NCBI GenBank assembly: GCA_030141605.1
Contig: JAQGDQ010001052.1
Coordinates: 3,465 to 67,464 of the forward strand
Direction of reading: 5' to 3'
DNA length: 64,000 nt
Source: Tubiluchus corallicola
Taxonomy: Eukaryota; Animalia; Priapulida
In this document: in pieces, positions 1-64,000 of the stretch
Layout of the letters: each line of letters opens with the position of its first letter
Numbering within the stretch: position 1 is the first letter of the stretch
The notes under the pieces: generated by a model
What the model saw: the letters and a program-made list of their open reading frames with translations, nothing else
Told to the model about the DNA's origin: nothing
Database searches by the model: none
Program-made: the position numbers and the translations under genes

Positions 1-452
1 TTCAAGATTATTATACTATAGTCGGTAACTGGTTTTCATTACACAGTCGGTAACAGGGATTCATTAAAAAAAACAAAAAATAGTATTAATAATCTCTCAT
101 TTACTGTTTTGGATTGTTTGTAGATGATAATAGTAAAATTGATGCTACAAAAGCACCAGGCAGAGAAAGTGTTTATGTTGGCATGGTAACCCGATTAAGC
201 CATTTTTCCTTAATAATGAGTCGAGAGCATGAAGTGATCACGTGTTTAAATTAATTTTACTAATTACACTTATCACAATTTTACTGCTGAAACTTTCTAA
301 CATTTCTCACAATAAGCTCAACTTTTCCGAGACTTGGCTTTTGTCTTGAAAACGTAACATCTACTACGAGTGACTATTAATGTTTAGTTAGCAGCTGTAG
401 AGTTTGGCCTAATAGAAAACCTATTAGCGGTAAGTGCAGCATAGATACATAC

Positions 453-615
453 CTTTCTATTTTGACAAGCACGAGGCTGACCGTTGTAATGAAAGACCTT
501 AAACGTTTCGTCGTTAGAGAAATTGGCCTTGTTAGGAAAGAAATTTGTGAGAAAACTCTGCAAAGTGATGACACCAAGTTGCTCCGGATCCAGTGTTTTC
601 TTCATCACATCTACA
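453..615 (-). CDS. MINDY3: MINDY3 exon 10
   Basis: VDVMKKTLDPEQLGVITLQSFLTNFFP...FHYNGQPRACQNRK; donor gtatgt. Confidence 0.93.
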
Positions 616-3600
616 CTGCAAGTTTAATATGTTACATTTATTATGAGCTGCGTGACCTTGATGTGTGACCTTGATGCATGACCTTGATGTGTGACCTTGA
701 TGCATGACCTTAATGAATGACCTTGATGTATGACATTGATGTACAACCTTGATGTGTGACCTTGATGTATGACATTGATGTACAACCTTGATGTGTGACC
801 TTGATGTAGGATGTTGATGTACAACCTTGATGTGTGACCTTGATGTAGGATGTTGATGTACAACCTTGATGTGTGACCTTAATGTACGACCTTAATGCAC
901 GACCTTAATGTGTGACCTTGATGTAGGATGTTGATGTACAACTTTGATGTGTGACCTTGTTGCACGACCTTAATGTGTGACCTTGATGTGAGACCTTTAT
1001 GGACAACCTTGATGTTTGACAATGATGCACAATCTTGATGTGCGGTCCTGATGTATGATCTTGATGTGTTACCCTGATGCACGACCTTAATGTGTGACCT
1101 TCATGTGTGATCTTAATGTGTGACCTTAGTGTGTGACACTGATGTGTGACATTGATGTGTGACCTTGATAAATGACCTTGATGTAAGACCTTGATGTGAG
1201 ATACAATGAGATCATACGTTCTACTCTTTTACACGTTCCACATGAATAAATTTGCTGTTGTAACATTTGGTAAGAACATAAAAAACACCACAAATCACAG
1301 TAGAGTTACTAGAGTATGAATTAATCTAATAGTAACACTACATTAATAACAAAGTCTGCCCTTCCCTTCCTTCGTATGGAGGATCAGAAACAAGATCCAA
1401 TGTACTTAGTACATCTCCAAGTACTACTACAGAATTGTCAGTGCTACTCTATAAAAAGCTGATACAGCTAGAGAATAACAGGAGATGACAGATCAGGTAC
1501 TTACTATGGAGGATCAGAAACAAGATCCAATGTACTTAGTACATCTCCAAGTACTACTACAGAATTGTCAGTGCTACTCTATAAAAAGCTGATACAGCTA
1601 CAGAATAACAGGAGATGACAGATCAGGTACTTACTATGGAGGATCAGAAACAAGATCCAATGTACTTAGTACATCTCCAAGTACTACTACAGAATTGTCA
1701 GTGCTACTCTATAAAAAGCTGATACAGCTACAGAATAACAGGAGATGACAGATCAGGTACTTACTATGGAGGATCAGAAACAAGATCCAATGTACTTAGT
1801 ACATCTCCAAGTACTACTACAGAATTGTCAGTGCTACTCTATAAAAAGCTGATACAGCTACAGAATAACAGGAGATGACAGATCAGGTACTTACTATGGA
1901 GGATCAGAAACAAGATCCAATGTACTTAGTACATCTCCAAGTACTACTACAGAATTGTCAGTGCTACTCTATAAAAAGCTGATACAGCTACAGAATAACA
2001 GGAGATGACAGATCAGGTACTTACTATGGAGGATCAGAAACAAGATCCAATGTACTTAGTACATCTCCAAGTACTACTACAGAATTGTCAGTGCTACTCT
2101 ATAAAAAGCTGATACAGCTACAGAATAACAGGAGATGACAGATCAGGTACTTACTATGGAGGATCAGAAACAAGATCCAATGTACTTAGTACATCTCCAA
2201 GTACTACTACAGAATTGTCAGTGCTACTCTATAAAAAGCTGATACAGCTACAGAATAACAGGAGATGACAGATCAGGTACTTACTATGGAGGATCAGAAA
2301 CAAGATCCAATGTACTTAGTACATCTCCAAGTACTACTACAGAATTGTCAGTGCTACTCTATAAAAAGCTGATACAGCTACAGAATAACAGGAGATGACA
2401 GATCAGGTACTTACTATGGAGGATCAGAAACAAGATCCAATGTACTTAGTACATCTCCAAGTACTACTACAGAATTGTCAGTGCTACTCTGTAAAAAGCT
2501 GATACAGCTAGAGAATAACAGGAGATGACAGATCAGGTACTTACTATGGAGGATCAGAAACAAGATCCAATGTACTTAGTACATCTCCAAGTACTACTAC
2601 AGAATTGTCAGTGCTACTCTATAAAAAGCTGATACAGCTACAGAATAACAGGAGATGACAGATCAGGTACTTACTATGGAGGATCAGAAACAAGATCCAA
2701 TGTACTTAGTACATCTCCAAGTACTACTACAGAATTGTCAGTGCTACTCTATAAAAAGCTGATACAGCTAGAGAATAACAGGAGATGACAGATCAGGTAC
2801 TTACTATGGAGGATCAGAAACAAGATCCAATGTACTTAGTACATCTCCAAGTACTACTACAGAATTGTCAGTGCTACTCTATAAAAAGCTGATACAGCTA
2901 CAGAATAACAGGAGATGACAGATCAGGTACTTACTATGGAGGATCAGAAACAAGATCCAATGTACTTAGTACATCTCCAAGTACTACTACAGAATTGTCA
3001 GTGCTACTCTATAAAAAGCTGATACAGCTAGAGAATAACAGGAGATGACAGATCAGGTACTTACTATGGAGGATCAGAAACAAGATCCAATGTACTTAGT
3101 ACATCTCCAAGTACTACTACAGAATTGTCGGTGCTACTCTATAAAAAGCTGATACAGCTACAGAATAACAGGAGATGACAGATCAGGTACTTACTATGGA
3201 GGATCAGAAACAAGATCCAATGTACTTAGTACATCTCCAAGTAATACTGCAGATATGAATCCATTTCCTGCAAATATTCAAATCACAACTACAGTCGGTA
3301 ATACAATGTTCACGGGATGCAAATATTTTTACCTATTAAGCGTGTTTCGTACTATCCATTACGTATATTCCTACTAATGTTTTTTCAACGATAAAATAGC
3401 AGTTACACATAGGGTTATCATACGTCCGGATTTCCCCGGACACATCCTCTTTTTGGGCCTCTGTCCGGGCGGGTTTTCAAAAAATCGGCAGTTTGTCCGG
3501 GTTTTGCCTCAATCCGTAAGTATGTACGAACGTTACCAACTGCAGAGGCGTACGACAGGACGAGACAAAGAAAAGCTCGTTAATTTTCAATACAAGATGT

Positions 3601-6600
3601 TGCTAACATCTCAAAATGCAACCCTTGTAAAAGCTTTGTGTACGTATTTACTGAACAAGAGTAAGCGATGCGCACATCGCTACGTGTCACACGAGTGACT
3701 TCGGTCTTCGGAAAAGCAATTCGGTCTTTGGAAAAGTATTCTTGGTCTCAGCCTCGGGCTCAGTCAAGTTCAAGCCTAACTGTTTCTGAGAGCCAAGAAG
3801 AAGCAGGCGACTGACAGTTGCAGTGTGTTAATGTTTTTTGCAGTATAGCCATTTGGTATTGCTATTAGAATACATGTAGGCCTATTTGTATAATTTGAAT
3901 TTTATTTTGCATTGTTTTAATAGACCCTAGACTGGTCATTTTTGCCTACTTACAAGTGTGCGAAAAACTGTCCTCTTTTTCAACTCGGACAATATGGTAA
4001 CCCTAATTATACGACACCTGCAGCCTTTACATTGGTTACCTGTTAATCCGAGAACATCATTTAAGTTAGTTTAACCCCCTCTTTCCCACAAGTACAATGT
4101 TGTCAGTTGGTGTAGTACAGTAGTAACAAGCCTGCAAGCAAGAGGGTTAGTGGTGCCAGAGAGTCTGCAGTATACAGCTTTCTGCTACTTTAGTATTACA
4201 TGCAGGCAGTAAGAAAAATAGGTGATTTAAACTACGTAATGGTAAATTGCAATCAGAGTGGGAAGCCAAAGTCTTTTCAAAAACTAATAATTCCAATTGG
4301 CGCAAGTGGCAAAAAGGCAGTTTTCTAGGTGATCACTCATCCAATTGCTGACCAAACTCACCACTGATTAACTTGAGTCAATACGATCAATCGGGGCCAC
4401 CCAGCTGTTTGTAATTGCGCCCAGTTTAAAAAGATTTTATTGTCACTTTATGTCAACTTTCCGTGTGAAATATCATAGGCGAGTTGTGGTGATTCCCAGA
4501 CAAACAACCCGAGTTCAAAACCGGCTGGCGCATTTTTTTGCCAATCATTAATTCTTTTTACTTAAAAGAGAGTAAATTCTTCGAAGTTTCTCTAAATTTC
4601 AAAGGAAACTACAGTCGCCTAGAATCAATCTATGAAACAATAAAGAAGCAATTTACCTTCCGGATCAAAACTTTTGAAGACTCTTTTAGCTGCTTCTTCT
4701 GGAGTTTCTGGAGCTACAAGAGATTTGTCCTGAAGAAAAAGAGGCAACATTTCATGATGACATTAAACTGAAACTGAAACTTGACGACTTGGCAAGCAAG
4801 AGGAGGCAAATTAGAGTATGTGATTAGTAATGTCCCAGTGAGATGATTGTATGCAAGATTCTTTGTGTTACCTGCTCAATTCACCTTTGATATTTACCTG
4901 TGTAATGTCATGTGACTCGTTAGTATCAGAGCTGCAAGTCTTTACATTGTGCGCGCTTTTGTTGTGCACATGGCAGTTGCTGTAGGTCAAAGGTTAAGTG
5001 TACCACATCAACGAATCTTAACTACAACTGTCACGTGATGTGTGGGTAAAGCGAAGCTGTCTGTCGTATCAGTTCAGTATCTTCAGTTGTTTTACGTGGA
5101 CTTTACTTAATTACGCATTAGTCTGTGCACAGAGTGATTTACTAGCAGGATCTTGCTTGGGAACAAGAAAAATGAACTAGGTAAGGTTCTAGCTAGCTGT
5201 TAAACTGTTACTATTACAACAGCATGGAGTGCGAGGCTTTGCCAATTGTGCACACACACTGTCCGGTACACTCAACCTTTGACCTTTTCATGATCATCAT
5301 CAATCGCTGAACCTGTGAAAAGGCTTATTGTGCAATGATTCAAGGATTTAACATCAAGAATCAAACAAAAAAATCTTTGACTAAATTTTGCAATACCCCA
5401 GACACAAGAAATTACTGAATGAAGCAAAGTAGGATTGTTGTTAGCGGTAGGGTTAGGGTTGGGAAACTATGGCCATATCACATTGAAAACAAAGGTTCTC
5501 GTCTGATCACCGAAGTTAAGCAACGTAGAGCCTGGTTAGTACTTGCATGGGTGACAGCCTAGGAACACCAGGTGCTGTAGGCTTGCGGGAAGCCCACACT
5601 GTATCTCGACACTAGGCGGAGGAGCTACACAAGCAGCCAACGGCTAGAGGGCAGAGGAGGTCAAGTGACCCAACGGTCATGTTTAGAGGAGTAAACCTTC
5701 CAAATCAGGAGTGGACTCCGGCACCTCTTGCAGCCAACCTGGTGCTAAACGTATCGCTCCGCTTTCCTCTGGACTACACCAGGGAGGAAGAGAGGGGGTT
5801 CCTGTTGTCTGGGCAACTCAGGATCTCCATACACCTTGCCCAGGCTTGCGCCCTGGAGACGTTCAAGGATCGCACTGCTCAGCCACAGTCGACGCTGCAG
5901 CTCCATCAATGTGATCAATAACTGACACTCTTGGCGCACACTCCATTGTCTTCCGAGACAGAAGGATGCCAACAACAAGGGTTAGGGATGGTGTTATGGT
6001 TACAAATGGGTTAAGGTTAGAGTATTTATATTGTGTGGGGAATTGTAAACTCCTTCAAAATCGTTTAAATGATAAACGTTTAAAAAAACCGTAATTCTTC
6101 TACTGAAAAATCACTGTTCCATAAACAAGGAAGCAGTTCTCACTAAGCAGCAAGATGGACGTGCTTACCTCAGAAAACACGATGGTCAAGTGCGTTTCAC
6201 TTCCCATCAACCAGATTGGAAACTTTGGACACTTGAGAAACCAACCAACCTGCTTAAACGTGAATGAAAACATCAAAGTCAACTTAAAATCCAACTCTCA
6301 TTACGAATATTCAATTCATTTTATCATAAACTTTCTGTAAAACTTGTTTCTTTTGGTTTTTTATCACTTCCTTGTTAGCGAAATTAAATTTTTACGAACT
6401 GCAATTTTCGTTGTGCGACACGACTGACGTAACGAGTACAGTCACGAGGTCACCAAAGATCGGTAAACAAACATCGGAAACTAAAGACGCTTTCTGTACC
6501 TCATACGTCATTCTCGCTGACTCGCGTAAAAGACGCCAAACACGGCAATCTTTATGACTTTCACGCGTTCGAAATTCGACAGAAAAAGGTAAGTTATTTA

Positions 6601-9600
6601 ATTTGTAAGTTTCTTTTGCTTAATAATAACTATGAATTCTTTGTGTAATCATAATTATGTATTAAAAAACTTTAATGTGTGTTTGATATAGGCATTTAAA
6701 ATGAATGATGTTGCAATCAACAAACAACACAGTATTGTCTAAATTGTGTATCTCATAATTATACACTAATACATACAATCATTGTTTTTACCTCGCAATA
6801 ACGTAAGTGTTCCAGCAGTGTGAGAAAACCAACTGTTGATTGTCTAGATATTCCTCGCAGCTCTGTAAAAAAAATCAATAAATTCCAGCAAATGCTTTTA
6901 TTTTCCAAGGTTCTTGGCAGCGTGAACAAATGCGGGGTGCTGCACCACCAAGAAACACATGCTTTTAGTATGAAAATGACAGAAAATCATTTCATTTCGT
7001 ACCAGTCGCAGCGCGCAGCTAAAATTACTGGGGGGGGGGGGGGCTGTTTCAGAAACTGCTTCAGTACTGCTTTAATACTGTGTAAAACAAAACAGACGTG
7101 AAATTTTATTGTTGTAATTTTAGTGAACAAACATATGAAAATTTATACATGAATTTGACAAACTTGTAAACAAAAAGCATTTTTTTCTTACGAATAGCCT
7201 AAATTGTCACAGTTGAAGAATATGCTGGTACACGGATTTAAAGCACGTGACAACTGACAACACATACAGCGTGTTATCTCAGACATACACTCATGGCTGC
7301 ATACCCACAACAGCCAAATACCATGGTGCTCGAGCTGTGAGCACCAAATACACCACTGTGCTGGGCTGTGAAGCAAACAGTACTACCCTCACGCGCTCTG
7401 GTTTCGTACAACTGCAAAACACACTGCACTGGGCTGTGAAACAAACAGTACTACCCTTACGCGCTCTGGTTTCGTACAACTGCAAAACGCACTGTGCTGC
7501 GCTGTGAAGCAAACAGTACTACTCTCACGTGCTCTGGTTTAGTACAACTGCGAAACGCACTGTGCTGGGCTGTGAAGCAAACAGAACTACTCTCACGTGC
7601 TCTGGTTTAGTACAACTGCGAAACGCACTGAGCTGGGCTGTGAAGCAAACAGTACTACTCTCACGTGCTCTGGACCGTACAAGTATAAAGAAAGAACTAA
7701 AGAAAAAAGACTTATTATATTGAATATTATATCGACAATATTGAGTGAAAATAGGGGGGACTGCAGTTCCATACAGTACCTATACACGAGCCACCACTGT
7801 TTCATATGAAATCACATATGAAACACAAAACTCGTAGAATTGAAATATAGAAAACTTACTAAGGCCTGAAATATCTTTCTCGTTGTCAAACACGTGAGCA
7901 GCTGCTTGTCCTGTCAGTAACAAATTTATTAAACTTTGGCTACCATGTCCATGGATAGGATCAATTAAAGGTTGACTAGTATCTTCTCTTTCATTGTTTA
8001 TATTCTCCACACCCTAAAAATCAATAATATTAGTTCACCAAAACTGTTTTAATTTTTAAAATGGTAATACTCCTTCAGGACAGTAAGCGTTTGCTGCATT
8101 TTGCACGGGTTCATGAAAAACTGCTCTCTCTAAGCAGCGATCACGTTATATTTGATAATTTTTGCAAGTTTCTACTCCTCACACAACGGATTTTCATGCA
8201 AAATTACATATCAAATGCATTTGTTTACCTTAAACAAATTAAAAATCAATTTTTGATGAAAAAATTGAAAAATGTTTCAGTAACTGCAGTGTTTGCACTG
8301 TAACAATGTACAGTATCACTTGTGTGAAATCAGCTAATGTAGAAAATTTCAACTATCCAGACACAACACTCTGATAAACATTGACCTCAAGTCTACTCTA
8401 TTGTTAAGGAGAAATTCCTGTTAAAAATGAAATGGCCTTAATTGGTCTTTCACTGATCGTTTGGTTTTTCCTGGAATAGCAGCAGAACCTTGCACAGCAT
8501 GGACTATAGCAAGTAGGCGATCAATAAATCAGTGTGTACGATCACGCAAGTGTACACCAGACTAAGCTACTCAATAAGCTAGGTTAGAGCGCCTGAAAAG
8601 GGTGTGTTTTTCTTAATTTTATCCAATTAAATCACTTATAAATGTTTAAACTAACAGCATGATTGGATAGCCGATATTCTCCTGAATAGAAAAGTATCTA
8701 ATTTGTAATCATTTAGTTATGTCTGTGCTCATACAGTAGCAGAAAAGTCATAGGTCTTGTAACACGTATTTTGAATAGTGCAGTGCTGAAGGAATTAACA
8801 TTTTTTACAAACTTTGAATGAAAAACATATAGCCAGTTTTATGTTATTTAATTGTCACAGTAACTAGTACAGTCGTCGTACCTTTGTCAATAATACTGAA
8901 TAGAGGAAGAGAATAACACCGCATGGTCCCTGTAGAAGCTGCAACTTTTCTTTCAGCGCCGACTTTACATTTTCCAGAGATCTATAGCTGCACATGCTAC
9001 AAAAATTACAATACATTCTGCACATGTTACAAAAGCAACAATCATTTCACAATGAACCATCAATAAGTCTTTTCACAGTCTTAGCGGCTGACAATAATCG
9101 TGGAAAGGTCAAAGGTTAAGTGAACCAGACAACACACTTGTGTACACTTGACAATGCCTCACAGCCCGTGCTATTGTAATACCAACAGTTTTAACAGCTA
9201 GCTAGAGCCTTACTTTTCATTTTCTGTTGTTCCCAAGCAAGATCCTGTTAGTAAATCGCTCTATGCACAGACTAATGCATAATTAAGTAAAATACACATA
9301 AAACAATTGAAGTTACTGAACTCCTGCAGCTGACGGCTTTGCTTTACCCACATGTGACGTGACGACTGTACTTAAGATGTGTTGCTGTGGTATACTTAAC
9401 CGCTGACCTACAGCAACGGGGAGTGCACACAACAAAACTGCGAAGAGGCTTATGGCGGAAAATGACAAGAGCATTTTGGCAATTTTCTTACTTTCAGGTT
9501 AGCAAAACATCAACTAAAGCAGTGAAAAATATTCCAGTATTAGATTTTCATTAAATTTTGATCCTAGCCCTAATCCTGGCCTACCAACTTATAAGAATCC

Positions 9601-12600
9601 ACAGAATCCACTTATAATGACTAGAAATGAACATTAATATTATAAATTATATTTAATTATAAGTAAAAATGAACATGATTAATTCACACCTAAGATTAGC
9701 ATGGAATTGTGCCTGAGGTATGTTAACGAGTTTGTTACTATTCGTAGAAGGTATGATCTCGTTATCCTCATCCTCATTTTGAACAGAACTCAGCGGACCG
9801 GTGTACCAGATGAGAATGACTTGCTCACGGTAGACCTGTTCCAATATGTCACACATTGCCATGATAAGACGTTCACACACTTCTTCACCTAAAACACATT
9901 TGTTCAAATCAGAGCATTTTTTTATAATTGTTCATTTACAACCATTTAGACAGGATCTTACTTGACATATTAGACAGTTCAACATCGCATATATATTTAA
10001 TTTCCTTTTATCATGTATATTTTGTTGTCCATTATTAATTCATCAATTATAATATATTTTCTTCTTTGGTTTGACCTGATTTGTTTATTTATTTTTTAGT
10101 TTAATCAATTACTTATATAATAATTTACTGATATGGTTGAGTACCGTTGCATATTTTCACTTTATTACGTTGTTCTCCAACCATGTAGTCTATTTAGTTA
10201 GCTTGTCTTTCATACATAATTTGTTCTCTTATTGAACTTTCAGTGACAGTGATTATTCTTCTACTCTGTATAATAATAACACAGCAGCGCTATGAAATTT
10301 GCTTATAATTTACATTAATCTGAAAGAGGTAGGAGAATTTTATGACCAATTGTTCCTTCGCTACCCTTTCTCTTGCACCCCCTAACATTTTCCTTTACGT
10401 ATATTTTTATCGCAATTGTTAATTAACGACAACCGAACACAGCTGTCGCTTACATCACAAACTAACCAGTTTTGCGTAATGGCAGGCATCTTCTCTGTGC
10501 GTCAAGCACGTTTGCGTAAGCAAAGATCATTACAAGACGCTGATGTGATGTCACGAAAATGAGCTCGACGTCACAGACAAACACTGCAGTTCATGATCAT
10601 GCTTATCACGGTACCACACCTATTTGTCGGGAATTTGACGAAAAGGTGCCATTGCTAGTCTTAGTGGATTCGCTGAGCTGCACGTAGCTTTGAAAGTTTA
10701 CAAAATGTAACTATCCGAGGTAATTATTATTATTTAACCTAAGATTTGATTTAAAAAAGTCCAAGTTTTCAATATTTTAGAGCATAATTTATTTGAACTA
10801 ATGTCTACACAATAACTCAGTTTTCCTTTAACATTTTACTTGATATTACATCTTATGAATGACGTTTAATTTGGCCTTGTACTGTAGGATTCTATTGCAA
10901 CCATAAACCTTTGTCTTTTTCCATTACTTACACTCAATCTGCATTGCTTCAGTTTGTTAATTTCAACATGAAGAAACTTTTGCCACATATTTCATTCTTC
11001 ATTCTGTTTTAAATCGCTTAACAGTAAACAATCTTACTATCAAAACTCGTTACAACTTTGAGCAATTGTGTTTTTTACGTACCGCACGTGTCTCGCCATC
11101 CCTCAATGAAGTCACATGCAAACATTATGTTCTTAAGCAAAAAGGCTTGCACGGGAGCGATCACAGCACATGGACCACCGTCATACTGTACCAATGCTGT
11201 AGGCTCGTTCTCGCTAAACACGAAACCTGAAATATAATATTTAATAGTATAAATTTGAATTGAAATAAATTGTTAGAGGACAGCCATGTACGTACTAATC
11301 TTATACATGCGTACTTTAAACAACAAATGATCTAGAATTACGAAACAGCAAAAACTTCAATGGATATTATAATTCACAACTCAATACAATCACAATTAAT
11401 GCACAGTATTTTGGCTGCCGGGTTTATGAAGCAGCTGCAATAGAATAATAAAAGTTCCACAAAAATCAAAATGACATTTTAAATGTTTATGGTAAACAAA
11501 AGCTTTGCAAACAATGATAGTTACTGCACAGACTGCACAGACTGTGAAAGACAGGATTGGTGGTGGTACAGTAAATAATCAATAATCATTACATCTACTA
11601 GGGTTTGTAATGTTATACCTGAACTGAACAATCATTTATCAATATAAGGGCAGCTGATGTACTGTAACTACTGTTAATGTATACAACTTTATGCAACCAG
11701 TCTGTGATGAATGAAGCCATGCTTATGTACTGTAACTACTGTTAATGTATACAACTTTATACAACCAGTCTGTGATGAATGAAGCCATGCTTATGTACTG
11801 TAACTACTGTTAATGTATACAACTTTATACAACCAGTCTGTGATGAATGAAGCCATGCTTATGTACTGTAACTACTGTTAATGTATACAACTTTATACAA
11901 CCAGTCTGTGATGAATGAAGCCATGCTTATGTACTGTAACTACTGTTAATGTATACAACTTTATACAACCAGTCTGTGATGAATGAAGCCATGCTTATGT
12001 ACTGTAACTACTGTTAATGTATACAACTTTATACAACCAGTCTGTGATGAATGAAGCCATGCTTATGTACTGTAACTACTGTTAATGTATACAACTTTAT
12101 ACAACCAGTCAGATGATATTACTTTATGCATCTGAATTTTCTTCACAAACATGCTTATCACTGCGCTAGCCACAAATGAAATGTTTAACTATGAAGACAG
12201 CGATTCGTTCTTTTTACTCAAGTGGCTTAGCAACTGCTTGTAGCACCGGGGGGCAAAAAACTTCTGGCGCCCTGCCCTTTTTAATGTTTTGAACATTTGT
12301 TTCGTGGGTGAAATCACAAAATGTGCGTGTTTTTGCATCTCCCACCCTGACCTTCCCTTTTTGACATGATGGGATAAAGATAAACGAATTTCTTCAAAGA
12401 TCACCCAGAGTTTGATTTGTGGTACTGCAGCAGAGTAACTCTTTTCTAGGCATTAGTTGCTCATAACAGTCCTTAAACATTCAGCTCCAACATTAAAACA
12501 TGCAAAGATTATGAAAGATACAGAACACTACAGGTTTTCACAATAATACAATCTGCATTTAGAAGAATGTCACCGTTTCTTCCAAAATTATCTATCAGCC

Positions 12601-15600
12601 ACACGACATCTTACACATTAGCACTTTTTTCTAGGCTGTATATACATGTAGTAAGTAAGTCAGCTACGATGATCTCTGACTAGGTAATTTTGTTATAGTT
12701 TGAAAATTTTTGTTAATGTTGGATTAGTAATTAATAGTTAACAGTCATTGAGCTATACGTAGGGTGCCGAGTAACACACTAGCTGAAGTAGGACACTTTC
12801 GGTAAAACGCATGTGCTAAATTTGTGGAAAAGCAGTGTCGTACATGGGCAGCCCAAGTAGGGCACTAGCGATTTCTGTCGAGAATCGAGATCTATGACAT
12901 AATAAAACATAAAACTAAATTTGTTTTAGAAAAAAGTAACTTTATAATAATGATGGATAGTCCTTGACAATTTACTTTTTACAACAATATCATCATTATT
13001 ATTTGCTCCATTAACAATTATCATCATAACATTAAACTAAGCATCTAATGCTTTAAAGAGAGAAACTACGTAGTTCACATAACTCGCTAACCCATTTACT
13101 TAGTAGAAAATAATTATTTGTCCAAGAAGGCGTGAAAGGAATCACCTGTCTGTGAAGGAAGATAAAATAAAAAATGATATACCTTAACCAAATGTTGGAA
13201 TCACCTAAAAAGTGCGCTTATTTCACTTCAAGGAAGATTAATATTGGCAAAATTATACTAATTCAGAATAAAATTCGTTTATTTTATCAGATGTATAATA
13301 AATTATTCAACATGTATTGACGTGTTTAATTATTATTATTACATAAAAAGGACAATGGACGGTGCCAGTGCGATTAACGCCTCAATTCGCGACCGCTCTC
13401 TAGTGTCCTATGTGGGCAGCCCATGTAAGATGTGTCCTACTTGGGCTAGCCCATGTGTGCCAATTGTCCAACTTCGGTTAGTGGATTACTCGGCGCCCAA
13501 CACTATAGATAGATTTTGCGTCCTCTCACCCTAGCACCCTGCGCCCCACCTTGTCACACCTCTGTTTTACTCAGCAGATCAAAATTGCATTAGTTCATTA
13601 AAACTATTGTTTAGATAGATGAATATCCGACTCAGTAACTTATAGAAATGCAACCGCAGTTCCAAAGTGTCACTTAATGCCAAATAAAAAACAGGTATCA
13701 CCGTTTCATTAGTCCGTCCATAAATGGGCAAAGTGAGACATTTTCAAAAACTGTAGTTATCGTCGTCGTCGGCGGCTTTCACTCGTTTCCGAGTATTGTC
13801 CTTTCGGTCGAAGTTACTAGCTGTGGTGGGCACGTTAGTGTTAACAGCCCGATCCTTGCTCGAAACATTCTGGTGCATTTGTCACATTGGATGGTGGGAG
13901 TTACCTGAGGTTGACGGGCCTTCTCTTTCCTTCGTTGACGTTTGGCTTCAATTGCTGCTCGTCTGGTTGTTTCAAAATGCTCAGTCCCTTCCTGGATGAC
14001 TCTTCTCCACTTTGTTCGCTGCCGCGCTGTCTGTTCCCAGGTTTCTGGATCGATCCTTGCTGATTGCAGGGTTTCTTTTAGTTGGTCCTTGTAGCGGCGC
14101 CTAGGGCGGCCCAGGGGGCGTTTTCCAGTGCTCAGCTCACTAAAGAGGATCCTTCGGGGAAGTCTGTTTTCGTCCATACGTGCTACATGACCTGCCCACC
14201 TTAGCCGATGTTTCGTAATCATAGCTTCTATACTAGTGGTGTTGAATCTCTCGAGAACTGAATTATTGGTGACATAATCATCCCATCTGATGTTGGAAAC
14301 TGAGCGAAGCTTTTTCTGGTGGAACCGTTCGAGTTTTTTCAGGTCTTGGCGGTACAGAGTCCATGTTTCACATCCGTAAAGGAGTGTGGAAACGACAATA
14401 GCATTATAGACCATCAGCTTGGTTCGACGAGTTAGATGAGCATTACCAAAGACACGGGTTGAGAGTCTGCCGAAAGCGGCATGGGCAGCTCTAAGCCTAT
14501 TTTCCACATCCTTTGTTGAGTTGCACTGGACGGAGAGTAGACTGCCCAGGTACGGGAAATGTTCAACACATTCTAGACCTGCACCATTAATGGAAACGTT
14601 ACATACTGGTGTGTCTGCTTCAGGTGATGGTTGGACAATAACTTTGGTTTTTCCTATGTTGACTGTAAGGCCAAAGCGAGAATATGCGTCACAGAAGTTG
14701 CTGACTGATTGTTGCAGGTGATTGGCTGAGTGGGCTGGTGCCGCATTATCATCCGCATATTGCAGCTCTGTCACTCTGAAGGTTGTGGTGCAGTTCCTGG
14801 CTCGAAAACGCGACAGATTGAAGAGCCCCCCATCAAAGCGGCATCTCAATTCCACCCCTGGATTGTCTGGTGGAAGGTCATGAAGCATAGCAGTGAGATA
14901 GAGTGAAAAGAGCGTTGGTGCGAGAACACAGCCTTGTTTTAGTCCACAAGTGATTGGGAACTCTTCTGAGATAGTGTTTTGGTTGATAACACGTGCCGTC
15001 ATACCATCATGCATAGCTTGTATCATCTTGATGAAGTCATCTGGAAGACTAAAACGTTGCAGGACAGCCCACATGGCTTCTCTCGGAACGCTGTCATAGG
15101 CTTTTTCTAAGTCATAGAACATGAGGAAGAGAGGCTTCCGCTGCTCACGGGCCTTTTCCTGCAGTTGTCGCGCACAGAAGATCATATCAATGGTCCCACG
15201 TAAAGCTCGGAACCCACACTGAGATTCAGGTATGATCCTTTCTGCAACCTCCTGAAGACGGTTCAAGATAATTCTTGACAGAATCTTTCCGGCAATTGAA
15301 AGCAGTGATATCCCCCTGTAGTTTCCACACAGGTTGCGATCCCCCTTTTTAAAGATAGTGACAATGAGTGCGTTTTTCAGGTCATCTGGGACTCGTTTTG
15401 CTTCCCACATTTGAAGCATCAGGTTGAACAGTCGGTTCTTGAGAGCAGGTCCACCATGACTGATGAGTTCCACTTGGATATTGTCGGGTCCAGCAGCCTT
15501 CCCTCGAGGCATACGCTTAATGGCTGTTTCAAACTCAATAAAGTTGGGTGGAACCGATAACTGGGGTTGCAGGGGATGCTGTGGAACATTCCTTAGGAAG

Positions 15601-17658
15601 TCAGCTGCTGTCGTTGAGTTCCGGTTTAGCAAGGTATTAAAGTGCTGTTTCCATCGGTCAAGAATATCTTGGCTCTCGGTCAGGAGGGTGGTGTTGTCGG
15701 CTGACATAAGAGTTCCCACTGATGTTCTTCTAGGACCATAGATCTCCTTGGTGCCTGCGTAGAAACTTCTAAGGTCTCTGCAATCTGCATGATGTTGAAG
15801 ATCTTCTGCCTTCTGTTGCCACCAGTTGTTTTGGAGCTCCCTCATTCTGGACTGACATTGGCTTTTCAGTTGTTGGAACCTGACTTTCTTCTCGAATGAC
15901 ATGGGATGCTGCTCATGGTCTATGAAGGTCTATATAACTGTATAACTGTATAACTATATAACTGGTCTATATAACTGTAGTTATATATACTACACATTTC
16001 ACTGGAGTGGTAAATATCAGTTGGTAACCCATGTATATATATTATCTTGTTTGCAAGCGAGTATTTAAAAATATCTATACAATCACAGTTTTATACTATT
16101 TGGAATTATGACCTCTTAAAACGAGACTAAGCATGTATGTAAAAAACATTAAATTGATGGCCTAAATAATTAAGATCAGGACACATTTTGCGACTAGTTT
16201 TAAATTACAATCTAGTTTCTAGAGCCAAGGTTGTAGTAGTCGATGGTCAACCAAAAGAGCAACCGGTCTTTTTTCAGGTCACACATACATCACAAAAAGC
16301 AGTAACATTGTTTGGGACCATTATAATGATCATTAGCACAAGTTAAATACAGTTGCCAATAGGCATGGCTGCAGTTATGGAAATAATCATAACAAACGTT
16401 CTTGATTTCATATATTTGACTCGAATTCAGAAATCAGACGAGTCTGCCACTACAACATCAGTCACTTATCATGTCGCACCTATATTTGCCGTACAATATG
16501 ATACAGATAGCAATTCAAGTGTGCCAAGCCTCTGAATTTAGGAAGCCTATAATTTAGCATGGTTAATACCAATTAGTATTGTTGGGAGCCGAGTGGACCA
16601 CTGAGCCAAGTAGACCAATTGGTCTACTTGGGCTGCCCAAGTAGGACACTAGAGACAGGTCGCGAATTGAGTCGTTAAGTGTACTGACACCGTCAGTTGT
16701 CCTTGTTTATGTAATAATAATAATTAAAAACGTTAGTACACGTTGAATAATTTATTATACATCTAATAAAATAAAAGAATTTTATTCTGAGCTGGTAGAA
16801 CGGAAATATTAAATTTGATTTCGATATTAATGTTGTTAAAGTGAAAAAAAAACACTTTTTTGCGAATTCAACATTTGTTTAAGGTATATCACTTTTGATT
16901 TTGTCTCACTTCACAAACAGGTGATCCGTTTCACTACCTCTTGGGCAAATAATTGTTTTCTTATAAGTAAACGTTCTAGCAATCTATGTGTCCTACATGG
17001 GCTAGCGAGCCATGTAGGACAGTGCCCTACATGTTACAATACTACTGATAATATTAAAACTAATTATCCTTGCTTTTCCTAAATGTTAAAAATTACTTTT
17101 TGGTGTTGTGAAGGCTTAGCAGCATCTGTCTCATTTTTAAATTTGCAATTATTTCTGTAATAACTGTGTGCAGAATTTCTCTCTTTGAAGCATTAGATAC
17201 TAGTTTTAATGTTATGATATATTAATGGAGTTAATCATAATGATGAAATTAATGTAAGAAATGCATTTGTAAATTGCCAAGGAATATCAATTTCTAAAAG
17301 AAATTTTGTTTTATGCTTTATTGTGTCATAAGATTAAGAATACTTATATTATAATTATAAACAATGGTACTAATATGAACTGGAAACAAGTTTTGCCAGA
17401 GCAAGTTTCTCGACAAAAATCGCTAGTGTCCTACTTGGGCTGCCCATGTAGGACACTACTTTTAGCGCATCGGTTTTACCGGAAGTGGTCTACTTGGCTC
17501 AGTGGTCCACTCGGCTCCCTACAAGTATAACTATACCCACCTTGGCACCATCTTTGAAAAACGTCTTCCTTCATAAGAGGTCCCCAAACCAATTCTTTTA
17601 GTATCTTAAGAAGGTCCGCTGACACGGCTATACTATTTTCACTAGAGTGCGATGCCAT
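453..17658 (-). CDS. MINDY3: Ubiquitin carboxyl-terminal hydrolase MINDY-3 (FAM188A), multi-exon gene, 3' end outside window
   Basis: Exons in transcript order: 17541-17658, 11083-11226, 9690-9888, 8882-8996, 7860-8013, 6792-6862, 6169-6249, 4657-4729, 3195-3267, 453-615. All have GT/AG boundaries with matching phases. The translation matches MINDY3 motifs: ELVWG..FQRWCQGFVFS, catalytic GGPCAVIAPVQAFLLK, GHGSQSLINLLLTG, PKFPIWLMGSETHLT, EF-hand FDPEGNGFI, and FHYNG. Confidence 0.95.
650..1200. repeat. Degenerate 13-bp minisatellite (GTGTGACCTTGAT) with 39-bp higher-order units
   Basis: Visible periodicity; ends ~35 bp from the MINDY3 exon 10 acceptor. Confidence 0.9.
1375..3255. repeat. 130-bp tandem array, ~14.5 copies, containing the MINDY3 exon 9 3' end and donor
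   Basis: ATGGAGGATC recurs every 130 bp from 1376 to 3196; copies are near-identical. Confidence 0.97.
3195..3267 (-). CDS. MINDY3: MINDY3 exon 9 (3' part amplified in the 130-bp array)
   Basis: GNGFISAVLLGDVLSTLDLVSDPP(Y); ttgcag acceptor, gtaagt donor. Confidence 0.92.
3410..4005. mobile_element. hAT-type MITE, family A copy 1
   Basis: TIR TAGGGTTA(T/C)CATA; homologous to the inverted copy at 38256-38639. Confidence 0.82.
4657..4729 (-). CDS. MINDY3: MINDY3 exon 8
   Basis: DKSLVAPETPEEAAKRVFKSFDPE(G). Confidence 0.93.
4936..5328. mobile_element. MITE family D copy 1
   Basis: Subterminal inverted repeat AGGTCAAAGGTTAAGTG; inverted homologs at 9063-9452 and ~49880-50184. Confidence 0.7.
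5465..5978 (+). mobile_element. 5S rRNA-headed SINE (SINE3-like) with RTE-type body and tail
   Basis: 5465-5584 is a full-length diverged 5S rRNA sequence without an oligo-T terminator. It is followed by a GC-rich body and a 3' end with a GTCT-TCCG-AGAC hairpin and (AAC)n tail. AGGGTTAGGG occurs on both sides. Confidence 0.8.
6169..6249 (-). CDS. MINDY3: MINDY3 exon 7 (catalytic His)
   Basis: VGWFLKCPKFPIWLMGSETHLTIVFSE; donor gtaagc. Confidence 0.95.
6792..6862 (-). CDS. MINDY3: MINDY3 exon 6
   Basis: LRGISRQSTVGFLTLLEHLRYCE. Confidence 0.93.
7354..7672. repeat. 68-bp tandem repeat, ~4.7 copies, inside a dispersed element also seen at ~30650-30915
   Basis: Unit CACTGTGCTGGGCTGTGAAGCAAACAGTACTAC... 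Confidence 0.85.
7860..8013 (-). CDS. MINDY3: MINDY3 exon 5
   Basis: GVENINNEREDTSQPLIDPIHGHGSQSLINLLLTGQAAAHVFD...; donor gtaagt. Confidence 0.95.
8068..8798. mobile_element. TTAA-flanked (piggyBac-like) MITE, family C copy 1
   Basis: Ends (T)TCCTTCAG...CTGAAGGAATTAA; homologous to ~40735-41468 and 54312-55045, which are in the opposite orientation. Confidence 0.72.
8882..8996 (-). CDS. MINDY3: MINDY3 exon 4
   Basis: ...GPCGVILFLYSVLLTK; ttgtag acceptor, gtacga donor. Confidence 0.92.
9063..9452. mobile_element. MITE family D copy 2
   Basis: Ends AAGTCTTTTCACAGT...ACTGCGAAGAGGCTT. Confidence 0.7.
9690..9888 (-). CDS. MINDY3: MINDY3 exon 3
   Basis: EEVCERLIMAMCDILEQV...AQFHANL; phase 1 to phase 2, consistent with neighbouring exons. 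Confidence 0.85.
11083..11226 (-). CDS. MINDY3: MINDY3 exon 2 (catalytic Cys)
   Basis: GFVFSENEPTALVQYDGGPCAVIAPVQAFLLKNIMF...; tttcag acceptor, gtacgt donor. Confidence 0.95.
11657..12110. repeat. 68-bp tandem repeat, ~6.7 copies
   Basis: ATGTACTGTAACTACTG recurs every 68 bp. Confidence 0.95.
12762..13498. mobile_element. MITE family B copy 1
   Basis: Imperfect TIR GGG(T/C)GCCGAGTAA; homologous in inverted orientation to 16584-17519. Confidence 0.78.
13761..15926 (-). mobile_element. 5'-truncated RTE-clade (BovB-like) LINE in MINDY3 intron 1
   Basis: 707-aa ORF with a complete RT domain (GKAAGPD, NYRGISLL, QCGFR, DLEKAYDSV, GLKQGCVLAP, YADD, YLGS) and a degenerate C-terminal zinc knuckle. 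The endonuclease is missing. There is a 3' hairpin CTCG-GAAA-CGAG, a (GAC)n tail, and a 12-bp TSD AACTGTAGTTAT at 13749-13760 and 15973-15984. Confidence 0.95.
16584..17519. mobile_element. MITE family B copy 2
   Basis: Perfect ~34-bp TIR GGGAGCCGAGTGGACCACTGAGCCAAGTAGACCA. Confidence 0.85.
17541..17658 (-). CDS. MINDY3: MINDY3 coding exon 1
   Basis: MASHSSENSIAVSADLLKILKELVWGPLMKEDVFQRWCQ(G); donor G|gtgggt. Confidence 0.88.
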
Positions 17659-17659
17659 A

Positions 17660-17800
17660 TGGCCTTTATCATTGGCCCGCTGGCCAAAAATTTCCTAAAA
17701 TTTTTGCAAATTTCACCAGTACGTCGCCATTTTAATTTACGAGAAAGCACAGGAAAGATTGTTTTAATAAAAAATAAAATTCTACAAAAATGGCGCAGAA
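17660..17800. promoter_or_regulatory. Putative bidirectional promoter region for MINDY3/LCMT2
   Basis: The genes are head-to-head. Divergent YY1-like AAAATGGCG motifs lie at 17725-17733 (-) and 17787-17795 (+), with an inverted CCAAT at ~17671. Confidence 0.4.
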
Positions 17801-17989
17801 TACTCTTGAGTATCAACCAAATTAAAAAATATTTAAAACTTGTTACATTGACATACAAATTTTTTTTTAATTTGGCAATACTAATATTTACGTTTTTTAG
17901 TTGAAAACTTTCGTCACAAGCAACGCTCAAAGACGTGTGTATATGGATTGTTACACGTTTTCTAGCAACAGGCGAAAATATATCAATAA

Positions 17990-18525
17990 GAAAAATTTTA
18001 GCATTAGCAGCATATTCCAAATTTAAAAAAATTGAGAGTAAGAGAATCAGTCTAGAAACAAAATTAAAAATCGTTGCTGCACTTGTAGAAACTGTGTTCT
18101 GTACAACTCAGATTGTGGACAATCAAAGTACATCAGAAATCGTTGCAAGAAGAAACTGTAGGAACATTCTGGGAATAAAATTGCCAAAGAAAATAATAAA
18201 CTAGGATCTGTATAATAAAGTCAAGGTAGAGATTGGATAGAGGAATTGACAATTAAAATCAAAAGGAGAAGATTAAGATGGATAGGACCTGTTATACGAG
18301 TACCAGGTGACAGTCCGTTAAAATTAGCTTTCAAAGAAGCACTGCAGGAGAAAAGAAACCACAACGAGGACAACTGATGGCTTACATCAATTTCATCCAG
18401 AAAAGTCTTATCAGCCCAACATTAGATATCAAAAATACAGAGACACGGAAGGTTGCGGGTGACATGGTTCAAGTAATAGCAAGAGTCATGTCAGAGGACG
18501 TGTGACTCCAGAGATGATGATGATA
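17990..18525 (+). mobile_element. Decayed 3' fragment of an RTE-like LINE
   Basis: Broken translation ..ISLETKLKI..RNILGIK..IKRRRLRWIG..PLKLAFKEAL, with stops and frameshifts; (GAT)n tail at ~18512. Confidence 0.7.
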
Positions 18526-19556
18526 TAGATAGATAGAAAATTATTAGGTAGTAAATGGCCTGACAGAATAAGTGGGTGATATATTTTAATTGTATACTTG
18601 TTGAATTTGAGTAGATGGTCAAGGTCACTAGTCACTTAAATCTGCTTTCTACACAAAAACTGGCTTCTTTCTTTTAACTAATAACAGAATTTTAACTACA
18701 AGCTTCCCATTTTGGAAACCTAAGTGTTGCCTAATGTTAATTTATTTTAGGTTAGGCTGGAAAGAAATAGTGGCAACATTGTTTGATGTCTATGGATGTG
18801 ACCTTGTAAGACATTGATGCGTTTTATAATCTGGCGGTCATGACAACACCAGTAAGTATGATTGTTTTTGGTAGTGGTAAAATGTTGCTGTTTCCACTGC
18901 TTCGGAAACAGGAAAAGAGAAGCGTTTATGGAACGTACGGCATTGCTTAAAGGAAAGAACAAGTCACTTAGTATGTTGGGTTTATTTTACTGTTATCAGT
19001 TAAAAATATAACAAAGAAATTTGCAAAGAATTGCATAAATTTAAAATATGCTACCTCTGAATAGAAATTTTCGTGCCCGATAGTTGCCGCTATTCTCTTG
19101 AAAGTCATGATGTAACTGGGAGGTTTGTGACTTGTCGTAAATGTGCCATCGCTCTGCTTCAAATTCAAACTTCTACAGCTTACCTAATGTTCATACAAAA
19201 ATCTTACAAAATTTTTTGTTTTGTAAAAACTTAATATACTTTTGGTGAAGATTGACAGCGCTACTTTTCTTCAAGACGAATGACATCACTGGAAGAAGAA
19301 TTGCCATTGAAAATGGGAGCGCCCAAGCATGAAATGATCGCGAATTTAAAGTGATTCTACTAGTTACACGAAGCACACTTATCACACTTTTATTAATAAA
19401 TCCTTCTAACATTTTTTGTGAACGTTAAAATAAGCCTAACCTCCTAGAAGGCTTGTTCTTCCCTTTAATAACTAATTCCTTAACTATGTTGTCTAGAAAT
19501 GCATTAGTGTCATTGTATTACACATTGACCTGTCTTATATAATCTATTGCTTTAAG

Positions 19557-19681
19557 ATTCAAGGCACTAATGATTCAAGCACGACAAGCAAGTGTTCGAT
19601 GTCACGAGCTGGGTATTTTGATGATGACATCATTTCCCTTTTTGTTAAAAAGTGCAAACGTCGGACACCCTTGATAAACAG
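19557..19681 (+). CDS. LCMT2: LCMT2 exon a
   Basis: IQGTNDSSTTSKCSMSRAGYFDDDIISLFVKKCKRRTPLIN(R). Confidence 0.92.
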
Positions 19682-22600
19682 GTATGTCAATAGACTTGTA
19701 TCTTAAGCCAGTGTAACCACATGTATATCAGCATTTCACTTAATAACTCATAATGAGATTCAGATGACTTGTCAGCCTATCTGAGTCAGAAAATATGTTG
19801 CAAAATCTAACCTGTGTAGCTCTAGTAAGTTTCGTGCTCCAAACTTTGGCTAAAGTTTACAATTTTCCACACGCAAGAAGTTAGTTTGTGAATCGGATTA
19901 GGTTGACGGTCAGGATTATGCTTAGGGTTAGTGTTAGGGTTGGATTAGGGTTAGGATTGGGTTAGGATTAGGATTAGTGTTAGGGTTGGATTAGGGTCAG
20001 GGTTCGGTTATGATCAGGGTTAGTGTTAGGGTTGGATTCCAGCATTTAAATTGTGGTTTGGAATTGTAAACTCCTTCCCTGAGTTTAAGAAACCAAAGTA
20101 CTTCTGAATATCAAATATTTTGTTGTTTAATTAATGGAATAATTGCAAAGACTATTATATTTCTTTGAGCTGGTTGATTAAACATGACTTTTTTAGTTTT
20201 TATTTCGTATACAGTTATTACAAAAATATGACACATAATAATAAGAAACTAAAGGCAGCACAACAATATACATTGCGTAAATTTTTTGGAAAATAGTTCG
20301 ACTTTAGTGTAAGATAATTGTGTGTATCCTATAATTTAAAATATTTTGATAGCTAATATAGTAGGCACCGTATATCAGACTTATAGTAATGTACTATCAA
20401 TCACGAAACAACGGACTATGTCTATAGTATACAGGACTTCTAACGGTCCGGATTTTGTCCGATTTTTCCGATATCCATGAAAACGAGGTCCGGCTACCCA
20501 AGATATGAGTGTAGTAATACCATTGTGAAGCAGTTATGTAACAGTAATATTAGGTACAAGCCAAGTAAACATACTAAATGGCGATTAATCTTATATACAT
20601 GATTATTATTTTATTTTATTTATATTGTAGGCAATAAGGTTATAGAACGTTTAAAAGTTTTTAGCACGTGTTTGTAAATATATATTTAAGATTTGTGTGT
20701 GATTGGATGTGTTATGTTATACACTGACAGAGCATACAAGTCTTTGATGTGTTATAAGTAAAATCGTTCAGTGCAATACGTTGTTTTTGTTCTAGGGGAT
20801 ATTATGTGAGAGTGAAAACTATTGACAGCCTCATACGCAAGTTTCTCCGTATGTTTCAAGACTCGACACAAGTGCAGATCGTTTCATTTGGTGCCGGATT
20901 CGATTCTTCGTTTTTTCGACTTCACAGAGACAATCTGTTGAGCAACACGACTTATTTTGAAGTAGATTTTGTTGACGTATTAAAAAATAAAATCAACCTC
21001 ATTCGTGAAGCTGAAACATTACAATCTGCAGTTAAGGACTGGAAGAGCATCTGTAACAATTCTGAGTTACTTGGTAAGTGCAAGCAGTAAAGTAGTTTTT
21101 GTAGATGAAGTCTTGTATCAGATGCAGCATTAAAAACCTCAAAAATGTTGTTTGGTTAGAGTAATCCAACTGACCGTAATTTCTGGCCGTTGAGTAGAAA
21201 AATTTTATTGACATTACAGCTTCAAAAAAACTACTTTCCATGAAAAGTAACAAAAGAACAAATTTATAGCACAAGAAACATTTGATGACCTAAAACAAGT
21301 AAAGATGACAGATTTTTAAAGGACAAGAAACATTCAATGACCTAAAACAAGTAAAGATGACAGATTTTTAAAGGACAAGAAACATTCAATGACCTAAAAC
21401 ATGTAAAGATGACAGATTTTTAAAGGACAAGAAACATTCAATGACCTAAAACAAGTAAAGATGACAGATTTTTAAAGGACAAGAAACATTCGATGACCTA
21501 AAACAAGTAAAGATGACAGATTTTTAAAGGACAAGAAACATTCGATGATCTAAAACAAGTAAAGATGACAGATTTTTAAAGGACAAGAAACATTCAATGA
21601 CCTAAAACAAGTAAAGATGACAGATTTTTAAAGGACAAGAAACATTCGATGACCTAAAACAAGTAAAGATGACAGATTTTTAAAGGACAAGAAACATTCG
21701 ATGACCTAAAACAAGTAAAGATGACAGATTTTTAAAGGACAAGAAACATTTGATGATCTAAAACAAGTAAAGATGACAGATTTTTAAAGGACAAGAAACA
21801 TTCGATGACCTAAAACAAGTAAAGATGACAGATTTTTAAAGGACAAGAAACATTCAATGACCTAAAACAAGTAAAGATGACAGATTTTTAAAGGACAAGA
21901 AACATTCGATGACCTAAAACAAGTAAAGATGACAGATTTTTAAAGGACAAGAAACATTCAATGACCTAAAACAAGTAAAGATGACAGATTTTTAAAGGAC
22001 AAGAAACATTCGATGACCTAAAACAAGTAAAGATGACAGATTTTTAAAGGACAAGAAACATTCGATGACCTAAAACAAGTAAAGATGGCAGATTTTTAAA
22101 GGACAAGAAACATTCGATGACCTAAAACAAGTAAAGATGACAGATTTTTAAAGAACAAGAAACATTCGATGACCTAAAACAAGTAAAGATGACAGATTTT
22201 TAAATTACAAGAAACATTCGATGACCTAAAACAAGTAAAGATGACAGATTTTTAAAGGACAAGAAACATTCGATGACCTAAAACAAGTAAAGATGACAGA
22301 TTTTTAAAGGACAAGAAACATTCGATGATCTAAAACAAGTAAAGATGACAGATTTTTAAAGGACAAGAAACATTCAATGACCTAAAACAAGTAAAGATGA
22401 CAGATTTTTAGAGGACAAGAAACATTCGATGACCTAAAACAAGTAAAGATGACAGATTTTTAAAGGACAAGAAACATTCGATGATCTAAAACAAGTAAAG
22501 ATGACAGATTTTTAAAGGACTAGAAACATTCAATGACCTAAAACAAGTAAAGATGGCAGATTTTTAAAGGACAAGAAACATTCGATGACCTAAAACAAGT

Positions 22601-25600
22601 AAAGATGGCAGATTTTTAAAGGACAAGAATATCCTTTGTTTGTATAAAGCTAAAAATATATTTCTACATGATGTGATATTGCACTCAGAGCTTGTGTTTG
22701 TAGTAACGCTGTATAAAACTTGAAATTTGAACCCCTCCTATAACAGTTAGGTACATACATCTTTCAAACTGGTATGTGTACTGCTAAGTAATATAACTTT
22801 ACATAGAAAGCTTTTTTGATACATGCTTTAAAATTTTCCTTTTTCCCCTATAACGATGTCATTTTTGTCCTTCCAACAGAATAAGTCCAATTTGAAGCAC
22901 TTTACTTTAATCTGCTGTCTGAATGGAATAATTGAAGCCATAAAAGTTATTTGTTTGCTGATTTTGCTACATTTTTCTATAATCTGCTTTTCTATTTTCT
23001 ATAAAACAGTAATAGTAGTTAGCGCACGCTATACACTCACATCTTGGTTTGCCGGACCTTGCTTTTACGGATTGGAAAAATCGGACAAAATCTGGACTGT
23101 TAAAATGTCGCGCATACTATAGACACAGTCCGTTGTTTTGCGAGCTTACCGCTAGTTGGCAGGCCGTCACTTTGTTTACATGAGTGTAACCAAGCAGCGT
23201 GTAACGATACGTGTGTAGCTTGTATGTCAGGAACGGCCCATACTAGACATTTCTGAGACAATTAGGCGATTGATAGTACATTACCGTGAGTCTAATACCC
23301 GGCGCCTACTGTATGAGCTCAGTATCAGTAAATACAGACAATCAGCAAATTCAGACCGACGTCTCCCAGTCCAGCAACTCGAGATGTGAGTGTATTTACC
23401 ATGATTAAAAAAACAGAAATGATTGAAATCCTACGTTCTGACCCATTGCACTTTTTTAAGCGTCACCCTAACCACACATATTTTTGTTTGTCCTAGTTAG
23501 ATTGTGTGAACATTGATTTTGTTTAACTCTTGGCAATTCTCAAACAAGACTTGATTCTAGTGTTTTTAATGCAATATTCTAGTTTAACTTCTAAAACGAC
23601 TGTATTCGTTCATGCATTTTCGTAAACAATGGTTGAACAAATTGGTTTCGTTATCACCTAAACGCACGTGACTACTTTCTTAACTAATTTGTGCAATTAA
23701 CGGTTTTATGCATTTTGTTTAGTGTTGAATTCACGAAACTACAAAGCAGTTGGTGCCGATCTTTGCAATTTGAAAGAACTACAAGCAGCTTTGTCTGAGG
23801 CCGGATTGAACGAGCAACATCCTACTTTGTTCCTGTCTGAATGTGTTTTGACTTACGTAGATGTTCCAAGGTAAGAGCTGTATTCGTTCTCTTCCCAGCA
23901 TGCAATGGGGTATTTCTATTCAGACACACAGCTCACCATGTGTTCAGGTTCTCTCGGGTGTAATAAATGAATGCTTGTTGTTAACATAGCAGTGCAGTTA
24001 GTTAAAATGTACCAATGGTTGTTTTTATTTTTGAATATAAATGATTACAGTTTCTTCACTGCCGCAGAAGCTTAACAATTGGGTACCCGGGTATAAGGAG
24101 AAGGGTACCAGTCTAATTTTTGTTACCTGTGTGTAACTGCAATATGCATAACGACACTTATTTATTGGAAGGTGCTGCCCTCTACGAGCAGTGTGGAGAG
24201 GAAAGGATAGGAGGAGAACAATGATGGTTGCGCTCTTATTTACAGCAATGTTTTTTTATCGTTGTTGTGTTATAGTTAATAACAGCGTTTAGTTATTGCC
24301 AAATTTGTACCTTGAGAAATTTTATATCTTGACGAAGAGCCAACGATGTAAGTTACATGAATTTAAATAATTTAATTAAGTTTATGAATTTGATCTCTGA
24401 AATTTGAGAAAGTACTTTTACCAATAAGTTGACTTCTTCTTAATTATTAAGCTTCTGTTTTCATTCTCTTTATTTTTCCTACTTGTTAATGTTCTCTTTA
24501 TTATTCTCTTTAGAATAAACGACTTTGGAACTTGAATGAAATAGTGAAGGCTTTCTGTACGTAACACTGTGTAAACACTATTTACCCCTGATCATTTGTA
24601 CTAAATTGATAAAAAGGAGTAGGGTACCAGTCTAATTTCTGTTACCTTGATAAATGTTTCTATTTGTAGGTCATCTGCAGTAATTAGATGGACGGGTAAG
24701 CAGTTTCCGACGTCTGTTTTCATCACCTACGAACAAGTCTACCCTAATGATGGTTTTGGTCTATGCATGAGGCAGCATTTCGTAACCATAGCTTCTGAGC
24801 TAAAGGGTATTGAAACGTTTCCAACTCCTGCTGCACATGAACAAAGATACTTATCTTTAGTACGTCTTATTATTTTATTAGAATTATTCCTACTCCACGT
24901 ATCATTTCTTTAGATATTTTGATTTTTTGGTTTGTTTATGCCCTCTATTTTACTGGCAAGACATTTTGCGTGAAAGCTAAGAATATTAGTTATAAATAAA
25001 TCATGTATTGTGTCACTTTTGCACCTTGTAACTTTGTGTTGCAGTAGTAACTTAATTGTTTCTGCATTAGTGAGAATTACATTGTGTCGTTTTATGCTGT
25101 TTACACATTGCAATAACTAAATAGTTTTACTACAAGTCGTAGGATTATGCATGTACATTCGTATCTCGGTTTGCCGGACAGAAGTGGGGAGACGTCAGTC
25201 CGAATTTGCCGATTGTTTGTATTTACCATTACTAAGCTCATGCAGTAGCTACCGTGTATTAGACTCACGATAATGTAGAATCCATCGCCTAATTGTCTCA
25301 AAAATGTCTAGTACGGGTCTCTCATATGCAAACATGCAAAAGTGTATAAAAACTGTCAGCAATTGACTCAAATAACTCTGCTAATTAAAATCACTTAAAC
25401 AAGCTGACATACAAGCTACACACGTGTCGTTACACGCTGCTTGGTTACACTGATGTAATGATGTAAACAAAGTGATGACCCGCCAACTAGCGATAAGCTC
25501 GCGAAATATCGGACTGTGTCCGTAGTATGCAGGACTTTTTAATGGTCCAGATTTCATCCGGTTTTTCCGCTGTCCATAAAAGCGAGGTCCGGCAAACCAA

Positions 25601-28600
25601 GTTATGAGTGTATTGGAAACATTCGTTACTTTGTTGTTACTAAACTACTTTATTTCTGTCTTCAGGGCTGGCAGGAATGTAGAACAGCCAATATGTGCTC
25701 ATACTACAACTCATTAGCTGCAGCAGAGAGATGCAGAATTGAAAATTTAGAACCGTTTGACGAATATGAAGAATGGCACCTTAAGTGCAGTCATTACGTC
25801 GTGACGGTAGCGGCAAACGGAAACGGCTGTTCGTTGCTTCATGTAAGTTCTGGTAAGAAAGTGATCAGTTATCATGAGTTTTGGTTTGTTCGTTGCTTCA
25901 TGTAAGTTCTGGTAAGAAAGTGATCAGTTATCACAAGTTTTGGTTTGTTCGTTGCTGAATGTAAGTTCTGGTAAGAAAGTGATCAGTTATCATGAGTTTT
26001 GGTTTGTTCGTTGCTGCATGTAAGTTCTGGTAAGAAAGTGATCAGTTATCATGAGTTTTGGTTTGTTCGTTGCTGCATGTAAGTTCTGGTAAGAAAGTGA
26101 TCAGTTATCACGAGTTTTGGTTTGTTCGTTGCTTCATGTAAGTTCTGGTAAGAAAGTGATCAGTTATCATGAGTTTTGGTTTGTTCGTTGCTGAATGTAA
26201 GTTCTGGTAAGAAAGTGATCAGTTATCATGAGTTTTGGTTTGTTCGTTGCTTCATGTAAGTTCTGGTAAGAAAGTGATCAGTTATCACGAGTTTTGGTTT
26301 GTTCGTTGCTTCATGTAAGTTCTGGTAAGAAAGTGATCAGTTATCATGAGTTTTGGTTTGTTCGTTGCTTCATGTAAGTTCTGGTAAGAAAGTGATCAGT
26401 TATCATGAGTTTTGGTTTGTTCGTTGCTGCATGTAAGTTCTGGTAAGAAAGTGATCAGTTATCATGAGTTTTGGTTTGTTACTAACTGAAGTTGTAGCTT
26501 AAGCGACATTTCTTCTGCTGTCTTGATTCTTCCTTTTGTTTCTCTTCTTTTTGTTCTTGTTCTTGTGATTGTTCTACTTGCCGTTCTGGTGATTTATTTA
26601 CGATACATTTCAATGGATTTCAGTTCGTGTTTTAAACCTTTTTTGGAAGCCTTTCCTAGATGCTTTCTTCGCAATATTAATTTACTAAATGTTTTTTTAA
26701 TAAATAAACTTTTTATGTCAGAATAATAGGTGTGCGGTAAAAATGGCACAGGTAAAAATGACACCAAAAAATACACAAATGGAAAAGTAAGGAAAAATAT
26801 GTGTCACGTATATTATTTTGATGCAAGTGATTTCTATAATAAAACTAGAATGTGCTCTATAGATCTCTGCCAAAGCTATACAGTTTTAAACTTATTCTTC
26901 TGATTCTTTTGATAAAAAAATTAACACACACACATATATATAAACAAGCAAACATACAAGAATGTATCTGTATTGGTATTATATAGACTAGCAAAATATT
27001 TGTTCATTAAATAGATTTATAATCAATAATGCGTAAATATTCCACGTAGTGTTTAAAATATCTATCTTTTTCATCATTGATTTCCGCCATGGTAATAGAC
27101 TGACAGATACATACATACCAAGTTAACTTATAAGGCTATACAAATTATTAAGCAAAGGTTATAGACTGTGCCATTTTTACCGTGGCAGTTTTTTCCTGTG
27201 CTCTTTTTACCTGTGCCATTTTTACCTACATTTGTCAGAATGGATTTTTTTTCTGATATTAACGCTTTTATTGTTGCATAAATTCATCATATCGTCTCTT
27301 TCATGTATGTTTTTCTGTACTGCACTGGTATGTTAATTGTGTAAGTTTTGCGCTATCTAAATGTTTGCAATTATGGCTAGTTTTATGCTCTATAATTATT
27401 TCATGTATATTATTTCAGGAAATTCCTCAAACTACTCTACTAAATTATGAGCCATACACAGAGAATAAACTCCAGAGGTGGCAGTTACGTAGTCATTCGG
27501 AATTTCAAGCAAAAATGTTTGGCCACTGCAGCGTAGAGATTGATGGGGTAGCATTCGTTGTGGGTGGCTTTGGAACTGTGGGGTCTGATAGTGAAAAACA
27601 CCAGAGATTATCTAATGTATTGGCAGTGGAAATGCAAAGTGGTTCTTGGACCAACTTGAGTCCTCCAGTAAGGGAATGTGGTATGAAAATCAACTGTTCT
27701 ATAGTTAAAGTCCCGTCTAGACTATCATGCACGCAGGATGATATGTTGCGCATGCGAGTGAATGACACTCAAAAGCGAGGATGTTGACCTGCCCGAATGA
27801 CGGCTTTCCATGATACCAGTGAAATTCAATGTGCACATGTGTTCCCGATAACTTTTTCCCAGTTAAGATTTGCCCAATCAGAGGCCCAAACTTTGTCACA
27901 TGACTATTAATGTTGTTGTAGAGTTCTGTTTTCAATTTGGATAACCGATTAGTCTAAACGCAGGATTCATATAATAATAACAATAATAATAATAATCTTT
28001 ATTTAAAGTCGGCTTTTGGGTCAACAATTAACATTAGCTCAAAGAGCTATCATCGCCGACTGTAAATAACAACCTACATCTACATAACAGAGACTATTAT
28101 TACCCCACTTTTTACCCTAAATACCACACGTCAGGCAGGGCAACAGCAGGTACCATTTTTGAAGTTTTTGGTATGACCCGGCCGCTGGTTCGAACTCACG
28201 ACCTCCCAGACGGAAAGCAGATGCGTTATCACTAGACTAAACCGTCTGGTCAAATCATCAGGAATGCAAGATATGCAAGAATGATAACTTTGAGTGTCAC
28301 TGACTCACAGTTTTAACACGTGGTAGTCTAGACTAGGAATTATTTAAGAATTCTGAAACAACGTCGCCGTAGAAAACAAAACTAGTAAACTGAAGTTTTG
28401 TGCTTGAACGTTTGAAAATGAAGTTTCGTTCAAAGTGTTTTTGTGTTTTATTTTCCAGAATTTGCCACGCTTACAAAGTTGTGTGAAAACTTAATACTTC
28501 TGGGTGGACGAACGTCTCCGCTTAAACCTCTTGTCACTGTGACATCTCTGCAAGCTCAGCAACTTTTATCTGACTATGCTGTGAAAAGATTTTGCAGTGT

Positions 28601-31600
28601 TGCCTGCGAGAAATCCTCCTCGCGTTTTACTCGTGATAGGACGCAAAGTAAAAACGTTGAAGTTGAAAATCCATGTAAAAATCATCAAAAAGATAACGGA
28701 TGCGCGGTTTCCATGGTAACTTGTGACTTTTATCCCAGGTGGCGACACACGGCGACTGCCGTTTCTTACGACGGCGAGCCGTGCTTGTTCGTTTACGGTG
28801 GAAGAAGTATAAACAAAGGACACCATGACGGCGAAAAATGGAATTTTCCCTTGGAAAAAAGGGATAGAAAATATTTAGTGTTAGAAGATAGTTTACTGGC
28901 AAGAGTTGTTGCAAATAAAGTCAAGTGGACAAAGGTCAGTTTAATTGAAAGCCTCTTTCTGTTGACTTTGAATGGATTTAGCTATTATTAGGTGGCGAAT
29001 AAACTTAACTGCCTAATGGTTAATCCACTTCTAGTCAGTTCATACTTTAACCCTTTCACTACGGCAGGTGATAAATGCTGCTTGTTTTTCATGCATGGGT
29101 CGGAAGATGGTAGACTGCCACCCAAACTCAGCACTAAGCGCAGACATCCAGGTCTGTTTATTTCACTGCTAAGGCCATGCAAAACATTGTAGAAATGTTT
29201 AACAGCCGTGGGATTGGGGTTGCTTTGCACCAAGTAATGCTAACTGGCCAATCAGCATCTGAAGCCAGGTGCATTCCACAATACTGTACTGTATGGTATG
29301 TTCCCATACAAAATAATTTGTGCATTGTTGATGAAACGCATGTTTAGTTGATTGTTCTGCATTCTTATAAAATGATTGAATATTATGGATTAGTATTGTC
29401 TTTTGTGAAAACTGGTTTCTAAATATAAGTAAGTACATGCTTATTTATGAGGGTGTGCACGTGTGTGTGTGCGTGCGTGTGTGCATGCGTGTGTGTGTGC
29501 ACATGTGCGTGCATGTATGTGTGCTCGTATGTGTGTGCATTGTGGAGAAATAAAGCTAATATTTAATATTAGTACTCAATAACAAACAACTATTTGTTTA
29601 TTTACAAGGTTTGTTTGCGTAACACACCACAAGAAGTTATTGACAAATGTACAAAAGTCAATGTGGCCCAATTAAAAAGCAACTGTGTAGTGAAACTGTT
29701 AATGTATTCACTTTGGATAGCTCATTTTAAACACGTTTCTATACTGTTTACTTTAGTTTATCGCAGTTGGAGAAAGTCCGGGACCAAGATTCAGTCATAC
29801 GTGTTCTCATTGGAATGATAAACTTGTGCTGGCATGTGGACTCAATGAACATTATCAGCCTCTTGGTTCCGTATTCATTTTAGATTTGTCTAGGAAAGAA
29901 TGGCGTGAACTCAAAGTTTTTCCGAAGTTGAGACCCAGGTCAGTAAACTGTTTTTACAGGTAGAATTAATGGTGATAGTAATTAGTGCAAGGTGCAAAAC
30001 TGAATAATTGCTGTGTGTGCTTAGAGACACAAGTTAAGCAATGCTAAATCTGTTGAATAAACTGCAGTAGTTGTGTATGTTCTGAGTAGTTTTGTCTGCC
30101 ACGCTGCCTCTGGTTGGAGGATATTTATGCTGTCCGAATGTTGCTCAGTCGAGACCGATGCTCGTGTAGTGTTTCTTAGGGTTTTTATTCATGATAATCA
30201 AATACATCCTGGTCCTTCCACAACTATCTATATTGACTATTTTTGATTGCTGGATAAATAAATAACATGTGGTATTGGGAATGTGCTGGTTTGAGTGCTT
30301 CGTTGTGAATGATTTTTCAGTCATGCCGTTATAATAATGTTATTTTCTTCATGTTAGGAGCAGTGCAGTCCCTTCACAGAACTAATCTGGCCCCGTTAGT
30401 CGTTAAAATAAAGCGATTTTGTCTCTAAGAACTCGAGAGTTTAGGGGATTTTATCTGCCGACATCAGTAGGATTAAAAATCATTTTAGTGGGGGTGCTTG
30501 TTTAGAAAATTGTTGACCATTGTTTTAATATTGCATAAAACGAAACAAACATATAAAAGGAAAATTTAGTTATAAAGAAACACTAACTCACACTTGCACA
30601 ACAGGGTCGGCACTGCATGAGCGACAGTGCTTTTTCTACCTAGCATGCAGCTTATCTCAGACAAGTGCACATGGACGCATGCACACAACAGCCAAACACT
30701 GTGTCGCTGGAACTGTGAAACGCGCAGTTTCGTACAAGAATTTTTGTGAATTTTTTCATGAACTAATGGCTACTGACATTAAACTTAAAGATTATATAAT
30801 GTACGACTATAAAGAAAGAATTAAAGAAAAAGACTCGTATTGAATGTCATTTATCGCATCAAGTGAAAATAGGGGGTGCTGCAGTACCGCAGTACCTATA
30901 CACGAGCCACCGCTGGCATTGTCATGTAGTTTTGTTTTTAAGGTTTTATGTGTAGCCTATCTATTATTCAATTTTTGTAGGTACGAGACTATAACTAACT
31001 GGGTAGTATTCATTTTAATGAAAGTTTGTATTTTTATGCAACATTTTTTTTACATTTAGGTATTCACACACTGCACACGTTGTACATGGATGTTTAATAT
31101 TAGTCGGTGGAGTTAGTACAGACTGTGAGCATGCTCCCGGTGTAGCAATAATAAATCTAGATACCGGTCGTCATCAGGAATTCAAACTGCCTGTGAGTAC
31201 GAAACAAAAAATCTGTCGCTTTTTCACTGTTAATTTTGCCACTAAATCTGGATCGTTCGGGGACTTTAGGGTTTTTAGGGTTGCATTGTTGGAACCCATT
31301 TTGCAAATTTTTCACGTTGAAAGAAAAGCTAACCCTGCATTGTTGGAACCCATTTTGCAAGTTTTTCACGTTAAAAGAAAAGTTCACCGTGCATTGTTGG
31401 AACCCATTTTGCAAGTTTTTCACGTTAAAAGAAAAGCTAACCATGCATTGTTAGAACCCATTTTGCAAGTTTTTCACGTTAAAAGGAAAGTTAGCCATGC
31501 ATTGTTGGAACCCATTTTGCAAGTTTTTCACGTTAAAAGGAAAGTTAGCCATGCATTGTTGGAACCCATTTTGCAAGTTTTTCACGTTAAAAGGAAAGTT

Positions 31601-33201
31601 AGCCATGCATTGTTGGAACCCATTTTGCAAGTTTTTCACGTTAAAAGAAAAGCTAACCATGCATTGTTGGAACCCAGTTTGCAAGTTTTTCACGTTAAAA
31701 GGAAAGTTAGCCGTGCATTGTTGGAACCCATTTTGCAAGTTTTTCACGTTAAAAGGAAAGTTAGCCATGCATTGTTGGAACCCATTTTGCAAGTTTTTCA
31801 CGTTAAAAGAAAAGCTAACCATGCATTGTTGGAACCCATTTTGCAAGTTTTTCACGTTAAAAGGAAAGTTAGCCGTGCATTGTTGGAACCCATTTTGCAA
31901 GTTTTTCACGTTAAAAGGAAAGTTAGCCGTGCATTGTTGGAACCCATTTTGCAAGTTTTTCACGTTAAAAGAAAAGCTAACCCTGCATTGTTGGAACCCA
32001 TTTTGCAAGCTTTTCACGTTAAAAGAAAAGTTAACCGTGCATTGTTGGAACCCATTTTGCAAGTTTTTCACGTTAAAAGGAAAGTTAGCCGTGCATTGTT
32101 GGAACCCATTTTGCAAGTTTTTCACGTTAAAAGGAAAGTTAGCCGTGCATTGTTGGAACCCATTTTGCAAGTTTTTCACGTTAAAAGGAAAGTTAGCCGT
32201 GCATTGTTGGAACCCATTTTGCAAGTTTTTCACGTTAAAAGAAAAGTTAACCGTGCATTGTTGGAACCCATTTTGCAAGTTTTCCACGTTAAAAGAAAAG
32301 TTAACCGTGCATTGTTGGAACCCATTTTGCAAGTTTTTCACGTTAAAAGAAAAGTTAACCATGCATTGTTGGAACCCATTTTGCAAGCTTTTCACGTTAA
32401 AAGAAAAGTTAACCATTCTGTAAAGTTAGAAATGTGCAGGAAAAATGTTAGAAGTATTTAGTAATAGAACTGTGGTAAGCATCTTTCGTGATTAGTGAAA
32501 TAACTTTAAACTCATGATCATTTCACGCTTGGATGCTTCCGATTTGAATGTCATTCATCGGTTGAAAAAAGGCAGCACACTATTAATTTCCGTCAAATGT
32601 ATAAGTTTCTCCTAGAAATTAAATAACTAATCTTGTGGTATTTTTGGATGAGCATTAAGTAGGCTGCAAAAGTGTGAATTAGCTTTACGCTTTACAAACT
32701 GTTTTTTGCAAGTTTTTTTGTTATATTTTTCTAAGTTTGAGTGATAATAGTAAAATAAACCAACATGTTTAGTGACTTGTCCTTTGCTTTAAGCCTCCAT
32801 TGCCTGTTTATTATAAGTTGCAGTTGAGCTTGTATGCAAAATAAGAGTGGCCTGTAGTAGATACTGTATAACATTGATCATTTTTATTGAATCACTTAAG
32901 AAGCATGAGTCACAACAAATCAAATTCTCCCGCACACGAGTGTTCAGTGGATAAGAATTCTGTTTCGCTTGCTGGTTGCTTTTCTCGTGTGTGAAAACAA
33001 CTGCAATATTTTCATCTTTGTTTTCAGGAGCAAGAAGATTCACATCCAGTCTTGCTCCACGGACACACTTCTCATCTCCATAGCGACGGGAAGCTGATTG
33101 TCGTAGGCGGTGGTGGCAACTGTTTCTCATTCGGCACACATTTGAACTCATCCCCGTTGCTGATGGATTTACGTCCTTGCTTTCAGTCAGTCGAACTTTG
33201 A
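19557..33201 (+). CDS. LCMT2: tRNA wybutosine-synthesizing protein 4 / leucine carboxyl methyltransferase 2 (LCM domain plus Kelch repeats), multi-exon; start-codon exon not resolved
   Basis: Exons 19557-19681, 20796-21073, 23723-23870, 24670-24859, 25666-25842, 27419-27680, 28459-28934, 29757-29938, 31060-31192, 33028-33201 (2145 nt, in phase). Motifs: QGTNDSS..SK, RRTPLINRGYY, QIVSFGAGFDS, FEVDF, SECVLTY, EPFDEYEEW, Kelch RWRHTA/RFSHT/RYSHT, and C-terminal GGGGNCFSFGTHLN followed by TGA. Confidence 0.95.
19853..20075. mobile_element. Short element with AGTTTACAATT inverted ends and a degenerate TTAGGG core
   Basis: Related copies at ~5388-6052 (hosting the 5S-SINE) and ~43812-44803 (tandemly amplified). 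Confidence 0.6.
20796..21073 (+). CDS. LCMT2: LCMT2 exon b
   Basis: GYYVRVK...QIVSFGAGFDSSFFRL...FEVDF. Confidence 0.95.
21271..22628. repeat. 52-bp tandem repeat, ~26 copies
   Basis: Unit ACAAGAAACATTCGATGACCTAAAACAAGTAAAGATGACAGATTTTTAAAGG. Confidence 0.97.
23032..23394. mobile_element. MITE family E copy
   Basis: TIR TACACTCACATCT; inverted homolog at 25155-25612, and fragments at ~20360-20513, ~47270-47380 and ~51915-52090. Confidence 0.78.
23723..23870 (+). CDS. LCMT2: LCMT2 exon c
   Basis: LNSRNYKAVGADLCNL...PTLFLSECVLTYVDVP. Confidence 0.93.
24670..24859 (+). CDS. LCMT2: LCMT2 exon d
   Basis: SSAVIRW...YEQVYPNDGFGLCMRQHF...QRYLSL. Confidence 0.93.
25155..25612. mobile_element. MITE family E copy (inverted)
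   Basis: TIR TACA.TC.TA.CT.GGTTTGCCGGAC. Confidence 0.78.
25666..25842 (+). CDS. LCMT2: LCMT2 exon e (donor amplified in the 59-bp array)
   Basis: GWQEC...LEPFDEYEEWHLKCSHYV...LLH. The phase-0 donor CAT|gtaagt is required by the phase of the next exon. Confidence 0.88.
25828..26480. repeat. 59-bp tandem repeat, 11 copies, spanning an LCMT2 exon/intron donor
   Basis: Unit TGTTCGTTGCTTCAT|GTAAGTTCTG|GTAAGAAAGTGATCAGTTATCATGAGTTTTGGTT. Confidence 0.97.
26725..27232. mobile_element. Mutator-like MITE
   Basis: Inverted ends built from GGTAAAAATGGCACA subrepeats; 9-bp TSD TGTCAGAAT. Confidence 0.78.
27419..27680 (+). CDS. LCMT2: LCMT2 exon f
   Basis: EIPQ...MFGHCSV...VVGGFG (Kelch). Confidence 0.85.
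28101..28251 (-). mobile_element. tRNA-derived SINE with V-SINE-like core
   Basis: Minus strand shows an A box and a B box (GAGTTCGAACC), then GGTCATACCAAAAACTTCAAAAATGGTACC, resembling the V-domain start. Confidence 0.65.
28459..28934 (+). CDS. LCMT2: LCMT2 exon g
   Basis: LLGGRTSPLKP...PRWRHTATAV...FVYGGRS. Confidence 0.88.
29757..29938 (+). CDS. LCMT2: LCMT2 exon h
   Basis: GESPGPRFSHTCSHWNDKLVLACGL (Kelch). Confidence 0.9.
31060..31192 (+). CDS. LCMT2: LCMT2 exon i
   Basis: RYSHTAHVVHGCLILVGGVS. Confidence 0.92.
31283..32416. repeat. 54-bp tandem repeat, ~21 copies (intronic)
   Basis: Unit GCATTGTTGGAACCCATTTTGCAAGTTTTTCACGTTAAAAGGAAAGTTAGCC(A/G)T. Confidence 0.97.
33028..33201 (+). 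CDS. LCMT2: LCMT2 last coding exon
   Basis: LLHGHTS...IVVGGGGNCFSFGTHLN...EL*. Confidence 0.95.
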   Translation, partial: EQEDSHPVLLHGHTSHLHSDGKLIVVGGGGNCFSFGTHLNSSPLLMDLRPCFQSVEL

Positions 33202-33225
33202 TTGAAAGTGCTGAGTCAATTTTCA

Positions 33226-35107
33226 GTGAGATGTTAGAGCTGAATTTGTCATCGTTGGTGACAACAGTGAGTGTGAGATGTTAGAGCTGAATTTTTCACT
33301 ATTGGTGACAACAGTGAGTGTGAGGTGTTAGAGCTGAGTTTGTCACCATTGGTGACAATAGTGAGTGTGAGATGTTAGAGCTGAATTTGTCACCATTGGT
33401 CACAACAGCGAGTATGAGATGTTAGAGCTAAATTTGTCACCATTGGTCACAACAGTGAGTATGAGATGTTAAAGTTGAATTTCTCACCATTGGTGACAAT
33501 AGTGAGTGTGAGGTGTTAGAGCTGAATTTGTCACCATTGGTCACAACAGTGAGTGTGAGATGTTAGAGCTGAATTTGTCATCATTGGTCACAACAGTGAG
33601 TGTGAGATGTTAGAGCTGAATTTGTCACCATTGGTCACAACAGTGAGTGTGAGATGTTAGAGCTGAATTTGTCACCATTGGTGACAACAGTGAGTGTGAG
33701 GTGTTAGAGCTGAATTTATCACCATTGGTGACTACAGTGAGTGTGAGATGTTAAAGCTGAATTTTTCACCATTGGTGACTACAGTGAGTGTGAGATGTTA
33801 GAGCTGAATTTGTCACCACTGGTGACAACAGTGAGTGTGAGATGTTAGAGCTGAATTTGTCACCATTGGTCACAACAGTGAGTGTGAGATGTTAGAGCTG
33901 AATTTGTCCCCATTGGTCACAACAGTGAGTGTGAGGTGTTAGAGCTGAATTTGTCACTATTGGTGACAATAGTGAGTGTGAGATGTTAGAGCTGAATTTG
34001 TCACCATTGGTGACAACAGTGAGTGTGAGATGTTAGAGCTGAATTTGTCACTATTGGTCACAACACTGAGTATGAGATGTTAGAGCTGAATTTGTCACTA
34101 TTGGTGACAATAGTGAGTGTGAGATGTTAGAGCTGAATTTGTCACCATTGGTGACAACAGTGAGTGTGAGGTGTTAGAGCTGAATTTGTCACCATTGGTG
34201 ACAACAGTGAATGTGAGGTGTTAGAGCTGAATTTGTCACCATTGGTGACAACACTGAGTGTGAGGTGTTAGAGCTGAATTTGTCACTATTGGTGACAATA
34301 GTGAGTGTGAGATGTTAAAGCTGAATTTCTCACCATTGGTGACAACACTGAGTGTGAGGTGTTAGAGCAGAATTTTTCACCATTTGTGACAATAGTGAGT
34401 GTGAGGTGTTAGAGCTGAATTTTTCACCATTGGTGACAATAGTGAGTGTGAGATGTTAGAGCTGAATTTCTCACCATTGGTGACAATAGTGAGTGTGAGG
34501 TGTTAGAGCTGAATTTGTCACTATTGGTGACTACAGTGAGTGTGAGGTGTTAAAGCTGAATTTCTCACCATTGGTGACAATAGTGAGTGTGAGATGTTAA
34601 AGCTGAATTTGTCACCATTGGTCACAACAGTGAGCGTGAGATGTTAGAGCTGAATTTGTCACCATTGGTGACTACAGTGAGTGTGAGATGTTAGAGCTGA
34701 ATTTGTCACCATTGGTGACTACAGTGAGTGTGAGATGTTAGAGCTGAATTTGTCACCATTGGTGACTACAGTGAGCGTGAGATGTTAAAGCTGAATTTGT
34801 CACCATTGGCGACAACAGTGAGTGTGAGATGTTAGAACTGAATTTCTCACCATTGGTGACAACAGTGAGTGTGAGGTGTTAGAGCTGAATTTGTCACCAT
34901 TTGTGACAACGGTGTGTGTGAGGTGTTAGAGCAGAATTTTTCACCATTGGTCACAACAGTGAGTGTGAGGTGTTAGAGCTGAATTTGTCACCATTTGTGA
35001 CAACGGTGTGTGTGAGGTGTTAAAGCTGAATTTCTCACCATTGGTGACAATAGTGAGTGTGAGGTGTTAGAGCTGAATTTCTCACCATTGGTGACAACAG
35101 CGAGTGT
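33226..35107. repeat. 47-bp tandem repeat, ~40 copies, in the probable LCMT2 3' UTR
   Basis: The unit contains the palindrome TTGTCACCA-T-TGGTGACAA; the array starts ~25 nt after the stop codon. Confidence 0.97.
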
Positions 35108-35280
35108 TGTGACCTATGTCTCATTAGCTCAATTAAACTTTGGATATGTGAGTCATTAAACAGGAGCTATAGAAACACTGTTACCTTAAAATTACTACTC
35201 GAGCATTGAGTTGTCACTTAAAGCAAGTGTTCTTCTGGTGATAAACTAAATTTAAAGCTTTGGTCATTAATAAGATTTTT

Positions 35281-35311
35281 AATAAAATTAATGAACAAGC
35301 CTGTTAATAAA
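35281..35311 (+). other. Candidate LCMT2 polyadenylation signals
   Basis: The first AATAAA hexamers after the stop codon are at 35281 and 35306, downstream of the 47-bp array. Confidence 0.4.
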
Positions 35312-35999
35312 CTGTTTTGTCATGTGATGGCTGTACGTTGTCATTGCAATTGTGTATTTTCTGAGATGAGTGCAAGTGTTGCTGCATATTATTATTATCT
35401 GAAATTTTTTTCAATATTGGTTCCGTACTAATTGAGGACGTTTAAGAAACTAGGCAAATTACGGAATTGTAATTTATTTGTTGTAATGCATTTTTACTGT
35501 AAATATTATTTATTTGTTTGGTTTATTTAGTGGAATTTTGATTAATTATTTTGTTTTTAGAAAAAATGAATTATTATCCGTATCAACTGTGCAATTATTG
35601 ATCATATGAAAATCGAATTTCATTTAAAGTCAGGTTTTACATAAACATTAAAAACACTCCTAACAGCTATAAACACTCCACAAAGCTAGTCTACTGAAAT
35701 AAAAAGTTGGTTAAATCGTAAAAACATCTTACAATTATACTTCTAAAATAATTTGGAGCCTAGCAGACATTAAAATGGATACTTAGATAAAATGCTAAAA
35801 TTAACTGTGTTTCTTTAATCGAGTATAATCAATTGAGCTAAAGTCACATTTCAGAACAGCTTATATTTTAAATGTACAGTGTAATGAGAAAATGTAAAAC
35901 ATCAATTCAAGCGATATGCAGTACATATACATTCGTCATCTTTCCACAAGTTTATCATAGGGGTTTTTAAACATACCATAGCTAAATGCATTTCGTACA

Positions 36000-37340
36000 T
36001 CGTTTGGCAACTTATTTCACAAAACTGCAGCTGAATATCAAAAAAGAATTTAAACGGTATTTAGTAGATTCAACCTGTGGTACATTTTCAATTTTATCAT
36101 ATCGGAAAGACTGTCTTAATTCTATAATTGCTACAAGGTCACGTAAGTAGCTAGGTCCTTCTTTGTTTAGACTTCTAAATGTTTGTAAGGCTAATGTTCT
36201 TATGTGACTTATGCGCAGAGAAGCCATTTTTGATTTGTTTAGCAGGATTTCAACTTGAGCCATAATTGCTGTATGCCAATGACCTTTTTTGAATTTTTTC
36301 AAATTTGCTCGTTACTGCATGACTGCTAAAATGCCAAACAAATGACAGTAATTAAGGTTTGATGTATATACAGGCTGCATAAGATTATGGATATCCATAA
36401 AATAAGACCAAAAATCAATAAAATAAAATTTGAAAAATCCATAAAATAAGAAATGCATAAAATAAAAAAACATTTTTTTTGTGATGTTTTGTACAAAATA
36501 AGGCAATCAAAACTGAATACAGGCATTGGATCGGAAACTTCAGCCTAGAGGGCATTCTACATTCGTACCACATAGATGAATTATTTAAACTGAAGTGATG
36601 AATTACAAGGCATTGTCTCGTAAAATTTGATTAAATTTGAAGTGATATGAAACCGATAAAATTAAAACGAAACTGATAAAACTAAAACTAAGTCCTGCGT
36701 GTTTAAAAACACGTTTCAAGCACTCCTGTTTTTACTTTTTAATTTATTTCCCCCTGGGCATCTCGTTCCAGATATAGTCTATTTCTTATTTTATTGATAT
36801 CCATAAAATAAAATTTCAAAAATGCATAAAATAAGCTATTTTATACATATCCATAACCTTATGCACACTGTGTATATAGTATGAAAGAATGATATATTAT
36901 TGTAATTCTTCTGCTTAGAGTTAGGCATCTCCCATTTGTTTTTTGTTTTGATTCTTTTTTTTTGCTAATATGTGAGATGTGGGTATCGAACTTTAATAGA
37001 TTATCTGCAATGAGTCCCAAGATTTTTATTTGATTTTACATGTACCAACGTTGAAGTCTAGATTTAGTGCTTTTGGTTCATTTCGAAACAGCAATAGCGT
37101 GAACTTTTCTGGATTAACTTTTACGCATTTATCTTCAAACCATTTGATCTTTTTGTTAGATTATAAGTTTCTAACACAGGTTTAAGGTTTGTGGCAGACT
37201 CTGCACTGCATGATAGCAGGTGACAGTCAGCGTAAAATATATATTTTTCCATTGCCAGTAAATCTAAAAATATCATTAATAAAGACGTAAAATAATATAG
37301 GCCCAAGAATTTACCTTTGTGGGACGCCTTTAGGACCTGT
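36000..37340 (-). mobile_element. Decayed CR1/L2-like LINE RT fragment, split by a MITE
   Basis: GVPQG..LG..YAD..NGLKIN remnants at 37121-37340, and NYCHL / PSYLRDL remnants at 36012-36370. Confidence 0.65.
36371..36870. mobile_element. hAT-type MITE
   Basis: TIR CAG..TGCATAAG.TTATGGATAT, 8-bp TSD TGTATATA on both sides, subterminal CATAAAATAA repeats. Confidence 0.85.
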
Positions 37341-38255
37341 TGATAATTTTAGCCTGCATTGTTTGTATTATTACCTGTATTAATGAATACTACCACAGCA
37401 TGTTTAATCCTTATTTTTGTAAACAGTATATTGTCACAGTAATCACGAATTCACAAGATATACATTCCAGACTCGAGAGTGAATAAAAAGAAAGCCACAT
37501 CCACTATGGGACAACAGCACAAAATTTATTCCCTGCTTTTCAAACGAATTTGTGCTTTGACGTAGCCGTAATTGAATTGCGGTAAAATTATGCTTTATCG
37601 TGTTTCAATGTGAGCTGTTTCGACACTATACTACAAACAGTAGCATCTACTGTCTATTTATTAGTAACATTTATCCAGTACAGCCTCACTGGTCATCCTG
37701 CTCATTGACAATAAAGAATTTCTGTTTCTTTTCGTACTGTTCCTTTTCTTTTCTCTCTCATCTTGTGTCACAGTTTGCAAATACTGGTCGTTCGCTGCGA
37801 TTGGAAATCACATGTGATCGCGAACTTGTTTGAAGATTTCCATGTTTTTTTCTACGCGCTGATTTTCACGTTTTTTATAACAAAGCAGTTTTCTAAAGAT
37901 TTACTTAGCTGTGCTGGAATCTGAAAAGTGAGCGCTACGGAATGATTTATACTATTAAATAATTTGATTTTTAAATCATACATATTAATTTCGGTGGTTT
38001 CTGGATTTATATATAAGATTCGAGGCTACAGCTCCGACGACGGCACCATTTCGGCGATCTATGTAATTATCAAACGAAAGTCTATCTAGTGTCGATATCA
38101 TCGCAAGAGCGAAAATCTTCGCAGCCGGCAAAAATGTCGGCTAGCTCGACTCGTATCACTGAGCAGCTGGCGTGACTAAAGTTGGGTCTCTTATCGGCTA
38201 GGTCAACCGTAGAAATAAACCTGCTGGCGCGGCTCTTACTTAGTCTGTGTATAGC

Positions 38256-38639
38256 TAGGGTTACCATATTGTCTGAGTTGAAAAAGAGGACCACGTGTTG
38301 AGCATTCGGCTTCCTAGTAAACACGTGTACTTGGCTTTCATTTCATCTGTAAATGCACACTGTCGTTTCGGCATTGCTACTTTCTAATTAACTTTTACCA
38401 GTGCTCAAAACAGTGAAACTGTACAAATTTAAAGATATTCACATAAAAACAAACAAAATGACTCCCGGAAGCTGACGTCATTTTAAATCTTTAGCGAATA
38501 TGAGCTTTTCTTTGTTTCATACTGTTGTACGCCTCTGCAGTTGGCAACGTCTGTACATACTTACGGATTGAGGCAAAACCCGGACAAACTGCCTAAAAAG
38601 AGGACGTGTCCAGGGAAACCCGGATGTATGGTAACCCTA
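38256..38639. mobile_element. hAT-type MITE, family A copy 2
   Basis: TIR TAGGGTTACCATA, 8-bp TSD TGTATAGC. Confidence 0.88.
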
Positions 38640-39489
38640 TGTATAGCCAGTCAAATGGGAAGGGTTGGCGAAGAACATACGTTATCGAATTAGTCTATTT
38701 ATAATTTTTTTGCATGAAGAGCCAATGATCACTGATCAAATATAATAATTTTGAATTATATACTGTAAAAGACATTAGGAACAAGTCTTCATGTCTAAAT
38801 GAGCAAAAACAAAAAAAATGTACTAGCATGCCAAATATGACATAATTTGCATGTGGCTTTAATTTTAGTAATAACTCAATAAACCAAAAAACTAAGAAAA
38901 ATAAGGAAACATGCATTTTATGAACGTATTAAAATGATTGTTGTGTTTTGTTTCTCTCGGAAGGCTCGTAGAGAAAACCAGAAAACACTTCATCAAATTA
39001 AACTAGTTTATTAAGCGAGAATTCTACAACACAAAAGTATGAAGGAACACGAAGTGATTACACTAAATGTGAAAATCTGCAAAACGTTTAAGTGTATCCC
39101 AAATTACAAGTATACAAGAGAAAGTGTAAGTGGCGTCCGTGTGAATCTGTGTGCCTCTGTCAGCGACCTGCTTCGCCTTATATAGCGTGCCCCAGAAGCT
39201 TCTAGAAGTTTTGTTCCCGAACATTCTACATGGTAAGACGATCATTCTAACGGAACATTCTACAATGTGCTATGTAATTCTGATAGATGCCAGCGATCTC
39301 CACAACAATGATGTAAACCAAAAATTTATGTAAAATCATAACCAAATATAAATGCAATAAATCATGTTATGAAATACGTAGTATGCAAACTATTGATACA
39401 GATGATAACAAAAACAAAACAAAACAAAACAAAACATAAATGATTAAATATAGTAATGTAGCGTGGCAGAATAGCACATTAATTATATG

Positions 39490-40280
39490 ACTAGCAAAGG
39501 CCCCGCAAAAGATTTTGCGTAAAAATCCACGTATAATCAATAACACGCGAACATCCTACACAGTCCTCATGTATAACGCAAAGCCCGTAACATCCTGCCT
39601 ACTTACCTAACGCAAAACCTGTACTCGTGCCTACTGTATGTTTAACTAACGCAAAGCAGCTTTTTGCTGAATTAAAGCTATAAGCAATAATGGATGACGT
39701 CAGCACAATGGAATTCGTCACAACAGTTTTCTAAGCGAAAATCGCCGAAAATAGAACAGCTAATTAACTCGTCGGTAATCCTCTCGGTGGACCTGCCCTA
39801 AAATATAACCCACATCATCGTGTAGCCCTGTCCTTCCTCTTTGTAAAGAGCTATATATCTCCTTCCGAGAGTCCCACTGGGCGACGCTAGAACATTTTTC
39901 CCGCAGGCTGTTTGGTCAAAATTTCGAAAAAGTCGCGAGTTGGGTCCGGGAAAACGCCCGTTGCGGGACGCCGTGGCCCTCTCGGGAATTCTAAATATGC
40001 CTACTACACCCACCGCTGAACGGGCTATCTATCCATACCCAGCACTACCCTCGGCCCGTTCCCGTTCTCTACATCTCAGCCGTATAACTTTTGCAAAAAA
40101 CGGCCGAAAAATGGCCATTTTCGGAGGTTTTTCGTCCCCCGTTCCTCCCGGTGGGCCCGATTCGAAAAATAAACCATCAATGGCACGACACTAGATCGAG
40201 ACCTTTCGTTTGATATATAGATCGCCGCAAATGGTGCCCTCGTCCGGGCTGTAGCCTCGAATCTTATATATATATATATA
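39490..40280 (-). mobile_element. Non-autonomous Helitron-like element
   Basis: The minus-strand 3' end has the hairpin CGCAAAA-TC-TTTTGCG followed by CTAG|T, and the other end lies in a (TA)n tract. An inverted partial copy is at ~38008-38225. Confidence 0.65.
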
Positions 40281-40554
40281 TATTAAGATACCAAGAATAT
40301 TAATATAATAGTAGATTGATTGAAAAATAAAACAATTTTATGCATGTAATGTTTATGTGTAAATTGATTCTGTAACCATATATAAAGTAAACATTTACCT
40401 GAAATATAAGTCAACAGAATTTCAAATAAGAAAGGAACATTTAATTTTAAAAACGAAAATCTCATCACCATGACAATTGAGACACGTTTGTAAAGGCTGC
40501 CGATTTAAGTTAAAATTGATTTAATCTTTTTTAAGGTTTTTGATTTCGTCTAAT

Positions 40555-40686
40555 ATGAAGGCTCTTCCGTCGTCCACAGTTCAACTTATTGGAAGTGGAC
40601 AGGTCATCACAACGGTCAGCAGCATTGTGAAGGAATTATTGGAAAATTCTTTAGATGCACAAGCAACCACTATTGAAATAAAATTG
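40555..40686 (+). CDS. PMS1: PMS1 coding exon 1
   Basis: [44 protein letters not shown]. An upstream acceptor at ~40535 implies a non-coding first exon. Confidence 0.95.
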
Positions 40687-42234
40687 GTATGAGCACCGGA
40701 AAATTTATTAAATTTAGAGATAAATTCAGCTAAACCTAACTCTTGGACCACTTCACTCATAATAGGTCACATAAGACCTCTGACTTTTCTGCTATGGCAT
40801 GAGCACAGACATAACTAAATGATTATAATTTAGGTACTGTTCTATTCAGGAGAATCTCGGCTATCCATTCTTGCTGTTTGATTTAAACATTTATAAGTGA
40901 CTTATATTGATAAAATTAAGAAAAACTCGCCATTTTCAGGCACCTCAACATAGCCTATTGATTAGCTTAGTCTGGTGTACACTTACGTGATTGTACACAC
41001 TTGATTTATTGATCACCTGCTTGCTACAGCCCAAGAGAACCTGCTGCTGTATAGAGTTCCAGGCAAAACCAACTGATCAGCAAAACAGAAATTAAGATCG
41101 ATTCGTCTTTTAACAGGAATTGGACCTTAAAAATATAGTGGACTTGAGACCAAAGTTTATCAGAGTGTTGTGTCTGGATAGTTGAAATTTTCTGCATTAG
41201 CTGATTTCACACAAATGATACTGTACTTTGTTACAGTGCAAACACTGCAGTTACTAAAAGCTTTTTTTTTAAATTTTCAACAAAAATCGATTTTTAATTT
41301 GTATAAGGTAATCAAATGCATTTCGTACATAATTTTGCATGAAAATCCGTTGTGTGAGGAATAGAAACCTACAAAAATGATCAAATAAATGATTTGTATC
41401 AAGTAATCTTTGCTTTGTGCAAGTGGTTTTTCATGAAGCCATGCTTTTACAGTCCTGAAGGAATTTTAACGCGAATGCTTGAATTACCCATGGAGATAAT
41501 TATGCTAGTATTTATTAATTTCGAGCACTAATTTCATTTCATTTACTGACAATTGCAAATCTTTATTGTAGGAAAATTTTGGTTTTGATAAAATTGAAGT
41601 AAGGGATAATGGAAGAGGAATTAAAGCTTCTGACAGGGAGTACATGGCACGGAGTAGATACACTTCAAAAATCTCTTCACACTTAGATTTACTACAGCTT
41701 CATACGTAAGTAAAACAAACAGCTTATTGGTAATATAATAATAATAATTCATTTTGTTATGAGCAGTACATTGCGTTTCATCACTCGTTACAATAAAACA
41801 CAATTAGTTGTAAATTTAGGAAATTAAAATACTAGTAAAAATGCTACCTATGCAGGTTAAAAGCGGAAAAGCAAACATTTCAAAAATAGTAATGGATTAC
41901 CTGCACATTCGAAAATTTCTCAAATAGATTTTTGATTCTTTTTTTTATATTATTAACATATTTTTAACTTATTAGTAACGTATTTTTAATGGCAAGAATA
42001 GTGATAATTACTAACGAAGAAGCCGTTTCGAAAAATGAAGAAAAACACCATTTCAAACCACAACTGTCATTTACCTTCAGGTGGGAAAAAGAAAAAAATC
42101 ACTTCAAATAAGTGAATACAGATTTTTTTGTGTTTTTTGTATTAAAATATTGATTTTTTGACAAGTTTATTTAAAGTTGATTATTTACGTAAAACCGTGA
42201 ACACTGAAAGCTCTTTACTGACTTAACACTTTAA

Positions 42235-42272
<38 letters not shown>

Positions 42273-45200
42273 GTATGAGTTTATTTCGCATAAAAATATA
42301 TAGCTTATAAAGACAACAGGATGTTAGTAAAGTAACGCATCTATAGAAATTCAGCTTTGTAATGTCCACTCATTTCAGTACTGTTGTAATTACATTACAA
42401 TATGCGATGTTGCAAGTATCTATAACAGGTATCTTAGGGCGTAATCTTTAAATGAGTTGTTTGCCTTCAGTAGTCTTGTAATTACATTACAATATGCGAT
42501 GTTGCAAGTATCTATAACAGGTATCTTAAAGCGTAATCTTTAAATGAGTTGTTTGCCTTCAGTACTCTTGTAATTACGTTACAATATGCGATGTTGCAAG
42601 TATCTATAACAGGTATCTTAGGGCGTAATCTTTAAATGAGTTGTTTGCCTTCAGTACTCTTGTAATTACATTACAATATGCGATGTTGCAAGTATCTATA
42701 ACAGGTATCTTAAAACGTAATCTTTAAATGAGTTGTTTGCCTTCAGTACTCTTGTAATTACGTTACAATATGCGATGTTGCAAGTATCTATAACAGGTAT
42801 CTTAAAACGTAATCTTTAAATGAGTTGTTTGCCTTCAGTACTCTTGTAATTACATTACAATATGCGATGTTGCAAGTATCTATAACAGGTATCTTAAAAC
42901 GTAATCTTTAAATGAGTTGTTTGCCTTCAGTACTCTTGTAATTACATTACAATATGCGATGTTGCAAGTATCTATAACAGGTATCTTAAAACGTAATCTT
43001 TAAATGAGTTGTTTGCCTTCAGTACTCTTGTAATTACATTACAATATGCGATGTTGCAAGTATCTATAACAGGTATCTTAAAACGTAATCTTTAAATGAG
43101 TTGTTTGCCTTCAGTACTCTTGTAATTACATTACAATATGCGATGTTGCAAGTATCTATAACAGGTATCTTAAAACGTAATCTTTAAATGAGTTGTTTGC
43201 CTTCAGTACTCTTGTAATTACATTACAATATGCGATGTTGCAAGTATCTATAACAGGTATCTTAAAGCGTAATCTTTAAATGAGTTGTTTGCCTTCAGTA
43301 CTCTTGTAATTACATTACAATATGCGATGTTGCAAGTATCTATAACAGGTATCTTAAAACGTAATCTTTAAATGAGTTGTTTGCCTTCAGTACTCTTGTA
43401 ATTACATTACAATATGCGATCAGTGATACTTGATATACAGCAGCAGTATCAACTGATTCATTCTTGCTAAATTCAAGCCTTGATCTCTATTCCCGCACTG
43501 TCACTATGTGCAGTATTTTGTTTGCTTCGTGCTACGAAACTTTCATATTTTTTTGCAAGGTATGGTTTTCGAGGTGAGGCCTTGTATGCCCTGTGTGTCC
43601 TGTCCGATGTTACGATTACCACAAAGACAGCTGACGATTCGGTTGGTTTTAGCTACACTCTGGATCACAGTGGCTACATAATTGGCAAAAAACCTTCACA
43701 CCTGGAGACAGGTAAAATTATCAAATTTTGTATAATGCTGTAGTGAAATTGTTTCTAACATGTTAATTTGCTCTTCTTTGACCAGTCCAATTGCGATAAA
43801 CAGTTTGTGCAAAAGTTTACAATTCTCCACATCATTTAAATATCCTAACCCCAATCCCAGGGTTCATCCAACTCTAGTTCTAATCCAGTCCAATTGCAAT
43901 AAACAGTTTGTGAAAAAGTTTACAATTCTCCACATGATTTAAATATCCTAACCCCAATCCCAGGGTTCACCCAACTCTAAATCTAATCCAGTCCAATTGC
44001 AATAAACAGTTTGTGAAAAAGTTTACAATTCTCTGCATGATTTAAATATCCTAACCCCAATCCCAGGGTTCACCCAACTCTAAATCTAATCCGGTCCAAT
44101 TGCAATAAACAGTTTGTGAAGAAGTTTACAATTCTCCACATGATTTAAATATCCTAACCCCAATCCCAGGGTTCACCCAACTCTAAATCTAATCCAGTCC
44201 AATTGCAATAAACAGTTTGTGAAAAAGTTTACAATTCTCTGCATGATTTAAATATCCTAACCCCAATCCCAGGGTTCACCCAACTCTAAATCTAATCCGG
44301 TCCAATTGCAATAAACAGTTTGTGAAAAAGTTTACAATTCTCTACATGATTTAAATATCCTAACCCCAATCCCAGGGTTAACCCAACTCAAGTTCTAGTC
44401 CGCTTCACGAACTAAGTTCTTGTGAATGTGATAGGGTTGAGACAGTTAACCCTTTAACCGACTATTAACTGATGTAACTGTTTTGAAAATCACTAACCGT
44501 TTAACCGTTACTTAGCCAAGTTTTCTACGTATCCGTATCAATGAAACCTTGTATGTTAATGAACCCTTGTATGTTTTCTCAGTTGGTGTACGCAGTTAGC
44601 AATGTCCCGCTTACGTAAAATTCTGCTATTTACAACATTGTTTCAATTAATTCGGTTGCCTAAGAAGCATCTAAATGATAAATTGCAAAAAGTTTTGCAC
44701 TCGTGTATGTTACGAGGAACCAGTCAACCAATGACAATTAATAACGGTCAAACAGTTTAAAAGCCTAATCATCTCAGCTCTGCTGTCGAGAATTGTAAAC
44801 TTTTGCCATAGTTTCATATCCAGGCCTGTGCATGTACGCGTAAAATAATAATTTTTTCTATATAGGCGATCGAGTCTTCACTTGTCAAAAAAGATTTCTG
44901 ATGTTGCTTCAGCCTGTTGTGAATTCTGTAGACTAATTCTCTCCCGCTAAACTGATAAGTAAGCCGTATTCATAAGATCCTGAAATCTGCATTTATCTCC
45001 TTTCTAGCTACTCAATTAGCTTAGCTTGGATATTGAAATTGACTGTCGCAAACTAAACCCTCACTATAATATCAGCTTTTACAACTTAAAATCCAACTCA
45101 CATATGAATATTTAATTTAATTTATTATAGACTTAATGTAAAACTAGTTTCTTTTGATTCATTATCACTTCGCTGTTAGCGGTGTTAAATTTGTAGAACT

Positions 45201-48200
45201 GCGAGACAAAGGATGTTATGAGGTCACCAAAGATCGGTAAACAAACATCGCTAACTAAAGATGCTTTCAGTAGTGTTTGGGCTTTACGGTGACAAAAACA
45301 AAGTCATCATTTCTTGCTTAGCATAACAGTTTATTGTTTGTATACAATCTTCACGTCATGTGCCCCTTAGTCATTTACTTCATATCTGACACTGAGACGC
45401 CATTACCCAAAATTATACATTTTATCTGAAACGAGATATATGAATTTCTTTAATAAACTAATTCATTTCTTATCAAAAGATCGATTACGATTACGTGAAA
45501 TTAATGAGAGACTTACAGTAAATAACTAAATAAAATTTACATATATCGTTGGCATTAAATCGTGAGTTACACAGAAACACGTCATCACATGAACACATTG
45601 AAACTTGAATGACCGAAAATTGACTAAGATGCAAATATTGAAGCCAGATGTCGCCACTTGTAACTGTAAAACACTATATTAAATTTAACAAACAAAAAAC
45701 CTTGACATGTAGGCTGTACGTCATTCTCGCTCACTCATGCCAAAGACGTGAAACGTGACGATCTTTACGACATTGCAAGCGTTCGAAATTCACCAGAAAA
45801 AAGTTTGTTATTTAATTTAAAGCCTCTTTTGTTCAATAATAACTACGAATTCTTTGTATAATCGTAATAATGTGTTAAAAAAGTTCAGTGTCTGTTGGGT
45901 CTATATAGATGTTTAAGCATATATTCTTGGAGAAAGAGGTGGCAACAGAATCTGTCTCTGTTTTTTACCAGGAACGTGTGTACTGGTCACCAGGTTATTC
46001 CACAATCTTCCCGTAAGAAAACAGTTTTGCACAAACAAACAGAATTTGTATTTGTTTTTTACCAGGAACATGTGTACTGGTCACCAGGTTATTCCACAAT
46101 CTTCCCGTAAGAAAACAGTTTTGCACAAACAAACAGAATTTGTATCTGTTTTTTACCAGGAACGTGTGTACTGGTCACCAGGTTATTCCACAATCTTCCC
46201 GTAAGAAAACAGTTTTGCACAAACAAACAGAATTTGTATCTGTTTTTTACCAGGAACGTGTGTACTGGTCACCAGGTTATTCCACAATCTTCCCGTAAGA
46301 AAACAGTTTTGCTCAAACAAACAGAATTTGTATCTGTTTTTTACCAGGAACGTGTGTACTGGTCACCAGGTTATTCCACAATCTTCCCGTAAGAAAACAG
46401 TTTTGCACAAACAAACAGAATTTGTATTTGTTTTTTTACCAGGAACGTGTGTACTGGTCACCAGGTTATTCCACAATCTTCCCGTAAGAAAACAGTTTTG
46501 CACAAACAAACAGAATTTCTGTCTGTTTTTTACCAGGAACGTGTGTACTGGTCACCAGGTTATTCCACAATCTTCCCGTAAGAAAACAGTTTTGCACAAA
46601 CAAACAGAATTTGTATCTGTTTTTTACCAGGAACGTGTGTACTGGTCACCAGGTTATTCCACAATCTTCCCGTAAGAAAACAGTTTTGCTCAAACAAACA
46701 GAATTTGTATCTGTTTTTTACCAGGAACGTGTGTACTGGTCACCAGGTTATTCCACAATCTTCCCGTAAGAAAACAGTTTTGCACAAACAAACAGAATTT
46801 GTATTTGTTTTTTTACCAGGAACGTGTGTACTGGTCACCAGGTTATTCCACAATCTTCCCGTAAGAAAACAGTTTTGCACAAACAAACAGAATTTCTGTC
46901 TGTTTTTTACCAGGAACGTGTGTACTGGTCACCAGGTTATTCCACAATCTTCCCGTAAGAAAACAGTTTTGCACAAACAAGAAGAAACGAAGCACAGAAT
47001 TGAACAAGGTCATAGAGCTTCTTCGTGCTTACGGTCTGGTTTACCCGCGAGTTCGTTTAATTCTGAGACACGACAGGGACGTTGTTTGGCAAAAAGATGT
47101 TTTTCACGACACGCGATCGTCACTATCGTCGTTGCTTGGTGTTGACCTGGCAAATAGTTTAGAGCATGTCAAACTGTGCAGAGATCAGGTTTGTAATATT
47201 TGATCTCATTGAGGTAAGATTTGAGTTTGGCTTGTCGTCAGGTAAGGAAGTACAATAGGTGACATTTATTAGACTCACGGTTAATTGACTCAATCGCTTA
47301 ATTGACTCAAAAACATCTAGTACGGGCCGCTTCTGTTCAAATGTACATAAAAACTGTTGGTAATTGACTCAATATTTTTACTTCATATACTTAAAATAAG
47401 ATACTTGTGTGTGCCCAAAGAGCTTTTATTGCTTGCATATCATCTTTATATTGATTTTATGTATTAAATATTGACTATAATATACATATAAACAGTCATG
47501 TTAAGTACAGCTTTGTTTGTAAGCAGATACAATACGTTTATCACATGCACTAATATGTTAGCTTAGCGGGTTTGCTTTGAATCTGTCACCCGCTTGTCCA
47601 CTGCAATTAACCTCGTTGTTTCTGGAAGCTAAACATTTAATCACTTGACCAGCGGTTTGCTTTGAATCTGTCACCCGCTTGTCCACTGCAGTTAACCTCG
47701 TTGTTTCTGGAAGCTAAACATTTAATCACTTGACTAGCGGTTTGCTTTGAATCTGTCACCCGCTTGTCCACTGCAGTTAACCTCATTATTTCTGGAAGCT
47801 AAACATTTAATCACTTGACCAGCGGTTTGCTTTGAATCTGTCATCCGCTTGTCCACTGCAGTTAACCTCGTTGTTTCTGAAAGCTAAACATTTAATCGCT
47901 TGACCAGCGGTTTGCTTTGAGTCTGTCACCCGCTAGTCCACTGCAGTTAACCTCATTGTTTCTGGAAGCTAAACATTTAATCACTTGACCAGCGGTTTGC
48001 TTTGAATCTGCTACCCGCTTGTCCACTGCAGTTAACCTCGTTGTTTCTGGAAGCTGAACATTTAATCACTTGACCGGCGGTTTTGCTTTGAATCTGTCAC
48101 CCGCTTGTCCACTGCAGTTAACCTCATTGTTTCTGGAAGCTAAACGTTTATTCACTTGACCAGTGGTTTGCCTTGAATCTGTCACCCGCTTGTCCACTGC

Positions 48201-51200
48201 AGTTAACCTCATTGTTTCTGGAAGCTAAACGTTTATTCACTTGACCAGTGGTTTGCCTTGAATCTGTCACCCGCTTGTCCACTGCAGTTAACCTCATTGT
48301 TTCTGGAAGCTAAACATTTAATCACTTGACCAGTGGTTTGCTTTGAATCTGTCACCCGCTTGTCCACTGCAGTTAACCTCATTGTTTCTGGAAGCTAAAC
48401 ATTTAATCACTTGACCAGCGGTTTGCTTTGAATCTGTCACCCGCTTGTCCACTGCAGTTAACCTCATTATTTCTGGAAGCTAAACATTTAATCACTTGAC
48501 CAGCGGTTTGCTGTTGAATCTGTCGCCCGCTTGTCCACTGCAGGTAACTTCAATGTTTCTGGAAGCTAAACATTTAATCACTTGACCAGCGGTTTGCTTT
48601 GAATCTGTCACCCGCTTGTCCACTGCAGTTAACCTCATTGTTTCTGGAAGCTAAACATTTAATCACTTGACCAGCGGTTTGCTTTGAATCTGTCACCCGC
48701 TTGTCCACTGCAGTTAACCTCATTATTTCTGGAAGCTAAACATTTAATCACTTGACCAGCGGTTTGCTTTGAATCTGCTACCCGCTTGTCCACTGCAGTT
48801 AACCTCATTATTTCTGGAAGCTAAACATTTAATCACTTGACCAGCGGTTTGCTTTGAATCTGTCACCCGCTTGTCCACTGCAGTTAACCTCATTGTTTCT
48901 GGAAGCTAAACATTTAATCACTTGACCAGCGGTTTGCTTTGAATCTGTCACCCGCTTGTCCACTGCAGTTAACCTCGTTGTTTCTGGAAGCTAAACATTT
49001 AATCACTTGACCAGCAGTTTGCTTTGAATCTGTCACCCGCTTGTCCACTGCAGTTAACCTCGTTGTTTCTGGAAGCTAAACATTTAATCACTTGACCAGC
49101 GGTTTGCTGTTGAAGTTCCCGCTGCTTTTCACAGGGGAAACAAGGTCATCACTTCAGCTCAAGCACTAGGTGACTAGGTGTTTTGAGTGAATATGTACAG
49201 TATACAGTAACAGATTTTCAATGTTTTTATCATTATGAGAATTTCATAAACCAACTTCTTCGTGAAGAAATGAAGTAACCGACCTTGCATGAAGTTTTGT
49301 AATTTTTAGTGCGATTTTTTAATCAAATTTTTGCAATTTTTTTTATTTCTTTATTAATTCACTTATATAAATTAATTTTCTTATATAATTGCACATAGGA
49401 ATTTTGTTATTAATTCGTTTCTAAAATTCATTTAAATCCTTTCCAATGCATACTAACATGAAGAATGAAGGCTCATTTTTCTACAGTAGTAGTGGGTTAA
49501 AGCCTTCAGTTAATTTGGTCAAAACACTTGCATCCCAAAGCGAGTCTATTAAGGGGTGCCTACTGTATTTCGAATTGTCAACAACAAAATTTGCTTAGAA
49601 CTATTGAGCACTAAGTGCATGTTGAGATCTCTAAAAATATTCCTCAGTTTTCATGTTTAAAGGAAAGGAAAACACTTCATAAATGAAGCTTGGAAAATTT
49701 GTATCACTCACATGCTGTCTTGCTGCACACAGGGCTTGCAGTAGCAGTAACGGTGTATAAAACTTAAACTTCTGTGATGACCATTAGGCACAGACACTTT
49801 AACGCTAAGTCATTTGAAAGGAGTTTTGATTACATTGCGTACAGTTTGAAAAAAAATAATCAGCGCGCGATTCACTAACTACTGTAATAGTAACAGTTTT
49901 AACAGCTAGCTAGAATCTTACCTAGTTCATTTTTCTTGTTCCCAAGCAAGATCCTGCTAGTAAATCACTCTTTGTACAGACTAATGCGTAATTAAGTAAA
50001 GTATTAAATATAAATTAGTAAAGTCCACGTACAACAACTAAAGGTACTGAACTGATGTGCCAGATGGCTTTACTTTACTCACACGTGACATGGCGGTTGT
50101 AGCTAAGATACATTGCTGTGGTACACGTAACCTTTAAACCTACAGCACTTGTGCTTGTGTACAACGAAACTGTGAAAAGGCTTATTGAAATTTGATTTGC
50201 AAATAATGGCATCACAGAGTTGTGTGTTTCTTATAACACCAAAAGAGACATTACATGATAACTCGTATTATTAATTAATTATTCTATAAACAGGTAACGA
50301 TGGAAGCTTTTTTGCCAAAGCCCGACCCAACAGGTAGATTTCTGCAATCATCTGATAGCAAAACCTTCATGTTTGTCAACAACAGACCCGTGGAATTAAA
50401 AGAATTTTCTGCTGTAGGTATTCTTAACGAACTTCTTTCTTGGTACGGAGGATGTTCAAGTTTTCTGCCCATGTTCTAACATCACTAAGCTTTATTAGAT
50501 TACGTTTTGCTCCATAGTATCAGTCCTGTCTTAAGGACTCCCCATTTAGCGACAGTCTGTTTTAACAACGCTGAACATTTGACATCTTTTCTCGCTTGAC
50601 GACGCACGTTTCATTTAAATTTTCATTTTATCAACAACATTTGTAACACTAAAGCAGCACATATTGCATCATTCTGTTCTATGAAAAAGACTAGTAATTA
50701 AAATAGTGTAGTTATTTATCTATGTTTTTGCTGTCTTACTGACTACTACATGCTAGTCATTTGCTGATTATTTAATTAATATGCAATCAACAACTGTATC
50801 TAGATATTAATATCTATATTCTTTTGGGTTAAACACTTCTCAGAGACTAAGGAGTGAGTTCAGAATGCTTTAAGGACAAGATACATTTCATGTCAGCAAC
50901 GTTGCAAGCTTTGTATAGGCTTCACACTGAATACGTTTATTCAAACATTTCGAGAGATTTAGGTATACGCTTCTCTACTGAATACTATGCTTTAAACACT
51001 TCTCAGAGACTAAGGAGTGAGTTCAGAATGCTTTAAGGACAAGATACATTTCATGTCAGCAACGTTGGAAACTTTGTATAGGCTTCACACTGAATACGTT
51101 TGTTCAAACATTTCGAGAGATTTAGGTATACATTTCACTACTGAATGCTATGGTTTAAACACTTCTCAGAGACTAAGGAGTGAGTTCAGAATGCTTTAAG

Positions 51201-54200
51201 GACAAGATACATTTCATGTCAGCAACGTTGGAAACTTTGTATAGGCTTCACACTGAATACGTTTGTTCAAACATTTCAAAAGCTTTTAATGAAAGTTTCA
51301 TAAGGAAACCATTTGTTTAAGCATTTCAAAGCTTTCTAGAATACATCTGACTAATCTTGAACAAAACGAACGTTTCTAGTACGGGTTGTTCACACTGAAT
51401 ATGTTTACTCGTGGATTTCTAAACTTCCAGTTTAAGTTTCACAGCGAAAACGTCTACTTTCAAATTTACTGTTCATTGTTGTGCAATAATTTAGCTTTGA
51501 CGTTGAGTAACAACTCAAGACATTCTACTGGATAAACGTTTAGTATTAATTTATTGAATTTTAAGCACCTGGGTGCAAACTTTTCTGTGCAACCTGTAGA
51601 TCGGTAGTTAGACTAACATGTCGTTAATTAAGTTTTTAACTTATTATTTAATTATTAGAAATACTTTGGCATTATCGTATGTGTTAAAATATATACATTT
51701 AACCATACTTCAAAATGATATGAAAAATCATCCTGTTTTGCTTTAAATGTAATAACTTGCTTGCATTGAAAATCACCATAGATACAGGGATGAGAATTTT
51801 CCGTGGATACGCGGAATTCCGAGTTTTTGGAAGACCAGTAGTGCCACTTTTGTAAATCGCGTAAATTCGTTGAGAAAATTTTTACGGACCCAGTACATTA
51901 TTTCGCAAGCTGGCCGCTAGGTGGCAGGCCGTCACTTTGTTTACATCACGTACATCAGTGTAACCACGTGTATATCTTTATGTGTAAAAATATAGAATCA
52001 ATTGTGTGGAGTTATTTGAGTCAATTGCAGACAGTTTTTATAAACTTTTGCATAAGAGCAGCCAGTACTTAGGCGTTTTTGAGACAATTAGGTATCATGT
52101 ATCCTTGATAGTTGGATATTTTAAATTATGCATGAAACAAGGTAATTGATATTGTAAGTCCACTTAGAGGCTCTCTATGGCCACAAAATTGCAATTTGTT
52201 GCTGGTTCCAAGGGGGTTTCCCTTGAACCCCATTGGGGAAGGCCCCCAAACCCCCGGCCTGTTTCAGAGTTTTTTGCAATTTGTCATTCTCATCCCTGTA
52301 GATGTTGAAAATGGGTGAAATTGATAAAAACCCATTATCTTTAAAATCTTGTATCTAATCCATTCCATGAACTTAAATAAATATTCATAATTTTAGGCGT
52401 TAAAGCGGCACTTTTTCTCAGTTCACTCGTGCAAAGTAGGTAGCTCTTTGCGACATCCCGTTGCGCTACTTTTCATCACAGTGCCACCTGCAGGCGTGGA
52501 CGTGAACTTAGAACCGAACAAAACTAAAGTGCTTCTTCAAGAAAAGGTAATGTGTTGGACTATTAAACGTTCTTGCATTTTCATAAGCACAATTGTTCAT
52601 AGTGTTCTAAGTGTATTTTGCTTGATCAATTTGGCATTTGATTGGTCGGTTTGTTGATTAGCTTGTTTATACATTAAAACATATTGTAAATATAGGTATT
52701 AGGATAAATAGATAAAATAGATTGAGAAAGTATGCTAACTAATTTGTTAAAATAGATTCTTCTTTCGATGAGTTTTTTTATTACTGCTAATTGTAAATTA
52801 TTTTATGAAATTTGTTTTGTACTGATAAAGTCCAATCAGTGAAAATGAAGCAAAATTTTCACTTAGGTGCGTATTGATGTATCTCAGAGTATAAAGAGTC
52901 AAGAAAGTTGGTGAAAAGGCACCAGTTCTTTGAAAACATGCTCAGGGGAGCAGTTGCTCCCCTTACTCCCCCTTAATAGCTACGCCCCTGGTATAAACTG
53001 CAGCAAGGAACTGTTACATTATTAGCGTGGCATTGAAAATGATGATTTTGTTACAGGACGGTGTTTTTGCTATGTTTGAAGAATGTTTAGTCAAAGTGTA
53101 TGGACACCCTGCTGTGAAAACATCTGTGCAAGGTGCTAGAGCAACTTCAGTAGAAGTGGAAGAAGCCACTTTCAAGTGCAGTGCATTTAGTTTGAGTAGT
53201 GACCACACTGACCACACTCTCCGGGATGATGCAACTACTAGCAATGATGTCGAGGCAGGTGCTAGTGTTCAAAACAGAACCGACGTTACACGGTGTGATG
53301 TTGCGACCGCTATAGATTTGCAACATGGTGTCGAGGCAGGTGCTAGTGTTGAAAACAGAACCGACGCTACACGATGTGATCTTGCCACCGCTAAAGATTT
53401 GCATAATCTTGTTGAGACAGGTACTAGTGTTCAAAACAGAACCGACGCTACACAGTGTGATCTTGCCACCGCTAAAGATTTGAAAAATGTTGTTGAGAAA
53501 AGTAGTTCTTTGAATAACGCAAGCAGGAGAGAAGAGAATCGACAATCGTTATGCAAAATTGCACTTACAGACTCTCACACGGATGCGAAAAAATATGAAG
53601 TTGACGAATATAGACCACTCTGTGATTTTCCGTGCAGTTTTGACGACGACTTAGTGGAAGATTTGACTCTAGAAGAAGATGATTTATTGAGAAACGTGTC
53701 AGACGTTCTCGAAGAAGCAGCGTATTTTGAAAAACCTCGTGCTGAGATGACGGAAAATTGTGCAGGCGATATTGGTGATGTTTATGCTAGTGGGGCAGCA
53801 ACTGAGTGCGAGTTTCATAATAGCATTAAAAATACTGAAGTAATTAGTGATGCTTATCACAGTGGTGAAGCCAGGTTCAATGTCCAACTAAACACAACTA
53901 AAACATCCTCGCATTCGTTAGCAGATTCTGAAGCAGCAGCCCCCGCGCTGTCGGTTGACCTTGAATCTTGGACTTGCGGACGTGCATTTGTGGATCAAAC
54001 TAAGCAACCAGTGGAGGTATGAATAGTTTTTGTAGGAACGTGTGAAGATGGACATGATAGAGACGAAACCACTTTGATGGCTTCTTTTCTCACCTGTATT
54101 TAGGCTTGTTACTGAACAGCAATGCTTCCATACATGGTGATATGTACCTGTATCATTATAATATGGATAATTAATATTTACATGCTTGAGCATTTGCTGA

Positions 54201-57200
54201 TAAAAGAAATGTGAAATCATTGAAGCGTACAGTAGATTGTACTGTAGATACGTAACAATCAATGCAGCGAGCGTACCATTAGTTCACTTAATGAGCTAAA
54301 TCAGCAAAGTGTTAACTCTTTCGGGACAGCACCATTCAAAATTGGTCTTATGAGACCTATGACTTTTGTACTACTGTATGAGCACAGACATAACTAAATG
54401 ATTACAAATTAGGTACTGTTCTGTTCAGGAGAATCTCTGCTATCCAATCATGCTATTTGTTTAAACATTTATAAGTGATTTAATTGGATAAAATTAAGAA
54501 AAACACGCCCATTTTCAGGCTCTCCAACTTAGCCTATTGAGTAGCTTAGCCTGGTGTACACTTGTGTGATCTCACACACTATTTTATTGATCACCTGCTT
54601 GCTACAGTCCAGAGAAATGTCTGCTGTACAGAGTTCCAGGAAAACCTAACCGATCATCCTAGGAGAAATTAAGATCATCTCATCTTTTAACCGGAATTTC
54701 TAATTAAAAACAGAGCAGACTTGAGGTCAAAGTGTTTCAGAGTGTTGTGTCTCTGGATAGTTGAAATTTTCTGCATTAACCAATTTTGTACAAGTGATAC
54801 TGTACATTGTTACAGTGCAAAGACTGCAGTTACTGGCAGATTTGTTCCATTCTTTGTCAAAAATCAGTTTTAGTTTGTCTAGGATAAGCAAATGCATTTC
54901 ATATATAATTTTGCATGAAAATCCATCGTGTGAGGAGTAGAAACCTACAAAAGTTATGGAATATAACGTCATCGCTGCTTAGTGAGAGCACTTTTCATGA
55001 ACCCGTGTAAAATTCAGCAAACTCTTACAATCCTGAAGGAATTAAAAAAGGCTGACCTGTAACGTGAATAAGTTAATTAGTTAACTACATTTTTGCATAT
55101 AAACTATTGAAATGATAAACCTGAATCTGAAAATGCAATAGGATCTTTTAATTTAAAGTATTGAAATGGTTTGCTTTTCTGATGGATTACGCTGTAAACT
55201 TTACACACTAATGAGTGAAAATTGAATACCATGTTGAGTTTTTTAGCATTTACCATTCACAAAATTGATTGTCGACAAATATATTTAGCATTTTATTTAT
55301 AAAGCCTGCATAAATTAACTCGCGTATCGTGATACATATCATATCATGAGGTTCGTATCGTGATACATATCATATCATGAGGTTCGTATCGTGATACATA
55401 TCATATCATGAGGTTCGTATCGTGATACATATCATATCATGAGGTTCGTATCGTGATACGTACGTGTGTCATGACCTAAGTGTATCGTTACAGTCTTTAG
55501 ACAGGGACTAATTTATTCATTTTTTGTTTATGACTTAGCCTGTTAAAGTTTTCACTTCGGATGCAGCGCCAATCAAACGTCTTCCTTCGTCTCCGTCTGA
55601 CGGGAACGCTTTGAAGAAACAAAAGATCAATCGAAGCCAGACAACTTTGTTTGAGTCGTTTAATAGAGAAAGTATCAAGCAGTCTCCGTCGTCGTACATT
55701 TCGTTTTGCAATCATACCCGTCGCAAAAGTACGTTTATTTCTAAAATATCTCAGCATCAATTTCTGTACGTAGAGCTTCCGTATTAATATTCAAGTAATG
55801 CAAGTCCTCGCTTAACAACGCTAATGGGTTCCAACAAAATGTGATGTTAAGCAAAACGTCATTAAATGAAGCCAAGACTTCCGTAGAAAGTAATGTAAAA
55901 CAATTGGGATACGTTCCGGAGACAAAAATCAATCCTGCTTGACTCATATTTGTTAAACATTCTATGAGTTTTATTCATATTTCTACTGATTAATGTCTTC
56001 CTGTTTGCCTAAAACCACCTATATATTTTACTTACCAATACCTAGCTATAGCGGTTTCTATAGTAGGTTAACGTTTAAGCCTAGCCAGGGGTTAAACAAT
56101 AAACACTGAAGAGTCTAACCCTGGTGTGACCTTGAGAATTTTACCTACATACTTAGTCTGGTTGCTATAGCAACAGGTTGCAGGCAAAACTGCCCGCTGG
56201 TCACTTGATACTTGATACAAACCGCTAGTAATACAGTAGTAACATAAGCAGTCAGTAGGGAAACAAAAACATGTATAATAATTGCTCTGTTTACGTTATT
56301 AGTGCATTTCTAGAACTGAATAATGCGATAGGTACTGTTTTAATGCATCAAATTAGGTAAAAATTTTGTTGCTCAAATAAAAATTTGCCTTGAACAAAGT
56401 AAAAAGTTCGTTGTTAAAGTGAGACGTGTGTCGTTTAGTGAAAAAAGGGGTCAAATGATCGGCGTCATTAAAACGAAACATCGCTAAACGGGCAGTCATT
56501 AAGCGAGGACTTACTGCAGTCATCTTGTAAATACTTTCATTTGTTAATGCATTTTCTAATTTCTTTTAGGGATTCCAGCTTCCAACGCTTTTTTTATTTA
56601 TGAAAATCCTCTAACTACACATTGTAAAATCAATTTGCCACATTGCTAAAACACTTGTCATTTATTTATTAGTAATAGAGGAAAACCTGGGTGCCGACTT
56701 CAAACAAATCGGAAATCTTCTGAACAAAAAATGGCAAGAATTATCCGACGATGAAAGAAAGTCTTACAGAAATTTACCCAGCCAAGGCTTGCCAGGGTGA
56801 GTACTGTTCACATGTGAAGTGATGCCGGGGTGAGTACTGTTCAAACGTGAAGTGATGCCAGGGTGAGTACTGTTCAAACGTGAAGTGATGCCGGGGTGAG
56901 TACTGTTCAAACGTGAAGTGATGCCGGGGTGAGTACTGTTCACATGTGAAGTGATGCCAGGGTGAGTACTGTTCACATGTGAAGTGATGCCGGGGTGAGT
57001 ACTGTTCAAATGTGAAGTGATGCCAGGGTGAGTGCTGTTCAAACGTGAAGTGATGCCAGGGTGAGTACTGTTCAAATGTGAAGTGATGCCAGGGTGAGTA
57101 CTGTTCAAACGTGAAGTGATGCCAGGGTGAGTACTGTTCAAATGTGAAGTGATGCCAGGGTGAGTGCTGTTCAAACGTGAAGTGATGCCAAGGTGAGTAC

Positions 57201-60200
57201 TGTTCAAACGTGAAGTGATGCCAGGGTGAGTACTGTTCAAATGTGAAGTGATGCCAGGGTGAGTACTGTTCACATGTGAAATTTTAATGTTGGTGTACGC
57301 AGTTATCAATGTCCCGCTTACATAAATTTCTACTATTTACAACATTAATCTGCTTGCCCAAGAATCATCTAAGCGGTAAATTGCAAAAACTCTTTCTCTC
57401 TCGCGTATGTTACAAGAATTCCGCCATGTTGGACATTCTTGCTGGCGTGTGCTAGATTTGAACCACGCCTCTTACTCGTGTAATACTTGGAGTTTGCACA
57501 CTTGGTGACTCCAAAATGTGTGAGTAAACGTGATATGATTCGGAGGCGATAATTGTCTCGTAGCTCTTTCTTTAAAAATTGAATTTTGTTGTTCAAAAAC
57601 TTCTTCAAACATTCAAAAGGGTTCATCATTTATTCACTTACTGAAGAAATACAAAGTTGAGTGAATTGCTATGATGATATAACGGGTTTAGAGTTGGGCA
57701 ATTTCTTCATATTAGTTCATCATGTATATTTGATGTTTTGTTATATGTATGACGTCACCGGGAACGGTTAACCTGCCACATTTAATAACATTTAAACGGT
57801 TAGCTGAAAAGCTTAACCATCTCACCTCTAAGATGAGGCGGCTTTCTGGGTGTTAACAAGATTTTTTGTTTGTTTCACAGCTGCAGTAAAAAGAAAAGTC
57901 GTACTCCGACCAGCACAAAGTTACTTAAACAGAAGAATTCTAAGAAAGCGCCACCTGAACATGTAACAGAACAACTTATTTTACTTTGATTACAGTTTTT
58001 GTGTTTGAATAGCAATAGGTTTAGACCGTGCGCTAGAAATAGATCTCATAAACAAAAATTATGTTGTTAATCAAATAGTTATCTCTATTTTGAAGATAAC
58101 TCCTTCACTTTTGACTCATCTTTGCATCTAACTTTATTATTTTTGCTGTTTTTGAGGCTTTCATTTTGGTAGCCCTCGTGTAAGGAACCAAGTACTGGGT
58201 TATATCAAATCTCTAAACAAACTTTTTGTGGTACTTGCACTTTAACTACCACGATTGTAATGGTTTGATACATTATATACAGCATATATACAATTTTACA
58301 CCTACGTAGAGCAAAAACTTGGGCATTTATAACTAAGGGCAGTAGTATCATCATGTAGAAAAAATTCAGTGTTTGTAGACATGTTTTTCATGAATCTGAT
58401 CTGTATTTGTGTGCTTGAATAGCAGTATCGTCCACAAGTCGGCAATTGAGTTTTTCTAGTTATTCACGGTATCCTGAATCTCCATTTCACGAGGATCATT
58501 TTGATGCCAAGCTCATTGCTCTATGTTGTTTCTAAGCTGAGATAATCCACGTTGAAGTTGAGGTGCAGGCTGGGCACTGAGAAACATGATCTTGAGAAAA
58601 TCACTGTTAAAGTCAGCCATTGTTTTTTACTTAGCAACCGCACAAATGTTGGTTGCTACGGACTTTGCAAGAACACATTGAAGTTACATTTAAATCCAGT
58701 AGATGGCTCTTTTTGACAAAGGTCTGGGTTTGGCAACAGAAAAAACCCGAAGCAAAATGGACTGCTTCCACGAGCTACTTCACATTTGAAAATACAAGTT
58801 TTTCACAATTTCAGTACTAGTTTCTAACCTGAAAAGTGGGTACAGGATTTTAAAATTTGATTTTTAGTGTTTTTTGAACATTTTCTTGATAATTTGATCC
58901 TAGTTTGTTTTATAAAAAACAAAAAAGACATTTGACCAAAGTTTTGGTTCATCCTACTTTCAAGCATCATAACGTAGTTTTAACTATGCTGACTTACGGA
59001 CGGCTTTGATTTACAAGCACACATTTCGTTCTTCAATCACAAGTGATAATTGATAAATATGTTTTAGAAATATTTCTAACATTATCTTTAATATTTGTTT
59101 CAGTGCTAATTAAATTTTATTTTGTTGATTTTAGAGAGGAACTAGACCGATTATCGATTTACTCAAATCTGCTGCAAAGACTGGTCAGCCAATCGCAAAC
59201 AAGTCACTGCTTCGAAAAGTAATCAGCATTCCATTTTTCGCGGTCAGCTTAAGAGAAAGGTTAAAAGAACATTCTAGTCGTCGGTAAGATTTAAACCATA
59301 CACAAAAATACACAAAACTATTTATAGTTTCAAAAAGTACTTGAAAAGGACCATTTTTGATTTATACTTATAATACCTCTATGTAAATTAAACATACACT
59401 GTGGTCGTTTCTTCTCCTCTTTTCCTTCTTCCTATCCCTAATCTTACTATTTTTTTCCATTCCATCATGTCTACTAACCCTAACCATTCTTTCATTCACT
59501 CATCCTCCCCTCCCTTCCTTCTTCCTATCACTAATCTTACTATTTTCTCCATTCCGTCATGTCTACTAACCCTAACCATTCTTTCATTCACTCATCCCCT
59601 CCTCCCTTCCTTCTTCCTATCACTAATCTTACTATTTTTTCCATTCCAGCATATCTACTAACCCTAACCATTCTTTCATTCACTCATCCTCCCCTCCCTT
59701 CCTTCTTCCTATTCCTAATCTTACTATTTTCTCCATTCCATCATGTCTACTAACCCTAATCATTCTTTCATTCACTCATCCTCCCCTCCCTTCCTTCTTC
59801 CTATCCCTAATCTTACTATTTTTTCCATTCCAGCATGTCTACTAACCCTAACCATTCTTTCATTCACTCATCCCCTCCTCCCTTCCTTCTTCCTGTCCCT
59901 AATCTTACTATTTTTTCCATTCCATCATGTCTACTAACCCTAACCATTCTTTCATTCACTCATCCCCTCCTCCCTTCCTTCTTCCTATCCCTAATCTTAC
60001 TATTTTTTCCATTCCGTCATGTCTACTAACCCTAATCATTCTTTCATTCACTCATCCTCCCCTCCCTTCCTTCTTCCTATCCCTAATCTTACTATTTTTT
60101 CCATTCCATCATGTCTACTAACTCTAACCATTCTTTCGTTCACTCATCCTCTCCTTCCTTCCTTCTTCCTATCCCTAATCTTACTATTTTTTCCATTCCA

Positions 60201-63200
60201 TCATGTCTACTAACCCTAACCATTCTTTCATTCACTCATCCTACCCTCCCTTCCTTCTTCCTATCCCTAATCTTACTATTTTTTCCATTCCATCATGTCT
60301 ACTAACCCTAACCATTCTTTCATTCACTCATTTCTGCCACCCTAACAAGCCAAGCTTTCAAGGTGTCATACAGCAACTCTTTTATTTGGTTAATTTGACT
60401 TCATCAACGTTTTTTACCCATACTGTTTCTTTTTGTTTCAATAATATTGTATGTTGATGTATTGTATATGTATTGCTGGAGTGAAATAAATTGATTGATT
60501 GATTGATTGAACCAGGCTTCATAGACTTACACAACCAGGCTTCATAGACTTACACAACCAGGCTTCGTAGACTTACACAACCAGGCTTCGTAGACTTAGA
60601 CAACCGGGCTTCATGGGCTTACACAACCGGGCTTCATAGACTTACACAACCGGGCTTCATAGACTTACACAACCGGGCTTCATAGACTTACACAACCAGG
60701 CTTCATAGACTTACACAACCAGGCTTCGTAGACTTACACAACCAGGCTTCGTAGACTTACACAACCAGGCTTCGTAGACTTACACAACCGGGCTTCATGG
60801 GCTTACACAACCGGGCTTCATGGGCTTACACAACCGGGCTTCATAGACTTACACAACAATTGTCCTGCAAACTTTTACATGTATGAATTTGTCATTCGCA
60901 TTGCGGATTCTTCAAGAGAGCTTTAGTGACTGTAGTAAACTATTTTGAACACTTTGAGACCGGAAAATCTGTTCTAGTTATGCGAAAGTTCGAGTTAGAT
61001 GAATGTTTGAGTTAGACAATGTTGGTAAGAAAACAAGATTGAGTCACTCATCAACGTCGGGCAATACACTAGTAACACTACAGGCTGTGAAAATGACAAA
61101 CTTAGCCTTTAATCAAATATCAAACAACAATTTTTATAAATAATGAAAAATAAAATGACTGGTCCACCTCTATTGTAGTCTGAGTAGCATGGTTAATAGA
61201 ATTCAGCAATAATAATATTGTGATCTACATTAAACTACGTTTGCTAAGCCATGTTGTATGCAGCGTTCTGCCAAGGTAATACAAGAAATCTTAGAATTTT
61301 TGCTGAAACAAGCAGTTAAAATTGTAATGCGGTGCAGCCTTTCCTGTTCAGCGTTCTGCTAAGGTAATACAAGAAATCTTAGCATTTTTGCTGAAACTAG
61401 CAGTTAAAATTGTAATGTGGTGCAGCCTTTCGTGTTCAGCGTTCTGCTAAGGTAATACAAGAAATCTTAGAATTTTTGCTGAAACTAGCAGTTAAAATTG
61501 TAATGTGGTGCAGCCTTTCGTGTAGGATTGCTCACTTGGGAGATTGTTCAAGATAGGTGGGGTAATTTCAATCAGATTCTTAAGAATTATATCGGAAATT
61601 CGGCTCGAGTTACACGGTAAAATGAGTTACACACTTCAAGGCACACGATGTTTGTTAAAGAGAAAATCTGTTGAGCGAGATATGTTTGAGATACGCAAGA
61701 ATTTGAGTTGTAGCAGTTCAAGTTACACGTAGTTTACTGTACTTGTTGAAATGTATGTGATTTTTAAACGTGTTTGAATAGTTTTCTTACTAGTCTTATA
61801 CGACTTATTTAGTCATTTATTTGTTTTCTTTACTGTGAATATCGAGAAAGTGACCACTCTTGTGTATTAAATAAAAAAATTGCTATACCACTTACTACGT
61901 TGTTTTAAATGTTCATTTAATCAAATATTGCAATGAAGTAGTAAGTACGTTTTTGCATGAGATGGATATAAAATTGGCAATTAAGATTGTGTACACAGGC
62001 TGCCCAGAAATCACAAGGTTGTGGGTTCGAGTCCCAGGAGCGGTACAATATTTTTCAGACTTTCTTAATTGTGTTACTTTCTTAGGCTAATTTAGTATTG
62101 CTTTCGTTTGTCTATATGACTGTAGTTGAAAGAGCCTAGAGTTGTCAAATGTCGGAAAAAAATCAATTAACAAATTGATTTTTCATTGAAACGGTCAATA
62201 TCTTCACATTTAGAAAATTTAAAGATCCAAATTTTTTTATTAAAATTCCACCATGTTAATCATCCTGTTGTCTGGATTCTATGAATCTCGGGTATCACCT
62301 GTTGTCAAAGTGAAAACATCGCAGGAGGCTGATGGTATTAACTGTTTTATATGTTACGTTTCAGTCAACCAAGTCAAACTAAGGAATGTGGGATACATCC
62401 AGAACTTATCGGTCAACTGGGAAGTGATGATGTGTGGTTGTGTAGAAATGGGAAAGATATTCAGGTGTTTCATCCCTACAGGGCTCTGGAGTGCATCTAT
62501 TTTTCTAAGCTGATGGAAAACCACAAACTGCCCATTCAGCCTCTGGACTTACCTGTAAATTTAACTGAAAGGTACGTGGACTTACCTGTAAATTTAACTG
62601 AAAGATACGTGGACTTACCTGTAAATTTAACTGAAAGGTACGTGGACTTACCTGTAAATTTAACTGAAAGATACGTGGACTTACCTGTAAATTTAACTGA
62701 AAGGTACGTGGACTTACCTGTAAATTTAACTGAAAGATACGTGGACTTACCTGTAAATTTAACTAAAAGGTACGTGGACTTACCTGTAAATTTAACTGAA
62801 AGGTACATGGACTTACCTGTAAATTTAACTAAAAGGTACGTGGACTTACCTGTAAATTTATCTGAAAGCTACGTGGACTTACCTGTAAATTTAACTAAAA
62901 GGTACGTGGACTTACCTGTAAATTTAACTAAAAGGTACGTGGACTTACCTGTAAATTTATCTGAAAGCTACGTGGACTTACCTGTAAATTTAACTGAAAG
63001 GTACGTGGACTTACCTGTAAATTTAACTGAAAGGTACGTGGACTTACCTGTAAATTTAACTGAAAGCTACGTGGACTTACCTGTAAATTTATCTGAAAGC
63101 TACGTGGACTTACCTGTAAATTTTCACCAATAACGACCAAAAATGGCTGAAAGAGTGATTCACACATTGCGAATCATAGATCACGCATCACACATTGCGA

Positions 63201-63621
63201 ATCATAGATCACGCATCACACATTGCGAATCATAGATCACGCATCACACATTGCGAATCATAGATCACGCATCACACATTGCGAATCATAGATCACACAT
63301 CACACATTGCGAATCATAGATCACGCATCACACATTGCGAATCATAGATCACGCATCACACATTGCGAATCATAGATCACGCATTACCTGAACACGGATT
63401 CGTAACTTTGACTAAAAAAGGTGATCCATTCTGTAAAATTAAACAACGATTTGTCTGTGGTTTTAATGATCAAATTCTATTATTTGATTTTAGTTCAGTG
63501 GGCGGTAACATTTCTTGGCAAAAACTACTCTCCCTTTCATCACAGCGAAGCAGCATGCAGTCCAGCTACCTGACGGATGATCGACTCGTAGCTAATGGTT
63601 TCAAGATTGAAGTTAAAGAAG
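40555..63621 (+). CDS. PMS1: PMS1 homolog 1 (MutL family: GHKL ATPase, transducer domain, HMG box), multi-exon; continues beyond window
   Basis: Exons 40555-40686, 41572-41705, 43560-43711, 46914-47188, 50294-50413, 52397-52546, 53057-54016, 55539-55728, 56673-56796, 57881-57962, 59135-59283, 62365-62571, 63494-63621, all in phase. Motifs: [80 protein letters not shown], an HMG box (specific to PMS1 among MutL proteins), and [18 protein letters not shown]. Confidence 0.95.
40735..41468. mobile_element. MITE family C copy 2
   Basis: Shares internal blocks such as GTGTTGTGTCTGGATAGTTGAAATTTTCT with the other two copies. Confidence 0.72.
41572..41705 (+). CDS. PMS1: PMS1 exon 2
   Basis: [19 protein letters not shown]...[11 protein letters not shown]. 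Confidence 0.95.
42376..43420. repeat. 92-bp tandem repeat, ~11 copies
   Basis: TGTAATTACATTACAATATGCGATG recurs every 92 bp. Confidence 0.96.
43560..43711 (+). CDS. PMS1: PMS1 exon 3
   Basis: [12 protein letters not shown]...KPSHLET(G). Confidence 0.95.
43781..44400. repeat. ~103-bp tandem repeat, 6 copies, spanning a TE end and its flank
   Basis: CCAGTCCAATTGCAATAAACAG recurs; the unit includes the AGTTTACAATT terminus. Confidence 0.93.
45944..46980. repeat. 94/95-bp tandem repeat, 11 copies, spanning the PMS1 exon 4 acceptor
   Basis: TTTTTTACCAG|GAAC with exon-start positions at 45972, 46066, 46160, 46254, 46348, 46443, 46537, 46631, 46725, 46820 and 46914. Confidence 0.97.
46914..47188 (+). 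CDS. PMS1: PMS1 exon 4 (acceptor amplified in the 94-bp array)
   Basis: [45 protein letters not shown]...VVWQK...RDQ. Only the 11th acceptor gives this intact frame. Confidence 0.9.
47565..49112. repeat. 85-bp tandem repeat, ~18 copies
   Basis: AGCGGTTTGCTTTGAATCTGTCACCCGC recurs every ~85 bp. Confidence 0.96.
49880..50184. mobile_element. MITE family D copy 3 (partial)
   Basis: Shares GTTCCCAAGCAAGATCCTGCTAGTAAATC and other blocks with the other copies. Confidence 0.68.
50294..50413 (+). CDS. PMS1: PMS1 exon 5
   Basis: [10 protein letters not shown]...[17 protein letters not shown]. Confidence 0.88.
50828..51277. repeat. 163-bp tandem repeat, ~2.7 copies
   Basis: TTAAACACTTCTCAGAGACTAAGG occurs three times. 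Confidence 0.93.
51785..52298. mobile_element. MITE with nested family E fragment
   Basis: 13-bp TIR CAGGGATGAGAAT, flanked by TA. Confidence 0.7.
52397..52546 (+). CDS. PMS1: PMS1 exon 6
   Basis: [31 protein letters not shown]. Confidence 0.93.
53057..54016 (+). CDS. PMS1: PMS1 exon 7 (large disordered linker with 3 x 27-aa repeat)
   Basis: 960-nt open exon [16 protein letters not shown]...[16 protein letters not shown]. Confidence 0.9.
53249..53497 (+). repeat. 81-bp coding tandem repeat x3 within PMS1 exon 7
   Basis: [21 protein letters not shown] repeated three times. Confidence 0.92.
54312..55045. mobile_element. MITE family C copy 3
   Basis: TTAACTCTTTCGGGAC...TCCTGAAGGAATTAA. Confidence 0.75.
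55325..55460. repeat. 31-bp tandem repeat, ~4 copies
   Basis: Unit GTATCGTGATACATATCATATCATGAGGTTC. Confidence 0.9.
55539..55728 (+). CDS. PMS1: PMS1 exon 8
   Basis: PVKVF...[18 protein letters not shown] (first half of the HMG box). Confidence 0.82.
56673..56796 (+). CDS. PMS1: PMS1 exon 9 (donor amplified in a 33-bp array)
   Basis: [31 protein letters not shown] (second half of the HMG box); donor GG|gtgagt. Confidence 0.88.
56790..57280. repeat. 33-bp tandem repeat, 15 copies, spanning the PMS1 exon 9 donor
   Basis: Unit TGCCAGG|GTGAGTACTGTTCAAATGTGAAGTGA. Confidence 0.96.
57881..57962 (+). CDS. PMS1: PMS1 exon 10
   Basis: Lys-rich CSKKKSRTP...; phase 2 to phase 0 bridges its neighbours exactly. 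Confidence 0.65.
59135..59283 (+). CDS. PMS1: PMS1 exon 11
   Basis: [12 protein letters not shown]...[17 protein letters not shown]; phase 0 to phase 2. Confidence 0.72.
59410..60330. repeat. 92-bp pyrimidine-rich tandem repeat, ~10 copies
   Basis: CATGTCTACTAACCCTAACCATTC recurs every 92 bp. Confidence 0.95.
60510..60857. repeat. 23-bp tandem repeat, ~15 copies
   Basis: Unit AACCAGGCTTCATAGACTTACAC. Confidence 0.95.
60931..61741. mobile_element. Tc1/pogo-like MITE containing an internal 88-bp x3 tandem repeat (61261-61522)
   Basis: Imperfect TIR AGTAAACTA...TAGTTTACTGTA, with subterminal (TTC)GAGTTA repeats. Confidence 0.55.
62365..62571 (+). CDS. PMS1: PMS1 exon 12 (3' end and donor amplified in a 33-bp array)
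   Basis: LIGQL..VWL...[33 protein letters not shown]; first donor AG|gtacgt. Confidence 0.88.
62544..63123. repeat. 33-bp tandem repeat, ~17.5 copies, spanning the PMS1 exon 12 donor, in frame
   Basis: Unit TGGACTTACCTGTAAATTTAACTGAAAG|GTACG; translates as ([11 protein letters not shown])n in the PMS1 frame. Confidence 0.97.
63161..63385. repeat. 28-bp tandem repeat, ~8 copies
   Basis: Unit CACACATTGCGAATCATAGATCACGCAT. Confidence 0.95.
63494..63621 (+). CDS. PMS1: PMS1 exon 13
   Basis: SVGG...[18 protein letters not shown]. Confidence 0.88.
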
Positions 63622-63734
63622 GTGCTTTACATTTTTACTGCTTGTTAACCATAAATATTTATTTATTTCCACATTTTTGGTAATTAACAACTGTTTATAA
63701 TAGCCAGTTTGTCTTATGATTAAACAAAATGTTT

Positions 63735-64000
63735 GAAGTGTTGTGTTTGATATGTTTGGTGTCTAAACATATGATTAAAGTGTTTGTTTTTGATATGTTT
63801 GGTATCTAAATGTATGTTTACTAAAGTGTTTGTTTTTGATATTCTAAACATGTTTACTAAAGTGTTTGTTTTTTATATGTTTGGTATCTAAACATATGTT
63901 TACTAAAGTGTTTGTTTTTTATATGTTTGGTATCTAAACATATGTTTACTAAAGTGTTTGTTTTTTATATGTTTGGTATCTAAACATATGTTTACTAAAG
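63735..64000. repeat. ~46-bp tandem repeat running off the window end
   Basis: Unit AAGTGTTTGTTTTTTATATGTTTGGTATCTAAACATATGTTTACTA. Confidence 0.88.

What the first reader, a model, noticed from the sequence alone, without database searches (positions are those of the whole stretch)
1375..63123. Recurrent tandem amplification of exon-intron junctions: five splice-site arrays across three neighbouring genes
Seen: five unrelated minisatellites are built from a gene's own splice junction. These are the MINDY3 exon 9 donor (130 bp x14), LCMT2 exon e donor (59 bp x11), PMS1 exon 4 acceptor (94 bp x11), PMS1 exon 9 donor (33 bp x15) and PMS1 exon 12 donor (33 bp x17). The array always extends into the intron, so the intact exon uses the first donor copy or the last acceptor copy. 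In four arrays every other site leads to a stop or frameshift. Inference: this lineage has a locus-seeded amplification process that tolerates, or favours, splice junctions. Its spliceosome must reliably pick the exon-proximal site among many identical decoys, or else array length could tune productive versus NMD-targeted transcripts. Such arrays are also raw material for intron/exon gain by tandem duplication.
Basis: partly seen in the sequence, partly recalled or inferred. Interest (0 to 1): 0.88.

Follow-up and report, generated by a model that had tools for sequence, protein, structure and literature searches.

The report
Five splice-junction minisatellites, a known kind
In three neighbouring genes of an invertebrate animal, five repeats each copy the gene's own exon-intron border 11 to 17 times; such repeats are already known from human and lancelet genes, five is close to chance in a region where a quarter of the DNA is tandem repeat, and the cell likely just uses the original border.

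Summary
Observation confirmed: five unrelated minisatellites span MINDY3, LCMT2 and PMS1 splice sites. They are 5 of 22 large arrays that fill 26% of the window. Random placement gives 1.9 junction overlaps (P=0.037), or 2.6-3.2 (P=0.11-0.21) once dispersed repeats, which arrays avoid, are masked. The window was also picked after the fact. 'Always extends into the intron' is a geometric necessity, and 4 of 5 giving a stop or frameshift is chance (15% expected open). A protein from a transcript-sized contig, with 8 differences in 394 aa, joins MINDY3 exon 9 at the first donor; whether that animal has the array is unknown. The kind is published: human F7, CBS, IFI6, LMNB2, PDGF (PMC1557585) and amphioxus 'mirages' (PMC3087553), with upstream-site use and the intron-gain idea. 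This scan has reported it in other genomes. One lead remains: the only in-frame array (PMS1 exon 12) lost GT in 7 of 16 decoys through two changes at +1, the other three donor arrays in 0 of 37 (P about 0.07 over four arrays).

The parts
1375..3253 (-). 130-bp x14.5 array spanning the MINDY3 exon 9 donor (49 nt exon + 81 nt intron; 14 donors; ends on an extra exon-part copy with no GT)
3195..3267 (-). MINDY3 exon 9; authentic donor at 3194
   Evidence: P0028 joins it to exon 10 without an insert
453..17658 (-). MINDY3 exons 1-10; the last exon was not found in the window
8988..9046 (-). older 30-bp x2 duplication (83%) spanning the MINDY3 exon 4 acceptor at 8996; the upstream copy has lost that AG
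18751..33201 (+). LCMT2/TYW4-like gene, 11 modelled exons (LCM + Kelch)
25828..26480 (+). 59-bp x11.1 array spanning the LCMT2 donor at 25843 (exon 25666-25842; 15 nt exon per unit); 4-nt terminal microhomology
40536..63621 (+). PMS1, 13 coding exons modelled; the gene continues beyond them
45944..46980 (+). 94-bp x11 array spanning the PMS1 exon 4 acceptor; last copy is contiguous with exon 46914-47188; 377-bp four-unit higher-order period; each unit also holds a donor-like CCC|GTAAGA after 41 nt
56790..57280 (+). 33-bp x14.9 array spanning the PMS1 exon 9 donor at 56797 (7 nt exon per unit); read-through meets TGA at once
62544..63123 (+). 33-bp x17.6 array spanning the PMS1 exon 12 donor at 62572; in frame and stop-free (11 codons per unit); 7 of 16 decoys lack GT
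653..64000 (.). background: 17 further large minisatellites that span no junction (15 intronic, 1 inside PMS1 exon 7, 1 just past the LCMT2 stop)

Best explanation
The five arrays are ordinary junction-spanning minisatellites, likely by-products of a high local rate of tandem amplification, and the cell likely splices at the original exon-proximal site and removes the copies with the intron. Shown: 22 unrelated arrays with units of 13-163 bp fill a quarter of the window, their units come from local sequence, and five of them include a splice site. Inferred origin: a short local duplication by microhomology-mediated slippage or template switching, then expansion by unequal exchange or gene conversion. 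Inferred survival: a junction-spanning duplication leaves one intact exon by geometry; donor choice follows the upstream-first rule shown for human F7; the acceptor array would be resolved by exon definition (last copy, 275-nt exon); any rare decoy use in four of the arrays would give a premature stop that NMD could remove.
For: Null tests on the array-collapsed window (49,085 nt, 66 modelled junctions, 22 arrays): expected 1.93, P(>=5)=0.037 uniform; 2.62-3.21, P=0.11-0.21 with dispersed repeats masked; 4.5 of 17, P=0.48 among arrays within 200 nt of a junction. Small repeats: 1 of 26 span a junction, 0.63 expected. In-frame and stop-free outcome expected in 14.7% of simulated donor duplications, seen in 1 of 5 arrays. 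P0028 (445 aa on a 1,960-nt contig, 8 substitutions in 394 aligned aa) has no insert at MINDY3 exon 9/10. PMS1 relatives align without an array-sized insert across exon 3/4 (2 proteins) and exon 12/13 (3 proteins). End structure fits microhomology: 4-nt remainder in LCMT2, 3-nt in PMS1 exon 4, 8 of 10 matching bases at the MINDY3 unit junction. Interspersed variants and multi-unit periods fit turnover. Precedent: PMC1557585, PMC3087553, PMC3902484.
Against: The uniform null is nominally rejected (P=0.037-0.046). 17 of 22 arrays lie within 200 nt of a junction (expected 9.3-10.8, P=0.001-0.007; 16 of 21, P=0.019 inside genes), though the 100-nt cut is not significant and a threshold-free test gives 0.037 unmasked and 0.13 masked. 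Why arrays avoid dispersed repeats (at most 1 of 22, 6.7 expected, P=0.003) is not explained. The exon 12 array has 2 of its 5 variant types at donor +1. Transcript-like evidence covers 1 of 5 arrays, is a single assembled product, and may come from an animal without the array. In human CBS and 6-16 (IFI6) some downstream sites are used (PMC1557585, introduction).
Confidence: 0.72

Rival explanations
1. Amplification in this lineage is biased towards splice junctions and exon-flanking DNA, for example by breaks or R-loops near exon borders, so junction arrays are over-produced.
For: 5 of 22 against 1.9 under the uniform null; 17 of 22 arrays within 200 nt of a junction; arrays avoid dispersed repeats; a sixth, older two-copy junction duplication at 8988-9046.
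Against: The excess is not significant once dispersed repeats are masked (P=0.11-0.21; threshold-free proximity P=0.13). The mask sees only elements present twice within 64 kb, so it is incomplete. The window was selected for this pattern. UTR exons are not modelled and would raise the expected count.
Confidence: 0.13
2. Decoy sites leak enough to be seen by selection or to tune expression. Arrays whose decoys give stops are shielded by NMD, while the in-frame PMS1 exon 12 array either accumulates donor-killing changes or acts as a coding repeat that adds 11-residue units.
For: Exon 12 array: G>A (3 copies, including copy 2) and G>C (4 copies) at donor +1 and G>A at +5, out of 5 variant types. 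The other three donor arrays have 0 of 12 variant types at GT and 0 of 37 decoys without GT. P=0.032 for this array alone. The title of a cited CBS paper reports a substitution in the second repeat that prevents alternative splicing (reference list of PMC1557585).
Against: Noticed after the fact in one array; P=0.07 that one of four donor arrays shows it, and only 0.5 GT hits were expected in the other three. The +5 change sits in a CpG. Nine decoys keep GT, the nearest 66 nt downstream. PMS1 relatives have no insert there. No RNA covers the site.
Confidence: 0.1
3. The arrays, or their lengths, are assembly artefacts.
For: No DNA run holding a window stretch was listed, so raw reads were not seen. 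The MINDY3 array is 99% uniform, so its copy number could be mis-assembled.
Against: Copies carry shared, interspersed variants and multi-unit periods (377 bp in PMS1 exon 4; alternating GT/AT copies in exon 12). Such arrays are real in human and amphioxus genes (PMC1557585, PMC3087553).
Confidence: 0.05

Closest known systems
Human junction-spanning minisatellites: F7 intron 7 (37 bp x5-9), 6-16/IFI6 intron 2, CBS intron 13, LMNB2 (100 bp x10-15), PDGF intron 4 (81 bp x16-18) (Borensztajn et al. 2006, PMC1557585; abstract and passages of introduction, results and discussion read)
   Same: The first unit spans the exon-intron border and the donor is reiterated into the intron; similar unit sizes and copy numbers; the authentic upstream donor is used alone in F7, LMNB2 and PDGF, as in the MINDY3 record here.
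   Different: Here five occur within 62 kb and one is an acceptor array. Polymorphism and site use were not measured here, apart from one MINDY3 product.
Amphioxus 'mirage' minisatellites in Adh3, globins BflGb6 and BflGb9, troponin C and PGBD5 (Ebner et al. 2010, PMC3087553, passages read; PMC3902484, one passage read)
   Same: Invertebrate genes with tandem duplications of both 5' and 3' boundaries; units of 10-160 bp; recurrent over several loci; reported not to disturb regular splicing; length instability and concerted evolution; the same intron-gain model was proposed.
   Different: This animal is not Branchiostoma (P0028 is 51% identical to the B. belcheri MINDY3). Copy numbers here are higher than in BflGb6 (3-6), and a local null for junction overlap is given here.
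Variable internal tandem repeats at exon-intron boundaries of human duplicated genes (De Grassi and Ciccarelli 2009, PMC2812944; passages read) and splicing-associated tandem repeats (PMC10078293; passages read)
   Same: Tandem repeats at boundaries can create alternative splicing or new introns, and repeat length can shift splicing.
   Different: No such effect is shown for any array in this window.

Membership tests
Junction-spanning minisatellite (F7 type / amphioxus mirage) | Head-to-tail array of a minisatellite-sized unit | tested here: met
   Units of 33-130 bp, 11-17 copies, 94-99% TRF matches
Junction-spanning minisatellite (F7 type / amphioxus mirage) | The unit holds the host gene's own exon edge and splice signal | tested here: met
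   5 of 5; exon models and tblastn hits of PMS1 and MINDY3 proteins to each copy
Junction-spanning minisatellite (F7 type / amphioxus mirage) | The terminal copy is contiguous with the intact exon and alone restores the conserved protein | tested here: met
   In PMS1 exon 12 other copies are also in frame but add residues that relatives lack
Junction-spanning minisatellite (F7 type / amphioxus mirage) | Mature mRNA mainly uses the authentic site | tested here: inconclusive
   Fits for MINDY3 in one assembled product (P0028), from an animal whose array status is unknown; no product of this species was found for LCMT2 or PMS1
Junction-spanning minisatellite (F7 type / amphioxus mirage) | Interspersed unit variants from turnover and concerted evolution | tested here: met
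   Shared variants and multi-unit periods in the five arrays
Junction-spanning minisatellite (F7 type / amphioxus mirage) | Copy number varies between alleles (VNTR) | not testable with these tools
   No genome held; no holder run listed
Splicing-regulating VNTR (CBS, IFI6, spl-TR type) | Downstream copies are used in RNA | not testable with these tools
   No reads of a run that holds these genes; the single MINDY3 product shows no such use
Splicing-regulating VNTR (CBS, IFI6, spl-TR type) | Array length correlates with isoform ratio | not testable with these tools
   Needs several individuals with DNA and RNA
Intron or exon gain by tandem duplication (Rogers model, as cited in PMC3087553) | The unit holds both an acceptor and a donor at workable spacing | tested here: met
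   As sequence only: PMS1 exon 4 unit = 41-nt pseudo-exon + 53-nt GTAAGA..CAG pseudo-intron; MINDY3 unit has AG at 56-81 nt from the donor
Intron or exon gain by tandem duplication (Rogers model, as cited in PMC3087553) | A new exon or intron appears in transcripts | tested here: inconclusive
   Absent from the one MINDY3 product; the other arrays are untested

The most novel reading that the evidence does not exclude
NMD decides which splice-site arrays can keep their decoys. In this minisatellite-rich lineage amplification falls near exons, decoy donors leak, arrays whose decoys give premature stops stay intact because NMD clears the leak, and in-frame arrays such as PMS1 exon 12 are selected to lose GT in their copies. 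The genome would then hold a great many natural F7-type experiments, and array length could tune PMS1 dose or add 11-residue units.
Probability: 0.1. Interest if true: 0.6.

Novelty: new member of a known kind. Interest (0 to 1): 0.2.

Why it matters
As it stands it is a dense but ordinary example of a published oddity, and a warning for annotation: arrays can look like extra exons or long repeat ORFs. It also shows that a cluster of junction arrays needs a null that allows for array density and for transposon-free space. If this density holds genome-wide, the species would offer enough arrays to test two open points statistically: whether tandem amplification is biased towards exon borders, and whether NMD lets decoy splice sites persist (GT loss in in-frame against out-of-frame arrays).

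Tried and rejected
No genome was held, so no genome-wide test could be run. Sequencing runs: no RNA holder listed for PMS1 exon 7. The single listed run X1 put contigs only on short intronic stretches of 3130-7350 and none on MINDY3 exons, which says nothing about splicing. Protein searches for this species' PMS1 (exon 4: 0 of 75 candidates scored; exon 12: 13 hits, at most 47% identical where identity was given) and LCMT2 (4 hits of 21 candidates, at most 56%) found no close product. My first MINDY3 models had the exon 10 and exon 4 acceptors wrong and were corrected. 'No array in a dispersed repeat' (0 of 22 by mask) was relaxed to at most 1 of 22, because the 7354-7673 array sits between two matches to one dispersed element. 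An exon-proximity bias was considered and found not robust. A link between PMS1 (mismatch repair) and the array load was considered and dropped: nothing here bears on it. Paper searches for a genome-wide test of junction overlap or for ascidian intron minisatellites found 0, 1, 0, 0, 0 and 3 papers, none with such a test in the passages read; the library lacks most subscription papers. Turri 1995, Canestro 2002 and Gao and Lynch 2009 were not held and are known here only as citations. No supplements were read.
Full report
Setting. The window is animal nuclear DNA of about 36% G+C with three genes: MINDY3 on the minus strand (10 exons, 17658-453), an LCMT2/TYW4-like gene (11 modelled exons, 18751-33201) and PMS1 (13 coding exons modelled, 40536-63621). 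Identity rests on Pfam, named PMS1 proteins and MINDY3 relatives. Named MINDY3 relatives are molluscs and a lancelet at 48-51% identity, so this is an invertebrate outside those groups' sampled genera; I did not place it further. No genome was held.

Observation. All five arrays are at the stated places and each holds the host exon's edge. MINDY3 exon 9 donor: 14 identical sites 130 nt apart. LCMT2 donor at 25843: 11 sites. PMS1 exon 4 acceptor: 11 sites, the last joined to the 275-nt exon. PMS1 exon 9 donor: 15 sites. PMS1 exon 12 donor: 17 positions, 10 with GT. Using any other site gives a premature stop in the first four; the exon 12 array is in frame and open throughout. PMS1 relatives align across exons 3/4 and 12/13 without an array-sized insert, so the exon-proximal site is the ancestral one.

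Which site is used. P0028 is a 445-aa protein on a 1,960-nt Logan contig, which I take to be a spliced transcript because of its size. It matched MINDY3 exon 5 at 100% and differs from my model at 8 of 394 aligned residues, plus 3 residues that corrected my exon 4 acceptor. It runs from exon 9 into exon 10 without an insert. This is first-donor use, but in one assembled product from another individual or a close relative whose array status is unknown. No such record was found for PMS1 or LCMT2.

Is five more than chance? I took all TRF arrays with score 250 or more, merged: 22 arrays, 16,398 bp, 25.6% of the window. Left out were a degenerate TTAGGG tract (score 192) and the small repeats, which were tested apart. 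With each array collapsed to one unit (49,085 nt) and 66 modelled junctions, random placement gives 1.93 overlaps, P(>=5)=0.037, and 0.038-0.046 if exonic placements are restricted. Self-BLAST and the LINE mark 11,653 nt as dispersed repeat, and no array unit falls in the mask; allowing one array that sits inside such an element, 1 of 22 against 6.7 expected gives P=0.003. With those bases masked the expectation is 2.6-3.2 and P=0.11-0.21; among the 17 arrays within 200 nt of a junction it is 4.5 and P=0.48. Of 26 small repeats one spans a junction, with 0.63 expected. Against the chance reading: 17 of 22 arrays lie within 200 nt of a junction (P=0.001-0.007; 16 of 21 and P=0.019 inside genes). 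The 100-nt cut is not significant, and a threshold-free test on the 15 non-spanning intronic arrays gives 0.037 unmasked and 0.13 masked. The window was also chosen because it shows the pattern. A preference for junctions is not established and not excluded.

A tandem copy of exon end plus intron start leaves the first copy joined to the exon and every other copy downstream of its donor, and the mirror holds for acceptors. Simulating duplications at all modelled donors with periods of 20-130 gives an in-frame, stop-free product in 14.7% of cases, so 1 open array of 5 is expected. In MINDY3 exon 9 and PMS1 exon 9 the stop comes from the donor bases themselves.

Mechanism of origin (inferred). 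Units are unrelated and local. The LCMT2 and PMS1 exon 4 arrays are whole copies plus 4 and 3 nt, the mark of microhomology. The MINDY3 unit junction matches the exon sequence just upstream at 8 of 10 bases, and this array and the exon 12 array end on an extra partial copy (49 and 19 nt). The exon 9 unit carries a 4-nt filler. This fits slippage or template switching followed by unequal exchange; interspersed variants and the 377-bp four-unit period fit turnover and argue against an assembly artefact.

Residual lead. In the one in-frame array two of five variant types hit donor +1 (G>A in copies 2, 4, 6; G>C in four copies) and a third hits +5, a CpG. The other three donor arrays have no change at GT among 12 variant types. 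P is 0.032 for this array and 0.07 for any of four. It was noticed after the fact, and nine decoys remain intact, so it is a hypothesis only.

Comparison with what is known. Borensztajn et al. 2006 (PMC1557585; abstract and passages) list human minisatellites whose first unit spans an exon-intron border: F7, 6-16, CBS, LMNB2 and PDGF. They show with 50 constructs that the most upstream functional donor is chosen; 6-16 and CBS also use two downstream sites. Ebner et al. 2010 (PMC3087553; passages) describe amphioxus 'mirages' at both donors and acceptors in several genes, report regular splicing and length instability, and propose the same intron-gain model. PMC3902484 (one passage) adds troponin C and PGBD5. 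The scan's own notes report single arrays of this kind in eight other findings; these are unchecked AI notes, and they gave me the lancelet lead. My searches found no paper with a genome-wide test of junction overlap.

Verdict. Real, and a new member of a known kind. It works like the F7 and mirage arrays and meets their sequence-level features; mRNA use is supported for one of five arrays and polymorphism is untested. Interest 0.2. The NMD-shield reading has probability about 0.1 and would deserve about 0.6.

Noticed in passing
window 13779-15929 (-): 716-aa open frame with a reverse transcriptase domain (Pfam RVT_1, E=3.8e-35), LINE-like and apparently 5'-truncated, in MINDY3 intron 1, next to a short TATAACTG repeat at 15933-15979.
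   Followed up: partly
window 5465-5583 (+): Full-length 5S rRNA match (Rfam RF00001, 86.9 bits) inside MINDY3 intron 7; a dispersed gene, a pseudogene or the head of a 5S-derived SINE.
   Followed up: no
window 8988-9046 (-): Older two-copy 30-bp duplication across the MINDY3 exon 4 acceptor; a sixth, decayed junction duplication.
   Followed up: partly
window 53243-53497 (+): 81-bp x3.1 in-frame repeat inside PMS1 exon 7 (27-aa units): the same process acting within coding DNA.
   Followed up: no
window 31022-32461 (+): The 54-bp x21 array that starts 90 nt after the LCMT2 donor at 31193 is open in the exon's frame (479-aa frame); retaining the intron would add 18-aa repeats in place of the last exon.
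   Followed up: no
window 45944-46980 (+): Each 94-bp unit can be read as a 41-nt pseudo-exon plus a 53-nt pseudo-intron with a consensus-like donor that lies within the coding exon.
   Followed up: partly
whole window: Large minisatellites avoid the dispersed repeats (at most 1 of 22 against 6.7 expected, P=0.003) although most arrays are far more uniform than the roughly 80%-identical repeat copies; unexplained.
   Followed up: partly
window 8071-8804, 40737-41444, 54306-55040: Three copies of a 650-740-bp dispersed element (81-84% identical); several smaller families recur as well.
   Followed up: no
window 17658-18851: MINDY3 and LCMT2 start head to head about 1.2 kb apart; both LCMT2 and PMS1 have an acceptor upstream of their modelled start codon.
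   Followed up: no
window 56673-56796 (+): The end of the PMS1 HMG box is in frame but poorly conserved against two relatives, just before the exon 9 donor array.
   Followed up: partly

What the first reader, a model, noticed from the sequence alone, without database searches (positions are those of the whole stretch)
62544..63123. PMS1 exon 12: in-frame ladder of alternative donors that could encode a variable-length ([11 protein letters not shown])n insert
Seen: the 33-nt unit is the last 28 nt of the exon plus GTACG, a multiple of 3 with no stop in the PMS1 frame. Ten of the 17 units keep AG|GT (donors after 62571, 62637, 62703, 62769, 62802, 62835, 62901, 62934, 63000 and 63033). Seven have the donor G changed (AG|AT or AG|CT). 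All surviving donors share phase 2, so any of them splices in frame to exon 13 and adds 0-14 x 11 aa. The donor +1 position is one of very few variable sites in the unit and alternates on/off in the first six units. Inference: this may be a splice-selectable protein VNTR in a MutL C-terminal region, or donor decoys being purged.
Basis: partly seen in the sequence, partly recalled or inferred. Interest (0 to 1): 0.8.

Follow-up and report, generated by a model that had tools for sequence, protein, structure and literature searches.

The report
Minisatellite copies a PMS1 splice donor
A 33-base tandem repeat in an animal PMS1 DNA-repair gene copies the end of an exon together with its splice signal 17 times, a layout already known from human F7 and CBS, and it is likely a by-product of a repeat-rich genome in which the first signal would still be the one mostly used.

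Summary
There are 17 units of 33 nt (plus a partial unit) at 62544-63123: 10 with AG|GT, 3 AG|AT and 4 AG|CT. All 10 GT donors would splice in frame to exon 13. The 'splice-selectable protein VNTR' is unsupported, and no RNA could be tested. The window holds 23 long minisatellites (26% of bases). Five straddle a splice site, against 1.9-2.5 expected by chance; this is not significant once the finding itself is excluded. An in-frame, stop-free unit has about a 0.2 chance per donor-straddling array. The first donor gives a PMS1 colinear with 13 of 16 homologues, inside a predicted MutL C-terminal domain. The seven dead donors trace to two mutant alleles that were re-amplified. Precedents are F7, CBS, 6-16, LMNB2 and PDGF, where only the first or the first few donors are used (PMC1557585). 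One oddity is left: the four other splice-straddling arrays keep all 47 extra GT/AG copies, and every tested use of them gives a premature stop. Only this stop-free array has lost donors (P 0.03; 0.08 across five arrays). That hints weakly at selection where nonsense-mediated decay cannot help.

The parts
62365..62571 (+). PMS1 12th modelled coding exon (207 nt), ending at the ancestral phase-2 donor AAG|GTACGT
   Evidence: 13-exon model open for 934 aa; phmmer hits named PMS1; tblastn
62544..63123 (+). 33-nt minisatellite, 17.6 copies; unit = 28 nt exon end + 5 nt intron start
62569..62577 (+). First (ancestral) donor; top-scoring of 32 modelled donors in the window
   Evidence: 10.8 bits, small leave-one-out matrix; colinearity with homologues
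62635..63039 (+). Nine extra intact GT donors (units 3,5,7,8,9,11,12,14,15), all in frame; unit 8 weakened at +5
62602..63105 (+). Seven dead donor copies from two alleles: +1 G>A (units 2,4,6) and +1 G>C (units 10,13,16,17)
62547..62555 (+). 9-mer in every unit that is the exact reverse complement of the donor consensus; predicted to pair with the donor
   Evidence: duplex -7.1 kcal/mol with the intact donor, -0.5 with +1 mutants; no copy elsewhere in the window on either strand
63131..63133 (+). First in-frame stop after the array (retention of this intron gives a premature stop)
63494..63621 (+). PMS1 13th modelled coding exon (phase-2 acceptor); homologues run on, so the gene likely continues beyond the window
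56790..57280 (+). Internal control: another 33-nt array across the PMS1 exon-9 donor; 14 of 14 extra GT intact; use gives an immediate stop
45944..46980 (+). Internal control: 94-nt array across the PMS1 exon-4 acceptor; 11 intact acceptors, only the last gives an open frame
25828..26480 (+). Internal control: 59-nt array across an LCMT2-like donor; 10 of 10 extra GT intact
1375..3253 (-). Internal control: 130-nt array across a MINDY3-like donor; 13 of 13 extra full copies with GT intact

Best explanation
The array is a tandem duplication of the last 28 nt of PMS1 exon 12 plus 5 intron bases, one of many minisatellites in this window, and splicing likely uses mainly the first donor so that normal PMS1 would be made. 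Shown: the anatomy; the open frame; colinearity of the first-donor product with homologues; and four sibling arrays across other splice sites with all copies intact. Inferred steps: (1) a local duplication happened to include the donor and was expanded by slippage or unequal exchange; (2) the frame is open because 28 of 33 nt are copied coding sequence and the length is 3n; (3) two point mutations at +1 were spread by the same turnover, giving the on/off pattern; (4) as in human F7, the most upstream donor would win, with at most minor leakage to the next intact copies (+66 nt first), as reported for CBS and 6-16.
For: 23 long arrays cover 16,515 of 64,000 bases and lie in 8 of 12 PMS1, 4 of 10 LCMT2-like and 2 of 8 MINDY3-like modelled introns. 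Five of 23 straddle a splice site against 1.87-2.48 expected; without this finding P(>=4) = 0.10-0.21. 501 of 782 simulated 33-nt donor-straddling units are stop-free; multiplied by 1/3 for 3n this is about 0.21 per array and about 0.6 for at least one of four donor arrays (my arithmetic). The four sibling arrays keep 47 of 47 extra GT/AG copies. Every tested use of them (9 donor cases, 10 acceptor cases) gives a premature stop, yet the three gene models are open, so the exon-proximal site likely dominates in this organism. The first-donor product has no insertion against 13 of 16 homologues. Eight of 31 homologue hits run on as R-Y at this point, which I read as read-through of a conserved intron. 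Literature: PMC1557585.
Against: No transcript evidence either way, so donor choice is extrapolated from mammalian genes to an unidentified animal. The extra donors are as strong as the first and are top-ranked in the window. In 6-16 and CBS two pseudo-sites are used as well. Donor-killing alleles occur only in the one stop-free array (2 of 5 alleles versus 0 of 19; P 0.032, or 0.079 over five arrays), and a third allele hits +5 (P 0.015 for >=3 of 5 at four key positions chosen after the fact). With the finding included, straddling is borderline enriched (P>=5 = 0.03-0.09).
Confidence: 0.72

Rival explanations
1. Selected silencing: downstream donors leak, the in-frame products would escape nonsense-mediated decay and give a defective MutL C-terminal domain, so units with a dead donor were favoured, starting with unit 2.
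For: It is the only array of five with GT loss and the only one whose use is stop-free. There are two different +1 alleles plus one +5 allele among five alleles. The nearest copy (unit 2) is dead, which parallels the title of Yang et al. 2000 on CBS (seen only in the reference list). The insertion site follows strand E130-139 in a region of pLDDT about 94-96 in a homologue model.
Against: Only two events; P 0.079 over five arrays, and P 0.10 once 4 of the 5 changes being at G is allowed for. Nine extra donors remain intact, including unit 3. Only 0.63 hits were expected in the other four arrays, so their zero says little.
Confidence: 0.15
2. Functional splice-selectable protein repeat: the ladder is used and tunes PMS1 through 11-residue inserts in the C-terminal domain.
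For: All 10 donors are strong or moderate and in frame. The junction falls in a short predicted loop (residues 140-146 of the P0011 model), just after a QxLxxP-like stretch (QPLDLP).
Against: No homologue has such a repeat (0 of 16). Four of 5 unit variants are non-synonymous, as expected without constraint. The in-frame state is expected by chance. The stricter PCNA-motif consensus Qx-phi-[L/I]xP (PMC8495741) is not met, and the repeat does not copy the Q.
Confidence: 0.06
3. Mildly harmful allele: competing donors, or the donor-complementary 9-mer in each unit, divert much of the splicing to downstream donors, exon skipping or intron retention, lowering normal PMS1.
For: The first donor has low predicted accessibility (9th lowest of 32 by mean unpaired probability) and pairs with the 9-mer at -7.1 kcal/mol. 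Skipping exon 12 (207 nt) stays in frame. F7 minigenes skip the exon when upstream sites are inactivated.
Against: The whole region folds only modestly better than shuffles (z -1.85, 20 shuffles). Accessibility does not separate the first donor from the others. The first donor is intact.
Confidence: 0.05
4. Assembly artefact: the array length or unit order is wrong.
For: Only one haplotype was seen and no reads were available; the metagenome scan gave only three isolated 20-21-nt matches.
Against: Units carry ordered, recurring variants, the flanks are unique and the window holds no N.
Confidence: 0.02

Closest known systems
Human F7 intron 7 37-bp minisatellite (PMC1557585; abstract, Introduction, one Results section and Discussion read)
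   Same: The first unit spans the exon-intron boundary, so identical donor copies follow the authentic one.
   Different: The F7 unit has 4 exonic + 33 intronic nt, is not 3n, and has 5-9 copies; only the most upstream donor is used (shown there). Here the unit has 28 exonic + 5 intronic nt, is 3n and stop-free, has 17 copies, and usage is untested.
Human CBS intron 13 31-bp VNTR (described in PMC1557585; Yang 2000 and Lievers 2001 seen as reference titles only)
   Same: 15-20 repeats across an exon/intron border; a substitution in the second repeat is reported in the title to prevent multiple alternate splicing, and here unit 2 also has a dead donor.
   Different: 31 nt shifts the frame, and two pseudo-sites are reported as used. 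Here 7 of 16 extra donors are dead and the rest are in frame.
Human interferon-inducible 6-16 intron 2 minisatellite (described in PMC1557585; Turri 1995 not held)
   Same: An authentic donor followed by many (25) pseudo-donors in a minisatellite.
   Different: [quoted passage not shown]
LMNB2 100-bp and PDGF intron 4 81-bp minisatellites (one sentence each in PMC1557585)
   Same: Donor-reiterating minisatellites.
   Different: Longer units; only the authentic donor is reported as used.
Coding VNTRs (mucin or aggrecan type; recalled)
   Same: A 3n, stop-free unit that could encode a peptide repeat.
   Different: Those repeats lie wholly within an exon and are always translated. This one lies in the intron unless a downstream donor is chosen.

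Membership tests
Donor-reiterating minisatellite (F7/CBS/6-16 type) | Tandem array with unit of about 10-100 nt | tested here: met
   33 nt x 17.6
Donor-reiterating minisatellite (F7/CBS/6-16 type) | First unit spans the authentic exon-intron boundary | tested here: met
   Open 934-aa model and colinearity with homologues; the boundary is inferred from homology, not from RNA
Donor-reiterating minisatellite (F7/CBS/6-16 type) | Downstream units repeat the donor sequence | tested here: met
   9 of 16 extra units keep GT, and 8 are identical to the first over -3..+6
Donor-reiterating minisatellite (F7/CBS/6-16 type) | Splicing uses only the first or first few donors | not testable with these tools
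   No RNA holder was listed for this gene
VNTR | Copy number varies between alleles | not testable with these tools
   No genome held; no second allele found
Protein-coding VNTR | Unit is 3n and stop-free in the gene's frame | tested here: met
Protein-coding VNTR | Repeat is present in mature mRNA or protein | not testable with these tools
   No RNA or proteome data
Protein-coding VNTR | Unit variation constrained at the peptide level | tested here: inconclusive
   4 of 5 alleles are non-synonymous and none is nonsense; too few to separate from the neutral 69/22/8 of 99
PMS1 (MutL-beta subunit) | Similarity to named PMS1 proteins across N-terminal and C-terminal exons | tested here: met
PMS1 (MutL-beta subunit) | MutL-type C-terminal fold around the junction | tested here: met
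   Tested on the homologue P0011, not the window protein: Foldseek E 4e-8 to yeast MutL-alpha C-terminal chain 4fmn_B

The most novel reading that the evidence does not exclude
In this minisatellite-rich animal, arrays often copy splice sites. Out-of-frame copies are tolerated because nonsense-mediated decay removes mis-spliced RNA, but in-frame copies such as this one leak into protein and are silenced by selected +1 mutations. PMS1 intron 12 would then be a caught-in-the-act case of selection on repeat units through splicing, with a residual +66-nt-first ladder of PMS1 isoforms, and the genome would be a natural test bed for first-donor scanning outside mammals.
Probability: 0.15. Interest if true: 0.6.

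Novelty: new member of a known kind. Interest (0 to 1): 0.27.

Why it matters
As a single locus it is one more donor-reiterating minisatellite, a class described in human genes since the 1990s (PMC1557585). Its value is as a test system. Five splice-straddling arrays in 64 kb suggest many across the genome, which would allow two questions to be tested at scale in a non-mammalian animal. One is whether the most exon-proximal of many identical splice sites is always chosen, a rule that PMC1557585 showed for one gene. The other is whether in-frame copies, which decay of nonsense mRNA cannot remove, lose their GT faster than out-of-frame ones. If the ladder were expressed, it would add variable inserts to a mismatch-repair subunit.

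Tried and rejected
RNA: no RNA holder was listed for the PMS1 exon-7 stretch; one run (X1, RNA status a guess, share 0.00) was offered by species label. X1 laid on 62250-62576 gave 0 of 70,053 contigs. An indirect test on the LCMT2-like gene gave no result. None of this is evidence on expression. No whole genome is held, so no genome-wide count could be made. Word-based homologue searches with exon 12 and exon 4 found nothing at E<=0.001; phmmer found 31. A metagenome scan for a 20-nt unit motif gave 3 single matches with no extension beyond 21 nt, judged chance. Pfam did not detect the short PMS1 exons (0 of 4). Enrichment of arrays at splice sites is not significant without the finding. Structure-based masking of downstream donors was rejected because accessibility is similar for the first and later GT donors. 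Hairpin-breaking as the reason for the +1 variants was rejected because AG|CT units are predicted more paired, not less. The 52-, 54-, 47- and 68-nt arrays first looked as if they straddled splice sites but do not in the final models. Earlier-findings look-ups returned nothing. Paper searches: searches gave PMC1557585, one search gave PMC8495741 and one search gave PMC10078293 (passages read, not on point). Searches listed no invertebrate case, and searches returned zero papers. Turri 1995 is not held. Supplements were not opened.

Full report
Observation. The repeat is as described. It has 17 full 33-nt units at 62544-63104 and a partial 18th to 63123. Ten keep AG|GT at the listed positions, three read AG|AT (units 2, 4, 6) and four AG|CT (units 10, 13, 16, 17). 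Only columns 21, 24, 29 (donor +1) and 33 (donor +5) vary, with five alleles in all. Joined to the acceptor before 63494, all ten GT donors give stop-free translations, adding 0, 2, 4, 6, 7, 8, 10, 11, 13 or 14 units. Read-through of the intron stops at 63131.

The gene. A 13-exon model from 40555 to 63621, with GT-AG introns set by eye, is open for 934 residues. phmmer with exon 12 found 31 proteins at E<=0.001. Of the 10 looked up, 7 representatives are named PMS1 or PMS1-like, from rodents, an oyster, Lingula, a sea urchin, a lancelet, elephant shark and one metagenome protein; 2 are 'hypothetical' and 1 is unnamed. Identity is at most 47%, so no close relative was found and the organism stays unidentified beyond being an animal. 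With the first donor, the product aligns across the junction without insertion to 13 of 16 homologues. Of the other three, one has a 20-residue insert that looks like intron read-through, one is four residues shorter and one is not alignable; none repeats the motif. Eight of the 31 hits continue R-Y at exactly this point, which I read as gene calls running through a conserved phase-2 AG|GTA donor. The first donor is therefore likely the ancestral one. A model of homologue P0011 (25-sequence alignment, mean pLDDT 77) matches MutL C-terminal domains (E 4e-8). The junction lies in a short loop right after strand 130-139, where block pLDDT is 94-96, and the repeated peptide corresponds to that strand.

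Context. TRF gave 56 rows. I kept 23 arrays (score at least 140, one row per array) and dropped short, weak and redundant rows. They cover 16,515 bases. I modelled two more genes to get splice sites: an LCMT2-like gene (718 aa plus stop; Pfam LCM and Kelch) and a MINDY3-like gene on the minus strand (352 aa, partial; PF13898 in 5 of the 29 minus-strand ORFs scanned from 1-13.7 kb). Five of the 23 arrays straddle one of 63 junctions: this one, the PMS1 exon-9 donor, the PMS1 exon-4 acceptor, an LCMT2-like donor and a MINDY3-like donor. Random placement of single units in the collapsed window expects 1.87-2.48. P(>=5) is 0.03-0.09, and without the ascertained array P(>=4) is 0.10-0.21. A 33-nt donor-straddling unit is stop-free in 501 of 782 simulated cases. 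With a 1-in-3 chance of 3n, about one in five such arrays is an 'in-frame ladder'. The layout needs no special explanation.

Internal controls. In the four sibling arrays, every extra full copy keeps its GT or AG: 14 of 14, 10 of 10, 13 of 13 and 10 of 10. The terminal partial MINDY3-like copy ends at the exon end without a GT. Using copies 2-4 of the three donor arrays, or any of the 10 upstream acceptors, gives a premature stop. As the three gene models are otherwise intact, the exon-proximal site likely dominates in this organism; this is an inference.

The +1 variants. Seven dead donors come from two alleles. G>A sits in a GT/AT dimer repeated three times, and G>C mostly travels with the column-21 change (3 of 4 copies). 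Two of five alleles at the GT has P 0.032 for this array, 0.079 for any of five arrays, and 0.10 given that four of the five changes are at G. The other arrays have 0 of 19 alleles at the dinucleotide, with 0.63 expected. This hints at selection but does not demonstrate it. It is notable that the only array with dead donors is the only one whose mis-splicing would carry no premature stop, and that the nearest copy is dead. Four of five alleles are non-synonymous in the would-be peptide, against 69 non-synonymous, 22 synonymous and 8 nonsense changes among 99 possible, so there is no sign of protein-level constraint.

Donor strength and structure. AAG|GTACGT scores highest among the 32 modelled donors on a small leave-one-out matrix (10.8 bits), and the unit-8 variant scores 7.2. 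Each unit also carries a 9-mer (62547-62555 in unit 1) that is the exact reverse complement of the donor consensus, that is, the same sequence as the U1 snRNA 5' end (recalled). It encodes part of LDLP, occurs nowhere else in the window, and pairs with the intact donor at -7.1 kcal/mol against -0.5 for the +1 mutants. Predicted accessibility is low for the first and later GT donors alike, and the region folds only modestly better than shuffles (z -1.85). I treat it as a curiosity that may have helped seed the duplication; this is untested.

Expression. It could not be tested; see Tried and rejected. Donor choice is the open step.

Known systems. PMC1557585 (abstract, Introduction, first Results section, Discussion and reference passages read) describes minisatellites whose first unit spans an exon-intron boundary. 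In F7 only the most upstream of 5-9 identical donors is used, and inactivating sites one by one activates the next one, with rising exon skipping. In 6-16 and CBS two pseudo-sites are also used; in LMNB2 and PDGF only the authentic site is used. The CBS report of a silencing substitution in the second repeat was seen only as a reference title. The array meets the three structural features of this class, while usage and polymorphism were not testable. PMC8495741 (passages) gives the QXLXXP PCNA motif of yeast Pms1 (the PMS2 orthologue, recalled). QPLDLP just before the junction fits the loose form but not the stricter one, and positional equivalence was not tested. Eight paper searches listed no invertebrate or PMS1 case, but most subscription papers are not held.

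Verdict. The feature is real and correctly described, and it is a new member of a known kind. The most likely reading (0.72) is a by-product of minisatellite turnover with mainly first-donor use. Selected silencing of in-frame copies gets 0.15 and a functional ladder 0.06. Interest 0.27.

Noticed in passing
window 1375-3253, 25828-26480, 45944-46980, 56790-57280: Four more minisatellites straddle splice sites (MINDY3-like donor, LCMT2-like donor, PMS1 exon-4 acceptor, PMS1 exon-9 donor) with all extra GT/AG copies intact; together they form a natural test set for splice-site choice.
   Followed up: yes
window 62547-62555 and each later unit: Each unit holds the exact reverse complement of the donor consensus (U1 5'-end-like, recalled), predicted to pair with the neighbouring donor; on the minus strand this is a perfect donor repeated about 18 times.
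   Followed up: partly
window 53243-53497: An 81-nt, 3.1-copy in-frame repeat inside the large PMS1 exon 7 gives a true 27-residue coding repeat in the linker region.
   Followed up: no
window 1375 and 63123 (array ends): The MINDY3-like and PMS1 exon-12 arrays both end in an exon-derived partial copy followed by unique intron sequence, and the MINDY3-like one stops exactly at the exon end. This suggests seeding by a templated insertion or a terminal deletion rather than simple microhomology.
   Followed up: no
window 31282-32414: A 54-nt (3n) array starts 90 nt after an LCMT2-like donor and is open in frame for about 480 codons from the exon, so intron retention would read far into it.
   Followed up: no
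window 13779-15929 (-): A 716-aa stop-free reverse-transcriptase ORF (PF00078, E 4e-35), likely part of a LINE-type retrotransposon.
   Followed up: no
window ~8030-8760 (-), ~40770-41470 (+), ~54320-55060 (+): An interspersed element of about 700 nt appears by eye in three introns; not aligned or classified.
   Followed up: no
window 62365-62571: Exon 12 is 207 nt, so skipping it would also stay in frame.
   Followed up: partly
window 19922-20038: A degenerate TTAGGG-like array lies in an LCMT2-like intron.
   Followed up: no
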